A stretch of DNA of 64,000 nucleotides, taken from contig JADIMY010000117.1 of the NCBI GenBank assembly GCA_017694345.1, forward strand, positions 17,865-81,864. The letters are read 5' to 3'. Numbering within the stretch: the first letter of the stretch is position 1; each line of letters begins with the position of its first letter. The DNA is from Candidatus Onthovivens merdipullorum. GTDB taxonomy: Bacteria; Bacillota_I; Bacilli_A; RFN20; CAG-826. This document shows positions 1 through 64,000 of the stretch, in pieces. Made by a program: the position numbers and the translations under genes. The notes below the pieces were generated by a model. That model was not told the DNA's origin. It ran no database searches and saw nothing but the letters and a program-made list of their open reading frames with translations.

Positions 1-257
1 ATTCCTGCTCGTATTCCTTTTACTTTATTTGCAGCAATTGAAACCCCTTCTCCACTATTACATATAATTACACCAAATTCACTTTCTTTACTTGCAACAC
101 TTTTAGCAACTTTTAAAGCAAATTCAGCGTAGTTTGCTCTTTCTATTGAAAAGCAGCCTTCATCAATAACTTCAAATCCTTTTGCTTTTAAAAATTTAAT
201 TATTTCTTCTTTATATAAAAAGCCACCATGATCGGAACCAATTGCTATCTTAATCAT
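1..257 (-). CDS. rpiB: ribose-5-phosphate isomerase B, N-terminal part only (gene continues beyond window start)
   Basis: The reverse-strand translation MIKIAIGSDHGGFLYKEEIIKFLKAKGFEVIDEGC... is a typical RpiB/LacAB N-terminus. The ATG at 257-255 overlaps the TGA stop of the next gene by 4 nt. GGAGG lies 8 nt upstream. Confidence 0.8.
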   Translation of the reverse strand, partial: MIKIAIGSDHGGFLYKEEIIKFLKAKGFEVIDEGCFSIERANYAEFALKVAKSVASKESEFGVIICNSGEGVSIAANKVKGIRAG

Positions 258-871
258 CTTATTTCCTCCATAATTTCTTTTAAAGTAATTTTGCCTTCTC
301 GAAGAACGCTAATTTTATCTCCATCAATTTTAATAACCGTAGAAGGTATATTTTCAATACTTTCTCCTTTAACTACTAAATCTACTTTATCATTAAAATA
401 ATTAATAACTTCTAAATGATTTTTTGCTGGAACTAAATTACTTGGGTTAGCGCTAGGAACAAATAAAGGATAATTAACTAAATCAATCATCTTTAAAACA
501 AAAGTATCTTTAGGTATTCTAATTCCAATAAATCCACTATTTAAATCAAGATAAGATGGTATATTTTCTTTTGCTTTTAAAATAATAGTAAGTGGACCTG
601 GTGTAAATTTAGTTATTACTTTAGTAGCTACTTCATTTATATAAACTATATCTTTTACTTGATTAATGTTAGAAATCATTAAAGTAAATGGCTTATTTGG
701 TGTCCTATTTTTAACTTTAACAAGTTTATTATAGTTATCTAAAGAACTAGCTTTAATTCCTAAACCATAAACAGTTTCAGTAGGAAAAGCAACTAGTCCA
801 TTATTATTTAAAACATTAACTATTTCACTTAAATCGTTTTTATCTACTACTTTCATTATACCCACCAGCAA
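254..871 (-). CDS. tsaC: L-threonylcarbamoyladenylate synthase, short YrdC/YwlC type
   Basis: The 205-aa ORF carries the YrdC-like signature ...AFPTETVYGLG... and sits in the conserved prfA-prmC-ywlC-rpiB arrangement. Confidence 0.8.
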   Translation of the reverse strand: MLVGIMKVVDKNDLSEIVNVLNNNGLVAFPTETVYGLGIKASSLDNYNKLVKVKNRTPNKPFTLMISNINQVKDIVYINEVATKVITKFTPGPLTIILKAKENIPSYLDLNSGFIGIRIPKDTFVLKMIDLVNYPLFVPSANPSNLVPAKNHLEVINYFNDKVDLVVKGESIENIPSTVIKIDGDKISVLREGKITLKEIMEEIR

Positions 872-1715
872 TTATTAAATATCTAGTACGATCAAAGTCA
901 TCTTTATAGAATTTATAGGTTATTTCGTTAGTATTAAAATAATTTTTAATTAAAAATGTAAGTTTTTCTTCTTGGTCATAATTAATTTCAAAAGCCATGA
1001 CAAACCTTTTATTCATTACTTCCTTATAATGCTTAAAATATGATTCATAAAATCTAGTACCGTTTTCTAAATAAATGGCATTAAGTGGTTCAAATTTTTT
1101 AACATTTTCTTCAATATCTTCCATTTTTTCTACATAAGGAGGATTAGATATTAAGATATCTAATTTAATAGATCTAGAGATAAAAGGCTCTAATCGACTT
1201 CCTTCTAAAGTAATTATATTCATGTGATATTTATTAAAATTTGAAATAGCGACATCTAAAACATCTTTATATTTATCGCTAGCATAAACTTCACTGTTAG
1301 GAAATTTCTTTTTTAAATATAAGGCAATACAACCTGAACCTGTACATACATCAGCAATAATTTTATGGTTATATTTATTTTTATTTATTTCATCAATCAA
1401 TAATTTTACAAGACCTTCAGTTTCAGGACGAGGAATTAAAACATTACGATTTACATTAATATCTAAATCAAAAAATGGAGCTTCTCCGACAACATATTGA
1501 ATTGGTTCTCCATCCTTAATTCTTTGAATATTTCTGAAAAAATAATCAGGATTTGCAAGGTTTTCATCAAAATTCTTAATTAATTCAGTAAAATTTGTGT
1601 AAGAATTTGCTTTTATTAAAAGTAAATAAATTTCACTATCATAAAATTCAATATTTTTAAATTGAGATAAAAATTTTTTTGCTTTTAAAAAAGATTCACG
1701 ATTAGATTGTTCCAT
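840..1715 (-). CDS. prmC: release factor glutamine N5-methyltransferase PrmC/HemK
   Basis: The 291-aa ORF has the NPPY motif (ISNPPYV) and a SAM-binding motif (DVCTGSG). It lies immediately downstream of prfA. Confidence 0.85.
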   Translation of the reverse strand: MEQSNRESFLKAKKFLSQFKNIEFYDSEIYLLLIKANSYTNFTELIKNFDENLANPDYFFRNIQRIKDGEPIQYVVGEAPFFDLDINVNRNVLIPRPETEGLVKLLIDEINKNKYNHKIIADVCTGSGCIALYLKKKFPNSEVYASDKYKDVLDVAISNFNKYHMNIITLEGSRLEPFISRSIKLDILISNPPYVEKMEDIEENVKKFEPLNAIYLENGTRFYESYFKHYKEVMNKRFVMAFEINYDQEEKLTFLIKNYFNTNEITYKFYKDDFDRTRYLIIAGGYNESSR

Positions 1716-2787
1716 TTGAATTACCTGCTATTTTTTGTTCTTGGTCGTAATTAATTAAAGCATCAATAATAGAATCTAAGTCCCCTTCCATGACTCTATC
1801 GAGTTGTTGAATAGTGTATCCAATACGGTGATCAGTTACCCTATTTTGTGGGTAATTATAGGTTCTAATTTTTTCATTACGATCACCAGTACCTACTTTA
1901 CTACGATATTTAGCTTCTGTTTCATTTTTCTTTTCAATTTCAAGTTGAGCTAATTTACTAGCTAACATTTGCATACAAATCTCATGATTTTGAATTTGTG
2001 ATTTTTCAGTTTGACAACTTACAACAATTCCTGTAGGAATATGCGTAATTCTAACAGCAGACTCAGTTTTATTAACATTTTGTCCTCCAGCGCCTTGAGA
2101 TCTATAACGGTCAACTCTTAAATCAGCTGGGTCGATATGAACTTCATTTGTTTCAACTTCAGGCATAACAACTACTGTTGCTGTTGAAGTATGTATTCGA
2201 CCATTTGCTTCTGTTTTTGGAACTCTTTGAACTCTATGAACTCCACTTTCATATTTGAGTCTAGAATAAGCATTACTTCCACTTACAATAAATTGAATAT
2301 AGGAATAACCACCGACTCCACAAGGAGATTCATCTATCACTTTGAGTTTAAAATTTTTCTTTTCACAATATTTAAAGTACATTCTAAATAAATCACCAGC
2401 AAAAATATTAGCTTCGTCTCCACCGACTGCACCTTTTATTTCGAAAATGATGTTTTTACCATCATTAGGATCTTGAGGAATTAACAAAACTTTAATTTCA
2501 TTTTCTATCTTTTCCATTAAAGCACTATTAGCTTTAAATTCTTCTTTTCCCATTTGAGCTATATCTTCATCTTGATCACTTGACATAATTAAGGCATCAT
2601 CTTTATTTTTCTCTGCTACTTTATACTCTTTAAACTTATCAACAATTGGTTCTAAAAAGGACCTTTCTTTTGATAAAGATTTAAATTTATTCAAGTCACT
2701 AGTTATTTCACTACTTGCCAACATTTCATCGATTTCGTTTAATCTTTTTTCACTAGTAACTAGTCTATCTAACATATTTTTATCCAT
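1702..2787 (-). CDS. prfA: peptide chain release factor 1
   Basis: The 361-aa ORF has the GGQ motif (RSQGAGGQNVNKTESAVRITH) and is RF1-like over its full length. Confidence 0.95.
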   Translation of the reverse strand: MDKNMLDRLVTSEKRLNEIDEMLASSEITSDLNKFKSLSKERSFLEPIVDKFKEYKVAEKNKDDALIMSSDQDEDIAQMGKEEFKANSALMEKIENEIKVLLIPQDPNDGKNIIFEIKGAVGGDEANIFAGDLFRMYFKYCEKKNFKLKVIDESPCGVGGYSYIQFIVSGSNAYSRLKYESGVHRVQRVPKTEANGRIHTSTATVVVMPEVETNEVHIDPADLRVDRYRSQGAGGQNVNKTESAVRITHIPTGIVVSCQTEKSQIQNHEICMQMLASKLAQLEIEKKNETEAKYRSKVGTGDRNEKIRTYNYPQNRVTDHRIGYTIQQLDRVMEGDLDSIIDALINYDQEQKIAGNSNGTI

Positions 2788-2923
2788 AACTAACCTCGAT
2801 TAGTAAGTATAACAAAATCTATATTTAAATTAAATAATAGTAAATTTTTTATGAATTAATACCTCACAATTTCTATAACTATATTTAGATTTAAAAATCG
2901 TTTTATTGTATAATTTTAAAGGT

Positions 2924-4771
2924 ATGACATATCAAGCACTTTATAGAAAATATAGATCAAAAACTTTTGATGAAATAGTTGGTCAAGAAGCAATTATTAA
3001 AACATTAAAAAATGCTTTAAAACAAAATAAAATTGCTCACGCTTATTTATTTAGCGGACCTAGAGGAACAGGAAAAACTTCTATTGCTAGACTTTTAGCT
3101 AAAGCCCTTAATTGTGAAAAGGGAATTGGTTATCAATGTAACGAATGTGAAAACTGTAAAGCAATAAATACAGGTTCTCATCCTGATGTTATAGAAATCG
3201 ATGCTGCAAGTAATAATAGTGTTGATGATGCTAGAAGTTTAATTGAAAAAGTAAAATATTCCCCAATTTTAGGTCGTTATAAAGTTTATATCATCGATGA
3301 AGTTCATATGATGTCTAGTAGTGCATTTAATGCTTTACTTAAAACACTTGAGGAACCTCCTAGCTATGTAGTATTTATTTTATGTACTACCGAGCCTCAT
3401 AAAGTTTTACCAACCATTGTCTCTAGGTGTCAAAGATATGAATTTAAAAAAATTGATGACAAAGATTTAGTAAAACTAATTCAATCAGTTTTACTAAAAG
3501 AAAATGTTAAAGCTAGTGATGAAGCAATTAATTTAATCGTCGAATTAGCTAATGGTGGTGCTAGAGATGCTTTAAGTTTACTTGATCAAATTATTGCTTA
3601 TTCATCTAATCAAATTGAAGTTAAAGATATTGAAGATATATTTGGTTTAACTTCAATGAGTGAAAAAATAACATTAATTAAATTTATCTCTAAAGGTGAC
3701 ACTTTAAATGTTTTAAATAAATTAAATCAGTTTATTTCTAGAAACATTGATATCGATAAATTAGTAAATGAATTACTTCTCATATTTAAAGATGTTTTAA
3801 TTTATCAACAAACCGAATCTTTAGATTTATTATCTTTATTAAATGAGATTAATGTTAAAGATTTAAATAAAATATTTACTAGTGAAGAACTTAATTCTTT
3901 AATTTCTTTATTTATGGAATGTCAAAAAGAATTTAAGATTACAAATAATCCTTCATTTACTTTTGAAGTTTATTTATTAAAAGCTATTGAGATTTTTAAA
4001 GATATCAACCAATTAGATTTAAAAGTTACTAAACCTAAAAATGTTGAACCAGTTTCAACACAAACTACTAAGGAAAATATCATTAGTGAACCTGAAAAAG
4101 AATCTATTGAATTGAAAAATAAACCAATAATAGAAGAAACTAAAGCTGAAAATACTACTAATAATCTGCTAAAAGATAACTTGATAGATACTAACGCTAC
4201 TCAAGCCAATGAAGAATTAAAAGATATTGATATTTTTGATCCTAATAAAGAACTTGGGATTGAAGAAACGGAAACTCCAAAAACTGTCCAAAATACTCAA
4301 AAAGTGTCTAAAACTCAATTTAATTTACCAAAATTAGTAACTACTGGAGAAAAATATGTCATTGATGAAAATAATCTTATAAATATATTAGTCACTGCTG
4401 ATAAAAATGCTAGAAAAGATTTATCAAGTTCTTGGAATAAAATTGAACTTTATACAGATGATTCAGGTTCAATGGAAATTGCTAGACTATTAAGTGACTG
4501 CACTATCTTTGCTAAAAGTGATAAATACACAATTTTAGTTTGTGACTATGAAAAAGAAGAAACAACATTAAATAATGTCGAAAATCAAGATTCTATATCT
4601 AAATTTATCGCTACAATATCTAATACTAAAAAGTCATTTATTTATACTTTAGATAGAAAAAAGTATATTTCATTAAGGACAAAATATTTAAATCTTAATC
4701 AATTAGGAAAATTACCTAATAAAGACGATATAACAAAAATTGAAATAAATAAGGAGGAAATATCACAATGA
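2924..4771 (+). CDS. dnaX: DNA polymerase III subunit tau/gamma
   Basis: It has a Walker A (GPRGTGKTS), DEVH motif, zinc module (CNECENC) and SRC motif. I prefer the ATG at 2924 (MTYQALYRKYR, AAAGG 5 nt upstream) over the track's TTG at 2906. Confidence 0.9.
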   Translation: MTYQALYRKYRSKTFDEIVGQEAIIKTLKNALKQNKIAHAYLFSGPRGTGKTSIARLLAKALNCEKGIGYQCNECENCKAINTGSHPDVIEIDAASNNSVDDARSLIEKVKYSPILGRYKVYIIDEVHMMSSSAFNALLKTLEEPPSYVVFILCTTEPHKVLPTIVSRCQRYEFKKIDDKDLVKLIQSVLLKENVKASDEAINLIVELANGGARDALSLLDQIIAYSSNQIEVKDIEDIFGLTSMSEKITLIKFISKGDTLNVLNKLNQFISRNIDIDKLVNELLLIFKDVLIYQQTESLDLLSLLNEINVKDLNKIFTSEELNSLISLFMECQKEFKITNNPSFTFEVYLLKAIEIFKDINQLDLKVTKPKNVEPVSTQTTKENIISEPEKESIELKNKPIIEETKAENTTNNLLKDNLIDTNATQANEELKDIDIFDPNKELGIEETETPKTVQNTQKVSKTQFNLPKLVTTGEKYVIDENNLINILVTADKNARKDLSSSWNKIELYTDDSGSMEIARLLSDCTIFAKSDKYTILVCDYEKEETTLNNVENQDSISKFIATISNTKKSFIYTLDRKKYISLRTKYLNLNQLGKLPNKDDITKIEINKEEISQ

Positions 4772-5076
4772 ATATTCAACAAATGATTCAATCTGCTCAA
4801 AAAATACAAAGAGAATATGAAAAAGAACATAAAAAACTTGAAGAAAAAGAATTTACTTATACTGCTAATGATGCAATTAAATTAACATTAAAAGGTGATA
4901 TGTCTTTTGTTAGTTTAGAATTTTTAGATAAAGACATTTTAGAAAAAGATAACGCCGAAATGATTAGCGATATGGTTGAAATTGCCTATACACATATTAG
5001 AGATGAGATTTTAAGCGAAGAAGACAAAATATCATCTAAATTCTCAAAAGGTATGCCTGGAGGATTTGGATTTTAA
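4768..5076 (+). CDS. ybaB: YbaB/EbfC nucleoid-associated protein
   Basis: The 102-aa ORF sits in the conserved dnaX-ybaB-recR order and has the typical PGGFGF C-terminus. Confidence 0.8.
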   Translation: MNIQQMIQSAQKIQREYEKEHKKLEEKEFTYTANDAIKLTLKGDMSFVSLEFLDKDILEKDNAEMISDMVEIAYTHIRDEILSEEDKISSKFSKGMPGGFGF

Positions 5077-5687
5077 TGGATGAATTAAAATCTATTGTAA
5101 ATTTAACCCTTGCTTTTAGTAAATTCCCTTCAATTGGCAACAAAACTGCCGAAAGAATGGCTTACGCTCTTTTAGATATGAAAAAAGAAGATATTGATAA
5201 TTTAGTTAAATCAATAGAGACTGTTGAAACTACAATTCATACTTGTCCTATTTGTGGCTCTTTAACCGAAAAAGAAACTTGTTCAATATGTTCTAATCCA
5301 AATAGAGATCACTCGATTTGTGTAGTCGTGAGCTATCCAAAAGATGTAATAACTTTTGAAAAAATGGGAGAATTTAAAGGAATTTATCATGTTTTAGGAG
5401 GCGAAATCTCAAGTTACCATGGAGTTACTCCTAAAGATTTATCAATTGATAAATTAGTTGAGCGAATAAAAAAAGATTCTATTAAAGAAATTGTTATCGC
5501 TACTAATCCAAGTGTTGAAGGTCAAACGACAGCTTTATATTTGACTGAGACTTTAAAAGATTTAAATATAAAAATCTCAAGAATCGGCTTTGGTATTCCT
5601 ATTGGTGGACAACTAGATTATGCGGATAGTTTGACTTTAAAAAGATCTTTTGAAAATCGTAAAGAAATTAAAGAGGATAAAGAATAA
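5076..5687 (+). CDS. recR: recombination protein RecR
   Basis: It has the C4 zinc finger (CPICGSLTEKETCSIC) and a Toprim domain and is 203 aa. Confidence 0.95.
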   Translation: MDELKSIVNLTLAFSKFPSIGNKTAERMAYALLDMKKEDIDNLVKSIETVETTIHTCPICGSLTEKETCSICSNPNRDHSICVVVSYPKDVITFEKMGEFKGIYHVLGGEISSYHGVTPKDLSIDKLVERIKKDSIKEIVIATNPSVEGQTTALYLTETLKDLNIKISRIGFGIPIGGQLDYADSLTLKRSFENRKEIKEDKE

Positions 5688-6313
5688 TGTTTATAAGTGC
5701 TGAAGGTGTTGAAGGTTGTGGAAAAACAACCATATTAAAAATGATTTATGAAAAACTTCTTAAAGAAGGTTATAAAGTTTTATTAGCTAGAGAACCTGGT
5801 GGAGTAAAAATTAGTGAACAAATTAGAAATATTATATTAAATAAAGAAAATACCGATTTAGATAATCGTAGCGAAGCACTTCTATTTGCAGCCAGTCGTA
5901 GACAATTGCTCGTAGAAAAAATATATCCTGCTTTAAATAATGGTTATATTGTTTTATGCGATCGTTTTGTTGATAGTTCTTTAGCTTATCAAGGTGGTGG
6001 TAAAGGCTTAGGGGTTGAAAATGTCTTAAATATTAATTTATTCGCTACTAATAACACATTACCAAATTTAACATTATTATTTGATATTGATCCTTCTTTA
6101 GGACTGGAAAGAATTAGGGAAAATAAAAATCGAGAAGTTAATAGACTAGATTTAGAAAGACTTGATTTTTATAATAAGGTAAGAAATACTTTTTTAGATT
6201 TATCTAAAAAATATAGTAATCGCTATTATGTTTTAGATGCTTCTAAATCAATTGATGAAGTATTCAATGAAGCATATAAAAAAGTAATTGAAGTAATTAA
6301 TGGAAATAATTGA
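5687..6313 (+). CDS. tmk: thymidylate kinase
   Basis: It has the P-loop EGVEGCGKTT, a DRF motif and the LID region and is 208 aa. Confidence 0.9.
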   Translation: MFISAEGVEGCGKTTILKMIYEKLLKEGYKVLLAREPGGVKISEQIRNIILNKENTDLDNRSEALLFAASRRQLLVEKIYPALNNGYIVLCDRFVDSSLAYQGGGKGLGVENVLNINLFATNNTLPNLTLLFDIDPSLGLERIRENKNREVNRLDLERLDFYNKVRNTFLDLSKKYSNRYYVLDASKSIDEVFNEAYKKVIEVINGNN

Positions 6314-7280
6314 ATATTTAGAAAAAAACCAGCAAATCCCATATAAAATTTTTGAAAATGCCTTATTAGGGCATAAATTTTTTCACGCTTATTTACTTAG
6401 TGGAAGTCAAGGAACACCTTTACTTGATATTGCTAAATTTTTGGCTAAATCAATGCTATGTGAAAATGCTCATCCTTTTGCTTGTAACACTTGTAACACT
6501 TGTAAAAGAATAGAAGAAAATATTTATGGTGATTTAATATTAATTGATGGAAAAAAAGGTAGTATCTTAAAAGATGAGATCTCTACTTTAATCGATTCTT
6601 TTTCTTTAACAGCTAGCGAGAAAAAAGGAATTAAAATTTATATCATAAATATAGTAGAAAACATGAATGTTGAAGCAACTAATGCATTACTTAAATTTTT
6701 AGAAGAACCACCTTTAGATACTTATGCAATTCTTACTACTTTTAATAAATATCGAATACTACCAACAATCTTAAGTAGATGTGAAATAATTAATTTTTCA
6801 TTGCTAAACCAAAAATATTTAATTGATGAATCACTTAAGCTTGGCGTAGCGATTGATGATTGTGAACTTCTATCTTTCTTTTATAACGATCCATCATATA
6901 TATTAAAAATAAGTCAAGACGAAGATTATCTAATATCTAAAAATGATATTTTAGAATTATTTAAAAATATCGAAAATAAAGAAAATTTGAGATTTTTTAT
7001 TGAACATAACTTACTTCCTAAACTAAAAGGAAAGGAAACAATTCGATATTTTTATGATAATACCATCGTCTTTTTTAAAGAAGCTTTAAAATATAAATCT
7101 AATAAAACAACTATTTTAAATAGTTATGTTAATATATTAAAAGAAATAATTAATAATGTATCAAATTTAGATAGATCGATATTAATATTAATTAATTCTC
7201 GTAATGAATTAAACTTTAACTTAAATACTTCATTACTAATATTAGAAAGTTTACTCGAAACTTTTGAGGTACATAAATGA
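6300..7280 (+). CDS. holB: DNA polymerase III delta-prime subunit
   Basis: It has a DnaX-like AAA+ fold with a degenerate P-loop (HAYLLSGSQGT) and a zinc module (CNTCNTC). It follows tmk as in Bacillus. Confidence 0.75.
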   Translation: MEIIEYLEKNQQIPYKIFENALLGHKFFHAYLLSGSQGTPLLDIAKFLAKSMLCENAHPFACNTCNTCKRIEENIYGDLILIDGKKGSILKDEISTLIDSFSLTASEKKGIKIYIINIVENMNVEATNALLKFLEEPPLDTYAILTTFNKYRILPTILSRCEIINFSLLNQKYLIDESLKLGVAIDDCELLSFFYNDPSYILKISQDEDYLISKNDILELFKNIENKENLRFFIEHNLLPKLKGKETIRYFYDNTIVFFKEALKYKSNKTTILNSYVNILKEIINNVSNLDRSILILINSRNELNFNLNTSLLILESLLETFEVHK

Positions 7281-8116
7281 ACGACTATTATGTAAGTGTA
7301 AAATTTGAAAACAATCCTAAATCTTATTACTTTTCATGTGATAATCCTTCTTTTAAAGTAGGTGATAACATCATTGTTGAAACTAGCATTGGAAAAGAAA
7401 TAGGAACAATTACTAAATCACCTGCTCCTATATCTAATTTAAAGTTTGATTTAGAACTTAAGCCAATTTTAAGAAAAGCATTAAAAAGTGACTTGAAAAT
7501 TAAAGAAGATAATAAAAAATTAGCATTAGAAGCTAAAGATTTATTTATTAAAGAATCTACTAAATTAAAATTAAATATGCGTTTTATTGACGCTCAATAT
7601 ACCTTAGATAGAACAAAAATTTTATTTACTTATGCAAGTGATGAAAGAGTAGATTTTAGAGAACTACTTAAGATATTAGCTTCTAATTTACATTGTAGAA
7701 TTGAATTAAAACAAATTAATTCAAGAGAAAGAGCTCAGTTAATTGGGGGAATAGGTACTTGCGGATTACCAATCTGCTGCACATTTTTCCAAACTACGGA
7801 AGGTATTTCTTTATCAAGAGCTAAAAATCAAATGTTAGCAATTAATATACCAAAATTAAGTGGCCAATGTGGAAAATTGATGTGTTGCCTTAAATACGAA
7901 GATGAACAATATACTGAATTAAAAAGGAAATTTCCTTCTATAAATTCTACCGTAACTTATGAAAAAGAAAATTATAAGGTTTTAGGTTTTAATGTCTTTT
8001 CAAAAATTCTAAAAATACAAAAAGATGATGATATTGAATTTGTTAATCTTAAAGACATTAGATATAACCCTAAGAAAGATTTAAATAAAAATGCAAAACA
8101 AACAAGTAAAGAATAA
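7277..8116 (+). CDS. yaaT: PSP1-domain protein YaaT/RicT
   Basis: The 279-aa ORF has a PSP1 C-terminal domain with the conserved Cys cluster (GTCGLPICC...CGKLMCC). It sits after holB as in B. subtilis. Confidence 0.75.
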   Translation: MNDYYVSVKFENNPKSYYFSCDNPSFKVGDNIIVETSIGKEIGTITKSPAPISNLKFDLELKPILRKALKSDLKIKEDNKKLALEAKDLFIKESTKLKLNMRFIDAQYTLDRTKILFTYASDERVDFRELLKILASNLHCRIELKQINSRERAQLIGGIGTCGLPICCTFFQTTEGISLSRAKNQMLAINIPKLSGQCGKLMCCLKYEDEQYTELKRKFPSINSTVTYEKENYKVLGFNVFSKILKIQKDDDIEFVNLKDIRYNPKKDLNKNAKQTSKE

Positions 8117-8921
8117 AGGAGTATTATACTTAGTTCCTACTCCAATTGGTAATATTAAAGATATAAGTGAAAGAGCTAAAGAAGTTTTTAGCTCAGTGAG
8201 TTATATTGCTTGTGAAGACACAAGAGTAACTTCAAAACTACTAAGTTTACTTAATATAAAAAATAAAACTTTTTCTTGTCATGAACATAACGAAATTGAA
8301 GCGAGTAATAAAATAATAAAAGATTTACTAGATGGTTTAGATGTTGCTTATTCTAGTGATGCAGGAATGCCATGTATTAGTGATCCAGGCGAAAAACTTG
8401 TAAAAGCCTGTATAAAAAATGGCATTAATGTTGTTCCTTTACCTGGTTCAAACGCTGCTCTAACGGCTTTAATTGCTAGTGGATTTAACACTTCACACTT
8501 CTATTTTTATGGCTTCTTAGATTCCAAAAATAGTAAAAAAAGTGAAGAATTGCATGGTTTAATAAAAATTAAAGACCCAATTGTTTTCTATGAATCACCA
8601 TTAAGAGTCAATGAAACCCTTAAAGAAATATATAGTGTTTTTGGAAATAGAAAAATTGTTATAGTTAGAGAACTTACTAAAATTTATGAAGAATTCATCC
8701 GAAGTGATTTAGAAGCTTTAATTAAGGAAAATAGAGTTTATAAAGGTGAAATTGTTTTAATTATTGAAGGTAATAATAAGGAAGAAAAAATAAATATAGA
8801 AGAAAAATTTGAAAAATTAAAAGCTAATAATTTTTCAAATAAAGATATAACGATTATTTTAAGTACTTTATATAAAATTAGTAAAAACGAAATTAAAAAA
8901 TATCTACTAGAAAATAACTAA
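8091..8921 (+). CDS. rsmI: 16S rRNA (cytidine1402-2'-O)-methyltransferase
   Basis: It has the tetrapyrrole-methylase-like fold (LYLVPTPIGN...) and the SDAGMPCISDPG motif. The start may lie a little downstream of the track's ATG, which overlaps yaaT by 26 nt. Confidence 0.85.
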   Translation: MQNKQVKNKGVLYLVPTPIGNIKDISERAKEVFSSVSYIACEDTRVTSKLLSLLNIKNKTFSCHEHNEIEASNKIIKDLLDGLDVAYSSDAGMPCISDPGEKLVKACIKNGINVVPLPGSNAALTALIASGFNTSHFYFYGFLDSKNSKKSEELHGLIKIKDPIVFYESPLRVNETLKEIYSVFGNRKIVIVRELTKIYEEFIRSDLEALIKENRVYKGEIVLIIEGNNKEEKINIEEKFEKLKANNFSNKDITIILSTLYKISKNEIKKYLLENN

Positions 8922-8925
8922 TTAA

Positions 8926-9282
8926 CTACTTGTCTTCTCCTTCATCTTCTTCTTTTATAGTTACTGGCGATAAACCATAAACTTTTTCAAGCGGTTGACT
9001 AAAAACAATGCCTTGTCCAGGAGTCTCTAATCCTGCAGCTTTATAAATAGAATTCATTACTTTTTCACATATTTCGTTATTAACAATAATTAAAACTATT
9101 TCTTTTTCGTTTTGAATAGGAACACCATAAAATTTTTCTAAATCAATATTCCCTGTCCCTCTAGCGTGGAGCGTCGTTCCACCTCTTGCTCCTGCATTTC
9201 TTGCTCCTTCCATTACTAAGTCAGTATTACCATTATTTACAATAGCTATAATTAAACTATATTTAATTTCTTCGTTTTCCAT
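8926..9282 (-). CDS. PII-like signal-transduction protein (DarA/DUF970-like)
   Basis: The 118-aa ORF has two PII-like beta-alpha-beta halves (IIAIVNNGN...ARGGTTLHARGTG; GQGIVFSQPLEKV) resembling the c-di-AMP receptor DarA/GlnB fold. Confidence 0.55.
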   Translation of the reverse strand: MENEEIKYSLIIAIVNNGNTDLVMEGARNAGARGGTTLHARGTGNIDLEKFYGVPIQNEKEIVLIIVNNEICEKVMNSIYKAAGLETPGQGIVFSQPLEKVYGLSPVTIKEEDEGEDK

Positions 9283-9285
9283 TAT

Positions 9286-9726
9286 CTATTTCTCCTTTTT
9301 AATATTGATCTTAGTATCAGTTAAAAATCTATACATTAAGACACTAGCAATCGAATTAAGTTTAGAAGTGAAAACTACTCCATTAGCATTTCTAGAAATC
9401 TTAAATCGATCTTCACAAACTTTAAATATAGGTTCAACAATATCTTCTTTAACTAAAGCAAAAACAATATCTTTTTTAGCTTCTCCTATTCCTAATAATT
9501 CATAAATTTCTACACTAGCAGTTCCATTTCCATTAACTAAAAAAGCAGTAGAAACATTAAAAGTATTTATTAAAGTTTTGATATAAAAATCTCCTTGTCC
9601 TTTATTTACAATAATACATAAAAGTTTTAAAGGAGTTACCTTATATTCATTATCATAAGGCGTAGTTTTTATATTTTTTTCTTTTGTTTTTGCTATTTTT
9701 TGTTCATTTATTTTCTTTTTAAACAT
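9286..9726 (-). CDS. PII-like signal-transduction protein (DarA-like), second copy
   Basis: The 146-aa ORF follows the DarA pattern (KLLCIIVNKGQGDFYIKTLINTFNVSTAFLVNGNGTAS). It lies 4 nt from the other PII-like gene. Confidence 0.5.
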   Translation of the reverse strand: MFKKKINEQKIAKTKEKNIKTTPYDNEYKVTPLKLLCIIVNKGQGDFYIKTLINTFNVSTAFLVNGNGTASVEIYELLGIGEAKKDIVFALVKEDIVEPIFKVCEDRFKISRNANGVVFTSKLNSIASVLMYRFLTDTKINIKKEK

Positions 9727-9735
9727 AATAAATAC

Positions 9736-11280
9736 CTAAAAATGAATAATTTGTGCATCATTTTCTTCCATTAAGCTTCTTCTAGCAACCATATTAAGAC
9801 GCTTAGATTTAATAATGCTTACTAAACCTAAAATCTCGATCATTAAAGTTGGTAAAATTTGAATTAAACCTAATACACCAAACCCACTTCCGTCAGCACT
9901 ATTTTGACTAGCATATATCCCTATTACAAGTGGCAAAACAAAACAACTAGACATAGGACCAGTTGCTACGCCACCACTATCAAAACCTATACCAACATAA
10001 ATATCTGGAACAAATATCGCAAGTATAATCGTTAATAAATAAATCGGGACATAATAATAAAGTATACTAAAATCATTTCCCCAAATCGCTCTAATTACCG
10101 ATAAAACAATAGCAATACTAACTCCAAGTGCTAAAGCAATATATAATGCTCTTTTACTAATGGTACCAGTTGAAACTTCTTCAACTTGATGAGCTAAAAC
10201 TTTAATTGCAGGTTCAACTAAAACAATCGAAATACCAATTACTAAAGCAATAATAATTAATATATAAGAATAATTTAAACCACCATCTATGATTCCTTTT
10301 CCTAAACCAAAACCAATTGGAATTAAGCCAATATTTGCAGCAATTAAAAACATTGCTATGCCAATATATGAACATAAAAATCCTAAAAAAATCTTTCCTA
10401 ATTCTTTAAGTTTTAATCTAATAAAAATAAGCTGATAAATTAAAAATATTAAAGCGATAGGTAAAATTGCAAATAGACATTCTTTTAATACACTCACTAA
10501 TGTTTCGACAAAACTAGGATCGGTATCGATAGAATTCTTTATATCATCAAATGCTCCACTATTTTGAATAAATAAAAACATTAATAAAATTGTAATGATA
10601 GGTCCAATCGAACAAAAACCAGAAACGCCAAAAGAATCACTATTATTATTTTTACCACCTCTAACACTAGCAACACTTGCTCCAAATGTCAGTAAAAAAG
10701 GAATAGTTATTGGTCCTGCTGTAACTCCGCTACTATCAAAAGCAATTTCAATAATTGCCCCATGACTACCGAATAAACAAGCTAATGCAAATATTATAAA
10801 GTGAAATAAAATAATCCAGAGTTTCATTGACTTTTGAAAAATAATTCTAAGTAGACCAAAAGCTAAAAATAAACCAACTCCAACTCCGACAACTATTTTA
10901 AAAATCCAGGCATTAAAAAATTTACCAACCAAATCACCTAAAACAGTTAAATCTGGCTCAGCAATTGTAATAAACATTCCTAGTAAAATTGCTAAAAAAA
11001 CAATTAAAAATATTTTCTTCTTTTTAGTAATAGATGCCCCTATATAACTTCCTACTTTAGCCATTGATGACTCACTACCTAAAGAAAATAAAGTAGTACC
11101 AAGTCCTAAAAAGACCATACATAACAAAAATATTCCAAAATTAGCTGGCTCAATAACGACACTAGGAAACATTGGAGTGTATTGTAAGCCAAATAAAATA
11201 GATATAATTACAACAATTGGAATCAAAGATAAAAATGATTCTTCTAAAGTTTTTATTAAATTTCTTGCTTTCTCTAACAT
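9736..11280 (-). CDS. polytopic membrane protein, internally duplicated (DUF1538-like)
   Basis: The 514-aa ORF has about 12 predicted TM helices, and its two halves are clearly similar (GSGFGVLGL vs SFGVSGFCS; GFDSGGVATGP vs FDSSGVTAGP). It is co-directional with the two PII-like genes. Confidence 0.55.
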   Translation of the reverse strand: MLEKARNLIKTLEESFLSLIPIVVIISILFGLQYTPMFPSVVIEPANFGIFLLCMVFLGLGTTLFSLGSESSMAKVGSYIGASITKKKKIFLIVFLAILLGMFITIAEPDLTVLGDLVGKFFNAWIFKIVVGVGVGLFLAFGLLRIIFQKSMKLWIILFHFIIFALACLFGSHGAIIEIAFDSSGVTAGPITIPFLLTFGASVASVRGGKNNNSDSFGVSGFCSIGPIITILLMFLFIQNSGAFDDIKNSIDTDPSFVETLVSVLKECLFAILPIALIFLIYQLIFIRLKLKELGKIFLGFLCSYIGIAMFLIAANIGLIPIGFGLGKGIIDGGLNYSYILIIIALVIGISIVLVEPAIKVLAHQVEEVSTGTISKRALYIALALGVSIAIVLSVIRAIWGNDFSILYYYVPIYLLTIILAIFVPDIYVGIGFDSGGVATGPMSSCFVLPLVIGIYASQNSADGSGFGVLGLIQILPTLMIEILGLVSIIKSKRLNMVARRSLMEENDAQIIHF

Positions 11281-11282
11281 AT

Positions 11283-12209
11283 TTATTTAACTAATTTGCT
11301 AAATTCTTTAGGTAAGACCTTGCAAAACCTCATTATTTTTTTAGAAATTGGATGAATAAAAGACAATTCATATGCATCTAAACACAGTCTATTAATTGGA
11401 TTAGGTGGCTCCCCATATTTATCGTCTCCTAAAACATAATGACCTAAACTTCCTAATGTTACTCTTATTTGATTTTTTCTACCTGTTTCAATATGCACAT
11501 CGACTAAACTATATTCTTTATTTTCTTTAAGAACTTTATAATTAGTAATACATTTTAATGAATTCTTTTTATCTTTAGTAACATACATTAAATTAAGGGA
11601 ATTTTGTCTTAAATAATTTTCAATACGTCCTTCTTTTTCTTTAAATACACCTTCACAAACAGCGTAGTATCCTCTAGTTTTAACTAATGTATTCCAATCT
11701 TTTTGAAGTAAATTTCTTAATTTTTCATTTTTTGCAAACATTAATATACCACTAGTTTCTTTATCGATCCTATGCACAACAAATATACGGTTATGTTTAT
11801 CTTTTTGTTGGACATAATCCATTACCATTCGATAGGCAGTACTTGATTTTTCTTTATCGCTAGCAATAGAAAGTAATCCATAAGGTTTATCTATTACAAT
11901 AAATTCATCATCTTCATAAATAATAGGTAAATTACTTCTTTCTTTCTTTTTTATAGGTCTTTTTGAGATTATTAAAGCATCACCTTTACTTAAAGAAAAA
12001 TCAAATTGAGAAATAGGAGCTCCATCAATTGAAACTAAATGATGTGATAATAAATTTTTAGCATTATTTCTACTAAAACCTAAATTATTAGTTAAGTAAT
12101 CTAATAATAATGAATTTTCTTTTACTACATATTGTTTTATATCTAATTTTTTAGGTTTTGAGTTATTTTCTTTTCTATTTTTTAAGTTTTCTTTATAGTT
12201 TTTATTCAT
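11283..12209 (-). CDS. RluA-family 23S rRNA pseudouridine synthase (RluD-like)
   Basis: It has an S4 domain plus the catalytic HRIDKETSG motif. I chose the ATG at 12209 (MNKNYKE...), giving an 8-nt overlap with the upstream gene end. Confidence 0.8.
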   Translation of the reverse strand: MNKNYKENLKNRKENNSKPKKLDIKQYVVKENSLLLDYLTNNLGFSRNNAKNLLSHHLVSIDGAPISQFDFSLSKGDALIISKRPIKKKERSNLPIIYEDDEFIVIDKPYGLLSIASDKEKSSTAYRMVMDYVQQKDKHNRIFVVHRIDKETSGILMFAKNEKLRNLLQKDWNTLVKTRGYYAVCEGVFKEKEGRIENYLRQNSLNLMYVTKDKKNSLKCITNYKVLKENKEYSLVDVHIETGRKNQIRVTLGSLGHYVLGDDKYGEPPNPINRLCLDAYELSFIHPISKKIMRFCKVLPKEFSKLVK

Positions 12210-13164
12210 CTTTATATGGTAATAAATGGGCAGCCCCAATAATTCCTGCATCATTTCCTAATGTTGCTATAACGATATCAACTTTAGGACTATTACGATA
12301 TCCATAATGTCTATCTTCACAATATTTTATAACTTTATTTAAAAGATACTCTTTTTGATTAGAAATACCTCCTCCAATTACTACAACATTAGGTCTAAAA
12401 ATATTACAAAAATTTAAGATGCCTTCGCCTAAATATTTAATATAAGTGTCAACAACAATATTAGCAGCTTTATCGCCTTTTTTAGCACATTCAAAGGAAG
12501 TTAATCCATTCACATTATCTAAAGAATTATTAGCGTATTCCCACATTAAAGATTCTTTATGTTCATACATTATTTTTTTAGTTAAATAAATCAAAGCACT
12601 AGCACTAGCATAAACTTCAAAACATCCTTTTCTACCGCAAGAACAATCTCGACCATCAACAACAATAACATGATGTCCAAGTTCAGCACCTTTTCCTTCA
12701 ATTCCTTCAAAAAGTTTATTGTCGATGACTACTCCTCCACCAACGCCTGTTCCTAAAGTTAATAAAATAACATCACTTTTTCCTTTAGCTGCACCAAATT
12801 TTTGTTCGGCAAGACAAGCAACATTAGCATCATTAGATAAATAAATCTCAACTCCTAAATCTTTTAAATATTCTTTTAAAGGAACATATTCAAATCCAAG
12901 ATTACATGCGTAATCTATAGTTCCTAACTTGTTATTTACTACTCCGGGTATACCAAAACCAACACCAGTCACTTTTAAATCGTTTTCTTTAGCGATATTT
13001 ATTAATTCAATAAGTTGTTCTTTAATAAGCTTTAAAAAAGCAAGTTGACCTTCTTTTTGATTAGTTTTTCTAGTATTTCTAAATAAAATATTTCCTTTAG
13101 AATCTACAACTCCTGCTTTTATACTCATTCCACCAACATCGACACCAATATTTACGCTTTTCAT
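12202..13164 (-). CDS. glcK: ROK-family glucokinase
   Basis: It has the ROK signature, the zinc motif CSCGRKGCFE and an N-terminal ATPase motif (GVDVGGMSIKAGVV). Confidence 0.8.
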   Translation of the reverse strand: MKSVNIGVDVGGMSIKAGVVDSKGNILFRNTRKTNQKEGQLAFLKLIKEQLIELINIAKENDLKVTGVGFGIPGVVNNKLGTIDYACNLGFEYVPLKEYLKDLGVEIYLSNDANVACLAEQKFGAAKGKSDVILLTLGTGVGGGVVIDNKLFEGIEGKGAELGHHVIVVDGRDCSCGRKGCFEVYASASALIYLTKKIMYEHKESLMWEYANNSLDNVNGLTSFECAKKGDKAANIVVDTYIKYLGEGILNFCNIFRPNVVVIGGGISNQKEYLLNKVIKYCEDRHYGYRNSPKVDIVIATLGNDAGIIGAAHLLPYKDE

Positions 13165-13261
13165 ATTCTTACCTCAAGTGCTTTAATTATAAATTAATTC
13201 AATATTTTATTTAAGATTTAAAATAAAAAATTTTACATATTTTTACTAATTTAAAGAATAT

Positions 13262-13307
13262 AAAAGCCTCTAAATCTAGAAAAATAACTGAGATCTAGAG
13301 GCTTTTT
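13262..13307. terminator. probable bidirectional rho-independent terminator
   Basis: The sequence AAAAGCCTCTA...TAGAGGCTTTTT forms a GC-containing stem flanked by an A-run and a T-run. It lies between the lipoprotein operon end and the glcK start. Confidence 0.4.
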
Positions 13308-13346
13308 AATTAAAAACTACCCTTAAATAGTTTTTAAAAGGAGGGA

Positions 13347-15479
13347 CTATCTATAAATACCGATTAATAAGTAGTAACTAGTTACATCATTATTAGTACT
13401 TTCTCCAGTTGCTCCATAATAATATGTATTTGTTGTGGTTTCTTTATAAAATTCAATACCACTAGAATTAGTACCAGCATTAGCGTAACCACTATTATTA
13501 AGAGCTTCATAATATTTATTATAAGCTTCTTCTGCTTCTTCTAAAGTATCGTAATATAAAGTTAAATTAACTCTATTATTAGTTCCATCGTAGTATTGAC
13601 TAACAGTAACAGGTTTATAATCTGTTTCACCTATTAAAGTTTCTAGTCCAGGGACTACTAGGTTTTCATTTTGTAAACGAGCTTTAATCTTATTAATAAC
13701 ATCATTATATCCCGTTGTTACATTAGTTGTAGCATTATAATAAATTTGCACTGTCATTTTTTGAGAATCACTATCGTAAATAACAATAATTGTGTAATAT
13801 CCATCAACACTATTAAATGTTGGGCAACTTGTATTTTCGAAAACTGTATCACTAACTCTTTCCCATTCATTAGTATTTACTAAAGTTTCTAAATATGCGT
13901 TATATGTTTCGGTAGTTACTTCAGTTCCAATTATATAATATGTATAAGAAATGCTTGATGACCCGTTATTTAAATAGCCACTTCCATAGCTATATGCATC
14001 AAATTTAGGAATATTAGTAATTGTTCCTCCACCAATATTTTGATTTCTAAACCAAACGGAAGCTCTATCAAAAGCTGTATCGTGATGGAAATATACTACG
14101 GTTGCTATAGATGTATTTAAATCAATGTATCTATCTTCTTCATAGTATTGAATTCTAATACCATACTCTTCAGTAGGACTATAACAAGTATAACTATAGT
14201 AATTAGATAAATCGGACATCGATATATTCCATCCCTTTTCTTCTAAATCGAGCATAATATTATCTAATTGTTTTGTAGTTAAACCAAAAATATTTAATCC
14301 AGGGCCAGTATAAGATGAATAAGTATAACCTAATATAACTCCATAAAGTTTTGCACCGTCAAATAAAGGATAAGTATCTGTAGGATATTCAAAATTTGTA
14401 TATTCGGCATAACTTTCACTAAGAGATTCTTCATCAATACTAGAAGTTGCTACACTATAAGTTGCAATATAAAGCATTTCATTAGTAACACCTTCTAAAT
14501 TTCGAAATAAAGGAACATTACTAACACTACCAATCTGTGTTACAGCACTACCGAATTGATCCACATACATATTAGTTCCAGCTAATTGGAAATTATTATT
14601 TTCTAAATAATCTCCTAAACTCGTAACAGGGTCTAAATCGCTACTTTTTGGAGTATAAAAAATTGTCTTAAAAGTAATATCGCCATTAGTAACTTCTCTA
14701 GTTAAAAACTTATTATCAATATTATCTTTATCATTTTCAGCTAACAGAAAAGAATCATCATTTATGTACAGTGAATAATCAATCCCAGCAAAATTACTAG
14801 CAAAATATTTGCTAGGAAATTTGCCTATTTCATCATTAAACCTATAAGAAACTACTAGATTTCTACTACTTTCATCACAATTTAATTCTAGTAAGTAACT
14901 TTCTGTAGTATCTAAATATGTATTATCACTTACTAAAGTATAATGATAATCATCGACTAAATTTTGCAAATAAGTATCATATGTAGATTGCGAAACATTT
15001 TCAAAAGTAAAAGAATTCAAATTTGTTTTATCTACACTAATACGATCAGTTTTAAGTAAAGGGATGGGAGAAATATCTAATGTTTCGTAAGTTCCTAAAT
15101 AAGAAGAAACTGTTTCTTTTACTTCACTAGGAAAATCTTTATAAGCAATCCCAGCATAAACTTGGATGTCTTCATTTATAGGTGTGTCATAAGAAAAAAC
15201 ATTTACATCATTTTCTCCTCTATTTAACTCATTAGCATCTTGAATTGTGTAATACCATCCTTCAAGTTCATATTTATCATCACTAATAAAATCATCTAAT
15301 TCACTTGTATCAGTAGTTACATCATAAATAGTTTCACCTTTAGGAACATTTATTTTAAAATTTTCACCAGTTTGTAAATTAGAAAATAAAACTTCATAAG
15401 TCTCACTTTCGTTATTGCAAGAGGCTAAGCCTCCAAGAAGGCTTAGTCCTAATATTGGAATTATTTTTTTAAATTGCAT
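13347..15479 (-). CDS. surface lipoprotein with Listeria-Bacteroides-type repeat, Y/N/T-rich
   Basis: It has a signal peptide with lipobox LASC (MQFKKIIPILGLSLLGGLASC) and the GWY repeat motif (YELEGWYYT). It is 710 aa, with GGAGGT 8 nt upstream. Confidence 0.7.
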   Translation of the reverse strand: MQFKKIIPILGLSLLGGLASCNNESETYEVLFSNLQTGENFKINVPKGETIYDVTTDTSELDDFISDDKYELEGWYYTIQDANELNRGENDVNVFSYDTPINEDIQVYAGIAYKDFPSEVKETVSSYLGTYETLDISPIPLLKTDRISVDKTNLNSFTFENVSQSTYDTYLQNLVDDYHYTLVSDNTYLDTTESYLLELNCDESSRNLVVSYRFNDEIGKFPSKYFASNFAGIDYSLYINDDSFLLAENDKDNIDNKFLTREVTNGDITFKTIFYTPKSSDLDPVTSLGDYLENNNFQLAGTNMYVDQFGSAVTQIGSVSNVPLFRNLEGVTNEMLYIATYSVATSSIDEESLSESYAEYTNFEYPTDTYPLFDGAKLYGVILGYTYSSYTGPGLNIFGLTTKQLDNIMLDLEEKGWNISMSDLSNYYSYTCYSPTEEYGIRIQYYEEDRYIDLNTSIATVVYFHHDTAFDRASVWFRNQNIGGGTITNIPKFDAYSYGSGYLNNGSSSISYTYYIIGTEVTTETYNAYLETLVNTNEWERVSDTVFENTSCPTFNSVDGYYTIIVIYDSDSQKMTVQIYYNATTNVTTGYNDVINKIKARLQNENLVVPGLETLIGETDYKPVTVSQYYDGTNNRVNLTLYYDTLEEAEEAYNKYYEALNNSGYANAGTNSSGIEFYKETTTNTYYYGATGESTNNDVTSYYLLIGIYR

Positions 15480-15495
15480 ATTAATTTACCTCCAG

Positions 15496-18400
15496 TTATA
15501 AGGTAAATGAACCATCTGAGCAAGTAACAGTTACATTATTTGCCGCTGGAATTCCACAATTTCTATTTGCTTCAAGTACAGCTCTAGCTTGTTCCATTGT
15601 TCCATTAAATGTAATTTCACTTAGATTTGTACAACTCGAGAAAACATAGCTTTCTATCGTAATTTCAGGATTTTCGAAAGTTAATTTAGTTAAACTTGAA
15701 CATCCAGAAAACGCATAAGTTGCAACATCTGTAACATTAGCTGGGAGTACAATTTCTGTTAAAGATTTACAATTATAGAACATCCTATTTGATATAGAAG
15801 TAAAGTTTTCATTTGTTGGCAAAGCAATAGATTGCAAAGCACTTCCTTCAAATGCACTACTTCCAATTTCTGTTACTCCACTAATATCAAAATTCAATGT
15901 TTGTAGTGATGTAGTCGATTTAAATGCAGAACTTTGTATTATTTTTAATTGTCCAACTTCAAGTCCTTCAATAGTAGTAAAGTCAGCACAAGAATCAAAT
16001 GTTTGAGTTGGGATTTCGCTAAATGTAGGATCTTCAACTTTTAATTTAACTAAGCTACTATGAGCAAATATTTGTGATCCATCAAGTTTTTGACCTGCTT
16101 TTAATGTAAATTCCGTAATTCCAGTTCCATAAAATGCGTAATTATCAAAACTAGTGATAGTTGCAGGTAATTCAGATAAATTTAAGCTTGAACAATTATA
16201 AAACATCATTCCGCTTATTACTGTTAAATTAGCTGGTAAAGTAACACTTGTTAATTTAGTACACCCATTAAATATACCTGTTCCAATATCGACTAAACTA
16301 TCAGGTAGAACTATAGAAACTAAGCCAGTATTACTGAAAACATTATTTCCTAAAGTAGTTAAAGTATTTGGTAAAGTTATACTTTCTAAAGCATTACATC
16401 CATAAAATGCATACTCTTCGATAGTGGTTAACCCATTTGGTAATCCAACAGTAGCTAAATTTGAACATTCATTGAATAAATAGCTTGGTATAACTTCTCT
16501 AGTTCCAATAAATGTTGCGCTAGTTAATTGAGAACATCCATAAAATACGCTCGTATCTAATGTAGCATTTTCAGGAATTGTAACTTCAGTTAACCCTGTA
16601 GTTCTAAATGCACTATTTCCAATTGTAGTAAGTGTCGCAGGAAGTGTCATATTTATTAAATGCGAACAACCATTAAATGCATCTTTTCCAATAACTTGTA
16701 AATTTGTTAATTTAGAAATATCAACAGTTTCTAAAGTTGTACATCTTTTAAACATTGATTCACTAATAGTTGTAAATTCAGGATTATTAAATGTAGCTTT
16801 TGTTAATCCACTACAAGAACTAAACACTGACTCATTAGTTAATCCAGTATTATAAATAACTTCATTAATATTTGAACAAGAATTAAAAGCACTAGCTCCT
16901 AAATAAGTTAAGTCACTATTTAAAGTAACTGTCCCAGTAATACCTTTACAACTACTAAAGGCACTATCACCAATATATGTTAAGCTAGAAGGAACATTCA
17001 TTGTTTCTACCTTACTCATATTTTGGAAAGCTTGATTAGCAACTTCTTTTAAAGTATCTGGCAATGTCACACTACCAGTAACTCCACTCATACCATAGAA
17101 AGCTCTTTCTCCTACTTTTTCTAAATTAGAAGATAAAACTAATGATGTAATCTTGCTTTTTCCACTTAAGAAATAAGGATTAACTTCTTTAACAGTATCT
17201 GGCATCACATAACTTGTGGCTGTATTTTTAATATCAAGCCAGAATAAAGCTTTAGTTTGATCTTTGTTATAAACAGCAAGACCATCTTCTCCAATACTAA
17301 TCTTAGTATTATTTTCACTTACTTTGATTTCAGCTAAATTACTACAACCATTAAATATATCACTACCGAAGTTTTCCATATTTGCGCCAAAGGTAAACGA
17401 AATTATTCCAGAACAGCTCTTGAAAGCTCCATCACCAATAGTAGTAACACTATCAGGCATAACTAAAGTTCTTTGCATGTCCTTTTTACTAATTGTAGAT
17501 TGAAAGGCATAATTCCCAATTTCTTCTAATTTATCATTAAATTCGAAGTGTGTACCTTCATTATCATAAATTCTACAAGTATAGAATGCATAATCATCAA
17601 TTTTTGTAACATTAGCTCCAAATACAATTGTTCTAAAACTATAAATATTTTTAAATGCATAAGGAGCGATCTCTATAACCTCATCACGAATCGTATATGA
17701 CGTATTAGGAATTACTTCACCATTTTCATCTTTTCCTAAATAAAAAGGAACTCTTACAAGTATTTTCTTTCCAGCAGTATATAAAACTCCATCTTCATCA
17801 ACTTCATAATTAGTACATCCTGGAGTTAATCCAAATGCTTTAATCATACCACTAGAATTGCTTATATTACCAAAAGCATTTCCAATTGCTTCAATAGTCA
17901 TATTTTGTCCAATATTTACATATTGAAGTGAACCACAGCCAGTAAAACAATCTTCACCAACATTAGTTAATGAGTTAGGAAATGTTACTTCTACTAATTT
18001 TGAGCAACTTTGGAAAACACTTTCACCCAAAGTAGTTAAACTTGTTTCTTTATCAGCTTGGAAATCTACGCTTACTAAATTAGTACAACTTTGGAAAGCT
18101 GAATCAGCAATTGTAACCACACTTGTTGGAATTAATAAATTTGTAAGAGCTTTACAATTTTTAAAAGCACTATCGCCAATTGAAACTAAACCTTCATTTA
18201 ATGTTAAGGTTTCCATTTTTTCATTGTAATAAAAAGCATTAGCACCAATTTCTTTAATATTTGCCCCTAAAGTTACAGAAGTAATTTTTCTACCATAACT
18301 TCCTGAAGTATTTGCATAAAAAGCCTCTTCTCCAATTGCAACAATTGGTAAACCTTGGAATGTATCAGGAATTACAAGGTCTGTATGAGGATTACCTTCT

Positions 18401-19131
18401 AGATCAGTTTCACTTGCTCCAATTACGATATAGCCAGTTCGATCACCATTTAAAGCATATGTAAATAATCCATCACTATTACTTGCTTCTCTAGCTTCAT
18501 AATGAGCTACTAAAGTTGTATCTTCACTAAAAGTAAAAGTAGCTAAATCGATTAAAGTTTCAGTTTCATCTCCTTCTAGATACCATCCATCAAAAACATA
18601 ATAATATTCTTCATCAGGAGCTCTACTAGGAGTAACACCATCATAAGTAGTTGTCGAATTTTCTAAAATATTGGCATCAGTTTCTAAAACTGTTCCATCA
18701 TAATTTAAAAAAGTAACAGTAACCTTTTCTTTATCTCTAACAGTAATATTAAAACTTACACTTTTATAATCAGGGTCACTTGCTAAACTTACAGTAACTT
18801 CTATCGAATCACTAACTTCATTAAGTAAAGTTCCACTTGGTATAGATAAAATTAAGTCACTATCACTTACTGTTACTGGACTAGATTTAACTCCATCTAC
18901 TACCTCATATCTTTGAACTGAAATTCCAGCACTAGAAAAATATTCACCAACTACATAATTAAGTTTAGTAGGAGCACTAACTAAGACCAAATATTTTCCA
19001 TCTTCTTCAGTTTCTCCTCCAACTGGATCTTCTTGTGTGTTTTGATTATCTCTACATCCACTTAATAATCCACTACCTAAAACAAGTAAAGAACTTAACC
19101 CTAAAACGACTAATTTTTTATTTCTTTTCAT
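15496..19131 (-). CDS. large surface lipoprotein with BspA-type leucine-rich repeats
   Basis: The 1211-aa ORF has lipobox LLSGC, an N-terminal Ig-like region, a List-Bact repeat (YVFDGWY) and more than 20 tandem ~23-aa LRR_5-like units (xLxxVxIPxxVTxIGxxAFxxC). Confidence 0.75.
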   Translation of the reverse strand: MKRNKKLVVLGLSSLLVLGSGLLSGCRDNQNTQEDPVGGETEEDGKYLVLVSAPTKLNYVVGEYFSSAGISVQRYEVVDGVKSSPVTVSDSDLILSIPSGTLLNEVSDSIEVTVSLASDPDYKSVSFNITVRDKEKVTVTFLNYDGTVLETDANILENSTTTYDGVTPSRAPDEEYYYVFDGWYLEGDETETLIDLATFTFSEDTTLVAHYEAREASNSDGLFTYALNGDRTGYIVIGASETDLEGNPHTDLVIPDTFQGLPIVAIGEEAFYANTSGSYGRKITSVTLGANIKEIGANAFYYNEKMETLTLNEGLVSIGDSAFKNCKALTNLLIPTSVVTIADSAFQSCTNLVSVDFQADKETSLTTLGESVFQSCSKLVEVTFPNSLTNVGEDCFTGCGSLQYVNIGQNMTIEAIGNAFGNISNSSGMIKAFGLTPGCTNYEVDEDGVLYTAGKKILVRVPFYLGKDENGEVIPNTSYTIRDEVIEIAPYAFKNIYSFRTIVFGANVTKIDDYAFYTCRIYDNEGTHFEFNDKLEEIGNYAFQSTISKKDMQRTLVMPDSVTTIGDGAFKSCSGIISFTFGANMENFGSDIFNGCSNLAEIKVSENNTKISIGEDGLAVYNKDQTKALFWLDIKNTATSYVMPDTVKEVNPYFLSGKSKITSLVLSSNLEKVGERAFYGMSGVTGSVTLPDTLKEVANQAFQNMSKVETMNVPSSLTYIGDSAFSSCKGITGTVTLNSDLTYLGASAFNSCSNINEVIYNTGLTNESVFSSCSGLTKATFNNPEFTTISESMFKRCTTLETVDISKLTNLQVIGKDAFNGCSHLINMTLPATLTTIGNSAFRTTGLTEVTIPENATLDTSVFYGCSQLTSATFIGTREVIPSYLFNECSNLATVGLPNGLTTIEEYAFYGCNALESITLPNTLTTLGNNVFSNTGLVSIVLPDSLVDIGTGIFNGCTKLTSVTLPANLTVISGMMFYNCSSLNLSELPATITSFDNYAFYGTGITEFTLKAGQKLDGSQIFAHSSLVKLKVEDPTFSEIPTQTFDSCADFTTIEGLEVGQLKIIQSSAFKSTTSLQTLNFDISGVTEIGSSAFEGSALQSIALPTNENFTSISNRMFYNCKSLTEIVLPANVTDVATYAFSGCSSLTKLTFENPEITIESYVFSSCTNLSEITFNGTMEQARAVLEANRNCGIPAANNVTVTCSDGSFTL

Positions 19132-19144
19132 AATTATTACCTCA

Positions 19145-20911
19145 TTAAATACTTATTGTTGTTTGATTAATATCATCTATTACGAAATTTAAATGATAAT
19201 AAAAACTTTCACCATCAATTAACCTAAAGTAAATATCACCACTAATAGGATCTGTGATATTACTTCCCATATTTAAAGTCATATATGAATAATTTCTATA
19301 AAAATATAAAGGACCATCGCTAGTATACATCTTAGGAGAACTTACTCCTTCTAAGGTATGGTATAAAAGTACTAACGCTAATGAATCATTATAAGAAGTC
19401 ACTCGATATTCATTTTCACCAATTACTTCATATACTGGATATCTCCAAGTAGAAGGATTAAACAAAGCATTTGGTCGATAAGTTGCACCTAAATATGTCG
19501 AATTTTGCCAATTGCTAATCACATTTCCACTTTCATAATCTGTATCGTATTGGTCTATCAATGTATAAGTACCACTATCACCATTATAGATATTTGGTCT
19601 AGACCCAGGTTGATCTAAAATAATTGCATTATCAAAATCATATCGATCATCAATAAAGCTAAAGTTATTACTCATAAAGCCATCACTTGTCACTTTTATC
19701 ACCATATTATCTAAAGTAGGGACATAACCTAAATAAAGCTCATCAGGAGTAATCTCTTCTCCACTTAAATCTTCATATCTGCCGTTTGTGGTAATTGTAT
19801 AGCTATTAATACCAGTAATTCTATTTTCTAAACTAGATGTACTAGTTAATGTTTCTACTGGTGCGTTATTAACAAAATTTTCAACTGGATCGATACTTGT
19901 TTGATTTACATCAGCTAATTTATAAGGTCCTTCTAAAATCGAATTACCACCTGAAACTTGACTAATAACATAAATATTTAATCCATCATTTTCAACGACA
20001 GGAGATAAATAAACACTAAAGAAAGTAGTGTCGTTTACAGTATGTTGATAAGTTAAACCAAGAGCATTAAGTGTAGCTCTAAAGATACTACTAGTTTCAG
20101 TAATATAAGGAATTCCATAAGCGTATTCATCTCCAAAAACTTCAGCGATTGAAGAATCATAAAGCATTGTTTCACTATTAAAACAATCATTTAAATCAGG
20201 GTAGCTACTATTAAAACTAGCTTGATCAAGCTCTGCACCGCTTTCATTCATAAAAGGAATAAAAGAATCAGGATCTTCTACACTATTTAATTGATAGTAA
20301 TACCCTTCTTTATTAGTACCATTAATTGCTACGCCCATTAAATTAGTAGGACTATAAAAATAATTATCACCTCGATAAAAAATAGGAGTTTCTTCGCTTA
20401 CGTGATTAATAAAATTTTCATCCATCGTAAAGCTTTGATTAACGGTATAATTACTTATATCGTGTGTTTCAAAATACTTATTAACACTACTTGTTACATC
20501 GTTATCTTTAACTTCTAAAAGGAAATAATTAGTTACTCCATTACTAGTAATTTTTAATACTAAAGTACCAGCTCTAGTAAAAGTTATCTCATGAGGTTTT
20601 TCAATTGTTACTCCACTAGGAATAGTATATTGACTTAAAACATCAGGATTAGAATAAACTTCATAGGTAAAATCTAAATCTTCTTTTTCTATACTGGTTT
20701 CATTACTTCCAGGAACAATTTTTACTACTTCATCTAGCTTTAAAGTATCGCCAACTTTTAAATCATCGATTCCCTCTAAAGAAATAGTTCTAGTTTGATT
20801 ATTGATAACGGGTGTTTCACCTTGGTTTTTATTATCTTCACTACAAGAATATAATCCTATACTTAAAGTTGATAAGGCTAAAACAATTAAGCTTTTTCTT
20901 TTAATTTTCAT
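19145..20911 (-). CDS. surface lipoprotein (Ig-like N-domain, Y/N/S/T-rich body)
   Basis: The lipobox is GLYSC. I chose the third in-frame ATG (MKIKRK), which has a perfect GAGGAGG 9 nt upstream. The start overlaps the upstream gene end by 11 nt. Confidence 0.65.
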   Translation of the reverse strand: MKIKRKSLIVLALSTLSIGLYSCSEDNKNQGETPVINNQTRTISLEGIDDLKVGDTLKLDEVVKIVPGSNETSIEKEDLDFTYEVYSNPDVLSQYTIPSGVTIEKPHEITFTRAGTLVLKITSNGVTNYFLLEVKDNDVTSSVNKYFETHDISNYTVNQSFTMDENFINHVSEETPIFYRGDNYFYSPTNLMGVAINGTNKEGYYYQLNSVEDPDSFIPFMNESGAELDQASFNSSYPDLNDCFNSETMLYDSSIAEVFGDEYAYGIPYITETSSIFRATLNALGLTYQHTVNDTTFFSVYLSPVVENDGLNIYVISQVSGGNSILEGPYKLADVNQTSIDPVENFVNNAPVETLTSTSSLENRITGINSYTITTNGRYEDLSGEEITPDELYLGYVPTLDNMVIKVTSDGFMSNNFSFIDDRYDFDNAIILDQPGSRPNIYNGDSGTYTLIDQYDTDYESGNVISNWQNSTYLGATYRPNALFNPSTWRYPVYEVIGENEYRVTSYNDSLALVLLYHTLEGVSSPKMYTSDGPLYFYRNYSYMTLNMGSNITDPISGDIYFRLIDGESFYYHLNFVIDDINQTTISI

Positions 20912-22709
20912 TTCCATATACCTCCTCATATTGAGTAAGTAAACTTTCTTTTATTTCACTTAAATCAGTTACTCCGATGTCACTAACAGTCGTTTCTAAA
21001 GTTAACCAATAATTTTTGCTTAACATATCATCGATACTAGGAGTAAATAAATATCCTGTTCTAATTATTAATTCTTCTAAAATTCCACTATCATCGTAAT
21101 GACTTTCAAATTCGACGTAAGCATCACCTGAATTGTCAGCAATCGTAGTTAAAGGTACTTGTGATCCATATTGAAAGTGAAAACCAAATCCAACACTTCC
21201 ACTAATAATTGAATTGTTATTACTAATATTATTAGTTAAGTGATAAGTGACAACTTTTCCATCGCTACTCACTGTTTTACTAGGATAAGAATTATTTAAA
21301 TAGCTGACATTAAAAGCTAAAGTAGGTAAATAGCAACCCATATTGTCATAACTCCACCAATTAGCAAATGAATAGTCGTATGGATATTGAACATATTCTT
21401 CAAGTAATTCATAATTTCCATCATTTAATGGTGAATTATAACGATATGTTTTATTATCAATATTGATAAGTCCACCAGGAATTATATTATCTGTTCCAGG
21501 AGTACCACTAAAGTTATCGTTAAAAACTATATCTTTATTAATCTTTTTAACTTTACTTCTTCTATATCTAGATCCAAAGACAACATTATATTCGGCACTG
21601 CCTTTAGATAATTCAACTCCTTCTTCATCAATAACTCTAGGTACACAGGTTACAGTGTAATTCATAACTTCTGTTAAATACCTGAGATCTTCTTGTAAGG
21701 AAGTTGTATCTTCTTTTGGCGGAGCTATAAAACTTGCTACATAATTATCTAAAGTTTCTACTTTAGTTTCATTAACTCCACTTAATCTAATTTCATTAGT
21801 ATATGCGTAATAACTTAAATCACTTGTCGTATAGATTGGTAAAAAATATAGATAATCTCCGACTAAACTTACCATTATAGAATAAGGAATATAAGTGTAA
21901 CCACCCATCGAAAACTGGGCGTATTGAGCACCAACATCGTTAAATAATGCTGGGGTGTAAGTTGAATATACTGCCATATAATGGTATTTACTAAATTGAG
22001 GTAAGTTAGGGTCATTACTAAATAAAGTCGTAAATGACCATAAATCACCTTTAGCATAAAAATTTAAATCCGTATAAGTTTCTTTAAAAGTTGCTTTATC
22101 AGTTACTGGAGGAACAGTGACTTCTAATTCATCATTATCTAAAGTAAAGTTATAAACATTATCATCTAAACTCGATAAGATATAACCTAATCCATTAGTT
22201 TCATCATAAACATAATTGCTAGATCTATAGACAGTTTGAGCTACTATTTGATTACCTTGACTATCTCTATCTAGAACTTCTAGTTTATAGTTATCAGTTA
22301 TTGATGCTAATTTATCTTGAATATTGCTAAATTCTTTTGATTCACCAACTTCTAAAGTTAAAGTAGTTTTATCACCATTACTCGCTTCTAAAAGCAAAAC
22401 AACATTGCCAACATTTGCTAATACAAGTGTATTTGAGTTCCCATTACCTCCTTCAATGTAACTTGTAACACCAGATTCATCACCACTTAATACATACGAT
22501 TTAAATGTTAATTCTTCTTGTGTTTCATCTTTATATCCGATGTATTCATCTAATTTAATATCCATTCCTCGTTCTAGATTATCTAATGAATTTTTCATAT
22601 AGAATCCAGTTTCAACTTGGTTTTCTACTATTGCTTCATTAGAATCACAACTAGAAACTAAGAATGTAGATAATGCAATAAATGACAAAAACAATTTTCC
22701 TTTTTTCAT
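20901..22709 (-). CDS. surface lipoprotein, paralogue-like of 19145..20911
   Basis: The lipobox is LVSSC (MKKGKLFLSFIALSTFLVSSC), with GGGGGAA upstream. It has an Ig-like N-domain and a composition similar to the neighbouring lipoprotein. Confidence 0.65.
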   Translation of the reverse strand: MKKGKLFLSFIALSTFLVSSCDSNEAIVENQVETGFYMKNSLDNLERGMDIKLDEYIGYKDETQEELTFKSYVLSGDESGVTSYIEGGNGNSNTLVLANVGNVVLLLEASNGDKTTLTLEVGESKEFSNIQDKLASITDNYKLEVLDRDSQGNQIVAQTVYRSSNYVYDETNGLGYILSSLDDNVYNFTLDNDELEVTVPPVTDKATFKETYTDLNFYAKGDLWSFTTLFSNDPNLPQFSKYHYMAVYSTYTPALFNDVGAQYAQFSMGGYTYIPYSIMVSLVGDYLYFLPIYTTSDLSYYAYTNEIRLSGVNETKVETLDNYVASFIAPPKEDTTSLQEDLRYLTEVMNYTVTCVPRVIDEEGVELSKGSAEYNVVFGSRYRRSKVKKINKDIVFNDNFSGTPGTDNIIPGGLINIDNKTYRYNSPLNDGNYELLEEYVQYPYDYSFANWWSYDNMGCYLPTLAFNVSYLNNSYPSKTVSSDGKVVTYHLTNNISNNNSIISGSVGFGFHFQYGSQVPLTTIADNSGDAYVEFESHYDDSGILEELIIRTGYLFTPSIDDMLSKNYWLTLETTVSDIGVTDLSEIKESLLTQYEEVYGNEN

Positions 22710-22959
22710 CTACTTTTCCCCCATCGCCAAAATTATTTTATTAATTGTCTTTCTTAAATTAAATTTAAAAATTGCATTAATTTTTCATTAATAAAAAAAA
22801 TAAAAAACGGATGTAATCATAATATTTACAAAAAGTAAAATTTGATTTTTAATTAAAATAAAAGCTTATCAATTGACTTTAATAACTAAATATATACTAG
22901 AAATCGACTAGTCTAGTACCATCTTTTAATTCAAAGTCAACTTATTTTAATAATCTTAA

Positions 22960-22979
22960 AAATATTGAATGCAATATTT
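22960..22979. promoter_or_regulatory. 8-bp inverted repeat AAATATTG-aatg-CAATATTT upstream of rnj
   Basis: This is a perfect dyad 25 bp upstream of the predicted -35 box and could be an operator. Confidence 0.25.
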
Positions 22980-23003
22980 TTAAGTTCCTATCTAAAAAAT
23001 TTG

Positions 23004-23032
23004 TTGTTTAAGTATTTCTTTTTTTATATAAT
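23004..23032 (+). promoter_or_regulatory. putative sigma-70-type promoter of rnj
   Basis: A TTGTTT box lies 17 bp upstream of TATAAT, followed by GGAGGTG and the ATG at 23080. Confidence 0.35.
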
Positions 23033-23079
23033 CTAGTTGCTTTTAAAAACATATGTTATGGAGGTGATTTTTATTAATT

Positions 23080-24762
23080 ATGAAAATAGCAAATAATCCT
23101 ATTCGAGTTTATGCCCTAGGAGGTCTAGGTGAAGTTGGTAAAAACACCTACTGCATTGAAAGCGAAAAAAATTTAATTATCATTGATGCCGGCGTTAAAT
23201 TTCCAGAAGATGATTTAGTTGGCGTTGATTATGTTATCCCTAATTATCAACATTTAAAAAATAATCAAAATAAAATTAGAGGATTATTTATAACTCATGG
23301 TCACGAGGATCATATTGGAGCTATTCCTTTTTTAGTTAAAGCTGTAAAAATTCCTGTAATTTATGCTCCAAAACTTGCCTGTGCTTTAATAAGACAAAAA
23401 TTAGAAGAAAAAAGAGTTAAAGAAAAAATAAACCTAGTTGAATACGATGAAAACAGTGTAATCACTGCTGGTGAATTCAAGGTAAGTTTTTTTAGAGTAA
23501 CTCATTCAATTCCTGATTCATTTGGAATTTGTATTGACACAAGTGAAGGTCGAATCGTAACAACTGGTGATTTTAAAATTGATTTAACTCCTGTTGGACC
23601 TGATATTCAACTTGCAAAAATTGCCGATATTGGAGAAAGTGGCGTAGATTTATTACTTGCAGATTCAACTAATGCTGAAAAACCTGGTTGGACACCTAGT
23701 GAAAAAAATGTCATTCACTCAATAAATGAAATCTTTGATAAAGCACCTGGTAGATTAATCATTTCGACATTTAGTTCAAATATTTCGCGTATTCAACAAA
23801 TTATTCAAGCTACTATTTCTCATCATAAAAAAATAGTAATTGTTGGTCGAAGTATGGTTAATACTATCGAATATGCTAGAAAATTTGGTTATATAAAAAT
23901 TCCTTCAAGCATATTAAAAACTGTTGATAACATCGAAGATCTTAGAGAAAGCGAAACAGTAATTTTGTGTACCGGAAGTCAAGGTGAACCAATGGCTGCT
24001 TTAAGTAGAATTGCTAATGGAACATTTAAAAATTTACATATTATCCCTGGTGACACTGTTGTCTTCTCTAGTTCACAAATTCCTGGAAATGGCGGAAGCA
24101 TTAATAGAGTTGTTAACTTATTAACGAGAATGGGAGCTGATGTTATAACTAATAGTGTTTTTAGAGAAATTCACTCTTCAGGTCACCCTTCGCAAAAAGA
24201 ACTTCAATTAAATTTAAAATTATTTAATCCAAAATATTTTATGCCAGTCCATGGTGAATACCATATGCTTAAACTTCATGGCGATATTGCTAAAAGTATT
24301 GGTATCCCTCAGGAAAATATCTTTATCTGTGCAAATGGTGATACTTTAGTCTTAGAAAATCATCACATTCACGACGGAGAAAGAATTCAAGCAGATGATG
24401 TTTATATTGATGGTAACGATATAAATGGAGTTAGTACTGCTGTTATTAGAGACCGTAAAATCTTACAAGAAGATGGAATGGTTAGCGTACTTGTTTGTTT
24501 AGATAGTAAGACTAATGATTTAAAAATTTACCCTAAAGTTATAACTGCTGGATTTGTTAATTATGGTAGTGGGGAAGAACATCTAACTCGTCACGCTTCA
24601 ATTCAAGTTTATGATGCTATCAATGAAGCACTAAGAAATGGAAGAGTTACTTTTGGAGATATCAAAAATATTATTCGAAGTGTCGTAGGTAAATATTTCT
24701 ATCGTAAGACACAACGTAATCCAATGATTATTCCTTTAGTGATGAATGTTAATAAAATATGA
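23080..24762 (+). CDS. rnj: ribonuclease J
   Basis: It has a metallo-beta-lactamase domain (HGHEDHIGAIPF) plus a beta-CASP domain and is 560 aa. Confidence 0.9.
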   Translation: MKIANNPIRVYALGGLGEVGKNTYCIESEKNLIIIDAGVKFPEDDLVGVDYVIPNYQHLKNNQNKIRGLFITHGHEDHIGAIPFLVKAVKIPVIYAPKLACALIRQKLEEKRVKEKINLVEYDENSVITAGEFKVSFFRVTHSIPDSFGICIDTSEGRIVTTGDFKIDLTPVGPDIQLAKIADIGESGVDLLLADSTNAEKPGWTPSEKNVIHSINEIFDKAPGRLIISTFSSNISRIQQIIQATISHHKKIVIVGRSMVNTIEYARKFGYIKIPSSILKTVDNIEDLRESETVILCTGSQGEPMAALSRIANGTFKNLHIIPGDTVVFSSSQIPGNGGSINRVVNLLTRMGADVITNSVFREIHSSGHPSQKELQLNLKLFNPKYFMPVHGEYHMLKLHGDIAKSIGIPQENIFICANGDTLVLENHHIHDGERIQADDVYIDGNDINGVSTAVIRDRKILQEDGMVSVLVCLDSKTNDLKIYPKVITAGFVNYGSGEEHLTRHASIQVYDAINEALRNGRVTFGDIKNIIRSVVGKYFYRKTQRNPMIIPLVMNVNKI

Positions 24763-25319
24763 TTATTTTAGCTAGTTCATCACCACGAAGAATTGAGTTA
24801 TTAAAATCTTTAAATGTTGATTTTCAAATAGTTAAACCAACATTTAACGAATCTTTAATTTCTAAAAATAAAAAACATTACGCTTTGCTTGAAGCTAAAA
24901 ATAAGATCTTTTCTATCAAAAACCCTGCAAATCTCAAAGATTTTATCATTTCTTCTGATACAATAGTTGTCTATAAGAATAAGATCTATGGTAAACCAAA
25001 AGATTTAAATGAGGCATTCAGTTATTTAAAAACTTTAACAGGTCGCACTCATAAAGTTATAACTGGAGTTGTAATTTACTACAAAAATAAACTTTATCTT
25101 AAGGAAATAAAATCTAAAGTTAAATTTAATAAATTAAGTGATAACGAAATAAATACTTACTTAAAAGAAGTAAATGTTTTAGATAAAGCTGGAGCATATG
25201 CTGTTCAAAATAAATCTAGTATAAGTCTAATTAAAAAAATAAAGGGAAGTTACACCAATGTTATGGGCTTCCCTTTAGAATATATAAAAGAGATGTTAAA
25301 AGAATTTAATTTTCTCTAA
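24759..25319 (+). CDS. maf: Maf-family nucleoside triphosphate pyrophosphatase
   Basis: The 186-aa ORF has the N-terminal ILASSSPRR signature and overlaps the rnj stop by 4 nt. Confidence 0.85.
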   Translation: MIILASSSPRRIELLKSLNVDFQIVKPTFNESLISKNKKHYALLEAKNKIFSIKNPANLKDFIISSDTIVVYKNKIYGKPKDLNEAFSYLKTLTGRTHKVITGVVIYYKNKLYLKEIKSKVKFNKLSDNEINTYLKEVNVLDKAGAYAVQNKSSISLIKKIKGSYTNVMGFPLEYIKEMLKEFNFL

Positions 25320-26085
25320 TAAAACTATCATTTAATCTATTGATATAAGAAGTTTCTTCATTTTTTAAAATTCTAATTGTTTTATTACTTAAAGTTATTT
25401 CAATTTCACCATTAAAATTATTCACTAAATAATAGTAATTATCATAAAAAATATTAAAGGTTGAAGAAGAAAAATCATCTAATAAAATAACACTATCTTT
25501 ATCTAAAATTAGAGGACTATTTAACGATGAATAAATTCGATTATTAATTGGAGTTTTTTCACACATTTCAATGATTTCTAAGTTACTTGAAACTAAAGCA
25601 CCTCTTAGACCCCTAGTTATACCACTACTTCCTAAACTAGTTGAAAAACAAATGCCATCCGCATTTGGTTTTTCTAAATAATCGTCATTTATTGAAACAT
25701 TAAAATTTAAAGAATTACCATTTATTGCTTCAATTCTAATTTCATTAAGAGCATAAAAAGATTTATCACTAAATCTACACCTTAAAAGTCTTACTTCTTT
25801 TTCTAAATAATTTTGATTTATTAATTTTTCTATTACATCTTTAAAATTATCTAAAGTAAATTCACACAAAAAACCAAGTTTTCCTTCATTAAATCCAATA
25901 AATAATGGATTAACATTACCATAAGAATGGATGGTTCTTAAAAAAGTGCCATCTCCCCCTAAAGAAAAAACAATTTCTGGATTATCTTCGTCGATTTCAA
26001 ATCCATTTTCCATTAATATATCAATTAATTCATCTTTTAACTTAAGACATTTAGGAGTACTTTTACTCGTTATATAAAATCTCAT
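25306..26085 (-). CDS. nadK: NAD kinase
   Basis: It has the GGDGTFL and NEGKLGFL motifs and is 259 aa. Confidence 0.85.
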   Translation of the reverse strand: MRFYITSKSTPKCLKLKDELIDILMENGFEIDEDNPEIVFSLGGDGTFLRTIHSYGNVNPLFIGFNEGKLGFLCEFTLDNFKDVIEKLINQNYLEKEVRLLRCRFSDKSFYALNEIRIEAINGNSLNFNVSINDDYLEKPNADGICFSTSLGSSGITRGLRGALVSSNLEIIEMCEKTPINNRIYSSLNSPLILDKDSVILLDDFSSSTFNIFYDNYYYLVNNFNGEIEITLSNKTIRILKNEETSYINRLNDSFIREN

Positions 26086-26149
26086 TTTGCTTAACCTTTA
26101 AAAAACTACTTAATTATTGTATCATAATAAAAACGAGGAATTAATAAAA

Positions 26150-26731
26150 ATGGCAACAAATATTGAAATTGAAGCAAAAGTATTAATTAGTGAACAAGAT
26201 TATAAAAGAGTAATCAAGTTTTATTCAAAAGAGAACGCAAATAAAATTAAACAAGTTAATTACTATATCGATACCGATAGTCTATATTTAAAAAAATATG
26301 GCATAGGTTTAAGAATAAGAGAAAAAGGTTATTATGTTTTAACTTTAAAAGCTCCAATGGGTGAAGGATTACTAGAGAAAAAAGAATCTATTACTGAAAA
26401 ACAATTTTTAGACTTTAAAGATAAAAATATTTTCCCTAATGGTGATGTTAAAAATTTCTTAATGATGCTTGGCGTTGATATTTCTAAATTAAAAATTCAA
26501 ACAAAATTAGTAACTGATCGTATTGAAATCGATAATTATGCTAGTGGTGAAGTTTTTTCAATCGATAAAAATACATATAATGGCATTGTAGATTACGAGC
26601 TTGAAATGGAAGGTGAATCCTTAGAAAGAGCTAAAGCTGCTTTAAAAGCTAGATGCGAAGAATTAAATATCGAATATAAAGATAATGAAAAATCTAAACA
26701 AGTTCGCGCAATGAATACTATTAAAAAATAG
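26150..26731 (+). CDS. CYTH-domain protein (YjbK-like triphosphatase)
   Basis: It has an EIEAK start motif. The ATG at 26150 has ACGAGGAA upstream, whereas the track's TTG at 26117 lacks an RBS. It neighbours nadK as in B. subtilis. Confidence 0.7.
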   Translation: MATNIEIEAKVLISEQDYKRVIKFYSKENANKIKQVNYYIDTDSLYLKKYGIGLRIREKGYYVLTLKAPMGEGLLEKKESITEKQFLDFKDKNIFPNGDVKNFLMMLGVDISKLKIQTKLVTDRIEIDNYASGEVFSIDKNTYNGIVDYELEMEGESLERAKAALKARCEELNIEYKDNEKSKQVRAMNTIKK

Positions 26732-26756
26732 TTTAAATTAGTCTTTAATTAGTAAC

Positions 26757-26790
26757 AAAAAAGCGCCTAGAATAATCTGAGAGGCGTTTT
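26757..26790. terminator. probable bidirectional terminator between convergent genes
   Basis: The sequence AAAAAGCGCCT...AGGCGTTTTTATTTTT forms a GC stem with a T-run. Confidence 0.45.
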
Positions 26791-26827
26791 TATTTTTAAA
26801 AATATATGATTTTTAAAGGCTTTTTAA

Positions 26828-27295
26828 CTATTTAGAAGAGTTTTCTTTTAAAAAATCTTCATAATCTTTTTTACATTCAGGACAATTTTCACAGCTTTCA
26901 TTATCTAAAGAATGACGTAAACAAGCACTTCTAGCTACTCTTCTTGCTGCTGGGATAAACGATCTTATTTCCTCTTCATTATAACCTACTTGAATTTTTG
27001 TATCGTCAACCATAATTGGTCTTTTTAAGCAAGATGGATTTTGTTGAATAAACCTAATAAGTTCATTTACACTCATCGAATCGATATCAATTTTCCCTTC
27101 TTTTATGATATTACTTCTAGTTGAAATAATATCATCGGTTCCATTTTCGCTTTTAGCGAGAATTTCTTTTAATTCAGTTGGATTTAATACTGAAGAAAAT
27201 ATATTTTTTTCAACATAAGGTATATGTTGTTCATCAAACCATTTTTTTACTTTTTTACAGCTACTACAACTTGGAGAAGTATATATTTTTACCAT
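26828..27295 (-). CDS. spx: Spx/MgsR-family global regulator (ArsC fold) with Cys-rich C-terminal extension
   Basis: The N-terminal 115 aa align with B. subtilis Spx (MVKIYTSPSCSSCKK...GTDDIISTRS...RPIMVDDTKIQVGYNEEEIRSF). About 40 extra residues carry the pattern C-x9-C-x2-C-x2-C. Confidence 0.8.
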   Translation of the reverse strand: MVKIYTSPSCSSCKKVKKWFDEQHIPYVEKNIFSSVLNPTELKEILAKSENGTDDIISTRSNIIKEGKIDIDSMSVNELIRFIQQNPSCLKRPIMVDDTKIQVGYNEEEIRSFIPAARRVARSACLRHSLDNESCENCPECKKDYEDFLKENSSK

Positions 27296-27349
27296 AAGTC
27301 ACCTCCTAAATCATTATATTATAAATTAAATTTAAAAAAATAATAGTCG

Positions 27350-27994
27350 TTATTTAATATAGTTTAGTATCTCAGCAAAGTTAGTAATATGATTGCATAT
27401 TATCTTATCTAAATCTTCTTTTTTAGCATAACCATACTCACAAAAACACATATCCATTTTTATATTAATACTTGTTAAAAAATCGGTATAACTATCTCCC
27501 ACATATAGTCCATTAATTGGGACTAATTCAAGTTTATTTAAAATTAGTTTTAATAATTGGACATCAGGTTTAGGAGGATAGTTGTCATCTTGCCCTTGAA
27601 TATAATCAAAATTAATCATTGATAATTTACTTGATATTAATTTTTGTAAGATGTGATTTGGTTTATTTGAATAAATTATTAATTTTTTATCCTGTGACTT
27701 TAATCTTTTTAAAGTTTCAATAACATTTAAGAATGGTTCGCTATTATATTGGTCTTTTTCATATAATTTTAAAAAATCCTGATATTCTTTTTCACTATTT
27801 TCATCAAATTCTGTTTTCTTAATTATTGATAAAAAAAGTTTCTTAGCACCATTTCCAATAAAATTTTTGACTTCTTCTTTAGTATAGTGATATGGATAAT
27901 TGAATTTAAGTAAAAAATCATTACTAGTTTTAGTAAGTCCATTTAATGTATCAATAAGAGTTCCATCAAGATCAAATACAACAAAATGTTTCAT
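27350..27994 (-). CDS. HAD-superfamily hydrolase (phosphatase)
   Basis: It has motif I (VVFDLDGTLIDT) and motif IV (GDSYTD) and is 214 aa. Confidence 0.7.
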   Translation of the reverse strand: MKHFVVFDLDGTLIDTLNGLTKTSNDFLLKFNYPYHYTKEEVKNFIGNGAKKLFLSIIKKTEFDENSEKEYQDFLKLYEKDQYNSEPFLNVIETLKRLKSQDKKLIIYSNKPNHILQKLISSKLSMINFDYIQGQDDNYPPKPDVQLLKLILNKLELVPINGLYVGDSYTDFLTSINIKMDMCFCEYGYAKKEDLDKIICNHITNFAEILNYIK

Positions 27995-28071
27995 AAATTT
28001 ATTTTAATTCAATCTAATGTTTTAATAAATAGTGACTTTATATTGATTTCTAAATATTCTAATATTTTTCT

Positions 28072-28099
28072 AACAACCTTGCAAAACTCAATTATTTTT
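28072..28099 (+). repeat. copy a of the ~30-bp intergenic motif
   Basis: The sequence AACAACCTTGCAAAACTCAATTATTTTT ends at the stop codon of the gene at 28098. Confidence 0.55.
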
Positions 28100-28808
28100 A
28101 CATTTTTCCGAGTTCGTTACATCGATTTAATAGTATTTTTGCTATTTCATCTTTGTCTTCACTAAGTTTTATTAGTTCACTATATTTAATAGGTTTATCA
28201 AAAATATACTTTCTTTTTCTTCTATTTAAATAAGCAACATAAATATCTAAATCTAATCCTCTTTTATAACAATATTCAGCTAAAACTAAAAAACCATTAT
28301 AAAAATGAGTTAGCTTAGTAAAATAACCTTTTGAAGAATCTTCAGGAAAAATAACTAAGTTTTCCTTATGGATTGTTAGAGCTTCATAACTTTCTTTAAT
28401 AGTTTTAACAAAACCAATGCCTTGATATGTTGATATTAAATTTAATCCTTTATAAAAAGAATGCACTAAAGGTGCGGCGATTAAACAAAATGCTTTAGCT
28501 AAATATTTATTCCAGTGTTTCTTTTGATAATAATAGGTTGTACTTAAATATTTATAAACATCTTTTAAAGAACCATTCATCTCATAAGTTCCAAGTAATC
28601 TAACCTGGATTGGACTATATAACTCTAACCTTAATGGACCACTAGATCCCGAATGATTAGACAAAATTAAACTAGATTCTTTAAATGGTTCACCTAAAAA
28701 TATAAATTCTGGTTTTTTAATGGCAATTTTTGTAATCCATTTCAAAAATTTATATGTTTTAGTAGGCTTTATTTCTTTTCTACTTTTTATTAAATTTTCG
28801 TTTTCCAT
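28098..28808 (-). CDS. putative lysophospholipid acyltransferase-like protein
   Basis: The 236-aa ORF has an LPLAT-like motif I remnant (SNHSGSSGP) and a motif III-like FPEDSSKG. The assignment is tentative. Confidence 0.4.
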   Translation of the reverse strand: MENENLIKSRKEIKPTKTYKFLKWITKIAIKKPEFIFLGEPFKESSLILSNHSGSSGPLRLELYSPIQVRLLGTYEMNGSLKDVYKYLSTTYYYQKKHWNKYLAKAFCLIAAPLVHSFYKGLNLISTYQGIGFVKTIKESYEALTIHKENLVIFPEDSSKGYFTKLTHFYNGFLVLAEYCYKRGLDLDIYVAYLNRRKRKYIFDKPIKYSELIKLSEDKDEIAKILLNRCNELGKM

Positions 28809-28846
28809 CGATAGAATTATATAGAACTAATCGTGTAAAATAAACA

Positions 28847-30070
28847 TTATTCGTGATAGTTTGGTAAAAAGAGTTGCCAATAAATAGGTTTTTCTTTATT
28901 AACTAAAGTAATTATAATCATGTTAATGTTGTCTAAAACGATTATTACTCCTAAAGTTACCGTAATCCAAAAAGCAACATTATAGCTTACTGATTTTTCA
29001 AATATCTTGATTAAAGGGGTAAACAAAAACGCCATTAAAGCATATGCTCCAAAGCCATATCCTAAAGCAGGAATTAAACCTGTATATTTAGTAAAATGTA
29101 ATGGAATATTTGAATAATCCCATAAATGTAACCTTGTAGTTGCTTCGTAAAACCATCCAATAGCCAGCTCACCTGCAAAAACAAAAACTGCAGTTGTTAA
29201 AAAATAAGCAATGTGTGAAATTAATTTTGTATTTATAGTTTCAACTTTAAAAACTTTATAACCAAAAAATCTAAAATTGTTTGGTGTTCCTAAAGCTAGA
29301 TACATCGCAAATACCGCTAAACCATAAGGTGCAATAAATGGTAAAAATTGATATCGATTATCTATTACTCCTAAACTTATCGCTCGAACAATATTTTCTG
29401 CAATCCAGCCTAAAAAGCTAGCAACAATCATCACTAATGCAACATAAACAAAATATGTGGTGTGCATTTTAAAATGTTTATTTTCTAAAGTTATTATTCT
29501 TCTTCTAAAATTTAAAGCATCTTTAAAATATTCGCTCATCTTTATATATCCATCCATATTTGGATGAATTGTGTCACCTAAAAATTGATTAACATTTTCT
29601 TTAAAATATTTATCATGATAAAAATCTAGAATAAGAAACTTTTTCCTTTTACGCAGTGTATTAAGTTTTAAAATCATATCTTCATAAATTGGATTATCAA
29701 AACATAGTGATGTAAAAAAGATAATCTTTGCTTTTGTTTTTTCTTTTATTAAGTCGATTATGTTATTAATTGCTCCAAAAGTTGTTTCAGGATTAGTATC
29801 TTCGCAATTTCCAATTTCAATATTATTTTCTTTATTTAAATCATTGGTCGATAATTGAATAACAAAATAATTGTAATCTTTAAAATTATTGATGTTTTTA
29901 CTTAATCTTTCGAAATAAGAATTCTCTTTTTTTGTAGATAAAGTTGTTCCACTTATTGCATCTTTATAAACTAAAGCTCTTTTATCTTTTTTTATAATAT
30001 CACAAAAAGAAATACCATTAGTTAAATAGCCTTCAGTAATACTACTACCTAAAAAGTAAATCTTTTTCAT
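28847..30070 (-). CDS. SGNH/GDSL hydrolase fused to a C-terminal polytopic membrane domain
   Basis: The N-terminus has SGNH blocks (IYFLGSSITEGY; GDTIHPN) and the C-terminal ~200 aa has 6-7 TM helices. The ATG at 30070 (MKKIYF) and the track's TTG at 30091 both lack an obvious RBS, so the start is uncertain. Confidence 0.55.
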   Translation of the reverse strand: MKKIYFLGSSITEGYLTNGISFCDIIKKDKRALVYKDAISGTTLSTKKENSYFERLSKNINNFKDYNYFVIQLSTNDLNKENNIEIGNCEDTNPETTFGAINNIIDLIKEKTKAKIIFFTSLCFDNPIYEDMILKLNTLRKRKKFLILDFYHDKYFKENVNQFLGDTIHPNMDGYIKMSEYFKDALNFRRRIITLENKHFKMHTTYFVYVALVMIVASFLGWIAENIVRAISLGVIDNRYQFLPFIAPYGLAVFAMYLALGTPNNFRFFGYKVFKVETINTKLISHIAYFLTTAVFVFAGELAIGWFYEATTRLHLWDYSNIPLHFTKYTGLIPALGYGFGAYALMAFLFTPLIKIFEKSVSYNVAFWITVTLGVIIVLDNINMIIITLVNKEKPIYWQLFLPNYHE

Positions 30071-30074
30071 ATTT

Positions 30075-31505
30075 TTAATAAGCTCTAGCAAATAATACTA
30101 CATATTTAGCTTTTTTACCACAAACAGGGCAAGTATCATCAAAAGGTAATTCATCAAAAGGGATACATCTAGCAGTTGCTTGATAAAGTTCTTTAATTTT
30201 ATCTTCGCAAGATTGATCACCACACCACATCATCTTAGCGTAACCACCTTTATCTAAAGCTTCTTTCAGTTCATCTAAAGAATGAACTTCTCTTATATTT
30301 TCTAGTAAATTAATAAGGGCTTTTTTATACATTAAAGAATGAATATTAGCTAATTCTTTAGTAATATTTGTTACAAAATTATCGTCAATTCCTAAAAATT
30401 CTTTATTGTGATCGACTCTTCTAACAATAACAGCATGGTTTTTCTCAACATCTTTAGGACCGATTTCAATTCTTAAAGGTACACCTTTCATTTCATATTC
30501 ATTGAATTTCCATCCTGGTGTCTTATCCGATTTATCTAGTTTTGCCCTAAACCCAGCTTTTGTTAAAATTTCTAATACTTCATTGCATTTATCCATTACT
30601 CCTGATTTAGCCATTTGAATTGGAATAATTACAATTTGTGTAGGAGCGACATAAGGTGGCAAAACTAAGCCATTATCATCGCCATGAACCATTATAATTG
30701 CTCCAATTAATCTAGTCGAAACACCAAAAGATGTTTGATATGGAACTTTTATCTTCCCATCACTATCTAAATAGTTAACACCAAAAGCTTTAGCAAAGCC
30801 ATCGCCAAAGTAATGACTTGTCCCACTTTGAAGAGCTTTACCATCGTGCATTAAAGCTTCAATTGAATAAGTCTCTAAAGCCCCAGCAAACTTTTCTTTA
30901 TCGGTTTTTCTACCTTTAACAAAAGGAATAGCTAATAAATCCCTTCCCATCTTGTCATAAACTTCGAGCATTTTTAAAGCTTCTTCTTTTGCTTCATCGC
31001 TTGTTCTATGCATTGTGTGACCTTCTTGCCACAAAAATTCACTCCCTCTAAGAAATGGTCTAGTTGTTTTTTCCCATCTAACTACATTGCACCATTGATT
31101 ATAGAGTTTTGGTAAATCACGATAACTTTTAATAATTTTCGCATAGTGATTTGTAAATAAACATTCACTTGTTGGTCTAATAATTAAGCGATCTTGAATT
31201 TCTTGATTTCCACCGATTGTAGCAATTAATGTTTCAGGAGCAAAACCTTCGACATGTTCTTTTTCTTTATTAAATAAAGATTCGTTAATTACTAAAGGTA
31301 AATAGACATTTTCGTGTCCAGTCTTCTTAAATTCTTTATCTAAATAATTTTGTATTTCTTCCCAAATAGCATAGCCGTATGGACGATAAATAATAAATCC
31401 CTTAACATCGCTATAATCCATTAATTCAGCTTTCTTACATACATCTGTATACCACTGAGCAAAATCGACATCTCTACTAGTAATTTCTTTATTTTTTGTT
31501 TCCAT
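30075..31505 (-). CDS. proS: proline--tRNA ligase, archaeal/eukaryotic type (no editing insertion)
   Basis: The 476-aa class II core has a C-terminal zinc-binding tail (CPVCGKKA...Y) and no bacterial INS editing domain. Confidence 0.9.
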   Translation of the reverse strand: METKNKEITSRDVDFAQWYTDVCKKAELMDYSDVKGFIIYRPYGYAIWEEIQNYLDKEFKKTGHENVYLPLVINESLFNKEKEHVEGFAPETLIATIGGNQEIQDRLIIRPTSECLFTNHYAKIIKSYRDLPKLYNQWCNVVRWEKTTRPFLRGSEFLWQEGHTMHRTSDEAKEEALKMLEVYDKMGRDLLAIPFVKGRKTDKEKFAGALETYSIEALMHDGKALQSGTSHYFGDGFAKAFGVNYLDSDGKIKVPYQTSFGVSTRLIGAIIMVHGDDNGLVLPPYVAPTQIVIIPIQMAKSGVMDKCNEVLEILTKAGFRAKLDKSDKTPGWKFNEYEMKGVPLRIEIGPKDVEKNHAVIVRRVDHNKEFLGIDDNFVTNITKELANIHSLMYKKALINLLENIREVHSLDELKEALDKGGYAKMMWCGDQSCEDKIKELYQATARCIPFDELPFDDTCPVCGKKAKYVVLFARAY

Positions 31506-33279
31506 TGTTATCTCCTTTATACATATTCAGTAACTTTTTAATAATTTTTTTATCTACAGGTGTCGGCATTGGTTTTTTAGGTGCGATTGCATCGCTAGAA
31601 AAATACTCAATTCCACTTTTAACTAGCATTTCAACAGCAGGTAAAGATTTAGAATCATACGACACCATCTTAGAAGTACTAAATTTAGAAAGTCTTCCTA
31701 AATCCATCGTTGCTTTAATAAAATTAGGCGAACTAACTTTAACATTGTCTCCAAATTCACAATCAAAAAAGAAATAATCAAATAAACGATATGTTTTATC
31801 TTTTAAGTTATAAGCATCCGTATACAAAAATAAAGCAATTTCAAAACCTTTTTCTTTTAAATTTTTAAGACTTTTAATAAGTGTTTCATTATTTTCATTA
31901 TCAATCAATTCACTAACATTAAATCCTAAAATTAAATTATTTGAAAAATCATTATAATGACTTAAATTTTTAGAAGCGATATCGATTAAATCTACACCAA
32001 CATTTAATAAAAGTTTAGAACTTCCTTCTTTTTCTTCTTTAAATACCGTGATAACTTTTTGAATCATAATCGAAAAAACTTCTTTTTTCTTATCATACTT
32101 AATCGCATATTTTTTAAATTGATCAAAAGATGTAAAAATCGAATTATTTAGCTCTAAAAAAGACATGTATCCAAGAGTTATAACTCTAGTATTAGCAATA
32201 TGGACGATTGGTCTAAATAAAGCCGTGATTTTTTGACTTCTTATGACATTTAAAACTTCTAATCGATAATTATCGATATTTAAATTATTCTTTTGTTTTC
32301 GATCATAAATTGTGTATTTCTTTTTCTCATTTTTATCTAAATTAGTAACTTTATACATAGTATTTAAGCAATTTTCAAAAGTTAAACTATCGAGATCTTT
32401 AGTTAAACTTGCGTAAATATAGTAGTCAAAATTTTCAGTTAACCCATATATCTCCAAACTTTTTTCAATCTTATTTTTAAGTAACTCAAGATTAGAACAT
32501 AACCCATACGATTCATTAGGTAAATTACTTCTATTATCGACAAAAATAATTTCATCTTGTTTACTTTCTGGTAGATAAAATAAAGTTTTTGTAATATTTT
32601 TTTCCTCAGCGATAATATTTAAAACTAAATAACGAAGTTCATCAAAATTTGTTAAACAAGGTATATTAGTCTTTTTGTTAAATTTAATGATATAAAAAGC
32701 GGCTTTAGAATAGTTACCAGTTTTAAAAGCTTCTTTTATTTCGGTAAGATTATAAATTATTTTTTTAGATATCGTTCTTTTTTCAGTTATTACACTAAAA
32801 GGAATATTTGAAAGAGATTTTTCTTCGATAGTAATACCTCTATTTTTATAGTCAACATTGGAACAAACAAAAAGTTTAGAAACTAAATATATCGATTTAT
32901 TCTTTTTTACTTTATAAAGGACTCTTCTCACTGAATTAGTTAAATTTTTATTTTCTTCAATTGGCTCATCGACAAATTTAACAAGCCATTTATATAATTT
33001 TTTAGTTTCGTCAAATTCATCTAAATAACTATCTAAGCTCTTTTTTGTTTTCTTCTTTAAGTTTTTAATATTAAAAACAACTGCTGTATCATTTTTAAAA
33101 TTAATTAAAACTTTTCTTTCAAAATCTTGTTTTTTTAAAGTTACATTTTTAAATTTTTTAGCTTTTAGATAAAGCGACAAAAAATATAAACCAAACAAAG
33201 CAATTATCACTATTGCTAGGATGATGAATATATAAATTGCAATTATTTCATTAGTGTCTAAAAAAATAGTTAAATGCAT
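31489..33279 (-). CDS. membrane-anchored protein with degenerate EAL-like domain
   Basis: It has an N-terminal TM helix. The C-terminal ~250 aa follow the EAL topology (FRPIV...GYMSFLEL; LLNVGV; FLYTDAYN; GIEYFSSD) with several catalytic positions substituted. It is 596 aa. Confidence 0.45.
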   Translation of the reverse strand: MHLTIFLDTNEIIAIYIFIILAIVIIALFGLYFLSLYLKAKKFKNVTLKKQDFERKVLINFKNDTAVVFNIKNLKKKTKKSLDSYLDEFDETKKLYKWLVKFVDEPIEENKNLTNSVRRVLYKVKKNKSIYLVSKLFVCSNVDYKNRGITIEEKSLSNIPFSVITEKRTISKKIIYNLTEIKEAFKTGNYSKAAFYIIKFNKKTNIPCLTNFDELRYLVLNIIAEEKNITKTLFYLPESKQDEIIFVDNRSNLPNESYGLCSNLELLKNKIEKSLEIYGLTENFDYYIYASLTKDLDSLTFENCLNTMYKVTNLDKNEKKKYTIYDRKQKNNLNIDNYRLEVLNVIRSQKITALFRPIVHIANTRVITLGYMSFLELNNSIFTSFDQFKKYAIKYDKKKEVFSIMIQKVITVFKEEKEGSSKLLLNVGVDLIDIASKNLSHYNDFSNNLILGFNVSELIDNENNETLIKSLKNLKEKGFEIALFLYTDAYNLKDKTYRLFDYFFFDCEFGDNVKVSSPNFIKATMDLGRLSKFSTSKMVSYDSKSLPAVEMLVKSGIEYFSSDAIAPKKPMPTPVDKKIIKKLLNMYKGDNNGNKK

Positions 33280-33283
33280 AACT

Positions 33284-33313
33284 AAAAGTATACACTAAAA
33301 GTGTATGCTTTTA
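33284..33313. terminator. terminator-like hairpin abutting the EAL-like gene start
   Basis: The sequence AAAAGTATACACT-AAAA-AGTGTATGCTTTT forms a 10-bp stem (one G-U) with flanking A and T runs. It lies 5 nt from the ATG at 33279, leaving no room for an RBS. Confidence 0.35.
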
Positions 33314-33375
33314 TAGTTGAAAGATAAAACTTGATATATCAAAATCGAATATTTTTTATTAAAATAAGTGTTACT

Positions 33376-33465
33376 GGAGAAATACCCAAGTGGTTTAAGG
33401 GGACGGTCTCGAAAACCGTTAGGAGTGAATAGCTCGCAGGGGTTCAAATCCCCTTTTCTCCGCCA
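33376..33465 (+). tRNA. tRNA-Ser (anticodon CGA)
   Basis: It has a GGAGAAA/TTTCTCC acceptor stem, a CTCGAAA anticodon loop, a long variable arm, the TTCAAAT T-loop and an encoded CCA. Confidence 0.9.
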
Positions 33466-33537
33466 AAGAGTCGGAATTAAGTATTCAAAATTATTATTTT
33501 ATACGAGTCCATTTTAAATAAAAGTGTTTATAAATTA

Positions 33538-33568
33538 TTAAAAAGCCTGCAAAACTCAATTATTTTAT
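33538..33568 (+). repeat. copy b of the ~30-bp intergenic motif
   Basis: The sequence TTAAAAAGCCTGCAAAACTCAATTATTTTAT overlaps the last 3 codons and stop of the YitT-like gene. Confidence 0.6.
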
Positions 33569-34639
33569 AGGTTTTCTAAAGAATTTACCATAAACTTGAG
33601 CCATTGGGAAAACATTTATAAAAGCTTTATTATCAATTTCTTTAACTATTTTTATAACTTTTTTAACTTCACTTTTTCTAACTGAAACATGAATAACAAA
33701 TAAATCGTTTCCACTATAACCGCCTTTACCATTTATAATAGTACATCCATGAGGAATAGCAGCAATTATAGATTGAGATAAATTATAGTTAGGAGTAATT
33801 ATTTGAATTTCAAATTTCTTATTGGTTGTATTAATTTGATCAACAACAAAAGAAATAACAATCATATACATAACTGTAAATAAGAAAATAATGATTGCCG
33901 TTGCTGGTTCTACGCTTTGTAAATCTGGATTAGGAAACAATTCGGTATTTACTGGAATTACAGATAATATCGAATAAATACCAACTACAAATAAGTTAAA
34001 TAAAGCACTATATTTTCCTATTTGAACAGACTTTCTTTCGCTTATATAAAAAGCAATAATATCTGTTCCACCGGCGGTAGAATCTATTAAATAAGCTAAA
34101 GCACTAGCAATACCTGTACATGAAGCAGCAAAAATAACTCTAGCAACTGTCTCTGTCGCCATTTGAGTAGCAATTAAATTTAAAATATTATTTGGATCAG
34201 TGCTTTTAAGCAAAATACCAAATCCTGAAGCACAAGCAACATTAAGTAAAGAATAAATCGCAAATTTTTTACCTACTTTAAAAAATCCCAAGAAAAATAA
34301 AGGAACATTTACAACAAAATAAAATATCCAATACATCAAATTAAACTAAAAGTCGTTTGCAACAAAACCAGCCCCACATAATTTTAAAATAGCGACCAAA
34401 GATTGAGAGATTCCACTAGCTCCACAACTTGCTAAATGATAAATAGTTACCTCGTTAGCTACTTCAGCTGGAATTACATCAAAATTAGGTTGAATAAAAC
34501 AATTAAATCCAAAAGCGAAGATAAAACCACTTAAAATAGTGACTAATATCATCCAAGTATTATTGAGTATTGAGTTTTGAACTGGGTGATCGTAGAAGTA
34601 ATTTTTAACTTTCTTTTTTAATCTAATAAAAGCATACAT
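33560..34639 (-). pseudogene. YitT-family (DUF161+DUF2179) membrane protein interrupted by one in-frame TAG
   Basis: The ORFs at 34346..34639 and 33560..34339 are in the same frame (...VANDF-TAG-FNL-MMYWIF...). Together they give the full YitT architecture, and no RBS precedes the downstream ATG. Confidence 0.6.
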
Positions 34640-34804
34640 AAGATTAGCAATATTATGTATTTTTTGAAATTCATTCTCAATAATTTTTTTAGATAAATTT
34701 TGTATGTTTATATATTTATAATATATAAAGATAAAATTTTTTCTTGTCTAGACTTCTTTTAAGTGGTATATTTTTTATTGATTATGAAAAATGAGGTATT
34801 TTAA

Positions 34805-35701
34805 ATGAAGTTTTTACAAATAATTGCTAGTCCTTTCATTAAATTATGGACATGGATTAAAGAAACCGCTTGGGTACAACCATTACTTATCGTTGGGTGT
34901 ATATTTGCAGTTATCTTCTCAATTCCTTATATCGTTCGTGGTATACAAAATATTTCTACTGATGAAGAAAATAATATGCAATATTATGAAGATCACAGTC
35001 TTTCAATGATGGGTGCTTACCATAGAGAAGGCGATGCTTATAATTTCTTAACTGCATATCAAGATGTTCAAAATAGCTTTGAAACATATAAAAATACTGA
35101 AAGCTCAGAAGAAGAAAAAACAACTGCTAAAACAGAAATTGATGAATTTGTCGATACTTATGGTGATAAATTTTTCTTTACATTAAGTAAAGACGATTGT
35201 GAAGCTTGTGACCAAATGGGTGAAGCATTCGAATATTTGCAAAATAATGCAAGTGATTTAAATGTTGAAGGATTTGATTTAAAAACTATCATTGTTGATC
35301 AAGACATGGGTGATGAAAGCGATAGATATGAAGAAATAAGTGCTTTCGAATCTCTATATAATTCTACATCAGGTGCATTTGATGAATTTTATTTAGCTGG
35401 ACTTCGTGGTTCTTATTATAGTGCTTCTAGTAGCATTGATTACGATACATTAAAAACAAATTGTAATACTTTAGTTGCATCAGATGTTAGTTCAATGCAA
35501 GTACCTCTAGTTGTATTAATCGATTTATCTACTAACGAAAGTGGAGAATTTAACAATTTATCTCCTTATGTAGCTAGCCAAGTATTCTTTTCAGTTGATG
35601 GAGATACCGCTTCTAATAGAGCTTTACAACTAGCTGATGCTTGGAATTATAATGGTAAAATCTTTGGTTATAATCAAAGTAACAATAACTATACCGCTTA
35701 A
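34805..35701 (+). CDS. membrane-anchored acidic protein with a thioredoxin-like CxxC (CEAC) motif
   Basis: The 298-aa ORF has an N-terminal TM helix followed by a D/E/Y-rich extracytoplasmic region with FFFTLSKDDCEACDQ. Confidence 0.5.
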   Translation: MKFLQIIASPFIKLWTWIKETAWVQPLLIVGCIFAVIFSIPYIVRGIQNISTDEENNMQYYEDHSLSMMGAYHREGDAYNFLTAYQDVQNSFETYKNTESSEEEKTTAKTEIDEFVDTYGDKFFFTLSKDDCEACDQMGEAFEYLQNNASDLNVEGFDLKTIIVDQDMGDESDRYEEISAFESLYNSTSGAFDEFYLAGLRGSYYSASSSIDYDTLKTNCNTLVASDVSSMQVPLVVLIDLSTNESGEFNNLSPYVASQVFFSVDGDTASNRALQLADAWNYNGKIFGYNQSNNNYTA

Positions 35702-35734
35702 TTAAATAGTAATTATCATTTTGATATGCTTCCT

Positions 35735-35762
35735 AAAAAGCTTCCCTCCCGGGAAGTTTTTT
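35735..35762. terminator. bidirectional rho-independent terminator
   Basis: The sequence AAAAAG-CTTCCC-tccc-GGGAAG-TTTTTT is a perfect 6-bp GC stem between convergent genes. Confidence 0.6.
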
Positions 35763-35769
35763 ATAAGTT

Positions 35770-36249
35770 TTATTTATTTTTCTTTTTATAAAAATCTAAT
35801 ACTATTTTAGGTACTAAAGGAGTTATATCTACTCCACTAAAATAAAGTTCATCAATAGTTGAACTAGAAATAAAAGTGTTAGCACGATGAGACATCAAAA
35901 AAACCATTTCGATATCTCGATCAATATATTCATTAGCAGCAGCAAGTTGCCATTCATATTCAAAATCACTAACAACTCTTATACCTCTAATTAAAGCAAT
36001 CGCCCCTTTTGCTTTAGCATATTCTACGGTTATTCCTTCATAACTATCTACTTTAACATTTTTATAACCTTTAATAGCTTCTTTAATCATCTCTACTCTT
36101 TCATTAACACTAAATCGAGATACTTTGCTTTTATTCTGAGCAACCAAAATAATTACTTCATCAAATAATTTACTAGCTCTATTAATTATATCTAAGTGTC
36201 CGTTAGTAATAGGATCAAAACTTCCAGGATAAATACCAATTCTACTCAT
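35770..36249 (-). CDS. coaD: phosphopantetheine adenylyltransferase
   Basis: It has the GIYPGSFDPITNGHLDII (HxGH) motif and is 159 aa. Confidence 0.9.
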   Translation of the reverse strand: MSRIGIYPGSFDPITNGHLDIINRASKLFDEVIILVAQNKSKVSRFSVNERVEMIKEAIKGYKNVKVDSYEGITVEYAKAKGAIALIRGIRVVSDFEYEWQLAAANEYIDRDIEMVFLMSHRANTFISSSTIDELYFSGVDITPLVPKIVLDFYKKKNK

Positions 36250-36250
36250 A

Positions 36251-36793
36251 TTATTTACTCCTTAAAATGTACATTAAAGTTTTACTATATTTTAAAAGCT
36301 TAAAGTTAAATTTATCTAATAACTCTTTATCTAATTCTTTATCTCTTTCGATAATTATCACTGAATCTAAATTAATTATATTTAATTTATATAAATTATT
36401 AACAAATTCTAAATCGATATTATAAATATATGGAGGATCAATAAATACATAATTAAAACTATTGTTTATTTTATTTATAACTTTATAAAAATCATCAAAA
36501 TGTGTGCAAATCTCAGTTATTTTTAAAGAATTTAAATTATTTTTAATAGTTTTTATAGCTTCTAAATTATTCTCTATTAAAGTAACTTTGGCGCCTCTAC
36601 TATATGCTTCAATCGCAATAGCTCCACTTCCACTAAAACAATCTAAGAATGTTTTATTTTTAATATCGCCTAAAGAATTAAATAAACCTTCTTTAGCGAT
36701 ATCTTTAGTTGCTCTAGTAATATTTAAAGGAGGTTGTTCTAATTTTCTTCTTTTATAAATTCCACCAACAACTCTAAGCATCAATATCTCCAA
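36251..36793 (-). CDS. rsmD: 16S rRNA (guanine966-N2)-methyltransferase
   Basis: It has the DPPY motif and a SAM motif (LDCFSGSGA). It lies 1 nt upstream of coaD as in Bacillus (ylbH). Confidence 0.85.
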   Translation of the reverse strand: MEILMLRVVGGIYKRRKLEQPPLNITRATKDIAKEGLFNSLGDIKNKTFLDCFSGSGAIAIEAYSRGAKVTLIENNLEAIKTIKNNLNSLKITEICTHFDDFYKVINKINNSFNYVFIDPPYIYNIDLEFVNNLYKLNIINLDSVIIIERDKELDKELLDKFNFKLLKYSKTLMYILRSK

Positions 36794-37115
36794 ATAATTC
36801 TTTATCTATTTCGTTATAGATTTTATTAAGTTTATCAAGTTTTTCTTTATAATCTTTTACTAAAGGATGATTATTTAATTCATAAATTCTATTAGATAAA
36901 ACTTTAGAAGATTCCAAAACTTCTTTAGAATTTTTACTAAAATGTTTTAAATTATCCTCATAATCCATAATCGCTAAATCTTTATAATAAGAAAGAAGTT
37001 TAACTTCATCATCGTTTTCCATTTTTAGTTCGCTATCAATAGCATCTTTATATTCTTTCAAATTATGTATTAAATCTTTAAGCTCAAAACATTTATTAAT
37101 TAATTCAATATCCAT
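36774..37115 (-). CDS. YlbF/YmcA-family (RicA/RicF-like) small helical protein
   Basis: The 113-aa ORF has a C-terminal pattern (NHPLVKDYKEKLDKLNKIYNEI) resembling the YlbF/YmcA family, and it sits upstream of rsmD as ylbF/ylbG do. Confidence 0.4.
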   Translation of the reverse strand: MDIELINKCFELKDLIHNLKEYKDAIDSELKMENDDEVKLLSYYKDLAIMDYEDNLKHFSKNSKEVLESSKVLSNRIYELNNHPLVKDYKEKLDKLNKIYNEIDKELFGDIDA

Positions 37116-37171
37116 ATTTTAATGATAGCATAGACCTACATTTTTTTAATAAATAAAGATATAATATTTTT

Positions 37172-37717
37172 ATGAAAATTTTTAAAATTGTAAAAGATAA
37201 CAAAAAAAGTTTAAGAGAAAAATCATTAGAAATAACATTCCCTTTAGATAAAGAATTAGAAGATACTTTACTTGATATGGTTGAATATTTAAAAATTAGT
37301 CAAAATGACGAATTAGCTAAAAAGTATCATCTTCGAGGTGGTGTAGGATTAGCTGCTCCACAAATTGGAATAAATAAAAGAATGTTAGCAATTTATGTGG
37401 AAATGGACGAAAAAGTATACGAATATGCTTTAATAAACCCTAAAATAATCTCTGAATCAGCAAAACTTACTTATTTACAAGGTGGAGAAGGCTGTTTATC
37501 AGTAGATTCCGAACATAATGGTTATGTTTATCGTCACTACAAAATAAAAGTTCAAGCTTTTAATTTATTAACTAATAAAGAAGAAATTTTAGAATTTAAA
37601 GGATATTTAGCAATTATTGCTCAACACGAAATAGATCATCTAGATGGTGTTTTGTTCTATGATCGCATCAATAAATTAAATCCTTTTGAAGTTAGAAAAA
37701 ATAGCATTGCTATTTAA
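37172..37717 (+). CDS. def: peptide deformylase
   Basis: It has all three deformylase motifs: GVGLAAPQIG, EGCLS and HEIDHLDG. Confidence 0.9.
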   Translation: MKIFKIVKDNKKSLREKSLEITFPLDKELEDTLLDMVEYLKISQNDELAKKYHLRGGVGLAAPQIGINKRMLAIYVEMDEKVYEYALINPKIISESAKLTYLQGGEGCLSVDSEHNGYVYRHYKIKVQAFNLLTNKEEILEFKGYLAIIAQHEIDHLDGVLFYDRINKLNPFEVRKNSIAI

Positions 37718-38279
37718 TAGAGCTATTATATTGATATATTTTATTTAGTTTATAAATATAGTCGGATAGTTCAGTTGTCGAAGTATCACATTTTTGATTT
37801 ATCCGCATTTTAATAACACTAAAGCAACCTTCCATTAAAAATACATTAGTGTAATTAACAAACTTTTTATCATTTCCAGAAGTAGCATAATTATTATAAA
37901 AAATTTCTTCGATTATAGAATTCGTAAAAAGTTTCTTTGGAAAATTAGGATCAACATTGTTATTAATTAAAAGTTTAGCAAACTTATAATTATCTTTAAT
38001 ATAATCTAAAACTTTTTTTAATCTCTTCTTTAATGGAATATTAATATTCTTAGATTCATTAATATAGCTCATAATGTCTTCAATGAAACGGTCTTCCATG
38101 AACTGGAGTAATTCTATTTGAGAATTAAAATGTTTATAGAAAGTACTTCTATTTATACCTGCAACATCACATAATTCTTTAATTGAAACATTATAAATAC
38201 TCTTTTCTTCTAATAAAGAAATTAAAGCATCTTCTAATAATTTTATCGTTAATCTTGCTCTTTGATTTAACTCTACCAT
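37710..38279 (-). CDS. TetR-family transcriptional regulator
   Basis: It has an N-terminal HTH (VSIKELCDVAGINRSTFYKHF) and is 189 aa. It is divergent from the ABC transporter genes. Confidence 0.75.
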   Translation of the reverse strand: MVELNQRARLTIKLLEDALISLLEEKSIYNVSIKELCDVAGINRSTFYKHFNSQIELLQFMEDRFIEDIMSYINESKNINIPLKKRLKKVLDYIKDNYKFAKLLINNNVDPNFPKKLFTNSIIEEIFYNNYATSGNDKKFVNYTNVFLMEGCFSVIKMRINQKCDTSTTELSDYIYKLNKIYQYNSSIK

Positions 38280-38317
38280 ACTCCACTCCTATAAATGCAA
38301 CACTATAAAAAAATATG

Positions 38318-38364
38318 TTGATTTTATAACAAAATTATAGTCGTTATGTTGTTGTTAAATCAAC
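38318..38364. promoter_or_regulatory. inverted repeats in the TetR/ABC divergent intergenic region (candidate operator)
   Basis: One repeat is GTTGATTT...AAATCAAC and another is an internal TATAAcaaaaTTATA dyad. Confidence 0.25.
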
Positions 38365-38407
38365 ACTTGTCTACTAAAATTATTATATAAATCAGGAGGT
38401 GAATTTC

Positions 38408-39115
38408 ATGAGTGAATATATTGTTGAATTTATAGATGTAACTAAAGAATTTCACGTCGGAGATACGATTATTAAAGCTAGTGATAAATTAAATTTTAAA
38501 ATAAAAAGAGGTGAGTTTTGTATCATCGTCGGACCTAGTGGTGCAGGTAAAACTACTTTATTAAATTTACTTGGTGGTATGGATAGTTTGACTAGTGGAA
38601 AAATTATTGTTGATGGAGAAGATATATCTACTTATAACGATAAAAAGTTAACAATGTTTCGAAGAGAATCTATCGGATTTGTCTTTCAATTTTATAATTT
38701 GATACCTAATTTAACCGCTATAGATAATGTTGAAATTGCAGGAGAAATATCGAAAAACCCTCTAAACTCAGCTGAAACTTTAAAATTAGTAGGACTTGAA
38801 GGAAGAATGGAAAATTTTCCAAGTCAACTTAGTGGAGGCGAACAACAAAGAGTTTCCATTGCTAGAGCTTTAACTAAAAATCCTAAATTACTTTTGTGTG
38901 ATGAACCTACAGGAGCACTTGATTATCAAACCGGAAAAATGATTTTAAAACTTCTTCATGATTTATGTAAAAATAATCAAAAAACAATTATTATCATCAC
39001 TCACAATAGCGCTTTAACAGCCATGGCAGATCATGTTTTACATCTTAAAAATGGTCAAATTGTTGGTGAAGAATATAATGAATTCCCTAAAGATATTTCG
39101 GAGATTGAATGGTAA
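38408..39115 (+). CDS. ABC transporter ATP-binding protein (MacB/FtsE-like)
   Basis: It has Walker A (GPSGAGKTT), the signature LSGGEQQR and Walker B ([12 protein letters not shown]). The ATG at 38408 has AGGAGG 8 nt upstream. Confidence 0.85.
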
Positions 39116-41706
39116 TGAAAAAGACTTATTTTAAGTATTTATTTCGTTCTATTGAACAAGATTTCTCAAGACTTCTTGCTATCTTTCTTATTGTTTTACT
39201 AGGTATTGGATTTTTAGTCGGTTTAATGTCAACCTCTCCAGATTTATATGCTACTGCCGATAAATATTATGATGATACTAATTTTACCGATATTTATCTT
39301 CAATCAACCATTGGTTTCGACAAAAAAGATAAGGATTTTATAAAAGAAAATTTAGATGATGTCTATTTAATCGAAGATTCTTATCAAATCGATGAATTTG
39401 CTTATTTAAATGAAGAAGAAAATAGAATCTTATCTAGAGTTATGACTAAAGACTTTTCTTCAAATAACTCGATTGATGAATTAACTTTAGTAAGTGGAGG
39501 GTTTCCAACTAATCTAAATGAATGTGTTGTTTTAGAAACTTATCCAAGTATGACAAAAGTAAACATAAATGATTATGTTTATATTCCTGACCCAAATAAT
39601 GAAGATAATTATATAGAATATCAAGTTAGTGGTATCGTTAAAGATCCTAACTATTTATCTAAACAAGATATCACTACAACTATTGGAAATGGTAATATCG
39701 ATGCTGTTATTTATATCGATAAAGATAGTTTAAAAGATGCACCAATTACAATGATTAAAATGACTTTTAATGATACTAAAAAAATGGATAGTTTTAGTGA
39801 TAGTTATGATGATTATATTAATAAAAAAGTTGAAGATTTGCAGGGTTTTCGAGAAAATTTGATCGATAATCGAGTTAATGGATTAATAGATTCTACAGTG
39901 ACTAGTTCAATTAATTTTATATTTAATCAATCTTTTAATTCAATGAGTGAAATAGAATCTTTTATTAATAACTTGGAAGATTCAATAGCAAAAAATATTT
40001 ATCAATCAGCATATTCTTTAATAAAAAATACTGTATCTAATCAAATAAACGAACAGCTTAATCCTAGCGAAGCAGTCATTTATGTTTTAAGTAGAAAACA
40101 AATTCAAAGTAATGTGATTTTTGATACAGATGCTAATAAAGTTAATGCTGTCGCTGTAGTTTTCCCAATCTTCTTTTTCATAATTGCTCTTCTAGTTTCA
40201 ATTACTTCGATTACTAGAATTGTCAATAAAGATAGACAAATGATGGGAACTCTTAAGTCATTAGGTTATTCAAAAGGATTAATTTATTTAAAATATTTCT
40301 TATATTCAGCATTAGCTTCAATTTTAGGAGCAATTGTTGGTTCAACTATTGGTATCTTTGTTTTACCTTATATTATTTGGTCGATTTATACATCTTTATA
40401 TAATTTACCTTCTTTAGTTTTCACATATCAATACGCTATTATCATTATATTTTCCTTAATAATGGTTCTACTTATAGTATTAGCTGCAACTATCATCTCA
40501 TTTACTTGCTTAAAAGAACATGTTTCTAATTTAATCACTGGAAAAGCACCTTTGCCTGGCAAAAAGATTTTACTAGAAAGAATTACATTTTTGTGGAAGA
40601 GATTGCCATTTTCTATAAAATCAATGTTTAGAAATGTCTTTAGATTTAAAAAGAATTTAGTAATGATAATTATAGGTATAGGTGGTTGTACAGCTTTACT
40701 TTTAACAGGTTTTGGAATTAGTGACTCATTAGGTGTTTTACAAAATGATCAATTTAATACAGTTTTAAAATATGATGTAATGCTTAAAATGTCTAATCCT
40801 AGCTATGATATAAATCCAGTAAATGACTATGAAAATACTTTAATATACACTTATGAAGCTAATGTAGAAGGTTATAAAGAAGATATTCCAATTACAATTA
40901 TAGGAGGTAGTAGCGACTTAATAAATTATGTCGATTTACCAAGTGATTTTAATGAAAATTCTGTAATAATTACTTCACAAATTAGTGATTTATTAGATGT
41001 AAAAATAGGAGACTCAATCGATTTAACTTTAGATGATTATAATCAAGATTTACCATTTAATTTAAAAGTTAGTGGAATTACTACTAACTATATAAATAAC
41101 TATGTATATCTAGGAAGTGAAGCTTTTAAATCGTATTTTCCTAATTTAATAGAAAATGGATATTTAGTTAAACTTGATATGAGTGATGATGAAATTAAAG
41201 ATTTATTAGATGATATATTAACTAATGATGAATATTCATCATTAGGATTAAGTGCGACTTCAACTACTTCTATTAAAAATATGTATTCAAGTGTCTTAGA
41301 TAATTTAGGATATGTTGTTTTAATAATAGTATTAGTGTCTGGTGCTTTAGTAGCTATTGTTACTTATAACTTAACAGATATTATTATTAATGAAAGAGTT
41401 AAAGAAATAGCTACTTTAAGAGTTAATGGTTATACATTAGGTCAATCTCTATTTTATATTTATAAAGAAATTATCTTTATGAGCGTTGTCGCAATATTAA
41501 TAGGATTAGGAGCTGGTGTCTTATTACATTTATATGTAATAAGTAGTATTAGTAGTATTGGATTAACTTTTGGAACTAGTCTAGCTTGGCAAAGTTATAT
41601 TTACTCTATTTTATTATCTCAAGCTTTTGTTGGTATTACTGCAATAATCTTTTATCCAAATGTTAAAAAGATTAGTATGACCGAAGCTTTAAAATCAGTT
41701 GATTAA
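39109..41706 (+). CDS. ABC transporter permease with two FtsX-like domains
   Basis: The 865-aa ORF has two 4-TM FtsX-type modules, each preceded by a large extracytoplasmic domain. It overlaps the ATPase gene by 7 nt. Confidence 0.8.
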   Translation: MVMKKTYFKYLFRSIEQDFSRLLAIFLIVLLGIGFLVGLMSTSPDLYATADKYYDDTNFTDIYLQSTIGFDKKDKDFIKENLDDVYLIEDSYQIDEFAYLNEEENRILSRVMTKDFSSNNSIDELTLVSGGFPTNLNECVVLETYPSMTKVNINDYVYIPDPNNEDNYIEYQVSGIVKDPNYLSKQDITTTIGNGNIDAVIYIDKDSLKDAPITMIKMTFNDTKKMDSFSDSYDDYINKKVEDLQGFRENLIDNRVNGLIDSTVTSSINFIFNQSFNSMSEIESFINNLEDSIAKNIYQSAYSLIKNTVSNQINEQLNPSEAVIYVLSRKQIQSNVIFDTDANKVNAVAVVFPIFFFIIALLVSITSITRIVNKDRQMMGTLKSLGYSKGLIYLKYFLYSALASILGAIVGSTIGIFVLPYIIWSIYTSLYNLPSLVFTYQYAIIIIFSLIMVLLIVLAATIISFTCLKEHVSNLITGKAPLPGKKILLERITFLWKRLPFSIKSMFRNVFRFKKNLVMIIIGIGGCTALLLTGFGISDSLGVLQNDQFNTVLKYDVMLKMSNPSYDINPVNDYENTLIYTYEANVEGYKEDIPITIIGGSSDLINYVDLPSDFNENSVIITSQISDLLDVKIGDSIDLTLDDYNQDLPFNLKVSGITTNYINNYVYLGSEAFKSYFPNLIENGYLVKLDMSDDEIKDLLDDILTNDEYSSLGLSATSTTSIKNMYSSVLDNLGYVVLIIVLVSGALVAIVTYNLTDIIINERVKEIATLRVNGYTLGQSLFYIYKEIIFMSVVAILIGLGAGVLLHLYVISSISSIGLTFGTSLAWQSYIYSILLSQAFVGITAIIFYPNVKKISMTEALKSVD

Positions 41707-43013
41707 TCTTCAATTTTATTTTGTTTAACTAATAATTTATCAATAGTTCCGTTTTTATCAATAGCTAAAACTTTAATCGTTAAATTTTTGTAGTGAATTA
41801 TTTCCCCGACTTTAGCAAATTTATCGTCGAGTAATTCTAAGCAGAATCCACCAATAGTAACATATTCTGTTTCGATTTCATTAAAATCTAAGTCAAATAA
41901 ATCACAAAAATCTTCCAAATTTAGTTGCCCATCGATGATATAGGATCCATCGTTTCTTTTAGAAACAATGGTTTCAGGATCATCTTTTTCATCCCAAATT
42001 TCACCTACTAACTCTTCTAAAATATCTTCCATTGTAAGAATTCCTTCAACACCACCATATTCATCCATAATTAAGGCAAAGTGTTGTTTTTCTTTCTTAA
42101 AAGTCTTTAAAATATCGTTAATTTCAGTAGATCTAGGAAATCTTAAAGGCTTATTTAACATTTCTTTAAGATTAATATTTTCATGATTAATTTTAGCCAT
42201 CATTAAATTTCTAGTTTTTACATAGCCAATAATATTGTCGATAGTATCTTCATAAACTGGTACTCTTGTATATTTATATAGCTTTGGATCATCAATAATC
42301 TCGTTAATATCATCTTCAATATCAATTGCATAAATATCGACTCTAGGAGTCATTATTTCATAAGCTTCACTATGGGTATAAATTATTGCATCATGAAGTA
42401 AATTAGCTTTGTCTTCATCAACGGCTCCTTGAGCTTCAATATCATCGACCATTTCATGTAGATCATCTTCGTTAATTTTTATATCTTTTACTCCTTTTCT
42501 AATAGGTAAAGTAAGTAACGAACCAAAATTACTAACTAAAAAAGTAATAGGTAAACAAATATAATTTAAAATTCTAATAACCTTTGAATATAATATAGAT
42601 AACTTAAAGTTATAGATTTTACCAATAGATTTAGCAATTATTTCACCAAACAAAATCTTAATAATTAAACAAATAATACTTGCAATAAATCCCCAGTTTT
42701 CACTTGTCGCTTCACTAGGATTAGTTAAAACTAAAAAGCAAAGATTTACACCAACTAAAGTCGAAATAGAATCAAGTCCAGCATTAACAGTATCATTTAA
42801 TAATAAAATAGTAGAAATCGTTTTATCGTAATTTTTAGTTAATCCATAAGCATAACGAACACTCTTTTTATTATTAATTTTCATCTCTTTTTCTAGATGT
42901 AAAATATCGACACTACCATAGACCATATCACTACTAGAGAAGAAAAAGCTTAGTAAAAAGAAGATAATAACAATAGCGATATAGATAGTTATTAAAAGTT
43001 CTCTATCGTCCAT
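41703..43013 (-). CDS. HlyC/CorC-family (CNNM) transporter: DUF21 + CBS pair + CorC_HlyC
   Basis: It has a 4-TM DUF21 domain, tandem CBS domains and a C-terminal transporter-associated domain. I chose the ATG at 43013 (MDDRELL, AGAGGT 8 nt upstream) over the track's 43058. Confidence 0.8.
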   Translation of the reverse strand: MDDRELLITIYIAIVIIFFLLSFFFSSSDMVYGSVDILHLEKEMKINNKKSVRYAYGLTKNYDKTISTILLLNDTVNAGLDSISTLVGVNLCFLVLTNPSEATSENWGFIASIICLIIKILFGEIIAKSIGKIYNFKLSILYSKVIRILNYICLPITFLVSNFGSLLTLPIRKGVKDIKINEDDLHEMVDDIEAQGAVDEDKANLLHDAIIYTHSEAYEIMTPRVDIYAIDIEDDINEIIDDPKLYKYTRVPVYEDTIDNIIGYVKTRNLMMAKINHENINLKEMLNKPLRFPRSTEINDILKTFKKEKQHFALIMDEYGGVEGILTMEDILEELVGEIWDEKDDPETIVSKRNDGSYIIDGQLNLEDFCDLFDLDFNEIETEYVTIGGFCLELLDDKFAKVGEIIHYKNLTIKVLAIDKNGTIDKLLVKQNKIED

Positions 43014-44130
43014 TTGGAATACCTCTTCTTTTAATAGGTATTTCATCGATATCTTCAACTAATTCTTCTAAAATATCTTCCATCGTAATAATACCTATTA
43101 CTTTATTATCTTTAGTTACAATACCTAAATGTGTTTTTTCTTTATTTAATTCTTTAAAAACATCATCTATATTATCATTAATATCGACATAAATAGGTTT
43201 AAGTAAAATAGATCTAATATCTAAATGTGGATCTAAAACATATTCTTCAAAATAAGTTTTAATAACTAATATTCCAATAATATTATCTTCATCATTATCA
43301 TATATTGGAATTCTAGAATAAGGAACATTAGAAATAACTTTATTTAGTTTATCTATCGTTAAATTATCAATATTTAGTGAAAGAACTTTATCTTTAGGAG
43401 TATAAACATTTTTAACTTTTAAAGTATCAAAATTAAAGATATTATCGACTATTTCTTTTTCATCATTTTCAAATAAATGTTCTTCTTTATCTTCGGTTCC
43501 ATTTTCATCATTAATTGCAACGCTAACAGATTGCATTAAATCTTCTTTAGAAAGTAAATTATTATCTTTAACTTTAAAAACTTTATGAACACACCATAAT
43601 ATTCCTTTAAATAACATTATAATTGGATAAAGTAAACAAAATACAAAGCTTACTGGATAAGCTAAAATTTTAGCCATTCTATTAGGAATTGCTTTCGATA
43701 ATATTTTAGGAACAGTATCGCTAACGATATATACTAAAAATGCCATTACTACAGTTGAAAGCAAAGCTTCAACACCATCACCTAAATTATATTTAAGACA
43801 TAAATTGTAAAATAATAAAGCGCTTAAAAAAGACATAAAAGTCTGTACAATATTATTTCCGACTAAAACCGTAATTAAAGTATTATCAAACTTATCAATT
43901 AATCTAGAAACAAGTTTAGCTGTAAAATTACCTTTATTTGCTAAAGATTTAAAATGATATTTATTACAATTAGAGTAAGCATTTTCACTGGCACTAAAAA
44001 GACCACTTACTAATAGTAAGATAGCAATAATTAGCCAACACACCCAAGTTGGCATTCCTAGCACTATATCATAATTACTCGGTAAGGGGTCACTTGCTGT
44101 ATCTAATAAAATCTGAAAATACGGGTCCAC
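43003..44130 (-). CDS. HlyC/CorC-family paralogue (DUF21 + CBS pair)
   Basis: The 375-aa ORF has a GTG start with GAGGAAG upstream, and its stop overlaps the downstream paralogue start by 11 nt. Confidence 0.7.
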   Translation of the reverse strand: MDPYFQILLDTASDPLPSNYDIVLGMPTWVCWLIIAILLLVSGLFSASENAYSNCNKYHFKSLANKGNFTAKLVSRLIDKFDNTLITVLVGNNIVQTFMSFLSALLFYNLCLKYNLGDGVEALLSTVVMAFLVYIVSDTVPKILSKAIPNRMAKILAYPVSFVFCLLYPIIMLFKGILWCVHKVFKVKDNNLLSKEDLMQSVSVAINDENGTEDKEEHLFENDEKEIVDNIFNFDTLKVKNVYTPKDKVLSLNIDNLTIDKLNKVISNVPYSRIPIYDNDEDNIIGILVIKTYFEEYVLDPHLDIRSILLKPIYVDINDNIDDVFKELNKEKTHLGIVTKDNKVIGIITMEDILEELVEDIDEIPIKRRGIPNGR

Positions 44131-44209
44131 TTAACTTCTTCCTCAATAATTAATATTATAAATAATTTTTTAGTATATTCAATATATAATTAACACTAGC
44201 ATATTTCTA

Positions 44210-44241
44210 TTAAAATAGTTGAGATTTGCAAGGTTTTTTAA
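44210..44241 (-). repeat. copy g of the ~30-bp intergenic motif (reverse orientation)
   Basis: The reverse complement is TTAAAAAACCTTGCAAATCTCAACTATTTTAA. It lies 20 bp from the ZIP gene stop. Confidence 0.6.
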
Positions 44242-44260
44242 AAATTAAAATGAGTTTTCA

Positions 44261-45085
44261 TTATAATAATAACAAAAATGAAACTATAACAATACCTAAT
44301 AAAATGAATAAAAATGAATATCTACTTTTATATTCATTTAATGTTTGAGGTATTAATTCTATAAAAATAACAAATAATAAACTACCAGCACTAATACTAA
44401 TTAGCACTCCAACAAATAAATCATTTATTGAAATAGTTGAGATAAAATAACTAATAATTCCAAGTATTAAAGCAGGTAAACTACTTATTAAAGTCATTAA
44501 GATACTAAACTTAGTAGACTTACCACTACTTAAAAAGGATGAACACATTGAAAATCCAATAATCAAATTATGAATTAATAACACTATACTAAAAATAATT
44601 CCTTCTAAAGGAACTTTAGAATCACTAATAAAACTTAATCCTAAAGTAATGCCTTCAGGAACATTATGTACAAAAATAGCTCCTAAATATATAAAACTAG
44701 TTATTAATAAAGAATTAGAATTATTAAATAATTCAATAGAATGAGCATGATCTTCGCAAGGTTCTTCATCGTTATGATCTTCCTTATGATGATGAGAAAA
44801 TTTATGAATTAATTCATGTAATAAAAAGAATAAAACTCCACTAATTAAAATAATACCTAAAGATAATAAGCTACCATATAAATCATTATTAAAATATAAA
44901 TTTAAGTGTTCAAAAGAATGTGAAAATAATTCAACAAATAAAAATGCTAAAATAGCCCCTAAAGAAAAATTTTGTAAGAAAATAAATATTATTTTAGGTA
45001 ATTTCTTACTTAATAAAGATAAAACACTACCAATCAATGTAGCTATAAATGTACCTAAGAAAGTAAATAAAAACATGTAAACCAT
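44261..45085 (-). CDS. ZIP-family metal (zinc) transporter
   Basis: It has the ZIP signature HNVPEGITLG, a His-rich loop (HHHKEDHNDEEPCEDHAHS) and 8 TM helices. Confidence 0.8.
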   Translation of the reverse strand: MVYMFLFTFLGTFIATLIGSVLSLLSKKLPKIIFIFLQNFSLGAILAFLFVELFSHSFEHLNLYFNNDLYGSLLSLGIILISGVLFFLLHELIHKFSHHHKEDHNDEEPCEDHAHSIELFNNSNSLLITSFIYLGAIFVHNVPEGITLGLSFISDSKVPLEGIIFSIVLLIHNLIIGFSMCSSFLSSGKSTKFSILMTLISSLPALILGIISYFISTISINDLFVGVLISISAGSLLFVIFIELIPQTLNEYKSRYSFLFILLGIVIVSFLLLL

Positions 45086-45253
45086 AATTAATATATTAGT
45101 TCAAAATTTAATAGATAAAAAGAATTAGAGTAATATTTATTAAGATATAAAAGAATTTAATTAATTTAGTTTAAATTTGAGGTGTCATAAAAACTTTATA
45201 AATTAAATAAGATACATTTATAGTTCATATTTTTAAAAATACATCTATAAAAC

Positions 45254-45286
45254 AAAAAAGCTCGCGGTGAACCACGAGCCTTTTTG
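45254..45286. terminator. rho-independent terminator downstream of the small minus-strand ORF
   Basis: The sequence AAAAAAGCTCGCGGTG-AA-CCACGAGCCTTTTT forms a GC-rich stem. Confidence 0.5.
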
Positions 45287-45310
45287 TTCGGATTTATAAA
45301 TATGTCAATT

Positions 45311-45454
45311 TTACTTTCTACTGCTTCCTAAATAATTTTTAAAATCAGGATAGAATAAATGTTCATATTCTCCTTCAACATTTCTTTCTTTGCTACTATT
45401 TTCATTTAATCCATATTTTCTTTTTAATTCTTGTTCATACTTTCTTAAATTCAT
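45311..45454 (-). CDS. small hypothetical protein (47 aa), not in the ORF track
   Basis: It encodes MNLRKYEQELKRKYGLNENSSKERNVEGEYEHLFYPDFKNYLGSSRK. It has AGGAGG 10 nt upstream and its own terminator. Confidence 0.45.
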   Translation of the reverse strand: MNLRKYEQELKRKYGLNENSSKERNVEGEYEHLFYPDFKNYLGSSRK

Positions 45455-45629
45455 ATCTTTTTTGCCTCCTAGCGACTATAAATATAGTATCTTTTTCATA
45501 TTAATCAATTAAAAAGAGACGATTAAATCGAAGAAAAAAGCGCTTACATAAACTTTTACATTTTAAAATAATAAGAATAAATCGATATTTTATTAATTAA
45601 TAAAATAAATTTATGAAAGTGTTTACAAT

Positions 45630-46787
45630 TTAACTAGTTTTAAAATAATCAAACCTTGATTCACCTTTAATATTAATAACTTCTCTACTTTCTTTTTCTT
45701 CTTTAAAGTTTTTACTTTCTTCAATAAGTAATTTAATTATTAATCTTAAACATTTTTTAATAGTGGTTTTTTCTATTTCATTAAGCTTATTATATGTCTT
45801 TATTAAGCCTATTAAAGTCTTAACAAGATTAGACCTAAATTCAATGATATCTTTTGCTTTAGTTCCTTTGATTAATAAATAACATAAATTAATGAATTCT
45901 TTTCTTTCTTCTTTAGGTAAATCTTTAACATATTTACTAATTGCAATATTTAATGTTTTACTAGTAGAAGATAAATAAGTTGCAAATATAAAGTGATTAT
46001 TTTTATCTATTATCCAGCTAAATAAATCGTGTTGTAATAAACCTTTAGTACTACTACTTATTATATAAGTATCTAAAGGATTATTAAAAACCATTCCAAA
46101 AATTGACATCGATGGAACAATAGTTATTATTTTATTTTTTGTAATTTCATCATTTACTTTTATATTTAATCCAGGTCCATCAAAATTAAAGACATTTACT
46201 ATTTTATTTTTTACTCTTTTATATGAAAAATAACTAGCATATAAAGCTAAGTTTCCGCCTTTAGAATGACCGCCTAAATATAAGTTTTTAATTCCTTTAA
46301 GTTTCAATTTATTTACATAGTTTTTTGCACTAATTTGTGAAGGAATTGTATCTAAATAACTTAAATTAAAATCTTCTTTCCACCCAATTATAGATAAATC
46401 AGTCCCACTAAAAGAAACATAAATAGTATTGTGACTAATTTTTACACTTAAAGAACAAAATTGCTTTTCAGATTTTTTAGAAATCTCACGCTCAAAATTA
46501 AATATTTTAAGATCTTTAAATCGTTTTGTTCTTACTAAAACTTTTAAAAATCTATTTCTAGGAGTTTCAATATCTGCTTTTTTAACTAATTCAGGATAAA
46601 GAAAATATATATGTGTAGCTTCCTTTATTGTTAACTCATAATTTTCTTTATCTAGCATAAAATAAAAATGATAATAAGATAAATTAGCAAATATTAAAGC
46701 ATCGATAATATTAAAATTTAGTTCATTAAAATCATAATTTCCAACTCTTTCTAAATAACTAAATAGGTAAGAAACATTGTATTTCAT
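45630..46787 (-). CDS. Mbeg1-like/DUF2974 alpha/beta-hydrolase (lipase class 3-like)
   Basis: It has the GHSKGG nucleophile elbow (LYLGGHSKGGNLALYASYF) and is 385 aa. Confidence 0.6.
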   Translation of the reverse strand: MKYNVSYLFSYLERVGNYDFNELNFNIIDALIFANLSYYHFYFMLDKENYELTIKEATHIYFLYPELVKKADIETPRNRFLKVLVRTKRFKDLKIFNFEREISKKSEKQFCSLSVKISHNTIYVSFSGTDLSIIGWKEDFNLSYLDTIPSQISAKNYVNKLKLKGIKNLYLGGHSKGGNLALYASYFSYKRVKNKIVNVFNFDGPGLNIKVNDEITKNKIITIVPSMSIFGMVFNNPLDTYIISSSTKGLLQHDLFSWIIDKNNHFIFATYLSSTSKTLNIAISKYVKDLPKEERKEFINLCYLLIKGTKAKDIIEFRSNLVKTLIGLIKTYNKLNEIEKTTIKKCLRLIIKLLIEESKNFKEEKESREVINIKGESRFDYFKTS

Positions 46788-46813
46788 ATGATTATTTTAG
46801 TTTATTTCAAAGT

Positions 46814-46839
46814 AAAAGTCCAAAAAATATTGGACTTTT
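46814..46839. terminator. hairpin terminator after the EF-G paralogue
   Basis: The sequence AAAAGTCCA-aaaaatat-TGGACTTTT forms a perfect 9-bp stem and overlaps motif copy h. Confidence 0.5.
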
Positions 46840-46852
46840 ACAAGGTTTTTAA
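46820..46852 (-). repeat. copy h (degenerate) of the ~30-bp motif, reverse orientation
   Basis: The reverse complement is TTAAAAACCTTGTAAAAGTCCAATATTTTTTGG, about 80 percent identical to the consensus. Confidence 0.45.
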
Positions 46853-46863
46853 TGAAAAACAAA

Positions 46864-48921
46864 TTATTTTTTAAGTAAACTACAATTCTCTATAACCTTT
46901 GCTTTTAAAGATTCTGGAACTTCTTCATATTCGTAAAATTCACGATTAAAGAACCCACTACCTTGAGTTAAAGCTTTAAGTTTTGTAACATAATCCATCG
47001 TTTCACTTTCAGGAATTGTAGCAATAATTACACTAGTATCATCTTCTTTATCGTTAACTTCTTGAACTTTAGCTCTTCTACTATTTAAGTCACTTAAGAC
47101 ATCACCTAAATATTGATTACTGATATTAATAGAGATTTTAAGAATTGGCTCTAAAATAGTAGGTATACAGTGCATATAAGCTTCTTTAAAAGCTAATATT
47201 GAAGCCATTTTAAAAGCTAATTCATTGCTATCAACTGGATGATATTTTCCATCAAGTAGTGTTGCTTTAACGCCAATTACTGGGAAACCTGCAAGTAAAC
47301 CACTTTGTAAAGCTTCATAGAAACCTTTTTCTACTGCAGGGAAATAGTTTTTAGGAACACTTCCACCAAATATTTCTTCAGTGAATATACTTTCTTTTGC
47401 TGGTGAAAATTCCATTTCAACAACTCCATAAAATCCACTTCCACCACTTTGTTTAATATATTTTCCAGTGGCTTTTGCTGTTCCTTTAATTGTTTCTCGA
47501 TAACAAATCTTTGGATCTTCTGTTAATAAATTTAAAATATAAGTATTTTTAACTTTATCAATTACATATTGAAGATGTGATTCACTAAGACCACCAAGTA
47601 ATAATTGTTTAGTTTCAACATTTCGTTTGATTTCTAATGTTGGATCTTCTTTTTTAAGTTTAGCTAAAACAGGATTTAGTTTTTCTTCATCTTTTTTATC
47701 TTTTAAACTAATCGCTTTAAAGCAAACGGCAGTTGGGAATTTAATTTCTTTATAACAAATATAATTATTTTTATCGCATAAAGTAAAAGCGGTATTAATT
47801 TCATCTTGTTTAGAAGTTGCAACAATATCTCCAGCTATTGCTTCCGTGATATTTGTTTGTTCTTTACCTTTTAAAGTAAATAAAGAAGATATTTTAATAG
47901 ATTTACTAAGTTCAGGACAATATACTTCATCTCCTAAATGTAAAACACCGCTATCTATTTTAAGAATATTAATTGTTCCTAAATAAGGATCAACCATCGT
48001 TTTAATAACATAAGCACTAAAAGGTTCAGTAACATCAGTTTTTCTTTCGATTTCTTCACCTTTTTCATTAACGCCAACATAAGGTTTTAAATCTACAGGA
48101 CTTGGCATATAGTCAATAAACATCGATAAGATTGTATGAATACCGATATTATTTAATGCACTACCAAAGATAACCGGAACAAGTTCGCCTTTTAAAACAC
48201 CACTTCTTAAACCAATTCTAATTTCTTCATTGGTTAAAGGTTCACCGCTAAAGAATTTTTCAAGTAAGCTATCATCAGTTAAAGCAACTGCTTCACAAAT
48301 CGTATTATGTAATTCAAAAACTTTCATCTTTTTATCTTCATGAATTACATCATCAACACATTCCTTACCATTATATTTTCTAGCTTTAAGTGTTACTACA
48401 TTAACAAATCCATCAAAGTTATCGTTATGTCCTAAAGGATAAGAAAAAGGAACACAAATTTTGCCTAATTTTGTAGTAATATCGTTCATTATATCTTCAA
48501 AATTTGGATTGCCTTTATCCATCTTGTTAACAAAAATTAAAGTAGGAATACCTCTTTTTCTTAACATTTTAAAATGTTTAATTGTTCCAACTTGAACTTT
48601 ACTACTAGCATCAATTACTAAAACTGCTCCTTTAACACTTCTAGTTACGCTTAAAACTTCCCAAATAAAATCATCATTTCCAGGAATATCTAATAAATTT
48701 ATTTTGTGATTTTCATAAATTACAGGAACAATACTAGTAGAAACACTACTAAGCCTATTTTTTTCTTCTTTTAAATAATCACTTATTGTATTTTTCTTCT
48801 CGATACTACCTTTTTCAGTACCGTTAGCTATCGAGTATATAGATTCAACAAGACTAGTTTTACCACTGCCTTGATGACCAAGTATAGCAACATTTCTGAT
48901 ATTACTTGATTTTAAATCCAT
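46864..48921 (-). CDS. EF-G-family translational GTPase paralogue with atypical G1 motif
   Basis: It has G1 (GHQGSGKTS), G3 (DIPGNDDF), G4 (NKMD) and EF-G domains II-V. The ATG at 48921 has AGGAGGAA 6 nt upstream. Confidence 0.75.
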   Translation of the reverse strand: MDLKSSNIRNVAILGHQGSGKTSLVESIYSIANGTEKGSIEKKNTISDYLKEEKNRLSSVSTSIVPVIYENHKINLLDIPGNDDFIWEVLSVTRSVKGAVLVIDASSKVQVGTIKHFKMLRKRGIPTLIFVNKMDKGNPNFEDIMNDITTKLGKICVPFSYPLGHNDNFDGFVNVVTLKARKYNGKECVDDVIHEDKKMKVFELHNTICEAVALTDDSLLEKFFSGEPLTNEEIRIGLRSGVLKGELVPVIFGSALNNIGIHTILSMFIDYMPSPVDLKPYVGVNEKGEEIERKTDVTEPFSAYVIKTMVDPYLGTINILKIDSGVLHLGDEVYCPELSKSIKISSLFTLKGKEQTNITEAIAGDIVATSKQDEINTAFTLCDKNNYICYKEIKFPTAVCFKAISLKDKKDEEKLNPVLAKLKKEDPTLEIKRNVETKQLLLGGLSESHLQYVIDKVKNTYILNLLTEDPKICYRETIKGTAKATGKYIKQSGGSGFYGVVEMEFSPAKESIFTEEIFGGSVPKNYFPAVEKGFYEALQSGLLAGFPVIGVKATLLDGKYHPVDSNELAFKMASILAFKEAYMHCIPTILEPILKISINISNQYLGDVLSDLNSRRAKVQEVNDKEDDTSVIIATIPESETMDYVTKLKALTQGSGFFNREFYEYEEVPESLKAKVIENCSLLKK

Positions 48922-48936
48922 CAATGATTCCTCCTA

Positions 48937-48950
48937 TGTAAGCGCTTACA
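48937..48950. promoter_or_regulatory. catabolite-responsive element (cre) consensus
   Basis: The sequence TGTAAGCGCTTACA is a perfect 14-bp palindrome matching TGWAANCGNTNWCA. It directly abuts the RBS of the EF-G paralogue, and a half-site AGCGCTTACAT occurs at 45539..45549. Confidence 0.5.
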
Positions 48951-49031
48951 TTTTGCTTTAAATAAAGTATAAAGAAGATTTTCTCTTTTTTAAATAGTTA
49001 ATTATAATTTTTAAAAAATTAAGTTATATTC

Positions 49032-49508
49032 TTACTTATTTTTAATAGTTAAATCGAAATATGTTCCATTAATTAAATTAATTAAGTCACTTGGATTAAG
49101 TTCAACTTGATAACCAATCTTTCCACCAGAAATAATTATTGTATTTAATTCTTTTGCGCTACTATCGATAAAAGTTTGAAATAACTTTTTCATACCTATA
49201 GGTGAACATCCACCATGCACATAACCAGTTAAAGGAAGTAATTCTTTTTGATGAATCATTTCAATATTTTTTTCTTTTGCCGCTAAAGCTGCTTTTTTTA
49301 AGTCGAGTTCACCACTTGCTGGAATAACAAAAACATAGTGTTTTTTACTTTTACCAACAGTTACTAAAGTTTTAAAAACACAATTAACATCTTCGTTTAG
49401 ACTTTTAGCTACGCTAATTGCATCAATTCCATCATCTTTATTATAAGTATGCTCAAGATACTTAATTTTCTTACTATCTAAAATTTTCATTACTAAAGTT
49501 TTTTCCAT
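49032..49508 (-). CDS. ybaK: YbaK/EbsC-type Cys-tRNA(Pro) deacylase
   Basis: It has the YbaK fold signature (VKTLV...GxxxxHGGC...) and is 158 aa. Confidence 0.75.
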   Translation of the reverse strand: MEKTLVMKILDSKKIKYLEHTYNKDDGIDAISVAKSLNEDVNCVFKTLVTVGKSKKHYVFVIPASGELDLKKAALAAKEKNIEMIHQKELLPLTGYVHGGCSPIGMKKLFQTFIDSSAKELNTIIISGGKIGYQVELNPSDLINLINGTYFDLTIKNK

Positions 49509-49603
49509 AATATTTACCTAAAGTTAATTATAGATATTTTTAATAAACTAATAACAAAAACTTTGATTATTTTTTACTTTCCTATTTTTAAAAATCTGAA
49601 ACT

Positions 49604-49612
49604 TGATATAAT
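49604..49612 (+). promoter_or_regulatory. extended -10 promoter element (TGaTATAAT) for the PfkB-family kinase gene
   Basis: The TGnTATAAT box lies 22 nt upstream of AAAGGAG and the ATG at 49635. Confidence 0.35.
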
Positions 49613-49634
49613 AAGAATAACAAAGGAGATTCCT

Positions 49635-50576
49635 ATGAAGAAGAAAACAATTTATGTTTCTGGTCTTTTGAATTTTGAGACTATATTGGATGTAAAATCT
49701 TTTCCAATCAATTATTTTCCAATAGATTACCCATTCTTTGGAATTAGTTCATCTGTCTCAGGAACTGCATATAATATTTCAAAAGCCTTAACTACTTTAG
49801 GAGACAAGATACTCTTGTCTAGTCATGTCGGAGATGACTTATTAGGTCAAACAATTATTAACGAAGTCAAAAAAGCTAAAATTGATGTCTCTAATATCAA
49901 AAAAGATCTAGAAGCCACTCCAAATACTGTCGTCTTAGTTGATGCATATAAAAATGCCCAAACTTATTGTGATTTAAAAAATGTACAAGATATCGAATCT
50001 AAATTTGAAGAAGAAAAAGATAAAATTGAAGCTAGTGATTTGGTAGTATTATGTAATTCTAATTTCAATAGACCATTATTAGAAAAAGCCAAAGAACTTA
50101 ATAAAATAATTGCTACAGATGTCCATATCATAGGTGATGTTGAAGATCCATTTAACAGTGACTTTATGAAATATAGTGACATCTTATTTTTAAGTAAAAG
50201 AGGAATCGAGAACTATAATTATGAGGATTTCTTAATCTCTTTATACGAAAGATATCATAATAAACTTATCGTTTTAGGTGAAGGTAGAGATGGGGCAATG
50301 ATTTTAGATTCAACTAAACGAATTATTTACCATATCGATGCTATTACTTTAAGAGAAATTGTAAATACTGTTGGAAGTAGAGACGCTTTATTTAGTTCAT
50401 TCATACACTTCTATTTAAAAGGTATCGACTCACTTGAAGCTTTAAAACTTGCTGAAATCTTTACAAGTTATAAATTAGGATCAAATGGTAGCGCCGAAGG
50501 TTTCTTAAAAGAAGCTAATGTTAAAACTTTAAGAAAAACCACGAGTTTTGCTACTTACGAAATTAAAAAATTCTAA
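49635..50576 (+). CDS. PfkB-family carbohydrate kinase (divergent)
   Basis: It has a ribokinase-like fold. The C-terminal motif reads NTVGSRDA where the canonical DTxGAGD would be. I chose the ATG at 49635 over the track's upstream TTG. Confidence 0.7.
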   Translation: MKKKTIYVSGLLNFETILDVKSFPINYFPIDYPFFGISSSVSGTAYNISKALTTLGDKILLSSHVGDDLLGQTIINEVKKAKIDVSNIKKDLEATPNTVVLVDAYKNAQTYCDLKNVQDIESKFEEEKDKIEASDLVVLCNSNFNRPLLEKAKELNKIIATDVHIIGDVEDPFNSDFMKYSDILFLSKRGIENYNYEDFLISLYERYHNKLIVLGEGRDGAMILDSTKRIIYHIDAITLREIVNTVGSRDALFSSFIHFYLKGIDSLEALKLAEIFTSYKLGSNGSAEGFLKEANVKTLRKTTSFATYEIKKF

Positions 50577-50634
50577 TTTTTAAAATATTTATTAACTAAT
50601 TTACTAAAATACTTATTTTTAGTGTATATTAATT

Positions 50635-50706
50635 AAACTTTGGAACTTGCTTCTTTATATAATAGCTGCAACTACTATTTCTAAGGAGTAATTCCAAAGT
50701 TTTTTT
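50635..50706. terminator. long-loop hairpin between convergent genes
   Basis: The 11-bp arms AAACTTTGGAA and TTCCAAAGTTT flank a 46-nt loop and are followed by TTTTTTT. Confidence 0.3.
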
Positions 50707-51655
50707 AATTTAAGTAAGATTCTTTGATCTTATCTAATGTTAATTGAACTTTTAAGATTTCTTTATGAGGATATTTTGGACTTTCAACCTTTTTATTTTT
50801 AATTAAATCGATAAGTTCAATGAATTCATATTCATAACCACTATATTGATGAGTTAATTTAATTGTACTCAATAATTTTCCATCAGTTTCATATACTTCA
50901 ATTAAACTAGGATTATTAACATCTTTTACTTTAATATATCCTTTATCGCCATAAATATAACCAGTATTGTTAGTATCTCCTTCAATAGTAGAATAAATTA
51001 GACCAATTAAACCATTAGGGTAATTAAATGTTGTAACTTCACTTCTTTCGACCTCATCTACTATTTTTGCAGTTGATTTTAAATTTGTATAATCACTACC
51101 GACTAAAGAAAATATAAAATTTAAAGGATAAACTCCTAAATCAAGTAAACTTCCTCCACCTAATTCTTTTTTTGTTACTCTATCTGCGCTTAATAAACTA
51201 TATCCTAAATTAGCACTTATCATGTAGACATTCCCGATTTGATTAGAATTAATGATTTTTTTAAGTACATCTATATAAGGCATATATCTAGTCCAAGTTG
51301 CATCCATTAATAAAATATTTTTTGCTTTAGCTAAAGAAATAACTTCTTTAGCTTCTTTATAAGTCATAGTAAATGGTTTTTCACATATTACCGCTTTACC
51401 TTTTTCAATACATCTTTTTATATATTGATAATGAAGTGTATTAATTAAAGTAATATAAATAAAGTCAACTTCTTTTTCGTTAATTAAATCTTCATAATTT
51501 AAATAAGTTTTTTTAAAACTGAACTCTTTTTTAAATAAGTCTAATTTTTCTTTTTCCCTACTGGCACATGCAAATAAATTAATTTCATCAAGGTTTTGCA
51601 GGGTTTTTAATACTTTAGCAGCGATTTTACTACAACCAATTAATCCTAAATTCAT
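50705..51655 (-). CDS. Gfo/Idh/MocA-family NAD(P)-dependent oxidoreductase
   Basis: It has an N-terminal Rossmann motif (GLIGCSKIA) and the EKP motif. Confidence 0.8.
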   Translation of the reverse strand: MNLGLIGCSKIAAKVLKTLQNLDEINLFACASREKEKLDLFKKEFSFKKTYLNYEDLINEKEVDFIYITLINTLHYQYIKRCIEKGKAVICEKPFTMTYKEAKEVISLAKAKNILLMDATWTRYMPYIDVLKKIINSNQIGNVYMISANLGYSLLSADRVTKKELGGGSLLDLGVYPLNFIFSLVGSDYTNLKSTAKIVDEVERSEVTTFNYPNGLIGLIYSTIEGDTNNTGYIYGDKGYIKVKDVNNPSLIEVYETDGKLLSTIKLTHQYSGYEYEFIELIDLIKNKKVESPKYPHKEILKVQLTLDKIKESYLN

Positions 51656-52761
51656 TTTTGTTCCTCTAACTTTTCTTTAACTTTTACTAATAAATCGGTG
51701 ATTGGCAAATGTTGTGGACAGTTTCTCTCACATTTTCTACATTTAATACAATCACTAGCCTTTCCATTAGTTTTTGCTAGGTTATTATAATACATTCTTT
51801 GATGCCAATTATCTTCGCTTTTTATTGCTTCATTATATAGAGCAAAATAATTAGGAATAGGAATGTGCTTTGGACATCCTTCAACGCAATATTTACAACT
51901 GGTACAACCTATTTCTTTATTAGAAGTTAATAACATTTGAGCTCGATTAATAATTTCTTTTTCTTCTTTATTTAACGGAACAAAGTTTTCCATATAAGAT
52001 GTGTTATCGTTTAATTGTTCTAATGTACTCATTCCACTTAAAACAACCATTATTCCTTCTAAACTTGCAGCAAATCTTATAGCCCAAGAAGCATTACTAG
52101 CTTCTTTATTAAATTTATGAAATAAAATATCAACATTTTCAGGTAAATTTACTAAATTACCACCTTTAACAGGTTCCATAACAATAACTTTTTTATTATA
52201 TTTTCTAGCTACTTCATAGCATAGTCTACTTTGAATAGCTGGTGAATCCCAATCTAGATAATTTATTTGTAATTGTACAAGCTCAAATTCAGGATGTTTT
52301 GATAAAATTTCTTCAAGTAAATCAGCTTTATCATGAAAAGAAAAGCCAAGATGCTTTATCTTTCCTTCTTTTTGCTTTTTTAAAACAAAACTAAAAGCAT
52401 CAAGTTTATTAGCAGTAACTAAAGTGTTTGTATTTAAATTGTGTAGTAAGTAATAGTCGAAATAATTAACACCAACTTTATTTAATTGCTCATTAAAGAT
52501 TCTTTCCATATCTTCTACTTTTTTAAGTTGCATTGTAGGTAGTTTACTAGCAATAGTAAAAGAATCACGAGGATATCTATTCACTAAGCATTCTTTAGCG
52601 ATACATTCACTTTTATAATTCATGTACATATAAGCTGTATCAAAATAAGTAAAACCTCTTTTAATAAATAGATCTACCATCTCATTTACTTGTTTGACAT
52701 CAATTTCTTCGCTACCTTTAAGTAAAGGTAGTCTCATTAAACCAAATCCTAATTTTTTCAT
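51652..52761 (-). CDS. aldo/keto reductase with C-terminal double 4Fe-4S ferredoxin domain
   Basis: It has an AKR TIM-barrel core plus CTSCKYCVEGCP and CIKCRKCERNCP clusters and is 369 aa. Confidence 0.8.
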   Translation of the reverse strand: MKKLGFGLMRLPLLKGSEEIDVKQVNEMVDLFIKRGFTYFDTAYMYMNYKSECIAKECLVNRYPRDSFTIASKLPTMQLKKVEDMERIFNEQLNKVGVNYFDYYLLHNLNTNTLVTANKLDAFSFVLKKQKEGKIKHLGFSFHDKADLLEEILSKHPEFELVQLQINYLDWDSPAIQSRLCYEVARKYNKKVIVMEPVKGGNLVNLPENVDILFHKFNKEASNASWAIRFAASLEGIMVVLSGMSTLEQLNDNTSYMENFVPLNKEEKEIINRAQMLLTSNKEIGCTSCKYCVEGCPKHIPIPNYFALYNEAIKSEDNWHQRMYYNNLAKTNGKASDCIKCRKCERNCPQHLPITDLLVKVKEKLEEQK

Positions 52762-52777
52762 ATTTGCCCCTTTATCT

Positions 52778-52808
52778 TAAAAATAATTGAGTTTTGCTTG
52801 GTTTTTAA
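52778..52808 (-). repeat. copy c of the ~30-bp motif, reverse orientation
   Basis: The reverse complement is TTAAAAACCAAGCAAAACTCAATTATTTTTA. Its TTA is the stop codon of the gene at 52805. Confidence 0.6.
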
Positions 52809-53284
52809 TCAAATAAACCTTTATATTCACTTTTTAATTCTTTAATTAAATTCTCTTTTTGAAGATCATTTAATTTATCATCTTCATTAGCATATTTATT
52901 TGAAGTTAGTTCGTGATAAATAAGAAAAATAACATTGATAAGTGTTATTAAACAAATAAAGGAAAGATTAAAAATAGAAAATAAATTAAATAAATGTTCG
53001 TTAGTAAAATTAAAAACACAACTAAAAACAATTAATATCAATAATATGAATGAACACATAATATCAAAAACAAAAACTTTACTTAAATATTTTATATGAA
53101 TGCAAGTATTGATATTATTATCTTTTTTATATAGTTTATTTAATCTACTTTCTTTCTTTAATAAGAATTTTCTCAAATAAACTAAAGAAACTTTGCTACC
53201 TTTAGGTAAACCACTATTAATAAAATATTTATATGTTAACCATAAGAAGAATATAATAAATAAAATCCAAATTAAATTAATCAT
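52805..53284 (-). CDS. small 4-TM membrane protein, hypothetical
   Basis: The 159-aa ORF has its 3' 135 nt duplicated at 59310..59444. Confidence 0.5.
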   Translation of the reverse strand: MINLIWILFIIFFLWLTYKYFINSGLPKGSKVSLVYLRKFLLKKESRLNKLYKKDNNINTCIHIKYLSKVFVFDIMCSFILLILIVFSCVFNFTNEHLFNLFSIFNLSFICLITLINVIFLIYHELTSNKYANEDDKLNDLQKENLIKELKSEYKGLFD

Positions 53285-53372
53285 AAAATAATTTTACAAT
53301 ATCTTTTTAAAGGAGTTAAGAAAATAGATTTTGCTTGTATCAATTATAAGGTGTTTTTCTTATAATTTAATT

Positions 53373-54566
53373 ATGAAAGAAATATTAGGAAATGTTATTT
53401 ATGGTCAAAGCGGAGGACCTACATCAATAATAAATACCAGTGCTTACTACTTATTTAAAGAATGTTTTAATAAATTAGAAAATAAAATAAAAATTTATGC
53501 AATGAAATATGGTATTGAAGGCCTATTAGAAGAAAATATTATTGAAGTTAAAGATAATGATAATTTAAATAAACTTTTAGTCTCACCTGGCGCTTACTTT
53601 GGTAGTAATCGATATAAACTAAAAGATGACGATCTTAATGTTTTTAATAAAATATTAGAAACATTTAAAAAATATAACATTAGATATTTCTTTTATAATG
53701 GTGGAAATGATTCCATGGATACCATTAATAAAATTTCAACCTATTTTAAAAAGGTTAATTACGAATGTTATTGTATTGGAATAAATAAAACTATCGATAA
53801 CGATCTTTTACATACTGATTTTTCTTTAGGCTATGCTAGTGCTTCAAAATTTATAATTAACACTATATTAGAAATTTATGCAGATGATAAAAGTTATAAG
53901 GTAGGTAGAATAAACATTATCGAGACAATGGGAAGAAACGCAGGTTGGCTTGCTGCTAGTTCTAAGTTATGTTCTTTAAAGGGAGATATTGTTGATTTTA
54001 TCTTAATTCCTGAAAAATATGTTGATTTAGAAGACTTTTTAATAAAAATCAGCGAAGTTTACAAAAGAAAGAAACACTGTATTATCTGTGTAAGTGAAGG
54101 AATTAAAAATCTTAAAGGTGAATTTATTTTTGAAAACGATTTAATGCTAGATAAATTTGGTCATAATCAACTTGGTGGTGTTTCTATTAAACTTTGTGAA
54201 CTTATTAAAAATAGATTTAATATAAAAACTAGATATTATGAACTTAGTTTATTACAAAGAGCTAATTCAATGTATTTATCTAAAATAGAGGAGCAAGTAG
54301 CCAAAGATTTATCAATTTACGCTCTTAATGCTGCTTTAAATAAAGAGAATAACAAAATGGTTGTAATTAATAGATTACCTAATACTAATAGAAATAATTA
54401 TAAATATGATTTTTCATTAGTTCCTATTAAAGAGGTATCGAATAAAGAAAGATATCTCGATGAAAAGTTTATTTTAAAAAATAAATACGATGTCGATGAA
54501 AGTTTTATCGATTATTTATTACCACTAGTTGATGGAGAAGGTGGTTTGCTTGATATCTTAAAGTAA
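53373..54566 (+). CDS. 6-phosphofructokinase, probably pyrophosphate-dependent type
   Basis: It has the PFK fold. GGNDS replaces the GGDGS of ATP-type enzymes (Asp at the Gly104-equivalent position). The start MKEILGNVIYGQSGGPTS is typical of the PPi-PFK group. Confidence 0.75.
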   Translation: MKEILGNVIYGQSGGPTSIINTSAYYLFKECFNKLENKIKIYAMKYGIEGLLEENIIEVKDNDNLNKLLVSPGAYFGSNRYKLKDDDLNVFNKILETFKKYNIRYFFYNGGNDSMDTINKISTYFKKVNYECYCIGINKTIDNDLLHTDFSLGYASASKFIINTILEIYADDKSYKVGRINIIETMGRNAGWLAASSKLCSLKGDIVDFILIPEKYVDLEDFLIKISEVYKRKKHCIICVSEGIKNLKGEFIFENDLMLDKFGHNQLGGVSIKLCELIKNRFNIKTRYYELSLLQRANSMYLSKIEEQVAKDLSIYALNAALNKENNKMVVINRLPNTNRNNYKYDFSLVPIKEVSNKERYLDEKFILKNKYDVDESFIDYLLPLVDGEGGLLDILK

Positions 54567-55562
54567 AGTTATCCCTTTTTCTTTATAAAAATTTATTGTT
54601 TCTTCTTTCCAGATTGAAGATTGCACTTCTCCAATATGTAATTTTTTAAGCATAAACATACAAATACGAGATTGACCGATACCTCCTCCTAAAGTAAAAG
54701 GTAATCCTTCATTTAATATTAACTTATGAAATTTATAATTTAATATCTCTTCTTTATTCAAAAATTTAGCTTGTTTAATTAAAGAAGGACTATCTACTCT
54801 AATTCCCATACTTGATAGCTCAAGAGCGTCATCTAAAATAGGATTATAAACATAAATATCACCATTTAATTTCCAATCATCATAATCAGGTGCACGATGA
54901 TCTTGAGGAATACCATCGCTTAAAGGATAGCCAATTCCTATAACAAAACAGGCTTTTACTTCTTTAATAAATGTATCTACTCTTTCTTTAGGTGATAAAT
55001 CAGGATATTTTTTAAGCAATTCTTCGCTTGTAATAAAAGTTATTTTATTAGGTAATATCTTTTCGATATTAAATTTTTTAAAAGCAAAATCTTCAGTCTT
55101 CTTTATAACACTATAAATTCTTTTAACATAATCTTTTAAAGTTTTGATTGTCCTTTCTTTTTTGTTAATAATGAGTTCATAGTCCCATTGATCAACATAA
55201 ATAGAATGATAATTATCTCTTATTTCATCTTTTCTAATCGCATTCATGTCGGTATAGATACCTTCATGAACCTCTAAGCCATATTTAGCAATATTTAATC
55301 TTTTCCATTTAGCTAAAGAGTGAACTATTTCTATATTATTTTCAAAATCATTAATCTTAAAAGAAACCGGAACTTCAACACCATTAAGATCATCATTGAT
55401 TCCTGTTTTACTTAGAACAAATAAAGGAGCGGTTACTCTTAACAAATTAAGTTTTTTAGCTAAATGAGATTCAAAATATTCCCTTATTTTTTTAATAGCT
55501 ATTTCGTTTTCTTTTAAATTCAGATTAGATTTATAACCTTCCTTATATCGATTTATTTCCAT
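54558..55562 (-). CDS. asnA: aspartate--ammonia ligase (asparagine synthetase A)
   Basis: It aligns with E. coli AsnA at the VHSLAKWKR, SSMGIRVD and GGGIGQSR blocks. AAGGAG lies 7 nt upstream. Confidence 0.9.
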   Translation of the reverse strand: MEINRYKEGYKSNLNLKENEIAIKKIREYFESHLAKKLNLLRVTAPLFVLSKTGINDDLNGVEVPVSFKINDFENNIEIVHSLAKWKRLNIAKYGLEVHEGIYTDMNAIRKDEIRDNYHSIYVDQWDYELIINKKERTIKTLKDYVKRIYSVIKKTEDFAFKKFNIEKILPNKITFITSEELLKKYPDLSPKERVDTFIKEVKACFVIGIGYPLSDGIPQDHRAPDYDDWKLNGDIYVYNPILDDALELSSMGIRVDSPSLIKQAKFLNKEEILNYKFHKLILNEGLPFTLGGGIGQSRICMFMLKKLHIGEVQSSIWKEETINFYKEKGITLL

Positions 55563-55589
55563 AATTTACTCCTTCTTAATTCATTTAAA

Positions 55590-55620
55590 AAGCCTTTAAT
55601 TCGAATAAAATTAAAGGCTT
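55590..55620. terminator. rho-independent terminator
   Basis: The sequence AAGCCTTTAATT-cgaataa-AATTAAAGGCTT forms a perfect 12-bp stem followed by ATTTTATT. Confidence 0.55.
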
Positions 55621-55626
55621 ATTTTA

Positions 55627-55658
55627 TTAAAAACCTTCTAAAACTCAACTATTTATTT
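55627..55658 (+). repeat. copy d of the ~30-bp motif
   Basis: The sequence TTAAAAACCTTCTAAAACTCAACTATTTATTT overlaps the stop of the gene at 55653. Confidence 0.55.
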
Positions 55659-57728
55659 AATTTTTTTGCAAACATCCCAGACACCCCAAATAACAGTTCT
55701 TAGATTTCCAACCTTTAAGGCATCTCCAATTATATGAACTTTTCTTTTCTTTTTAAAAGTATTAAGTGGGGTATATCCAATTGAAGAAATAACACTATCA
55801 ACAGCTACTTTTTCTTCTTTTCCATCTTTATTTATATATATGATATAACTATCATTATATCCTTTAACTTTACTTTCTAAATGAACTTCAACCTTTTTAT
55901 ACTTAAAATAATCCCTTAAATACGAGGAATTTGCTAAACAAACACTATTAGAAACAATTAAGTCATTTAAAGCTTCAAAGATAATTGGAGTTTTACCTTT
56001 TCTTTCTAAATCATAGGCAATCTCACAACCAGTTAATCCTCCACCAATAATAGCGACTCTATCTCCAACTGTTTCACCACTTAAATAGTTTACAGCATCA
56101 ATGAATTTCTCATTTCCAGGAATTCTAAGTTTTTTAGCTTTTGCTCCAATTGCTACAATTATTTCATCAAAAGATTTAAGTTCATCAAGAGATTTAATTT
56201 CGGTATTAAATTTAACTTCAATATTTAATTTATTAATTTGTCTAATAAACCAAGTAATTAACATTTTATCTTTTTCTTTAAAATCAAAATTACTGGCTGG
56301 AATAAATACACCACCAAGTTTATCGCTTTTTTCAAAGATTGTAACTTTATGTCCTTTCAAAGTTAAAACTCTAGCAGCTTCCATTCCACCAATTCCACCA
56401 CCAATAACAGCAATCTTTTTTGGATGTTTAGTCTTTTTGATATCATATTTATGACCAACCATTGTTTGAGGGTTTAATGCACATCTAGACATATGAATAG
56501 CATCACTCATTGGAGAAGCGTTAGCGCTTCCTTTATAGTGACTCATATTAAAACAGCCATTATGGCAACAAATACAAGGCATAATATCTTCTAAATCATC
56601 ATTCATTACCTTAGTAACCCATTTACCATCAACTAAAAATTGTCTAGCAAAGCCAGCTGCATCTATTTCGTTATTTTTAATAGCTTCACTAGCTTTATCT
56701 AAAGTCATTCTCCCAGCACAAACAACAGGGATATTTACATATTTTTTAATATGAGCAACATCTTCTAAATTACAGTTATTTGGCATATACGCTGGTGGGT
56801 GAGCCCAATACCATGCATCATAAGTCCCATTATCACAATTGAGCATATCATACCCGGCTTCTTCTAGATATTTAACAGCTTTTTCACTTTCTATCATATC
56901 ACGTCCGATTTCTTTATAGTCTTCGCCAGGCATAGCACCACTACCAAAATCTTTAGTTTTACTTAAAACACTATATCTTAAAGAGACAGGATAGTCTTTC
57001 CCACAAACTTTTTTAATTTCTTTAACAACTTCAGTTGCAAATCTATATCTATTTTCAAAACTTCCGCCATAATCATCTGTTCTTTTATTAGTATATCCAT
57101 AAGTAAATTGATCTAATAAATATCCTTCATGAACAGCGTGAATTTCGACTCCATCTACACCAGCTTCTTTGCATAACTTAGCAGTTTTAGCAAAAGCTTC
57201 AATCATCTCTTTAATCTCTTTAATTGTAAGTGCTCTACAATTAACATCTTCTTTCCATCTTAAAGGTAAAACACTTGGTGAAGCTGTTAAGTAACTAGGA
57301 TTGACAATTGGACTAACAATTTTTCCAATAAGTTTATGCTTTAATAACATCACTAAAGGACTAGTAACAGCAAAACTTCTACCAAATCCAGCAGTTAATT
57401 GAACAAATAATTTAGCACCAGTCTTATGAATCTCAACCATATAATCTTTAAGTTCTCTAAACATCTTTTTATTTTTATATAGCCAGCGATTCATTATCGT
57501 ATCTCTTAAAGGAGCAATACCAGGAATAATAAGTCCAACATTATTACGAGCCTTTTCTAAGAAAAATTCAGCAGCAACTTTATCAAAATGATTAGGCTCC
57601 ATCCAACCAAATAAACTAGTTCCACCCATTGGACACATTACTATACGATTTTTTATTTCAACATTTCCTATTTTCCAAGGCGTAAATAGCGATTTATATT
57701 CTTCTTTCATAAGTTCCCCTTTTTTCAA
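55653..57728 (-). CDS. Old Yellow Enzyme-family NADH:flavin oxidoreductase fused to an FAD/NAD(P)-binding reductase domain
   Basis: The 691-aa ORF has an OYE TIM barrel with a Cys cluster (CICCHNGC) followed by a GGGIGG Rossmann domain. Confidence 0.8.
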   Translation of the reverse strand: MKKGELMKEEYKSLFTPWKIGNVEIKNRIVMCPMGGTSLFGWMEPNHFDKVAAEFFLEKARNNVGLIIPGIAPLRDTIMNRWLYKNKKMFRELKDYMVEIHKTGAKLFVQLTAGFGRSFAVTSPLVMLLKHKLIGKIVSPIVNPSYLTASPSVLPLRWKEDVNCRALTIKEIKEMIEAFAKTAKLCKEAGVDGVEIHAVHEGYLLDQFTYGYTNKRTDDYGGSFENRYRFATEVVKEIKKVCGKDYPVSLRYSVLSKTKDFGSGAMPGEDYKEIGRDMIESEKAVKYLEEAGYDMLNCDNGTYDAWYWAHPPAYMPNNCNLEDVAHIKKYVNIPVVCAGRMTLDKASEAIKNNEIDAAGFARQFLVDGKWVTKVMNDDLEDIMPCICCHNGCFNMSHYKGSANASPMSDAIHMSRCALNPQTMVGHKYDIKKTKHPKKIAVIGGGIGGMEAARVLTLKGHKVTIFEKSDKLGGVFIPASNFDFKEKDKMLITWFIRQINKLNIEVKFNTEIKSLDELKSFDEIIVAIGAKAKKLRIPGNEKFIDAVNYLSGETVGDRVAIIGGGLTGCEIAYDLERKGKTPIIFEALNDLIVSNSVCLANSSYLRDYFKYKKVEVHLESKVKGYNDSYIIYINKDGKEEKVAVDSVISSIGYTPLNTFKKKRKVHIIGDALKVGNLRTVIWGVWDVCKKIK

Positions 57729-57808
57729 TTATTTTAAACGATTGATAGCAATACTTCACTAAAAAATTAGTGTTGAGTATAAAAATAAAAATAAATAGAA
57801 TTATAAAC

Positions 57809-58414
57809 ATGCCTTATCTAACGATTATTTTAATTAGTCTATCACTTGCTATGGATGCTCTAACTGTAGCAATAATTGACGGACTTACAATGAAAAACTT
57901 AACTAAACCAAAAATGATTTTTATTTGTTTGATGTTTAGTTTATTTCAAGGTTTATTTCCTTTTGCTGCTCATTTCATAGGCACTACTTTTATGTCTTAC
58001 ATCGAAGATTATGATCATTGGATTAGCTTTGCTTTACTTTTACTAATTGGTGGAAAAATGATTTTCGATGGAATAAAAGAAGTTATTAATAAGAAAAAAG
58101 GTGTTGTTGAAGAAAATAATGCTAATACTTTTACATATAGAAAAATATTTATTCAAGCAATTGCTACTGCAATCGATGCTTTTGCAATCGGAATAACTTT
58201 AGAAAGTAGTACTCAACCTATTAATATTTATTACGATGTTTTATTTATTATTGGAATAACTTTTTTATGTTGCTTAATTGGTATTTTCTTAGGCAAACAA
58301 ATTACAAAAGTTATTAAAGGACACTATGAAATTGGTGATTTTATTGGTGGAATCGTTTTAATTTTAATTGGAGTAAAAATTGTTTTATCTCATTTAGGAT
58401 ATTTACCATTTTAA
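57809..58414 (+). CDS. mntP: MntP-family (DUF204) putative manganese efflux pump
   Basis: It has a duplicated 3-TM module with DA motifs (SLAMDALTVA; ATAIDAFAIG). I chose the ATG at 57809. Confidence 0.65.
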   Translation: MPYLTIILISLSLAMDALTVAIIDGLTMKNLTKPKMIFICLMFSLFQGLFPFAAHFIGTTFMSYIEDYDHWISFALLLLIGGKMIFDGIKEVINKKKGVVEENNANTFTYRKIFIQAIATAIDAFAIGITLESSTQPINIYYDVLFIIGITFLCCLIGIFLGKQITKVIKGHYEIGDFIGGIVLILIGVKIVLSHLGYLPF

Positions 58415-58445
58415 ATATATTATTTAAGGAGGATGTTTATTTTAT

Positions 58446-58874
58446 ATGAAAAAATTTATTATACCTTCAATTATTTATGCAATACTTGGTGCTTTAGGTG
58501 GAGTATTTTATAGAGAATTTACCAAAGCGATAGGATTTACTAACGAAACCTCTTTAAGCGTAGTTCATACACATTATTTAATATTAGGTATGATTATGTT
58601 TTTAATACTTTTGCTATTTGAAAAATCATTTTCTTTTAGTGATAAGAAAACAAATATTACATTAATCTTTTATCATATTGGATTAAATATAACCGGTGTA
58701 ATGCTATTTGTTAGAGGAATTTTAGAAGTACTAAATACTAATTTATCAAGTGGAATAAATGCAATGATTTCAGGAATAGCTGGAATAGGACACTTAATTC
58801 TAGGTGTTTCTTTAGTTTTAATTTTAATTTTCTTAGCAATAAAACTTTTTAAAAACAGTAAAGCAAGTAACTAA
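58446..58874 (+). CDS. small 4-TM membrane protein, hypothetical
   Basis: The 142-aa ORF has AAGGAGG upstream. Confidence 0.5.
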   Translation: MKKFIIPSIIYAILGALGGVFYREFTKAIGFTNETSLSVVHTHYLILGMIMFLILLLFEKSFSFSDKKTNITLIFYHIGLNITGVMLFVRGILEVLNTNLSSGINAMISGIAGIGHLILGVSLVLILIFLAIKLFKNSKASN

Positions 58875-58911
58875 AATTAATAAAAATAATTAGGATTTTG
58901 TCGTTATCTAA

Positions 58912-59294
58912 AGCAATTTATCCTGTTTTGCACAGGTTGCTTCATAAATATTATGTCGTGTTTTGAAGTTTTTGTAAGCTTCATAAATTATTTTTTTCAC
59001 AAATACATATTTTCTAGTTTTTCACGAATGTTTTCTTCGCTTATTTTTTTGTTTTTAAAAAATAAATCACGTATAACATTTGCAAGATCATTTATCGAAG
59101 AATAATCAATCATTAAATAATATTCATAAACTAGAGAACAAAGATGCTCAAAAATTTAATCATTTCTCTCTTTTACATACTCTCTAATTAAAATATCCAC
59201 TTCATTTGCTATAAATAGTTTAGTTATATTTAATTCTTGTTTCTTTGCAACATTTAGTAATTCTAAATATTTCTTTTTCTATTATTCCTTTCAT
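58912..59294 (-). pseudogene. degraded ORF remnant with frameshifts
   Basis: About 125 codons of helical-protein-like sequence (MKGIIEKE / KKYLELLNVAKKQELNITKLFIANEVDILIREYVKERND / IFEHLCSLVYEYYLMIDYSSINDLANVIRDLFFKNKKISEENIREKLENMYL / KKIIYEAYKNFKTRHNIYEATCAKQDKLL) are spread over three frames. The frame breaks fall at A/T homopolymers. Confidence 0.3.
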
Positions 59295-59309
59295 TGTTGC
59301 TTTTACACA

Positions 59310-59444
59310 ATCAATGTTATTTTTCTTATTTATCACGAACTAACTTCAAATAAATATGCTAACGAAGACGATAAATTAAATGATCTTCAAAAAGAGAATT
59401 TAATTAAAGAATTAAAAAGTGAATATAAAGGTTTATTTGATTAA
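59310..59444 (+). pseudogene. orphan 3' fragment duplicating the last 44 codons of gene 52805..53284
   Basis: There are 133/135 nt identical and both differences are synonymous. The encoded peptide INVIFLIYHELTSNKYANEDDKLNDLQKENLIKELKSEYKGLFD is identical, with no start or N-terminal part. Confidence 0.6.
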
Positions 59445-59471
59445 AAAGCCTGCAAAACTAAAATATTTTTT
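59441..59471 (+). repeat. copy e of the ~30-bp motif
   Basis: The sequence TTAAAAAGCCTGCAAAACTAAAATATTTTTT spans from the stop of the orphan fragment to the stop of the DUF2075 gene. Confidence 0.6.
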
Positions 59472-61330
59472 TAATTTTTGTTTAATTTTTCTTTTAAATA
59501 ATTTCTTAATGCTTCATCTTCACAATAAATGTAGCAACCTTTAATTCCTCTAGTTAAAAGTACTTTGTAAGTTCTTCTAATTAGTTTATCAGCTTCTTCA
59601 TTTGAAGTACTTTTTAATCTAATTCCACTTGTCTTATCATCTTTTGATATTGCATTACGGTTTGTTTGTACATGTCCATCTTTATAATAGAGATCTTTAC
59701 CAATAATAATGCCGACATAATCAAATTCCATTCCTTGACATGTATGAATACAACCAACTTCTTCAAAAGAATTAGGATTTACTGCCCAATGGTCATCGTT
59801 AGCTAAATTCCATTTTGCTTTAAAACCATTTGGAAGTATGATATCCCATTCGCCTTTTTTATTTTTTACATTCCAATCATAACAATAACCTGCAATCATT
59901 CTAGTTTTGTTATTTATTTTATTTAATTCTCTTAATTCATCTCTCATTTTGATAGGATCATCAAAAACCTTAACTTTAAGATTATTAAATTCAAAATTTG
60001 TATTAGCTGTTTGCTTAATTTCTAATAAATTATTTAAAAAAGAAATATAACCATCACTTCCATCACATCTAAATTGAGAAGTTAATTCATAAGGTTTATG
60101 AATAATTGCATTTTCATTTTTAGCATACATAATAATTGAATTTACATCATATTTATCATTAATAGTAATTCTTTGGTCATCATCAACAAAAAATATTGAA
60201 ACTTTACTTGCTTTAATAGCGTCTTCAAGCATATCATTACCTAAATATCTATAAGGTTTCTTTTGCATACGATGTGCTTCATCAAAAATACCTACATCAA
60301 GTCCGTTATATATCGTATTAGGTAAACACCATGGAGATTGAATTGCTTTTTGAAGGTTAACCATCTTTTTAGCATTACCTTTTGCTAATAAGTTAGCATA
60401 ACACTTTCTTGGAGCCATATTTTTTGTTATATAAGAGGTATTTAGTTTTAAATCTATAATACATCTAGCTAATATATTAATTGCTAAAACTGATTTCCCA
60501 GTTCCTGGCCCCCCAGTAATTATAAGAACATGCTTCCTAGTGTCATTTTGAGATTCTTTGATTGCTTTCATAATTTTATCATAAGCAACTACTTGTTCAT
60601 CAATCATATGAAATTCTTCATTTCCACAAAGCATTGAATCTAAGGCATCTTGAAGAGATTTAGTAGGTTTTAATCTTCCTTCTTCAATTTTATAAAGTAA
60701 AGAACCATCATTTGCTTTTAACTTTATATAATTTTTAACAAAGTTTCTTAATTTTAAAACATCACTTTGTAAAAATACTGGCGCTTCTTCTATCCATTCA
60801 TGATATAAATTATCTTCGATTATAGGACGATATTCTTCACTTAAATTGTGCAAATATGCACATGGTTTTAATGTCTTATTATTAATTGAAACTGAATCAT
60901 TAGAATAATCTAATATTAATTGTTTATAAGAATAAGCTTGATAAGAAGGATGAGCAACAGGTTCATGACTTCTTAAATCAGACATTATTGAATGATCACA
61001 ATTATCATCAACTTTATTAACTCTAGCCCATTGTTTTAATTCAATAATAACGACATGGTCTTCTGTATTATTATTGCCCATAATCATAAAATCAACACGT
61101 TTAGAAGTTTGAGGAATATTATATTCAATAGCAACTTGACATTCGTTATCAAAATAAGAATCATCTAAAACATCTTTCATAAAGTGTAAAGAATTATTCC
61201 GTGAATTTATTTCACTGGCTGATCCTCCACTTAAACCTTTCTCTCTAAGTGTTTTTAAAAGAATGCTTTGCATCGTATTAAAAGTAACATCAGTTCTAAA
61301 ATCTTTTAATGACTTATTATAAATAATCAT
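59471..61330 (-). CDS. DUF2075-type protein: N-terminal PD-(D/E)xK-like nuclease motif + P-loop SF1-like helicase/ATPase domain
   Basis: The 619-aa ORF has the nuclease-like motif VDFMIMG...IIELKQW. It also has Walker A (ITGGPGTGKS), Walker B (IFDEAH) and further helicase-like motifs. Confidence 0.7.
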   Translation of the reverse strand: MIIYNKSLKDFRTDVTFNTMQSILLKTLREKGLSGGSASEINSRNNSLHFMKDVLDDSYFDNECQVAIEYNIPQTSKRVDFMIMGNNNTEDHVVIIELKQWARVNKVDDNCDHSIMSDLRSHEPVAHPSYQAYSYKQLILDYSNDSVSINNKTLKPCAYLHNLSEEYRPIIEDNLYHEWIEEAPVFLQSDVLKLRNFVKNYIKLKANDGSLLYKIEEGRLKPTKSLQDALDSMLCGNEEFHMIDEQVVAYDKIMKAIKESQNDTRKHVLIITGGPGTGKSVLAINILARCIIDLKLNTSYITKNMAPRKCYANLLAKGNAKKMVNLQKAIQSPWCLPNTIYNGLDVGIFDEAHRMQKKPYRYLGNDMLEDAIKASKVSIFFVDDDQRITINDKYDVNSIIMYAKNENAIIHKPYELTSQFRCDGSDGYISFLNNLLEIKQTANTNFEFNNLKVKVFDDPIKMRDELRELNKINNKTRMIAGYCYDWNVKNKKGEWDIILPNGFKAKWNLANDDHWAVNPNSFEEVGCIHTCQGMEFDYVGIIIGKDLYYKDGHVQTNRNAISKDDKTSGIRLKSTSNEEADKLIRRTYKVLLTRGIKGCYIYCEDEALRNYLKEKLNKN

Positions 61331-61647
61331 AATTTAGTATATTTATTTGCTTTTCCTTTACACTTCTCTATTGGATATTTTAATTCGTTTTTATCTAATT
61401 TATTATTAATAATTTCATCTTCATCTAAATTAAGAACATCTAACATATTTTGACAATAAATTAATACATCCGCTAACTCATCTTTAACTTCATTTACATC
61501 AAAATCATTTTCATTCCATTGAAAACATTCTAATAATTCATTAGCCTCAATACTAATTGATTTTGCTAAATTTGCAGGATTATGAAATTTATCCCGATCT
61601 CTTTCTTTGGAAAATTTTCTAATTCTATCTTTTGAATTTTTGTTCAT
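61327..61647 (-). CDS. MazG-like nucleotide pyrophosphohydrolase (small all-alpha NTP-PPase)
   Basis: The 106-aa ORF has the pattern SIEANELLECFQW...ELADVLIYCQNMLDVLNLDEDEII typical of the YpjD/MazG-like family. It overlaps the DUF2075 gene by 4 nt. Confidence 0.6.
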   Translation of the reverse strand: MNKNSKDRIRKFSKERDRDKFHNPANLAKSISIEANELLECFQWNENDFDVNEVKDELADVLIYCQNMLDVLNLDEDEIINNKLDKNELKYPIEKCKGKANKYTKL

Positions 61648-61785
61648 ATGAAAATTGTAATCTTTTTAGGCAAAAAAATCATTAATTGAGTTTCAGTTTA
61701 CATTTTCAAACAAAATTAAGTAAAAAGTTATTATTGATTTTTACATTAAAAATTAAATTATTTTTCAAAAAAGTCATGTTTTTTT

Positions 61786-61817
61786 ATAAAAAGCTTGCAA
61801 AACTCAACTATTATTTT
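61786..61817 (+). repeat. copy f of the ~30-bp motif
   Basis: The sequence TATAAAAAGCTTGCAAAACTCAACTATTATTTT has a partial inverted copy (AATTGAGTTTCAG) at 61688..61702. Confidence 0.55.
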
Positions 61818-62064
61818 CTATAAATCTAATGGTGCTTTTATAACAAATTTATATATCAATTTAATTTAAGAAATATTAGCAAATCCGATTTCAGTATTTT
61901 CTCTTTCATCTTTTATCACAAAAAAATAGTGAAATAAACAAGTTTTATCACATTTTATGAGCGAATAAATTAACAATAGTCACATTATATGAGCCAATCA
62001 TAAAATTAAAAATATGTTTTTAATTAAGCAAGTTCTATAAACTTTCATATATCTAATTAATATT

Positions 62065-64000
62065 TTATTCTTCAAATAAACTCATTTGTTCAAATGCTTC
62101 ATCTAAATTGTGTATTTTCCCAATTGTAAATTCAAATAAACCAATAATTGATTCATAATCTTTAACTGCACTATTAGGTATTCTAATTAGTTTAATATTA
62201 TATTTAGCACAGATTTCTTCTTTTTTTCTATCTCTAAGAGCAGTTTCTTTACTACCAACATGCTCACCACCATCAATTTCAAAAACAACTATTGTTTTAT
62301 ATTGACGATTAAACAGGCCTCCACTAACTTGAACTATAACATCAAATTCTTTCATACCTATTTCTTTATGGTCAAAATAATTTACATTTTTAATAGCTTT
62401 TTCTACAAGGACGTTTCTTTCAATTCTAAATTTAGAACCTCGACGATTAAAATAAGGTTTAATAGTTTCAAAAAACTCCCTTTCGCTTTTTGAATCATTT
62501 GAAAAATCATAATTAATAACTGCTTCACTTTGAGTAACACTAATTTCTCCGTTACTAAAAACATAATCTGAAAGAGCTTTAATATCATTAGTGTCGTTTT
62601 TACTTAAGGCATCTATTGCTTCTTTATCTCCAACAAAAATAAATCTATTTTTTGCTCTAGTAACCGCAACATTAATTAATTCATAATTATTTTTAATCCA
62701 ACCCATTGTTCTTTTTGCAGTTTTTAAAGATAAAGCTGAAGACATAATAATTACTGATTTTTCTGAACCTTGTAAGGTATGAACTGTACCGGCTTTAACA
62801 TCTTCAATCCCAAATTGTTCTAAATATTCATTAATTAAAGCTGCTTGATTAACAAATGGGGTTATTATTCCAACATCCTTATAATTATTTTCTTTAATAA
62901 TTTTTGCTATTTCATAAGCCTCTTCATTATAGGAATTTCTTAATTTAGCCTTAGAAGTATTTTGAACATTTACATAAACTAAATCACCTAAATTTTCATT
63001 AAGTAACTTAAGTTGTTTCTCATAAAATCTTTGATTAACAAAACTTGCAATTCTTTTACCGCATCGATAATGGTATCTTAATAAGATACATTTCGAATTA
63101 TTATCTTTCCTTAACATTAAAGAAAGAATTGAATTTCTAACATAGTTATATTCTTTACTAATGTTATATTTATTCATTAAATCAAGGTTAACATCATTTT
63201 CAATTACCGTAACTGGTTGAAGCTGATTTGTATCTCCTACTAATAATAAATTTTCTCCTCTAACAATAGGAATTAATGAAAATGCAATATTGCATTGTCC
63301 TGCTTCATCCATTATTACTAAATCAAAATGATTAGTTGCGCTTCCTAGCTTTTCTGAAGATAAATTAGTAGATAAAATAATAGGAAAAATAGACAAAAAA
63401 CGTCTTAAATTCAAGTTATTTTTTAAAAATTTATTAAATTTAGAAACTGCAATATTCTCATCTTCAAGTACAATAATTTCCCTTAATTCCTTAAAAGTTG
63501 GACCTAATAGTTTTTTATATCTTAAAATTGATGAGTAATATAAAAAGTTATGAAAATCTAAATCATCAAAGACTGATTTTGTACATTTAAATATATCTTT
63601 ATCAGTAATATTTTTACTTGTGTTTAGTTTATATTTATAAAGTTTAAGTTCAGATTCTAATTTCTCATTAATTTGATTAATCGATATAAAATCTTTTAAT
63701 TTTCCAAGAGTATTGATACGCTCTTCTAAATCTAATTTATTTTCATATTCTATTAGTAACTTTTTAAGTTCATTAAAGTTTGATAATGATTTATTTTTAT
63801 TATCTTCAATTAGATTATCATATGTCTTTACATCTTGATTTTTTGATATATAAGTAAGTAATTCTTTTAACTTTTTAATCGTGTCAAGCATTTCAATATT
63901 ATTTCCAATACGAATCATTGGAAAAATAATTTCTTGACTACTATTTTTAAATTTAAAAGACTCAATCATCTTTTTATAAATATCAATGACAGGATGATTG
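62065..64000 (-). CDS. SF1B (Upf1-like) helicase with C-terminal DUF559/Vsr-like endonuclease domain, N-terminus outside the window
   Basis: It has helicase motifs DEAGQ, GDTNQLQP, a Q-motif region, TVHTLQGSEK and VAVTRAK. The C-terminal ~120 aa are DUF559-like (VVFEIDGGEH). The reading frame stays open to position 64000 and no Walker A lies in the window. Confidence 0.7.
   Translation of the reverse strand, partial: NHPVIDIYKKMIESFKFKNSSQEIIFPMIRIGNNIEMLDTIKKLKELLTYISKNQDVKTYDNLIEDNKNKSLSNFNELKKLLIEYENKLDLEERINTLGKLKDFISINQINEKLESELKLYKYKLNTSKNITDKDIFKCTKSVFDDLDFHNFLYYSSILRYKKLLGPTFKELREIIVLEDENIAVSKFNKFLKNNLNLRRFLSIFPIILSTNLSSEKLGSATNHFDLVIMDEAGQCNIAFSLIPIVRGENLLLVGDTNQLQPVTVIENDVNLDLMNKYNISKEYNYVRNSILSLMLRKDNNSKCILLRYHYRCGKRIASFVNQRFYEKQLKLLNENLGDLVYVNVQNTSKAKLRNSYNEEAYEIAKIIKENNYKDVGIITPFVNQAALINEYLEQFGIEDVKAGTVHTLQGSEKSVIIMSSALSLKTAKRTMGWIKNNYELINVAVTRAKNRFIFVGDKEAIDALSKNDTNDIKALSDYVFSNGEISVTQSEAVINYDFSNDSKSEREFFETIKPYFNRRGSKFRIERNVLVEKAIKNVNYFDHKEIGMKEFDVIVQVSGGLFNRQYKTIVVFEIDGGEHVGSKETALRDRKKEEICAKYNIKLIRIPNSAVKDYESIIGLFEFTIGKIHNLDEAFEQMSLFEE

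Follow-up and report, generated by a model that had tools for sequence, protein, structure and literature searches.

A conserved cassette of a duplicated DUF1538 membrane protein and two unequal PII-like proteins in Candidatus Onthovivens merdipullorum, a probable ion-coupled transporter with its own regulator

The 64,000-nt stretch of Candidatus Onthovivens merdipullorum DNA that was analyzed (GCA_017694345.1 JADIMY010000117.1:17865-81864; referred to here as the window) harbors three closely packed genes, encoding a membrane protein (M) and two small proteins (S2 and S1). The genes and their immediate setting are:

12202-13164, minus strand: ROK-family kinase or regulator gene, co-directional, upstream of M (Pfam)
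11283-12254, minus strand: RluA/RluD-type pseudouridine synthase gene, co-directional upstream, ending 2 nt before M (Pfam)
9736-11280, minus strand: M, polytopic membrane protein of 514 aa with DUF1538 twice (Pfam)
9286-9726, minus strand: S2, divergent PII-like protein of 146 aa, the first gene after M
9291..9296, minus strand: AGGAGA, Shine-Dalgarno sequence for S1, within the last codons of S2 (read from the sequence)
8926-9282, minus strand: S1, PII-family protein of 118 aa belonging to a DUF1538-associated clade (Pfam PF00543)

The ORFs of 514, 146, and 118 aa, all on the minus strand, were found where the original prediction had placed them, and the peptides quoted in it were located in S2 (the one beginning KLLCIIVNKGQGDF) and in S1 (GQGIVFSQPLEKV). 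The spacing, given there as 4-9 nt, had to be corrected to 9 nt between M and S2 and 3 nt between S2 and S1. The position of the S1 Shine-Dalgarno sequence inside the end of S2 points to translational coupling. Two independent metagenome assemblies that contain a 98%-identical relative (P0001) carry gene calls for the same three genes. The host sequence is low in GC (∼26%) and Firmicute-like, with the nearest loci labelled Bacilli. The promoter/terminator scan revealed no terminator bounding the cassette, and promoter-like sites were fewer than in shuffled controls. The upstream rlu-type and ROK genes (11283..13164) may be co-transcribed with the cassette here; they lie outside the conserved cassette. 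Taken as a whole, the locus is best explained, with fair confidence, as a self-contained three-gene unit.

M matched Pfam PF07556 (DUF1538) in two stretches (E 2.5e-98), and its halves are 24% identical to each other (BLASTP E 8e-9), in agreement with the internally duplicated DUF1538 protein that had been predicted. DUF1538 was the only Pfam family detected, no soluble signalling domain being present, and exact-sequence look-up returned no record of M. The NCBIfam model for UmpA aligned to residues 7-234 (half 1) and that for UmpB to residues 260-491 (half 2). Fourteen hydrophobic segments (7+7) were identified, with Lys and Arg enriched in alternate loops (∼16.7 K/R in the inside loops vs ∼3.5 in the others). 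In half 1, the loops rich in K/R are 68-90, 146-153, and 206-220, whereas the matching loops of half 2 are K/R-poor and its alternate loops K/R-rich. This alternation indicates that the two repeats lie in opposite membrane orientations, and M is predicted to consist of 14 transmembrane (TM) helices in a 7+7 inverted repeat with both termini cytoplasmic. The AlphaFold2 model of M is all-helical (pLDDT 88.6, pTM 0.88). The following features were delineated in M:

10573..11280, minus strand: half 1, residues 1-236, UmpA equivalent, seven TM helices running inside to outside
10951..10962, minus strand: AEPD motif at the TM3 break, E108 invariant and D110 89% conserved (alignment column, 65 sequences)
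10711..10740, minus strand: FDSSGVTAGP motif at the TM6 break, D182 invariant (alignment and model)
9739..10512, minus strand: half 2, residues 257-514, UmpB equivalent, seven TM helices running outside to inside
10207..10218, minus strand: VEPA motif at the TM3' break, E356 98% conserved, half 2 counterpart of AEPD (alignment and model)
9955..9984, minus strand: FDSGGVATGP motif at the TM6' break, D434 invariant (alignment and model, split-type B subunits)

In the model, each motif falls at a helix break, between H90-106 and H109-118 for AEPD, H174-185 and H192-207 for FDSSGVTAGP, H335-355 and H357-369 for VEPA (which is invariant in split-type B subunits too), and H426-439 and H442-457 for FDSGGVATGP. 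Four buried acidic residues (E108, D182, E356, and D434), invariant or 98% conserved, thus sit at helix breaks. The PDB profile search found no solved structural relative of M; the best Foldseek match had an E of 0.04 with TM ≤ 0.25, and no SbtA structure was among the best 50 Foldseek matches listed.

The gene neighborhood was surveyed in two samples. Similarity to M was the sole criterion for picking the 80 genome loci of the first. In 80/80, M is directly followed on the same strand by an S2-type domain and then an S1-type domain (in two of these, L016 and L054, the contig stops after the S2-type gene). The second sample, taken from metagenomes and seeded with a split-type subunit, comprised 75 loci with room downstream, and PII domains lie directly downstream in 74 of them; L102, which has room downstream yet no PII, is the sole exception. 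The same arrangement was present in 5/5 annotated plasmid/chromid records. Three architectures were observed, namely, a fused M with two genes, a fused M with one double-PII protein, and split A/B genes with one S1-type PII, and the split A/B systems usually carry a single PII. The predicted adjacency is therefore conserved. The M-PII arrangement recurs far more often than chance would allow, with nearly absolute adjacency, and the DUF1538 family as a whole pairs with PII, the trio in its intact, fused, or split form staying together in hundreds of bacteria with hardly an exception. Conservation does not extend to the flanking genes. An rlu-like gene adjoins the cassette in only 8/79 loci (upstream in 7 of the 8), and clustering of the neighbors revealed none recurring more often except an ABC ATPase in no fixed position, with neither a conserved third partner nor a hint of substrate. 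The window has no amtB, glnA, or nif gene next to the cassette, and none is among the recurrent neighbors of the surveyed loci. An apparent duplicated convergent cassette at L060 was rejected as an assembly artefact, since the 2,989-nt sequence is a perfect palindrome lacking any spacer. In Methylocystis, genes for a LysR regulator and a SulP transporter lie within ∼5 kb of the cassette. Literature searches on DUF1538, on UmpAB, on PII-like proteins with antiporter or neighborhood, and on PII-NG returned no paper linking DUF1538 with PII, and the pairing appears not to have been described by others.

S1 passed the Pfam P-II model (PF00543) with 36.4 bits against a cut-off of 25, aligned full length with Thermus thermophilus PII, and gave PII/GlnK proteins as its PDB sequence matches. 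Searched against the PDB, the S1 family profile matched NifI1 of 9p1x best (E 1.1e-6), and RefSeq annotates S1 relatives as "P-II family nitrogen regulator." The family alignment showed the conserved motifs G-A-x-G-G-T and (A/G)RGT(A/G) and an invariant K60, equivalent to K58 of GlnB; these motifs recur in the single PII of split DUF1538 systems. The B-loop aligned without gaps to that of canonical PII, with G-Q-G-I-A/V-F replacing the canonical G-D-G-K-I-F. The T-loop is ∼5 residues shorter (HMMER alignment) than that of canonical PII, which has ∼19 residues, N45/I46 occupy the positions of R38/Q39 at the loop base, and the C-terminal region reads VYGLS (family consensus VVGL) vs VYRIR in T. 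thermophilus PII, R101 and R103, which contact the ATP phosphates, being absent.

S2 had no Pfam or NCBIfam match, and PF00543 weakly matched just 8/32 of its orthologues (best E 3.8e-5). It is, however, 22% identical to S1 (E 8e-6), and alignment of the two family profiles gave an hhalign probability of 98.2% (E 3e-14). Two regions were distinguished:

9640..9726, minus strand: N-terminal tail, residues 1-29, Lys-rich and predicted disordered (model and alignment)
9307..9639, minus strand: PII-like core, residues 30-140 (alignment and AlphaFold2)

The tail contains 9 K+R in 29 residues, with pLDDT <50 for residues 1-27; its length varies among orthologues, and it is missing in the fused double-PII forms. 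The core was modelled with a pLDDT of ∼85-90 (E33-41, H45-56, E60-67, E84-93, H94-110, and E117-122) in the order beta-alpha-beta, short T-loop with a helical turn, beta-alpha-beta, and C-terminal helix, with ∼6 residues between helix 94-110 and strand 117-122. The conserved motifs are GxGTA, LGL, K85, and GxGIAF; the B-loop reads G-K/N-G-I/V, and a C-terminal S-x-I-G replaces the R101/R103 region. A PDB search with the single sequence yielded nothing meaningful. Foldseek with the S2 model gave PotN, CPII, GlnK1, and SbtB as best matches, with a probability of 1.0 to many PII structures and, for PotN (7o4x) and CPII (5d4l), E values of ∼1e-4 and a TM to target of 0.68-0.74. The relatives of S2 came into view with an alignment built from the loci, as a word-indexed search with the single sequence gave just a 99% twin; the family comprises >1,300 clusters at 50% identity and is unrecognized by Pfam. 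Both small proteins are therefore PII-like, as had been predicted, S1 through Pfam P-II and S2 through homology to S1 and its predicted fold. On profile similarity and the model, S2 is a diverged S1 paralogue with a PII fold.

Both proteins deviate from canonical PII in the effector-binding and modification residues. The PROSITE PII signatures (PS00638 and PS00496) matched 0/32 S1 and 0/73 S2 family sequences, while the controls, E. coli GlnB and T. thermophilus PII, did match the B-loop signature (PS00638, [ST]-x(3)-G-[DY]-G-[KR]-[IV]-[FW]-[LIVM], which includes K90). In S1 and S2 the Tyr51 site of the T-loop, the ATP-binding K90, R101, and R103 are missing and K58 is kept. Thus, among the attributes of canonical PII, PF00543 is matched by S1 only, and the fold is seen in S1 by sequence alignment and in S2 by modelling. 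The loss of K90, R101, and R103 with retention of K58 and the adenine-side motifs suggests that sensing probably does not follow the canonical Mg-ATP plus 2-oxoglutarate mode; likelier effectors are an adenine nucleotide carrying fewer phosphates and some other metabolite.

The two PII-like domains also occur in one chain. S2 and S1 are fused into a single protein of 219-284 aa, always in the order S2 then S1, in ∼10/80 genome loci and most of the metagenome loci with a fused M, and such fusions are also present in Paraclostridium, Peptoclostridium, and Vescimonas. These recurrent fusions argue for physical association, and S1 and S2 probably form one heteromeric PII-like complex. A 1:1 fusion, however, fits poorly into a three-subunit ring, and split DUF1538 systems manage with a single PII. 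The assignment of one PII paralogue to each half of M was rejected, as a lone PII is the usual complement of split A/B systems and the halves face opposite sides of the membrane. The inverted arrangement of the M halves, the inequality of the two paralogues, fused in many genomes, and the family-wide pairing of DUF1538 with PII are new relative to the original prediction.

Several known systems share parts of this organization. As in GlnK-AmtB and SbtB-SbtA, the gene for a small PII-fold protein directly follows that for a transporter and the linkage is conserved; the T-loop of S1/S2 is conserved within the family, and the S2 model matches the GlnK1 and SbtB structures. The differences are that M belongs to another transporter family and fold (DUF1538 only, with no PDB match), that the one PII is replaced by a pair of unequal paralogues or by their tandem fusion, and that the S1/S2 T-loop is shorter, with K90, R101, R103, and the PROSITE signatures missing. 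AmtB and SbtA are trimers matching the PII trimer; M was modelled as a monomer. M is not an SbtA-family transporter, and the analogy to SbtA/SbtB is one of organization, given by the downstream PII-like gene with conserved linkage. NifI1/NifI2, a solved PII heterotrimer (PDB 9p1x; PMC12439982), likewise comprises two adjacent unequal PII paralogues acting on one target, and NifI1 also has a short T-loop. The target there is NifDK, in contrast to the membrane protein here, which has no nif context; the NifI proteins keep the ATP/ADP/2-oxoglutarate residues (PMC12439982), which S1/S2 do not, and they inhibit nitrogenase as a 2:1 heterotrimer, whereas the 1:1 S2-S1 fusions argue against a simple 2:1 ring. 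PotN (pot polyamine ABC-transporter operon, 7o4x) and CPII (carboxysome-associated, 5d4l) are non-canonical PII-like proteins, as is S2, but they are absent from the PDB sequence matches of S1/S2 and have different partner genes. PII-NG is a non-canonical PII clade tied genomically to a proton-coupled cation exporter (Sant'Anna et al., 2009, cited in PMC7726332); it is a single PII gene upstream of a CzcABC-type RND pump, not DUF1538.

The conserved adjacency, together with the PII-like nature of the small proteins and the DUF1538 identity of M, makes the reading as a transporter plus PII-like regulator (SbtA/SbtB, AmtB/GlnK) well founded. In its fuller form, in which a dedicated, probably heteromeric PII-like regulator gates an ion-coupled transporter of the DUF1538 family, it is favored by a modest margin of confidence. 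M would be a secondary ion-coupled transporter built of two inverted seven-helix repeats, each repeat giving two broken helices with a carboxylate (E108, D182, E356, and D434), and the four carboxylates most likely form the ion/proton sites of an alternating-access exchanger. S1 and S2 would be cytoplasmic PII-fold proteins dedicated to M, S1 representing the ancestral partner (alone beside split DUF1538 pairs) and S2 a strongly diverged S1 duplicate. The S1-S2 complex is proposed to accommodate a small effector in the clefts between its subunits and to dock on the cytoplasmic face of M via the short conserved T-loops; docking would turn transport on or off, much as AmtB is controlled by GlnK and SbtA by SbtB. 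Of this scheme, the genes, folds, homologies, inverted topology, conserved residues, near-obligate linkage, and fusions rest on the data given above, and the complex itself, its gating via the T-loops, the class of ligand, and the substrate are inferences.

The likely activity of M can be judged from UmpAB of Halomonas zhaodongensis, the only characterized member of the DUF1538 family, which functions as a heterodimer and, in everted vesicles, acts as a Na+(Li+,K+)/H+ antiporter whose activity depends on pH (PMC5484666). Both proteins belong to the same Pfam family and consist of two homologous 7-TM units acting together, separate subunits in UmpAB vs a single fused chain in M, and the acidic and Gly-rich motifs of M are kept in split-type B subunits. 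The original prediction had called the substrate unknown, which has to be qualified by the antiport measured for UmpAB (PMC5484666). M scored far below the UmpA/UmpB equivalog cut-offs (NCBIfam NF041627 and NF041628; 121.1 and 120.5 bits vs 490 and 500) and is ∼30% identical to proteobacterial split subunits, so that transfer of the substrate from UmpAB to M is weak. By analogy, monovalent cation/H+ exchange is the most likely activity of M. The same design of regulator and transporter could also serve another cargo (e.g., bicarbonate, ammonium, a metal, or a small organic ion), and the exchange of Na+ for H+ by UmpAB would then be a side or clade-specific activity; we regard this as unlikely, though worth serious weight. 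PII-like proteins do regulate transporters as diverse as AmtB, SbtA, NrtABCD, and PotABCD (PDB descriptions; PMC10945777), M is just distantly related to UmpAB, and the evidence for UmpAB activity is one heterologous complementation study, which screened for gain of function in E. coli KNabc and in which UmpAB was cloned and assayed without a PII gene, none being mentioned in the paper (PMC5484666). The genomic neighbors hint at no substrate; the LysR and SulP genes lie near the Methylocystis cassette. Against another cargo, four membrane-embedded carboxylates at helix breaks are most typical of cation/proton sites, and none of the alternative substrates has direct support. DUF1538 was, moreover, among the ion-transport Pfam families chosen by a machine-learning predictor of optimal growth pH (PMC13255231), which is weak evidence.

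The original prediction had labelled the small proteins as DarA/PII-like and proposed gating by a second messenger (a nucleotide or c-di-AMP). The DarA label did not hold, as PF06153 matched neither S1 nor S2 at E ≤ 0.1 nor any of the 32 S2 orthologues at E ≤ 0.01, and DarA/PstA structures were absent from the best 50 Foldseek matches listed for S2 and from the PDB sequence matches. By sequence and structure, the nearest relatives of S1/S2 are GlnK, NifI1, CPII, PotN, and SbtB. DarA/PstA shares the PII-like ferredoxin fold and a Firmicute host, and differs from PII in an enlarged B-loop and a reduced T-loop; loops of this type are not found in S1/S2, whose B-loop is of ordinary PII length, and darA is not placed beside a transporter gene. 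In B. subtilis, darA lies between tmk and holB, and the corresponding slot is empty in the window, where tmk and holB overlap. With no PF06153 match, an ordinary B-loop, and relatives other than DarA, c-di-AMP gating is without specific support. That S1/S2 are nonetheless DarA/PstA-type c-di-AMP receptors gating the transporter, in the manner of Firmicute K+/osmolyte transporters, is improbable. c-di-AMP commonly controls cation transport in Firmicutes, and the low-GC, Bacilli-related host agrees with this; SbtB, which is not a DarA protein, binds c-di-AMP too (PDB 7obj, among the S2 Foldseek matches), and the loss of triphosphate-binding residues is compatible with a non-ATP ligand. On the other side, in addition to the missing PF06153 and DarA/PstA matches and the normal B-loop length, S1-type PII partners DUF1538 in Alphaproteobacteria as well, where c-di-AMP signalling is uncommon.

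It is also conceivable, with very little probability, that M is a membrane sensor or scaffold whose state is relayed by the PII-like proteins to cytoplasmic targets. PII proteins often have several targets, and with no solved structure resembling M there is no fold-based inference. The inverted repeat, broken helices, and buried conserved acidic residues are, however, a transporter hallmark, M has no soluble signalling domain, and UmpAB mediates measurable cation/H+ exchange (PMC5484666). Finally, the notion that S1/S2 are ordinary nitrogen regulators (GlnB/GlnK/NifI-type) beside an unrelated membrane protein, to which the P-II threshold passed by S1, the RefSeq label, and the NifI1 relationship of the S1 family lend some color, is effectively refuted by the linkage data, the DUF1538 adjacency spanning phyla and gene architectures, and is opposed by the absence of neighboring amtB, glnA, or nif genes and of the PROSITE signatures, Tyr51, K90, R101, and R103.

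Few signal processors in biology are as widespread as the PII proteins, and their targets AmtB, SbtA, Nrt, Pot, and nitrogenase revealed the coupling of transport or catalysis to energy and metabolite status. A combined proposition, in which DUF1538 and S1-type PII form an obligate phylum-spanning machine that has escaped notice, with an unsolved fold and a non-canonical effector, and Firmicute S2 turns the regulator into a heteromer or tandem with asymmetric ligand sites, is put forward tentatively, its chances being slightly under even. If it is true, DUF1538-PII would be the largest uncharacterized PII-transporter system, S1-S2 would be the first heteromeric PII of the NifI kind with a transporter as its target, and the published assays of UmpAB would have been made on a transporter deprived of its regulator. 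DUF1538 is represented by one biochemical paper and no solved structure, and the pairing offers a way into what a membrane protein common in gut Firmicutes does and how it is regulated, as well as a reason to revisit UmpAB with the missing regulator. The altered pocket of the S1/S2 clade predicts a non-canonical effector, and the occurrence of one PII, two PII genes, or a tandem PII beside DUF1538 provides a natural series for the evolution of heteromeric PII proteins.

The cassette comprises three ORFs that follow one another head to tail on the window's minus strand and code for a membrane protein (M) and two PII-like proteins (S2 and S1):

9736-11280, minus strand, M, 514-aa ORF
9286-9726, minus strand, S2, 146-aa ORF
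8926-9282, minus strand, S1, 118-aa ORF

The M stop is separated from the S2 start by 9 nt and the S2 stop from the S1 start by 3 nt, and direct reading of the sequence placed an AGGAGA ribosome-binding site for S1 within the final S2 codons. The two small PII-like genes and the internally duplicated membrane protein of the original prediction were confirmed, and the peptides quoted in it are present. Upstream, the gene of an RluA/RluD-type pseudouridine synthase ends 2 nt ahead of M (Pfam; junction sequence). On the other side, an rsmI-like methyltransferase gene on the plus strand (8091-8921) is convergent with S1, the stop codons being 4 nt apart (8921-8926). A window scan predicted no terminator at this junction and the 4-nt gap is too small for one; hence, the two transcripts must overlap or end inside the opposing gene. 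Two metagenome assemblies contain a 98%-identical relative, for which the same three genes were called between the same flanks. The GC content of the window is ∼26%; the MAGs closest to it bear the label Bacilli, as assigned by their depositors. As listed, the ROK-family and pseudouridine-synthase ORFs overlap by 53 nt (12202-12254); the synthase start is probably over-called. In the 98% relative, gene callers make the synthase one codon (3 nt) shorter at the start (322 vs 323 aa).

M is a 14-TM inverted-repeat protein with four conserved buried carboxylates. Pfam analysis identified two DUF1538 domains (PF07556, E 2.5e-98), bearing out the family label initially proposed, and the two halves share 24% identity (E 8e-9). 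Alignment-averaged hydrophobicity revealed 7+7 hydrophobic segments, with K/R residues concentrated in alternate loops (∼16.7 per sequence in those assigned inside vs ∼3.5 in the others). Since the loops that are rich in K/R in one half have few K/R in the other, M is assigned an N-in, C-in topology with two inverted repeats, an arrangement typical of secondary transporters. The AlphaFold2 model, built from 65 homologues, is all-helical (pLDDT 88.6, pTM 0.88). Two broken helices in each repeat bear conserved motifs (half 1: AEPD and FDSSGVTAGP; half 2: VEPA and FDSGGVATGP), the half-2 pair being invariant also in proteobacterial split-type subunits, where DUF1538 occurs as two separate genes. 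Among the acidic residues of these motifs, E356 is kept in 98% of the sequences and E108, D182, and D434 in all. No solved structure related to M was obtained by profile search or with Foldseek (best E 0.04, TM ≤ 0.25).

S1 scored above the Pfam P-II threshold (36.4 bits vs 25) and aligned end to end with Thermus PII. S2 showed no Pfam or NCBIfam match, and its relatives carry hypothetical-protein annotations. S2 is 22% identical to S1 (E 8e-6), the two family profiles match each other with a probability of 98.2% (E 3e-14), and weak PF00543 matches were found in 8 of 32 S2 orthologues. The AlphaFold2 monomer model of S2 has a double beta-alpha-beta fold with a core of residues 30-140 (pLDDT ∼85-90), for which the best Foldseek matches were PotN, CPII, GlnK1, and SbtB, all with probability 1.0. 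Owing to this agreement of sequence identity, profiles, Pfam matches, and modelled fold, S2 is a PII-fold relative of S1; in Firmicutes it represents an additional, strongly diverged subunit. Residues 1-29 of S2 (window 9640-9726) form a Lys-rich, predicted-disordered, variable tail, whose length differs across orthologues (∼0 to 60 residues) and which the fused double-PII proteins lack; it may contact the membrane or the acidic face of M. An exhaustive S2 profile search retrieved 1,306 clusters at 50% identity (E ≤ 1e-10), including two-domain proteins of 220-280 aa.

In both paralogues, the T-loops are short and conserved and the nucleotide pocket is altered. The Gly-rich T-loop base (G-T-G/A) and the G-x-G-I-A-F B-loop are kept in both families, the Lys equivalent to K58 is invariant (K60 in S1, K85 in S2), and S1 keeps the adenine-side motif G-x-x-G-x-T as G-A-x-G-G-T. 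In comparison with canonical PII, however, other residues occupy the R38/Q39 and R101/R103 positions and the T-loop has ∼5 fewer residues. The PROSITE B-loop signature (with K90) and the Tyr51 T-loop signature matched none of 32 S1 and 73 S2 sequences but matched the E. coli GlnB and Thermus controls. In canonical PII, K90, R101, and R103 are ligand-site residues for Mg-ATP/2-oxoglutarate sensing; judged from sequence, their loss would argue against such sensing by S1 and S2. The single PII encoded beside split DUF1538 pairs shows AGAxGGT, GRGxG, EPEKEI, and PGxGIAF, i.e., the same pattern, which hence defines a DUF1538-associated PII clade.

The adjacency noted in the original prediction is conserved, and the genes constitute a near-obligate cassette. 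Two surveys were carried out, one of species-representative genomes with an M profile (best 80 of 596 confirmed loci, picked by M similarity only) and one of metagenome contigs seeded with a proteobacterial split-type subunit (best 80 loci); as each covers the best 80 of >550 confirmed matches, distant DUF1538 clades are under-sampled. ORFs were called by a simple longest-ORF rule. Among the genomes, an S2-type gene directly follows M on the same strand in 80/80 loci. Behind it, 78 loci have an S1-type gene or domain, the contig ending first in the other two (L016 and L054). The S2 and S1 domains are fused in ∼10 of the 80 into one protein of 224-279 aa. Five of the 80 metagenome loci have no room downstream, and PII domains lie directly downstream in 74 of the 75 others. 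The sole exception with room, locus L102 (202-2504), carries a DUF1538 B-type subunit followed by small unrelated ORFs and no PII gene, and could be a decayed or rearranged cassette.

Main architectures in the metagenome survey (fused M, both DUF1538 units in one chain; split A/B, two separate genes)
Fused M and one tandem double-PII protein: 38 loci
Split A/B and one S1-type PII: 13 loci
Split A/B and two PII genes: 3 loci
Split A/B and one tandem double-PII protein: 3 loci
Fused M and two PII genes (the form in the window): 1 locus

Annotated records agree with these forms. Plasmids of Methylocystis and Chelativorans carry two DUF1538 genes and then a 'P-II family nitrogen regulator', and in Paraclostridium, Peptoclostridium, and Vescimonas a fused DUF1538 gene precedes a 222-224-aa double PII, an example of such an S2-S1 fusion being WP_021431978 of Paraclostridium. 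No flanking gene is conserved, the commonest being an rlu-like gene (8/79 loci); hence, the cassette is self-contained, with the rlu and ROK genes ahead of M being local context in the window. The plasmid copies indicate that the cassette is evidently mobile. In locus L081 (846-6013; mobilizable Methylocystis rosea plasmid NZ_CP044330.1), the split pair and PII gene lie between IS66 and IS4 transposases, with an unannotated 1.8-kb gap ahead of the cassette (locus 2451-4255), a LysR regulator ∼2.4 kb upstream, and a SulP anion transporter gene nearby. In Chelativorans, the plasmid is conjugative, and the cassette has genes for heavy-metal P-type ATPases in its vicinity. A doubled convergent cassette in locus L060 (4000-9977) proved to be a perfect inverted repeat of 2,989 nt, without spacer, and was rejected as, almost certainly, a fold-back assembly artefact in that MAG.

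Pairing of a PII protein with a transporter has precedents in GlnK-AmtB and SbtB-SbtA, and further in PotN, whose gene accompanies those of the Pot transporter. Another is PII-NG, a PII clade linked in genomes to CzcABC proton/cation pumps (Sant'Anna et al. 2009, as cited in PMC7726332). For two co-encoded PII paralogues such as S1 and S2, the precedent is NifI1/NifI2, which form a 2:1 heterotrimer whose ligand pockets are asymmetric (PMC12439982); in PDB sequence searches, the NifI1 of this structure matched the S1 family best (E 1.1e-6). Tandem fusion of S2 and S1 at 1:1 is not easily reconciled with a ring of three members. The sole characterised DUF1538 member found in the literature search is UmpAB of Halomonas zhaodongensis, whose subunits co-immunoprecipitate and, co-expressed, rescue E. 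coli KNabc, and which shows pH-dependent Na+(Li+,K+)/H+ antiport in everted vesicles (PMC5484666). The cloned fragment ended at umpB, and a PII gene is unmentioned in that paper (PMC5484666).

It is highly likely that S1 and S2 are dedicated PII-like regulators of a DUF1538 transporter. By analogy with UmpAB, M would be an ion-coupled exchanger, most likely cation/H+, a tentative substrate assignment about as apt to fail as to hold. S1 and S2 would form one cytoplasmic complex reading a small effector, probably either an adenine nucleotide whose sensing does not involve the triphosphate clamp or another metabolite, and this complex may dock on the cytoplasmic face of M via the T-loops and so gate transport. 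The statement as a whole, comprising regulator, cation/H+ exchanger, and effector, is considered rather probable. The NCBI UmpA and UmpB models align with halves 1 and 2 of M, respectively, but at 121 bits fall far short of the equivalog cut-offs (490 and 500); hence, M is a DUF1538 family member and not an UmpAB equivalent. That M carries a substrate other than cation/H+ is unlikely, though a serious alternative.

The original prediction was right in kind in proposing a PII-like regulator with a transporter, but its specific label, DarA and c-di-AMP, was wrong. Pfam detected no PF06153 match in S1, S2, or the 32 S2 orthologues, the B-loop is of normal length unlike that of DarA, and no DarA/PstA structure was among the neighbours listed in PDB sequence searches and Foldseek. 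In B. subtilis, darA (yaaQ) and yaaR lie between the thymidylate kinase and holB genes; in the window the thymidylate kinase gene (5687-6313) and a holB-like gene (6300-7280) overlap by 14 nt, so this slot is empty and there is no DarA at the classical position. With no family-level support, and with the same PII clade serving Alphaproteobacteria, c-di-AMP gating via DarA-like receptors is improbable. A non-transporter role of M is more doubtful still in view of its architecture and the UmpAB data. That S1 and S2 are ordinary nitrogen PII proteins, adjacent by chance, is contradicted by the linkage data and motifs and is scarcely credible.

The PII-transporter theme in general is already familiar. 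The DUF1538-PII pairing appears to be undescribed, as do its near-universal occurrence in the DUF1538 family, the S2 family, which lacks annotation, and a regulator that is heteromeric or tandem. No publication linking DUF1538 with PII was found in the literature search. The system is directly testable and useful, though not startling.

Elsewhere in the window, four large ORFs of 710, 1211, 594, and 602 aa lie in a row on the minus strand (13347-22709). The 710-aa and 1211-aa ORFs have lipoprotein-like N-termini (e.g., ...LGGLASC and ...LLSGC), and the 1211-aa ORF contains BspA-type leucine-rich repeats (Pfam E 9e-162), the other three being without a Pfam match; this run may be a surface-protein island. 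A tRNA-Ser gene (anticodon CGA; 33376-33465) is the sole RNA gene identified by Rfam or ARAGORN in the 64-kb window.

Follow-up and report, generated by a model that had tools for sequence, protein, structure and literature searches.

The 64,000-nucleotide stretch of Candidatus Onthovivens merdipullorum DNA analysed here (GTDB Bacilli; RFN20; CAG-826; hereafter, the window) contains four consecutive genes, designated A to D, that form a single operon and encode predicted surface lipoproteins. Comparison with other lineages identifies the locus as a cassette with conserved gene order, as opposed to lipoprotein genes that stand together by accident, and the conserved order suggests one surface binding complex rather than a variable antigen locus. 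The cassette defines two new protein families without a Pfam entry or solved relative, namely the bilobed lipoproteins encoded by A and B and the five-repeat lipoprotein encoded by D.

Organization of the operon

All four genes are on the minus strand. Gene A (20901..22709) encodes a product of 602 residues, gene B (19145..20911) one of 588, gene C (15496..19131) one of 1211 and gene D (13347..15479) one of 710. Taken in the order A-B-C-D they are spaced by −11 (an overlap), +13 and +16 nt, and a Shine-Dalgarno site is found upstream of each. The start of gene B overlaps the stop of gene A by 11 nt, with AGGAGG positioned 9 nt upstream of the gene B ATG; translation could instead begin at an ATG further upstream (20929), but that codon has no usable ribosome-binding site. 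These coordinates and the tight spacing, including the overlap with its ribosome-binding site, verify those of a first-pass annotation of the locus.

The operon ends in an intrinsic terminator hairpin on the minus strand (13262..13306; dG −23.1 kcal/mol, z = −5.7), consistent with the terminator noted previously at this flank. None of 200 shuffled sequences folded as well, and the hairpin is followed by the U-rich tail UUUUAUAUU; a simple consensus scan had missed it because of the size of the hairpin loop. At the other end, the previously noted 370-bp gap is real (22710..23079). This AT-rich region lies between gene A and a divergent RNase J gene, is common to both, and presumably holds the operon promoter; sigma-70-like matches within it are weak only, for example TTGATA-16-AAAAAT at 22872-22845. 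The co-directional genes, their tight or overlapping spacing and the one terminator point to A-B-C-D as a single operon.

Lipoprotein signals

Each product begins with Lys or Arg residues and a hydrophobic stretch leading to a lipobox cysteine, as had been read from the sequence before: VSSC at Cys21 in A, LYSC at Cys23 in B, LSGC at Cys26 in C and LASC at Cys21 in D. Signals were assigned by rule (charged n-region, h-region and [LVI][ASTVI][GAS]C within about 15–35 residues); the LYSC of gene B, with Tyr at −2, falls outside the strict lipobox but inside looser Gram-positive/Mollicutes patterns. Among the 52 ORFs of at least 100 residues in the window, a pattern scan found A to D to be the sole genuine lipobox proteins. 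A fifth match was an internal false positive inside an FtsX permease. The cysteine is conserved at 90% or more in alignments of 30 A/B relatives and 11 D relatives; by pattern, the lipobox is present in all full-length C orthologues and in 29 of the 30 A/B relatives, the remaining one being a gene call that is truncated. All four proteins conform in sequence to bacterial lipoproteins (Lgt/Lsp substrates) and are predicted to carry N-terminal lipid anchors. Their bodies are rich in Tyr, Asn, Ser and Thr, as first described, with Tyr at 7.8–10% in A, B and D and Ser, Thr and Asn high in all four.

A and B are ancient paralogues with two lobes

Pairwise alignment bears out the suspicion that 19145..20911 and 20901..22709 are diverged paralogues (25% identity over 526 residues, E 3e-11). 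Across lineages A and B share 21–26% identity, while orthologues of A, always first in the cassette, are 28–35% identical and those of B 29–34%. One-to-one orthologues of the cassette genes retain 28–41% identity, against only 21–26% between A and B; the split predates speciation, and the duplication is ancient, older than the cassette-bearing lineages. Neither protein matched Pfam, NCBIfam or PDB sequences, and only 33 relatives of the pair were found among 1.84 billion representatives. No catalytic-type residue is invariant in the alignment of relatives; the invariant or almost invariant positions are all Gly, Thr or Tyr.

The AlphaFold model of B (pLDDT 87.7, pTM 0.81) has no global PDB match by Foldseek. 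Residues 42–135 (20507..20788, minus strand) form an all-beta domain by DSSP that resembles Big_2-like Ig domains: Foldseek returned BIG2, decoration and neck-whisker domains (prob 1.0, rmsd about 4 Å over about 100 columns) and Big_2-CBM56 (prob 0.84), although the Pfam Big_2 profile (PF02368) matched neither A nor B. Residues 137–588 (19148..20503, minus strand) are modelled as two alpha/beta lobes (137–338 and 339–588) that may have arisen by internal duplication (P 2e-4 over 189 columns when the two lobes are aligned with hhalign). A and B would each consist of the Big_2-like Ig domain and two lobes, A by homology. The Ig-like N-terminal domains proposed at first are supported for B, by the Big_2-type fold matches, and for A by homology, but not for D, which has a beta-grasp domain.

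C carries a BspA-type leucine-rich-repeat solenoid

The C protein matches Pfam LRR_5 (PF13306) in nine stretches with E 8.9e-162 (530 bits; gathering cut-off 27.7), and its relatives in the PDB include 4fs7, 4gt6, TpLRR 6mlx and PcpA 4cp6, with matches of 1e-21 to 1e-51. The first-pass annotation had judged the locus largely uncharacterisable by motif, which is correct for A, B and D, but C is a textbook BspA/TpLRR-type LRR protein. In its predicted layout, an N-terminal region is followed by a Flg_new domain and then by a BspA-type solenoid of about 1000 residues. The solenoid occupies residues about 215–1211 (15499..18489, minus strand) and comprises roughly 40 repeats of about 23 residues, a count estimated from length and from the spacing of Cys residues, which recur every 23–25 positions. 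No C-terminal anchor is present. Residues 138–210 (18502..18720, minus strand) correspond to the Listeria-Bacteroides repeat (Flg_new, PF09479) with its conserved F-x-GWY motif, at E 1.5e-4 and 22.3 bits, below the 27-bit gathering cut-off; the segment is kept in all C orthologues, which are 31–41% identical over their full length. C was also considered as a HupY/LrrG adhesin (NF047961 equivalog), but it scores 176.5 bits against a cut-off of 1250, so that it has the repeat type in common without being a member.

D combines a beta-grasp domain with five repeats

D likewise gave no match in Pfam, NCBIfam or PDB sequences. Its orthologues are 28–34% identical and always last in the cassette. In the AlphaFold model (pLDDT 84.2, pTM 0.67), residues 27–113 (15141..15401, minus strand) form a Flg_new-like domain containing E-G-W-Y, for which Foldseek returned ubiquitin-like (beta-grasp) folds (prob 0.99–1.0, TMt about 0.5). 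Profile-profile comparison (hhalign) relates this domain to the Flg_new segment of C with P 3.9e-6, and one D orthologue matches Pfam Flg_new with E 0.0044. Both the C segment and the D domain are likely Flg_new members, though below the curated threshold. The earlier assignment of the GWY repeat to two proteins is thus supported by their homology and by the beta-grasp fold, with the qualification that C falls below the Pfam cut-off.

The remainder of D, residues 140–710 (13350..15062, minus strand), is built in the model from five homologous repeat domains of beta-beta-alpha-beta4 topology as assigned by DSSP. The repeats are related in hhalign comparisons with P 2.5e-7 (R1-R4), 2.6e-4 (R1-R2), 7e-4 (R3-R4) and 1.6e-3 (R4-R5), and motifs invariant in the orthologue alignment include FND..G.FP, YTPK..DEDP and W...QNVGGG.

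Conservation of the cassette across lineages

At least 10 other full-length lineages, with GC contents of 26–45% and different flanks, share the A-B-C-D order, the protein sizes, the lipoboxes and the tight spacing. Besides the window, the cassette is found in L008/L012, L009/L010, L013/L017, L014/L018, L015/L019/L022, L021, L026, L027 and L028, and gaps between its genes range from −11 to +28 nt. Partial copies run to contig ends in L011 (B-C-D, 53% GC) and L007 (A-B). Orthology is one-to-one throughout, as described above. Neighbouring genes differ in every lineage compared, and no transporter is consistently adjacent. Gene order kept despite divergence was reportedly identified by Dandekar and co-workers in 1998 as a strong predictor of physical interaction; with the order retained at 28–41% identity, physical interaction of the products is predicted, although co-regulation of separately acting proteins could also account for it.

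A putative surface complex and its alternatives

Searches of Pfam, NCBIfam, PADLOC, PHROGs, PDB sequences and Foldseek returned no enzyme or solute-binding family or fold, the kind of match that would have counted against the first view, and interaction with a host or ligand is plausible, as then proposed, for a four-gene operon of surface lipoproteins. A published analysis predicts CAG-826 to be peptidoglycan-deficient and RFN20 to lack sortases, and infers that RFN20 displays fewer surface proteins; the uncultured gut bacteria that bear the cassette, about a dozen, are probably wall-less. In other bacteria, BspA-type LRR proteins serve to attach, invade and co-aggregate and to bind TLR2 or gp340 (reviewed in PMC4206474), and these roles of the family in adhesion, co-aggregation and host-receptor binding provide a functional lead for C.

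From the operon, the architecture and the conservation, we give somewhat better than an even chance to the locus encoding a hetero-oligomeric, LRR-based complex for adhesion or ligand capture. The four lipid-anchored products would assemble into one such complex on the naked cytoplasmic membrane, with the LRR solenoid of C offering the binding surface for a protein or glycoprotein of host, mucus or partner cell. D and the A/B pair, itself likely a heterodimer, would serve as indispensable scaffold or co-receptor subunits, which the small beta domains at their N-termini would keep at some distance from the membrane, and the whole device would stand in for wall-anchored LRR adhesins in a wall-less cell. 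More tentatively, and with odds clearly short of even, A-B-C-D may be an undescribed four-subunit surface machine, two Pfam-less families around an LRR subunit, restricted to RFN20-type gut Bacilli whose wall is lost or being lost. Such a machine could be the main device by which these commensals attach to host, mucus or partner cells, or their main means of extracting a ligand that comes from host or diet.

Gut bacteria of RFN20, RF39 and related orders are abundant, have reduced genomes and include no cultured representative, and we know of nothing experimental on their cell surface. Against the predicted reduction of surface display, the cassette represents a conserved, lipid-anchored way to display a giant LRR binder alongside three constant partners. 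By itself it settles no long-standing question, but it is a concrete candidate, open to test, for the means by which these organisms attach to their surroundings or sample them, and its proteins are possible surface markers or antigens with which to enrich or track them.

One lobe of B is locally LolA-like (7z6w, prob 0.99, TM only 0.36), a hint that the ligands are small and hydrophobic and that the role is not adhesion. The lobes of A and B could then be half-barrels of the LolA/LppX kind for hydrophobic molecules (fatty acids, sterols, lipids) or other nutrients, with C and D capturing the source particle to supply a reduced-genome, wall-less cell. The local LolA matches (prob 0.96–0.99), weak matches to lipocalin, TbpB and RseB, the possible internal duplication of the A/B body, and the reduced, scavenging-reliant genomes described for RFN20 in the literature agree with this explanation. 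TM-scores are low (0.36 or less on target, about 0.1–0.16 on query), so that the LolA-like fold assignment is tentative, and the cassette has no consistently linked transporter; we consider nutrient or lipid scavenging unlikely.

The locus had also been put forward as one of surface variation, and paralogous surface lipoproteins in a Mollicutes-like organism could act independently in antigenic or phase variation, like Mycoplasma vsp/vlp or the expanded, variable BspA-like families of Ca. Mycoplasma girerdii. Strain comparison largely refutes this quite improbable explanation. The same four genes occupy the same place in three strains; cassette nucleotide identity to the two other strains is 98.5–98.7% (about 1.4% difference; flanks 98.2–99.5%), and dN/dS is 0.15–0.25. 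The cassette is under purifying selection within the species, although its dN of 0.006–0.009 is slightly higher than that of most flanking genes. In six metagenomes, chosen for carrying an identical B protein, the cassette is identical or nearly so, with at most 4 mismatches. The 370-bp upstream region is almost invariant between strains, its T tracts keep their length, and it contains no length-variable homopolymer tract; the cassette has no coding tandem repeats and no adjacent recombinase in the window. A locus of the Mycoplasma vsp/vlp/vsa type was rejected on these grounds of low divergence and absent switches or recombinase, together with the fixed order and single copy per locus in all strains and lineages seen and an A/B split older than speciation.

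Mycoplasma protein M binds host antibody, and an immune-evasion or immunoglobulin-binding complex, in which the LRR-type lipoprotein C binds antibody with the help of accessory proteins, would suit a gut commensal of birds and mammals that has no wall; it is very improbable, as no search matched protein M or MIB-MIP in either sequence or fold and a protease partner is lacking. Surface motility or attachment-organelle machinery, like the four-gene gli operon of Mycoplasma mobile, is barely conceivable: the shared design of a four-gene operon for large surface proteins in a Mollicutes relative and a partial NCBIfam match of C to the gliding leg protein Gli349 (NF045861, E 1.7e-29) are outweighed by a score of 101.3 bits against a cut-off of 1750 confined to short LRR-like stretches, by cassette proteins 5–8 times smaller than Gli proteins, and by the lack of motor or cytoskeletal genes nearby in the window.

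Comparison with known systems

The favoured binding complex has partial counterparts elsewhere. Bacteroides Sus-like SusD/E/F/SGBP sets and the M. mobile gli123-gli349-gli521-gli42 genes are likewise co-transcribed surface proteins kept as a set, but homology does not extend beyond LRR stretches and the cassette has neither a transporter nor a motor gene linked to it. TbpB/LbpB receptors and LolA/LppX folds resemble A and B in their lipid anchor, N-terminal handle and two related beta-rich lobes, and TbpB and LolA were the top Foldseek matches. The TbpB matches, with TM about 0.1 and rmsd above 20 Å, represent no real global similarity, the likeness to LolA is local and weak, and a TonB-dependent partner is missing, since this organism lacks an outer membrane.

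Staphylococcal tandem lipoproteins (Lpl/DUF576) and similar clusters share the adjacency of paralogous lipoprotein genes, and there is a weak fold match to SAOUHSC_02783 (4eg9/4egd, probability only 0.23–0.35); here, in place of a variable-copy array, exactly two ancient paralogues are kept in fixed order with one-to-one orthologues. C has the same repeat type as BspA/TpLRR-type proteins (Tannerella forsythia BspA, Treponema pallidum TpLRR, pneumococcal PcpA, GBS HupY/LrrG and mycoplasma BspA-like proteins) and, by prediction, their surface display; a Flg_new domain, likely present in C, is a common companion in such proteins. It differs from them in its predicted N-terminal lipid anchor, in place of LPXTG, choline-binding repeats, a C-terminal TM segment or T9SS, and in forming its own full-length orthologous group, always found among three specific partner lipoprotein genes.

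Organization of the lipoprotein operon

Four consecutive genes on the minus strand of the window, here termed A to D, form an operon of four lipoproteins: A (20901–22709, 602 aa), B (19145–20911, 588 aa), C (15496–19131, 1211 aa) and D (13347–15479, 710 aa). These coordinates match exactly those of the first-pass annotation, made by a model from the sequence alone, and the tight spacing it described is reproduced, with an 11-nt overlap of A and B and gaps of 13 nt (B–C) and 16 nt (C–D), each containing a GAGGT or GGAGGT site. For gene B, the mechanical ORF start lies at 20929, but the ATG at 20911 preferred in that annotation is the better choice, as it has AGGAGG 9 nt upstream and accounts for the 11-nt overlap with the gene A stop.

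All four N-termini are K/R-rich and continue through a hydrophobic stretch into the lipoboxes that had been proposed, VSSC, LYSC, LSGC and LASC in A to D, respectively. A lipobox pattern scan of all window ORFs of at least 100 aa returned A–D plus one internal site in an FtsX permease, and nothing else, so that four lipoproteins in a row are not a chance occurrence. The amino acid composition is also as described, with 7.8–10% Tyr in A, B and D and high Ser, Thr and Asn in A–D. Genes A–D contain 0 CGG codons, and their translations therefore stand despite possible CGG recoding in the genus.

The terminator that had been placed downstream corresponds to a hairpin at 13262–13306 (-23.1 kcal/mol, z -5.7, 0 of 200 shuffles as good), followed by a U-rich tail. 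Two terminator matches from a consensus scan fall inside coding sequence and are at chance level; the same scan overlooked the real terminator. The reported 370-bp upstream region is an AT-rich gap common to gene A and a divergent RNase J gene. A possible operator in it is a short inverted repeat, ACTAGA...TCTAGT (22915–22945, minus strand), which adjoins a TTGACT hexamer and does not vary between strains.

Domain make-up of the four proteins

Profile searches and structural models define the domain make-up of the four lipoproteins. The earlier view that they carry no recognizable motif fails for C, which matches Pfam LRR_5 (BspA type) in nine stretches with an E-value of 8.9e-162 and aligns with solved BspA-type LRR proteins, TpLRR and PcpA among them. 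Cysteines spaced 23–25 residues apart over ~1000 aa would correspond, as an estimate, to roughly 40 LRR repeats. Residues 138–210 match the Pfam Flg_new domain below threshold. The protein adds a new member to the BspA/TpLRR class and falls below the NCBIfam cut-offs for both the HupY/LrrG and Gli349 families; BspA-like proteins are already known from mycoplasmas (PMC4206474). C has no C-terminal anchor, and lipid anchoring is the obvious display route for such a large LRR protein given the envelope predicted for this lineage, without peptidoglycan (CAG-826) and sortases (RFN20).

Proteins A and B proved to be paralogues, as had been suspected, with 25% identity over 526 aa (E 3e-11). Searches of Pfam, NCBIfam, PADLOC, PHROG and PDB sequences, which included all 30 A/B relatives, all D relatives and profiles, gave no match for A, B or D; PDB profile matches are confined to the signal-peptide region of other lipoproteins, and a Csn2 match of one A/B family member (E 0.05) is noise. 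The AlphaFold2 model of B, built with the 30 relatives (pLDDT 87.7, pTM 0.81), comprises a disordered tether, an all-beta domain (residues 42–135) and two alpha/beta lobes. Foldseek aligns the modelled all-beta domain, with probability 1.0, to Big_2-type Ig domains found in phage decoration and whisker proteins, a result that supports for B the predicted Ig-like N-terminal domain. The lobes (137–338 and 339–588) align weakly with each other along almost their entire length (hhalign P 2e-4). Outside the lipobox, the alignment of relatives has no invariant position occupied by Asp, Glu, His, Ser or Cys, which argues for binding or scaffold roles of A and B rather than catalysis.

In the model of D (pLDDT 84.2), residues 27–113 form a beta-grasp domain that matches ubiquitin-like folds with probabilities of 0.99–1.0 and shares homology with the Flg_new segment of C (P 3.9e-6). 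The protein also contains five mutually homologous beta-beta-alpha-beta4 repeats (R1–R4 P 2.5e-7, plus others). Foldseek found no global fold match for the whole D model, and a POT1 match (E 0.017) is noise. Matches of the whole B or D models to TbpB, PCNA, DPP-IV and porin folds were discarded, with TM scores of ~0.1 or below.

A conserved cassette across lineages

Among the matches listed, word-indexed searches with B, D or the 30-member A/B alignment gave only the query's own cluster and missed even paralogue A. The family was revealed by an exhaustive HMMER search with an A+B profile, which recovered just 33 proteins from 1.84 billion representatives, nearly all of 570–630 aa. The relatives fall into two clear groups, 13 A-type and 17 B-type proteins, 29 of the 30 with a lipobox, and their alignment has no conserved stretch of 7–10 columns.

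The contigs of eight A/B relatives were surveyed, together with a D-profile scan of genomes and metagenomes, and every sufficiently long contig bears the A-B-C-D cassette. Full copies are present in L008/L012, L009/L010, L013/L017, L014/L018, L015/L019/L022, L021, L026, L027 and L028 (handles for the contigs compared with the window), and contig limits end the partial copies L011 (B-C-D) and L007 (A-B). The genes encode proteins of ~590–635 (A), ~570–605 (B), ~1185–1260 (C) and ~634–711 aa (D), with lipoboxes on all genes, gaps of -11 to +28 nt, and LRR_5 in the C orthologues, some of which also carry Flg_new. Each is the reciprocal counterpart of its window gene, at identities of 28–35% (A), 29–34% (B), 31–41% over 1200 aa (C) and 28–34% (D). 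Identity between A and B across cassettes is only 21–26%, below that of the one-to-one orthologues, and the A/B duplication is therefore older than these lineages. The cassette genes are thus strictly co-conserved in order and spacing, over many lineages, which the motif-only view had missed. The flanks differ by lineage (ABC transporters, pullulanase, RecB-like helicases, Fic, R-M, housekeeping genes). LRR surface-adhesin loci are already known as a class; the novelty lies in the fixed module of four genes and in A/B and D as two unannotated families. We regard the finding as solid and useful for work on uncultured Mollicutes-like gut bacteria, if not startling, with a function that we infer.

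Cassette-bearing contigs have a GC content of 26%–53%, a very wide range whose upper end is the L011 copy (71–7760). In this copy long poly-Ser linkers follow the lipobox, and the D gene (654 aa) is without a lipobox, the signal peptide being lost or mis-called. In L007 (1–8009), four extra lipoprotein genes with Big_2 and/or LRR_5 (621+, 736, 798 and 699 aa) precede the A-B pair, pointing to LRR surface proteins having expanded locally beside the cassette. In the metagenome assembly L017, a frameshift or a misassembly divides the A orthologue into two ORFs of 253 and 375 aa (2680–4541); its near-identical counterpart in L013 is uninterrupted (624 aa). An apparent three-gene variant, L020 (JABLTL010038296.1, 1–7735), was rejected as a chimeric metagenome contig: GC falls from 0.55 to 0.40 at ~3.4 kb, and in the C orthologue the N-terminal 533 aa have given way to unrelated sequence. 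In NCBI the carriers are labelled 'Mollicutes bacterium', 'Firmicutes/Bacillota bacterium', 'Bacillales bacterium UBA743/UBA4691' and 'Erysipelotrichaceae RUG13633'. The labels of two GTDB representatives, L012 ('uncultured Staphylococcaceae bacterium') and L015 ('Escherichia coli isolate ... cleanbin'), are probably erroneous for such low-GC Bacilli.

Proposed function and strain variation

By analogy with BspA-type proteins, we somewhat favour a reading in which the four products form a hetero-oligomeric LRR-based surface complex for adhesion or ligand capture. The LRR solenoid of C would be the ligand-binding part, with A and B, likely as a heterodimer, and D as its fixed partners.

Scavenging of lipids or nutrients through LolA-like lobes is an unlikely alternative. 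LolA is the closest local fold match of B (probability 0.99, TM 0.36), and Foldseek gave no credible global PDB match for the whole B model.

It is quite improbable that the four proteins are independent, variable antigens, and the surface variation suggested in the first-pass annotation finds no support in the strain comparison. Six metagenome contigs with an identical B protein, a retrieval-biased sample, are 99.93–100% identical to the window in DNA. In two other strains, L023 and L025, the gene set and its position are unchanged, with cassette identities of 98.5–98.7% versus 98.2–99.5% for 12 flanking genes. Cassette dN/dS is 0.15–0.25 versus 0–0.51 in the flanks (0.07–0.33 for the ten larger flanking genes), and the cassette is under purifying selection. 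The cassette region has no coding tandem repeats, and T-tracts in the promoter region are constant in length between strains.

Immunoglobulin binding is marginally less probable still. A Gli-like motility apparatus is scarcely credible, since the Gli349 match of C reaches only 101 bits, where the family cut-off is 1750. Defence and phage readings of A–D were dismissed, as PADLOC gave none and PHROGs only LRR families of undefined function.

Organism and other features of the window

The window proteins correspond to MBO8428059-61 of Candidatus Onthovivens merdipullorum, a MAG from the chicken gut; in GTDB, Onthovivens belongs to Bacilli; RFN20; CAG-826 (PMC13092985, supplementary table). In this genus CGG is reported to be reassigned from Arg to Trp (PMC13092985). 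The window has 2 CGG among 19,460 ORF codons, versus 45 CGA, 59 CGT and 377 AGA, which fits a rare or reassigned codon; they are codon 159 of 37710–38279 and codon 44 of 59471–61330, both on the minus strand. The sole RNA gene is a tRNA-Ser (anticodon CGA) at 33376–33465 on the plus strand.

The window ends in a possible defence or mobile island on the minus strand, where a Schlafen-group-3-type helicase (PF09848, E 5e-89; 59471–61330) adjoins an AAA_11/AAA_12 superfamily-1 helicase whose tail is a weak DUF2726 match (62065–63969). An Mbeg1-like (lipase-like) protein (45630–46787, minus strand) is encoded directly 3' of EF-G among housekeeping genes. Just downstream of the cassette neighbourhood, a DUF1538 membrane protein gene (514 aa) and a 146-aa ORF (9286–11280, minus strand) are kept in all strains, followed in contig L001 by a P-II family gene.

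Follow-up and report, generated by a model that had tools for sequence, protein, structure and literature searches.

The window analysed here, a stretch of 64,000 nucleotides from contig JADIMY010000117.1 of Candidatus Onthovivens merdipullorum, carries a dispersed repeat of about 28 bp with the form AAAAA-SCYTGCAAAWCTCAAYTA-TTTTT, that is, an A5 tract, an asymmetric 18-bp core and a T5 tract. When the CCTTGCAAAACTCAA core was searched with no more than three mismatches, copies were recovered at 28077 (+), 33545 (+), 44219 (-), 46831 (-), 52787 (-), 55634 (+), 59448 (+) and 61793 (+), and all eight copies reported in the original prediction are thus present where it had placed them. This search returned 11 matches, compared with 2.84 ± 1.6 in shuffled sequences. 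A position weight matrix (PWM) trained on 94 copies from other genomes only, with a cut-off of at least 12 bits, detected 13 copies across the window, where 0.005 were expected. The consensus first written for the repeat was incorrect, because its sCCTTGC contains one extra base and should read SCYTGC; owing to this base, the earlier string matches one site only at up to three mismatches. No shorter hyper-abundant core was found, and the excess of 8-mers is accounted for by full copies of the word. The density of the word is about one per 5 kb. Its A-tracts are in helical phase (AAAAC at -4 and +6, T5 at +18), an extra AAAACC is frequently located about 21 bp upstream, and inverted pairs of copies are seldom seen.

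Copy a (28072..28099, +, 36.0 bits) is intergenic, between the stop codon of a 236-aa gene (28098) and the start of a HAD hydrolase gene (27994), and its orthologue is present in locus L086 of a relative (position 5132). Copy b (33540..33567, +, 41.7 bits) lies between a plus-strand tRNA-Ser gene and the stop codon of yitT (33560), and copy c (44211..44238, -, 43.1 bits) between the stop of a ZIP transporter gene (44261) and the start of a CNNM gene (44130). Copy d (46823..46850, -, 14.7 bits) is of a divergent AAAAGTCCA sub-type, which is also found in L086, L066 and L116. Copy e (52779..52806, -, 32.2 bits) is placed between the stop codon of a gene for a 159-aa membrane protein and the RBS/ATG of an aldo-keto reductase gene; as it occupies the 43-nt gap ahead of this RBS/ATG, it must be read through. 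Copy f (55629..55656, +, 26.6 bits) adjoins the stop of an OYE/FMN oxidoreductase gene (55653), with a separate hairpin (55590-55620) beside it. Copy g (59443..59470, +, 30.1 bits) has a duplicated gene fragment on one side and the stop codon of a DUF2075/SLFN-like helicase gene (59471) on the other, while copy h (61788..61815, +, 35.9 bits) lies far from stop codons in a 417-nt spacer upstream of a MazG-like gene. The contact with stop codons described before was confirmed for five copies, the stop lying 0-8 nt from the core on its 3' side in a, b, f and g and 3 nt from it on the 5' side in e; it failed for c (27 nt), d (18 nt) and h (257 nt). The gene modules that had been assigned to pairs of copies do not fit the copy letters.

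The word is also present inside genes. A copy in maf (24918..24945, +, 32.2 bits) lies on the sense strand, where it encodes KNPANLKDF, and its PWM score is above those of copies f and g and level with that of copy e. A prmC-like methyltransferase gene (840..1715) contains a second copy in sense orientation (1538..1565, -, 20.8 bits), an rsmD-like gene contains an antisense copy (36497..36524, +, 19.7 bits), and a pseudouridine synthase gene identified by Pfam (11283..12254) contains another antisense copy near its 3' end (11313..11340, +, 15.6 bits). In addition, a motif-like sequence at 13280..13307 (-, 13.1 bits) forms the 5' arm and loop of a canonical terminator hairpin downstream of a 710-aa gene. 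Of the original prediction, the eight copies and the duplicated fragment held, but the consensus, some claims on structure and the placement did not: four copies are within genes rather than every copy being intergenic, and the first 28 kb, said to be free of the repeat, hold the copies in the prmC-like, pseudouridine synthase and maf genes as well as the motif-like hairpin.

A search of 596 Gb with an exact 20-nt pattern gave 111 loci; about 14 of them are stray matches elsewhere, a number that chance predicts. The word is repeated many times in about 20 related low-GC MAGs from gut and rumen (Candidatus Onthovivens and relatives), the clade loci containing 147 matches in 728 kb, and its A5 and T-tail are conserved even though they lie outside the 20-nt search pattern. 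Locus L119, which was fetched irrespective of the motif, holds five copies in 21 kb. Species-level variants, or dialects, were also observed, namely TGCAGAACTC in JAFUXB/JAQXNS and the AAAAGTCCA form. The word is weak in L116 and L117, and no copy was detected in the 63 kb of L118, L120 and L121; no alternative repeat was found in the motif-free relatives. The copy b site recurs in L055, L073 and L116, shows decay in L117 and is missing from L118, L120 and L121. Motif-bearing and motif-free lineages interleave in the ProRS tree, and the distribution within the clade is patchy. A phage or mobile origin was rejected, since the 2.9 million viral contigs of IMG/VR contain no match to the word and the flanks of its copies are unrelated. 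The sole case of related flanks is a large assembly duplicate, L029/L102. An ISL3 fragment occurs in L117 only. The exact word is absent from the searchable literature, in which only primer coincidences matched.

About 80% of the copies are intergenic, and 17 of 98 exact copies and 9 of 49 non-ascertained copies in the clade loci lie well within long ORFs. The genes concerned in relatives include mnmE, mnmG, priA, ispD, an addB-like gene and an ABC exporter gene, in which the copy covers a conserved IEF..V.F.Y stretch. Such copies are found on either strand of a gene, and four frames are represented, every stop-free frame being used. Alignments to solved homologues revealed no insertion of 9-10 aa at the copies, and codon alignments showed that the coding sequence is overwritten in motif-bearing genomes only. 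In rsmD, the copy is set apart from the orthologous sequences by point substitutions that bring it closer to the consensus. The maf copy is kept in the maf gene of L095, and at this place motif-free relatives carry an unrelated stretch of equal length; for both genes, filled and empty orthologues differ by substitutions without any indel. As the length is unchanged relative to homologues, an insertion origin was ruled out, and the alignments show that the in-gene copies were made by substitution. A chance origin was likewise excluded, for copies are present in at least 10 independent genes, although the exact pattern is expected about 1e-4 times per Mb. In proteins sharing 53-63% identity, orthologous in-gene copies belong to the 2-10% of nucleotide windows that are most conserved.

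Most copies have a stop codon within 0-15 nt. The spacers containing gene ends carry 1.64 and 2.51 copies per kb, compared with 0.68 in divergent spacers, and eleven divergent spacers carry the word. In co-directional spacers, its orientation relative to transcription is biased 43:20. The frequencies of hairpin terminators showed no association with the word in either direction (35/89 vs 65/148, OR 0.83, p = 0.5), and in the absence of a negative association the word is no substitute for terminators. At sites a and b, the word keeps its downstream neighbour, and it is the gene upstream that varies between species.

Several explanations have to be weighed against these data. The A-tract/core/T-tract layout recalls the bidirectional terminators of the same genome, and together with the nearby stop codons it might suggest a hairpin-independent or factor-dependent transcription terminator, or another RNA element of the 3'-UTR. 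Among fourteen folds covering both strands, however, no shared RNA structure was found; the folds of a, c, e, f, g and h are no better than those of shuffled sequences (z about 0 for a, e, f, g and h), and Rfam detected nothing but tRNA. The statement that the motif has no dyad symmetry is accordingly valid for these six copies, but not for copy d, which is built into a perfect 11-bp hairpin (11-12 bp at 46812-46841 in the terminator scan), nor for copy b, which pairs with its own 3' flank to give a weak hairpin (-9.9/-12.5 kcal/mol). Copies were recruited into hairpins in L004 and L039 as well. True hairpins at b, d and 13280 would favor a terminator, yet no other copy in the window forms one, and an intrinsic terminator consisting of a GC-rich hairpin and a U-tract was hence rejected. 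The word also occurs in both orientations, in divergent spacers and inside essential genes, it is independent of predicted terminators, and copy e leaves no space for a new promoter ahead of the next ATG, which makes a role in termination or as a 3'-UTR element quite improbable. A sigma-70 promoter was rejected too: TTGCAA or TTGAGT could serve as -35, but there is no conserved -10 at a fixed spacing in either direction, and 40 of 92 spacer copies are without a downstream gene start in the orientation that a promoter would need. A miniature non-autonomous repeat of the REP/MITE type, which a trans-acting enzyme would disperse and which would be tolerated chiefly downstream of genes, is also an unlikely explanation. 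Like the REP/BIME elements with their RAYT transposases, which are dispersed repeats of 30-40 bp located downstream of genes and rare between divergent promoters, the word prefers gene 3' ends; its dispersed copies form sub-families with a patchy distribution among relatives, one copy adjoins a duplicated fragment, and in L094 the 5' half of the word is partially duplicated in tandem. Nevertheless, REPs have a palindromic unit, stay strictly outside genes and multiply by insertion, whereas the word is asymmetric and occurs also in genes, by substitution at unchanged length. The unit of only 28 bp has no terminal inverted repeats, palindrome or target duplication, its flanks are unrelated, and the copies in the window have no transposase in their vicinity.

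The main interpretation of the original prediction, in which an att-like site of recombination would mark the ends of exchangeable gene cassettes, was not supported and appears very improbable. The duplicated gene fragment on which it drew was confirmed: blastn aligns 52779-52980 with 59470-59270 at 89.7% over 203 nt, the last 135 nt with 2 mismatches, and the fragment at 59270..59470 (+) is a decaying 3' end of the gene 52805..53284 joined to copy g. Identity between the duplicates falls to 17/22 exactly at the core, high identity stopping at the boundary between A-tract and core. This e/g duplication ending exactly at the motif is the one piece of the recombination idea that survives. Gene order at sites a and b varies among species, and a second ZIP gene, left of the window, is flanked by weak copies, both of which would suit cassettes; synteny breaks at motif-less junctions too, however, and the a-b segment contains proS and tRNA-Ser while other segments contain asnA, pfk and an EF-G-like gene. 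All relatives examined share the order tRNA-Ser, 59x-aa gene, ProRS. At junction b, L120, L118 and L121 keep YitT, tRNA-Ser, the 59x-aa gene and ProRS without the motif, an arrangement that the original prediction itself had named as speaking against it. The consensus contains no dyad, inverted core sites or imperfect palindrome, copies within essential genes arose by substitution, and no integrase or recombinase was seen among the annotations and Pfam hits of the 75 kb of the contig that were covered. Instead, the evidence points to what had been mentioned as an alternative, a protein-binding boundary element or a DNA-uptake-type sequence. The first of these is the main rival to an uptake signature: the word could be a high-affinity site for a lineage-specific DNA-binding protein on the resident chromosome, either a nucleoid or domain organiser or a roadblock or insulator at gene ends. 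Such a site, which we regard as possible but rather doubtful, would agree with a long asymmetric word having phased A-tracts and a frequent upstream AAAACC, with the preference for gene-end spacers, with the 43:20 orientation bias and with the retention of sites a and b beside the downstream gene. The patchy presence and absence would fit the gain and loss of a single trans factor, and genome-wide selection for sites would produce in-gene copies where no spacer is available. Tus-Ter and mTERF-type sites are likewise long (23-28 bp) and non-palindromic and could act in either orientation at gene ends, but they are few per genome, restricted to defined places and not over-represented in essential genes. 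The chromosomal sites parS, NBS and matS are palindromic and far fewer, which counts against this rival. Furthermore, a roadblock inside priA, mnmE, mnmG or ispD, or 25 nt ahead of a co-transcribed ATG (copy e), would be harmful, and the lack of a negative association with hairpin terminators does not favor a roadblock or insulator.

We consider it most plausible, with a probability of roughly 40%, that the word is a self-DNA signature kept by a sequence-biased process, analogous to the USS and DUS uptake sequences. A process acting on double-stranded DNA, whatever the strand or coding status, would keep the lineage-specific word of about 28 bp over-represented, and the likeliest candidate would be sequence-biased uptake of self DNA in natural transformation followed by recombination, that is, a molecular drive of the USS/DUS type. 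Copies would arise through point substitution wherever tolerated, and would thus accumulate where constraint on the DNA is lowest; in these compact genomes, this means the few bases after stop codons. The word itself supplies stop codons at either side, TAA arising from T+AAAAA, and TAR and TGA being read on the opposite strand, and further copies would be written into tolerant stretches of genes in stop-free frames. Some copies may later have been co-opted into terminator hairpins, and copies would decay in lineages that lose the specificity. Over-representation, presence on both strands, in-gene copies made by substitution, conservation between species and decay or loss in some relatives are all observed, whereas DNA uptake as the driving process, as well as the existence of a receptor for the word, is what we infer. 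No comEA/EC, comG or dprA gene was seen in the 75-kb contig or in the sampled 8-kb blocks of relatives, which represent a few percent of each genome; in this small sample, a prepilin/T2SS-ATPase regex and Pfam analysis of large membrane proteins returned only FeoB, MFS, YidC and ABC proteins.

USS and DUS are tolerated in coding genes but located mostly in permissive or intergenic DNA, they are partly co-opted as terminators, have T-tracts and are conserved amid divergence (PMC3458573, PMC2397512). As in the USS of Haemophilus and other Pasteurellaceae, the word is over-represented on both strands, has flanking A/T tracts and species-level variants, is tolerated in many genes without disruption with the remainder in spacers, and is occasionally co-opted into terminators, and its genomic copies are shaped by AT mutation bias (PMC3458573). 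The USS, however, is built around a 9-bp core, in which about 4 bases are critical, and occurs at about one copy per 1.2 kb, 1302 of 2000 copies being in genes, whereas the word has about 20 conserved positions at about one per 5 kb, is about 80% intergenic and resides in a member of the Bacillota. Transcription direction has no effect on the H. influenzae USS, unlike the bias of the word in co-directional spacers. The Neisseria DUS resembles the word in being mostly in intergenic or permissive DNA, conserved amid divergent surroundings, split into dialects and rare in foreign DNA (PMC2397512, PMC3630211). By contrast, the DUS is 10-12 bp long, often arranged in inverted pairs forming terminators, bound by the pilin ComP and family-wide, while the word occurs as single copies with a patchy distribution, and its receptor is hypothetical. 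A short core of 9-12 bp at about one per kb, typical of USS and DUS, is thus not a feature of the word, which is longer, about five times sparser and found in a phylum without a known example.

Sequence-specific DNA uptake has been documented only in Pasteurellaceae and Neisseriaceae (PMC5031613, PMC7811141). By analogy, we tentatively suggest that the word may be the first DNA uptake signal outside Proteobacteria, a 28-bp self-recognition tag limiting natural transformation to its own kind in uncultured, genome-reduced gut Bacilli (Onthovivens-like), with a specificity repeatedly gained and lost in the clade. Owing to such gains and losses, comparison of gene contents could identify the receptor; as close relatives carry strong, decaying or absent motifs, the trans factor should be directly findable by genome comparison. 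As a practical use, the word can also mark contigs of this lineage for binning. If the factor is a chromosomal DNA-binding protein instead, the word would still mark an undescribed genome-wide system that overwrites the coding sequence of essential genes. If the uptake signal is genuine, a third, independent and much longer tag, in the Bacillota, would mean that self-recognition in transformation evolves repeatedly, and sexual isolation would be at work in uncultured gut bacteria.

All eight predicted copies of the motif were recovered in the window with the core CCTTGCAAAACTCAA at up to 3 mismatches (28077+, 33545+, 44219-, 46831-, 52787-, 55634+, 59448+ and 61793+), among 11 matches against 2.8 expected. 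The 31-mer consensus of the original prediction retrieved only one site, because it carries one base too many. Among 125 non-redundant copies, five A's 5' of the search pattern and T's 3' of it were conserved as well. The unit is therefore AAAAA-SCYTGCAAAWCTCAAYTA-TTTTT, about 28 bp long, outside which only weak A/T phasing was seen; no shorter core was independently abundant. About a quarter of the copies have an additional AAAACC(Y) approximately 21 bp 5' of the motif's own AAAACC (related loci L086, L095 and L069 among the examples), and in another related locus (L094, 4503-4560) the 5' half is partially duplicated in tandem (AAAAACCCTGCAG).

With a weight matrix trained on foreign copies only, from other genomes, 13 sites in the window (G+C 26%) scored 12 bits or more, compared with 0.005 under a third-order Markov null. 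Four of the 13 lie in genes, namely maf (32 bits), a prmC-like gene, an rsmD-like gene and a pseudouridine synthase gene. Thus the earlier statements that the first 28 kb contain no copy and that every copy is intergenic do not hold. Two others of the 13, copy d (46823-) and 13280-13307, are portions of canonical hairpin terminators. An RNA element was rejected: the copies have no fold in common on either strand, and Rfam matched none of them.

When SCYTGCAAAWCTCAAYTATT was scanned against 185,579 species genomes, at least 111 loci were obtained. About 97 of these fell, many per genome, in some 20 MAGs of low G+C that carry the label Bacilli, Mollicutes or Candidatus Onthovivens, while the remaining matches among those listed were lone strays in unrelated phyla, approximately at chance level. 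The word was absent from 2.9 million viral contigs, so a phage-borne element was rejected, and no description of it was found in the searchable literature.

What proved decisive were the copies inside genes. Exact matches of 20 nt lay deep in mnmE (five MAGs), mnmG, priA (two MAGs) and ispD, as well as in ABC exporter, addB-like, HAD hydrolase, glycosyltransferase and ECF ATPase genes, on both strands and in four reading frames. The coding share was about 18%, with or without ascertainment by the search pattern. Alignments with solved homologues revealed no insertion of 9-10 residues at these copies. In codon alignments of maf and rsmD, motif-free relatives carried unrelated sequence of equal length, and the window rsmD copy differed from its orthologues by point changes toward the consensus. 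Moreover, in proteins that share just 53-63% identity, orthologous in-gene copies ranked near the top of all stretches in nucleotide conservation. Hence the word is written into coding sequence by a force that operates on the DNA.

In the spacers of the clade, copies between co-directional genes were antisense-oriented in 43 cases and sense-oriented in 20; another 20 lay between convergent and 9 between divergent genes. Copy density per kb was 2.51 in convergent, 1.64 in co-directional and 0.68 in divergent spacers. A stop codon was mostly located 0-15 nt from the copy on one side. The word itself holds stop codons (TAA at the A-tract, TAR and TGA on the opposite strand), and gene ends frequently fall within it. 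A terminator substitute was rejected, as predicted hairpin terminators were equally common beside motif-bearing and motif-free spacers (35/89 vs 65/148, p = 0.5). A promoter was likewise rejected: no -10 element occurred at fixed spacing in either direction, and orientation did not track downstream starts.

The original prediction favoured an att-like site bounding exchangeable cassettes. Six loci of 16-21 kb, each surrounding a proS orthologue, were fetched with a selection blind to the motif (L116-L121), and in all six the tRNA-Ser gene, in antisense, stayed together with the 59x-aa gene and proS. Hence the supposed module between copies a (28072+) and b (33540+) is core genome. Five copies were present in L119, whereas L116 and L117 (ProRS identity 85-87%) had weak copies only, including decayed ones at the orthologous b site, and L118, L120 and L121 had neither a copy in 63 kb nor an alternative repeat. 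L120 keeps the very junction YitT / tRNA-Ser / 583-aa gene / ProRS motif-free, an outcome that, by the original prediction's own reasoning, refutes the cassette idea. On the ProRS tree, motif-bearing and motif-free lineages are interleaved, which points to gain or loss of a putative trans-acting factor.

The predicted duplication was confirmed. The 3' end of a 159-aa membrane-protein gene (52805..53284) is repeated beside copy g (59443+), near-identical over 135 nt and diverging exactly at the core (59270-59470 vs 52779-52980). This decaying duplicate lies in the extended spacer that precedes the DUF2075 helicase gene, and weaker similarity continues about 100 nt further upstream. At sites a and b, gene order varies between species. 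Either feature could have arisen by recombination between copies or next to them, and together they are the residual support for recombination at the motif. Synteny also breaks at motif-free junctions. Against a recombination site, no recombinase is annotated within the 75 kb examined of the 86-kb ENA metagenome contig that holds the window, and the att/cassette model ranks lower.

Several other features were observed in the window, its flanks and a related locus. Downstream of proS, motif-free L118 carries an inserted island, absent from the window, with a type IIG-like methylase/Eco57I gene and a large serine recombinase (15705-21428). The yitT gene (33560..34639, minus strand), an otherwise intact 359-aa YitT/DUF2179 gene, has an in-frame TAG at 34343-34345, across which the public gene call runs as a single product; no such interruption is present in the orthologues of L095, L118 and L120. 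Pseudogene formation, read-through or an error in sequencing could each explain the TAG. CGG is nearly unused, at 3 of about 20,000 codons. One (61594-61596, minus strand) is codon 18 of the MazG-like gene 61327..61647 and falls, in alignment, at the Trp that is conserved in dCTPase/MazG-like homologues (RDW.qfH); the others lie within 37710..38279 and 59471..61330. This fits the CGG-to-Trp reassignment reported for Onthovivens (PMC13092985). A 9.4-kb minus-strand operon (13347-22709) without a motif copy has genes for four large proteins: a BspA-type leucine-rich-repeat protein of 1211 aa, and three (710, 594 and 602 aa) that had no Pfam match. Left of the window (about -2473 to -700; L114 12416-14189), the ZIP and 47-aa ORF pair at 44261-45630 has a counterpart, in which another ZIP transporter gene precedes a 50-aa ORF. 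This second pair has a weak motif-like site on either side (15.1 and 10.3 bits), and at the nucleotide level the ZIP genes of the two pairs are not similar. From 59471 onward, a DUF2075/SLFN-like helicase, the MazG-like pyrophosphatase and a 1029-aa AAA_11/AAA_12 helicase with a DUF2726-like end (59471-63969 and beyond; L115 409-6092) look like a defence island, with copies g and h at and within it.

As for the origin of the word, the main rival to an uptake tag is the binding site of a putative chromosomal protein, which we consider rather unlikely; a mobile miniature repeat and a hairpin-less terminator rank lower. The word falls short of membership in the USS/DUS family, because it is far longer, about 5 times sparser, patchy in distribution and mildly orientation-biased, and its host phylum has no known uptake specificity. 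Nevertheless, the USS of Pasteurellaceae and the DUS of Neisseriaceae appear to be the only described elements sharing its combination of properties: strong over-representation on both strands, substitution-made copies in genes, build-up in permissive DNA 3' of genes, occasional co-option into terminators, dialects, and high conservation amid divergent surroundings (PMC3458573, PMC2397512, PMC5031613). By this analogy, a USS/DUS-like self-DNA tag is our first-ranked reading, with a probability of about 0.4.
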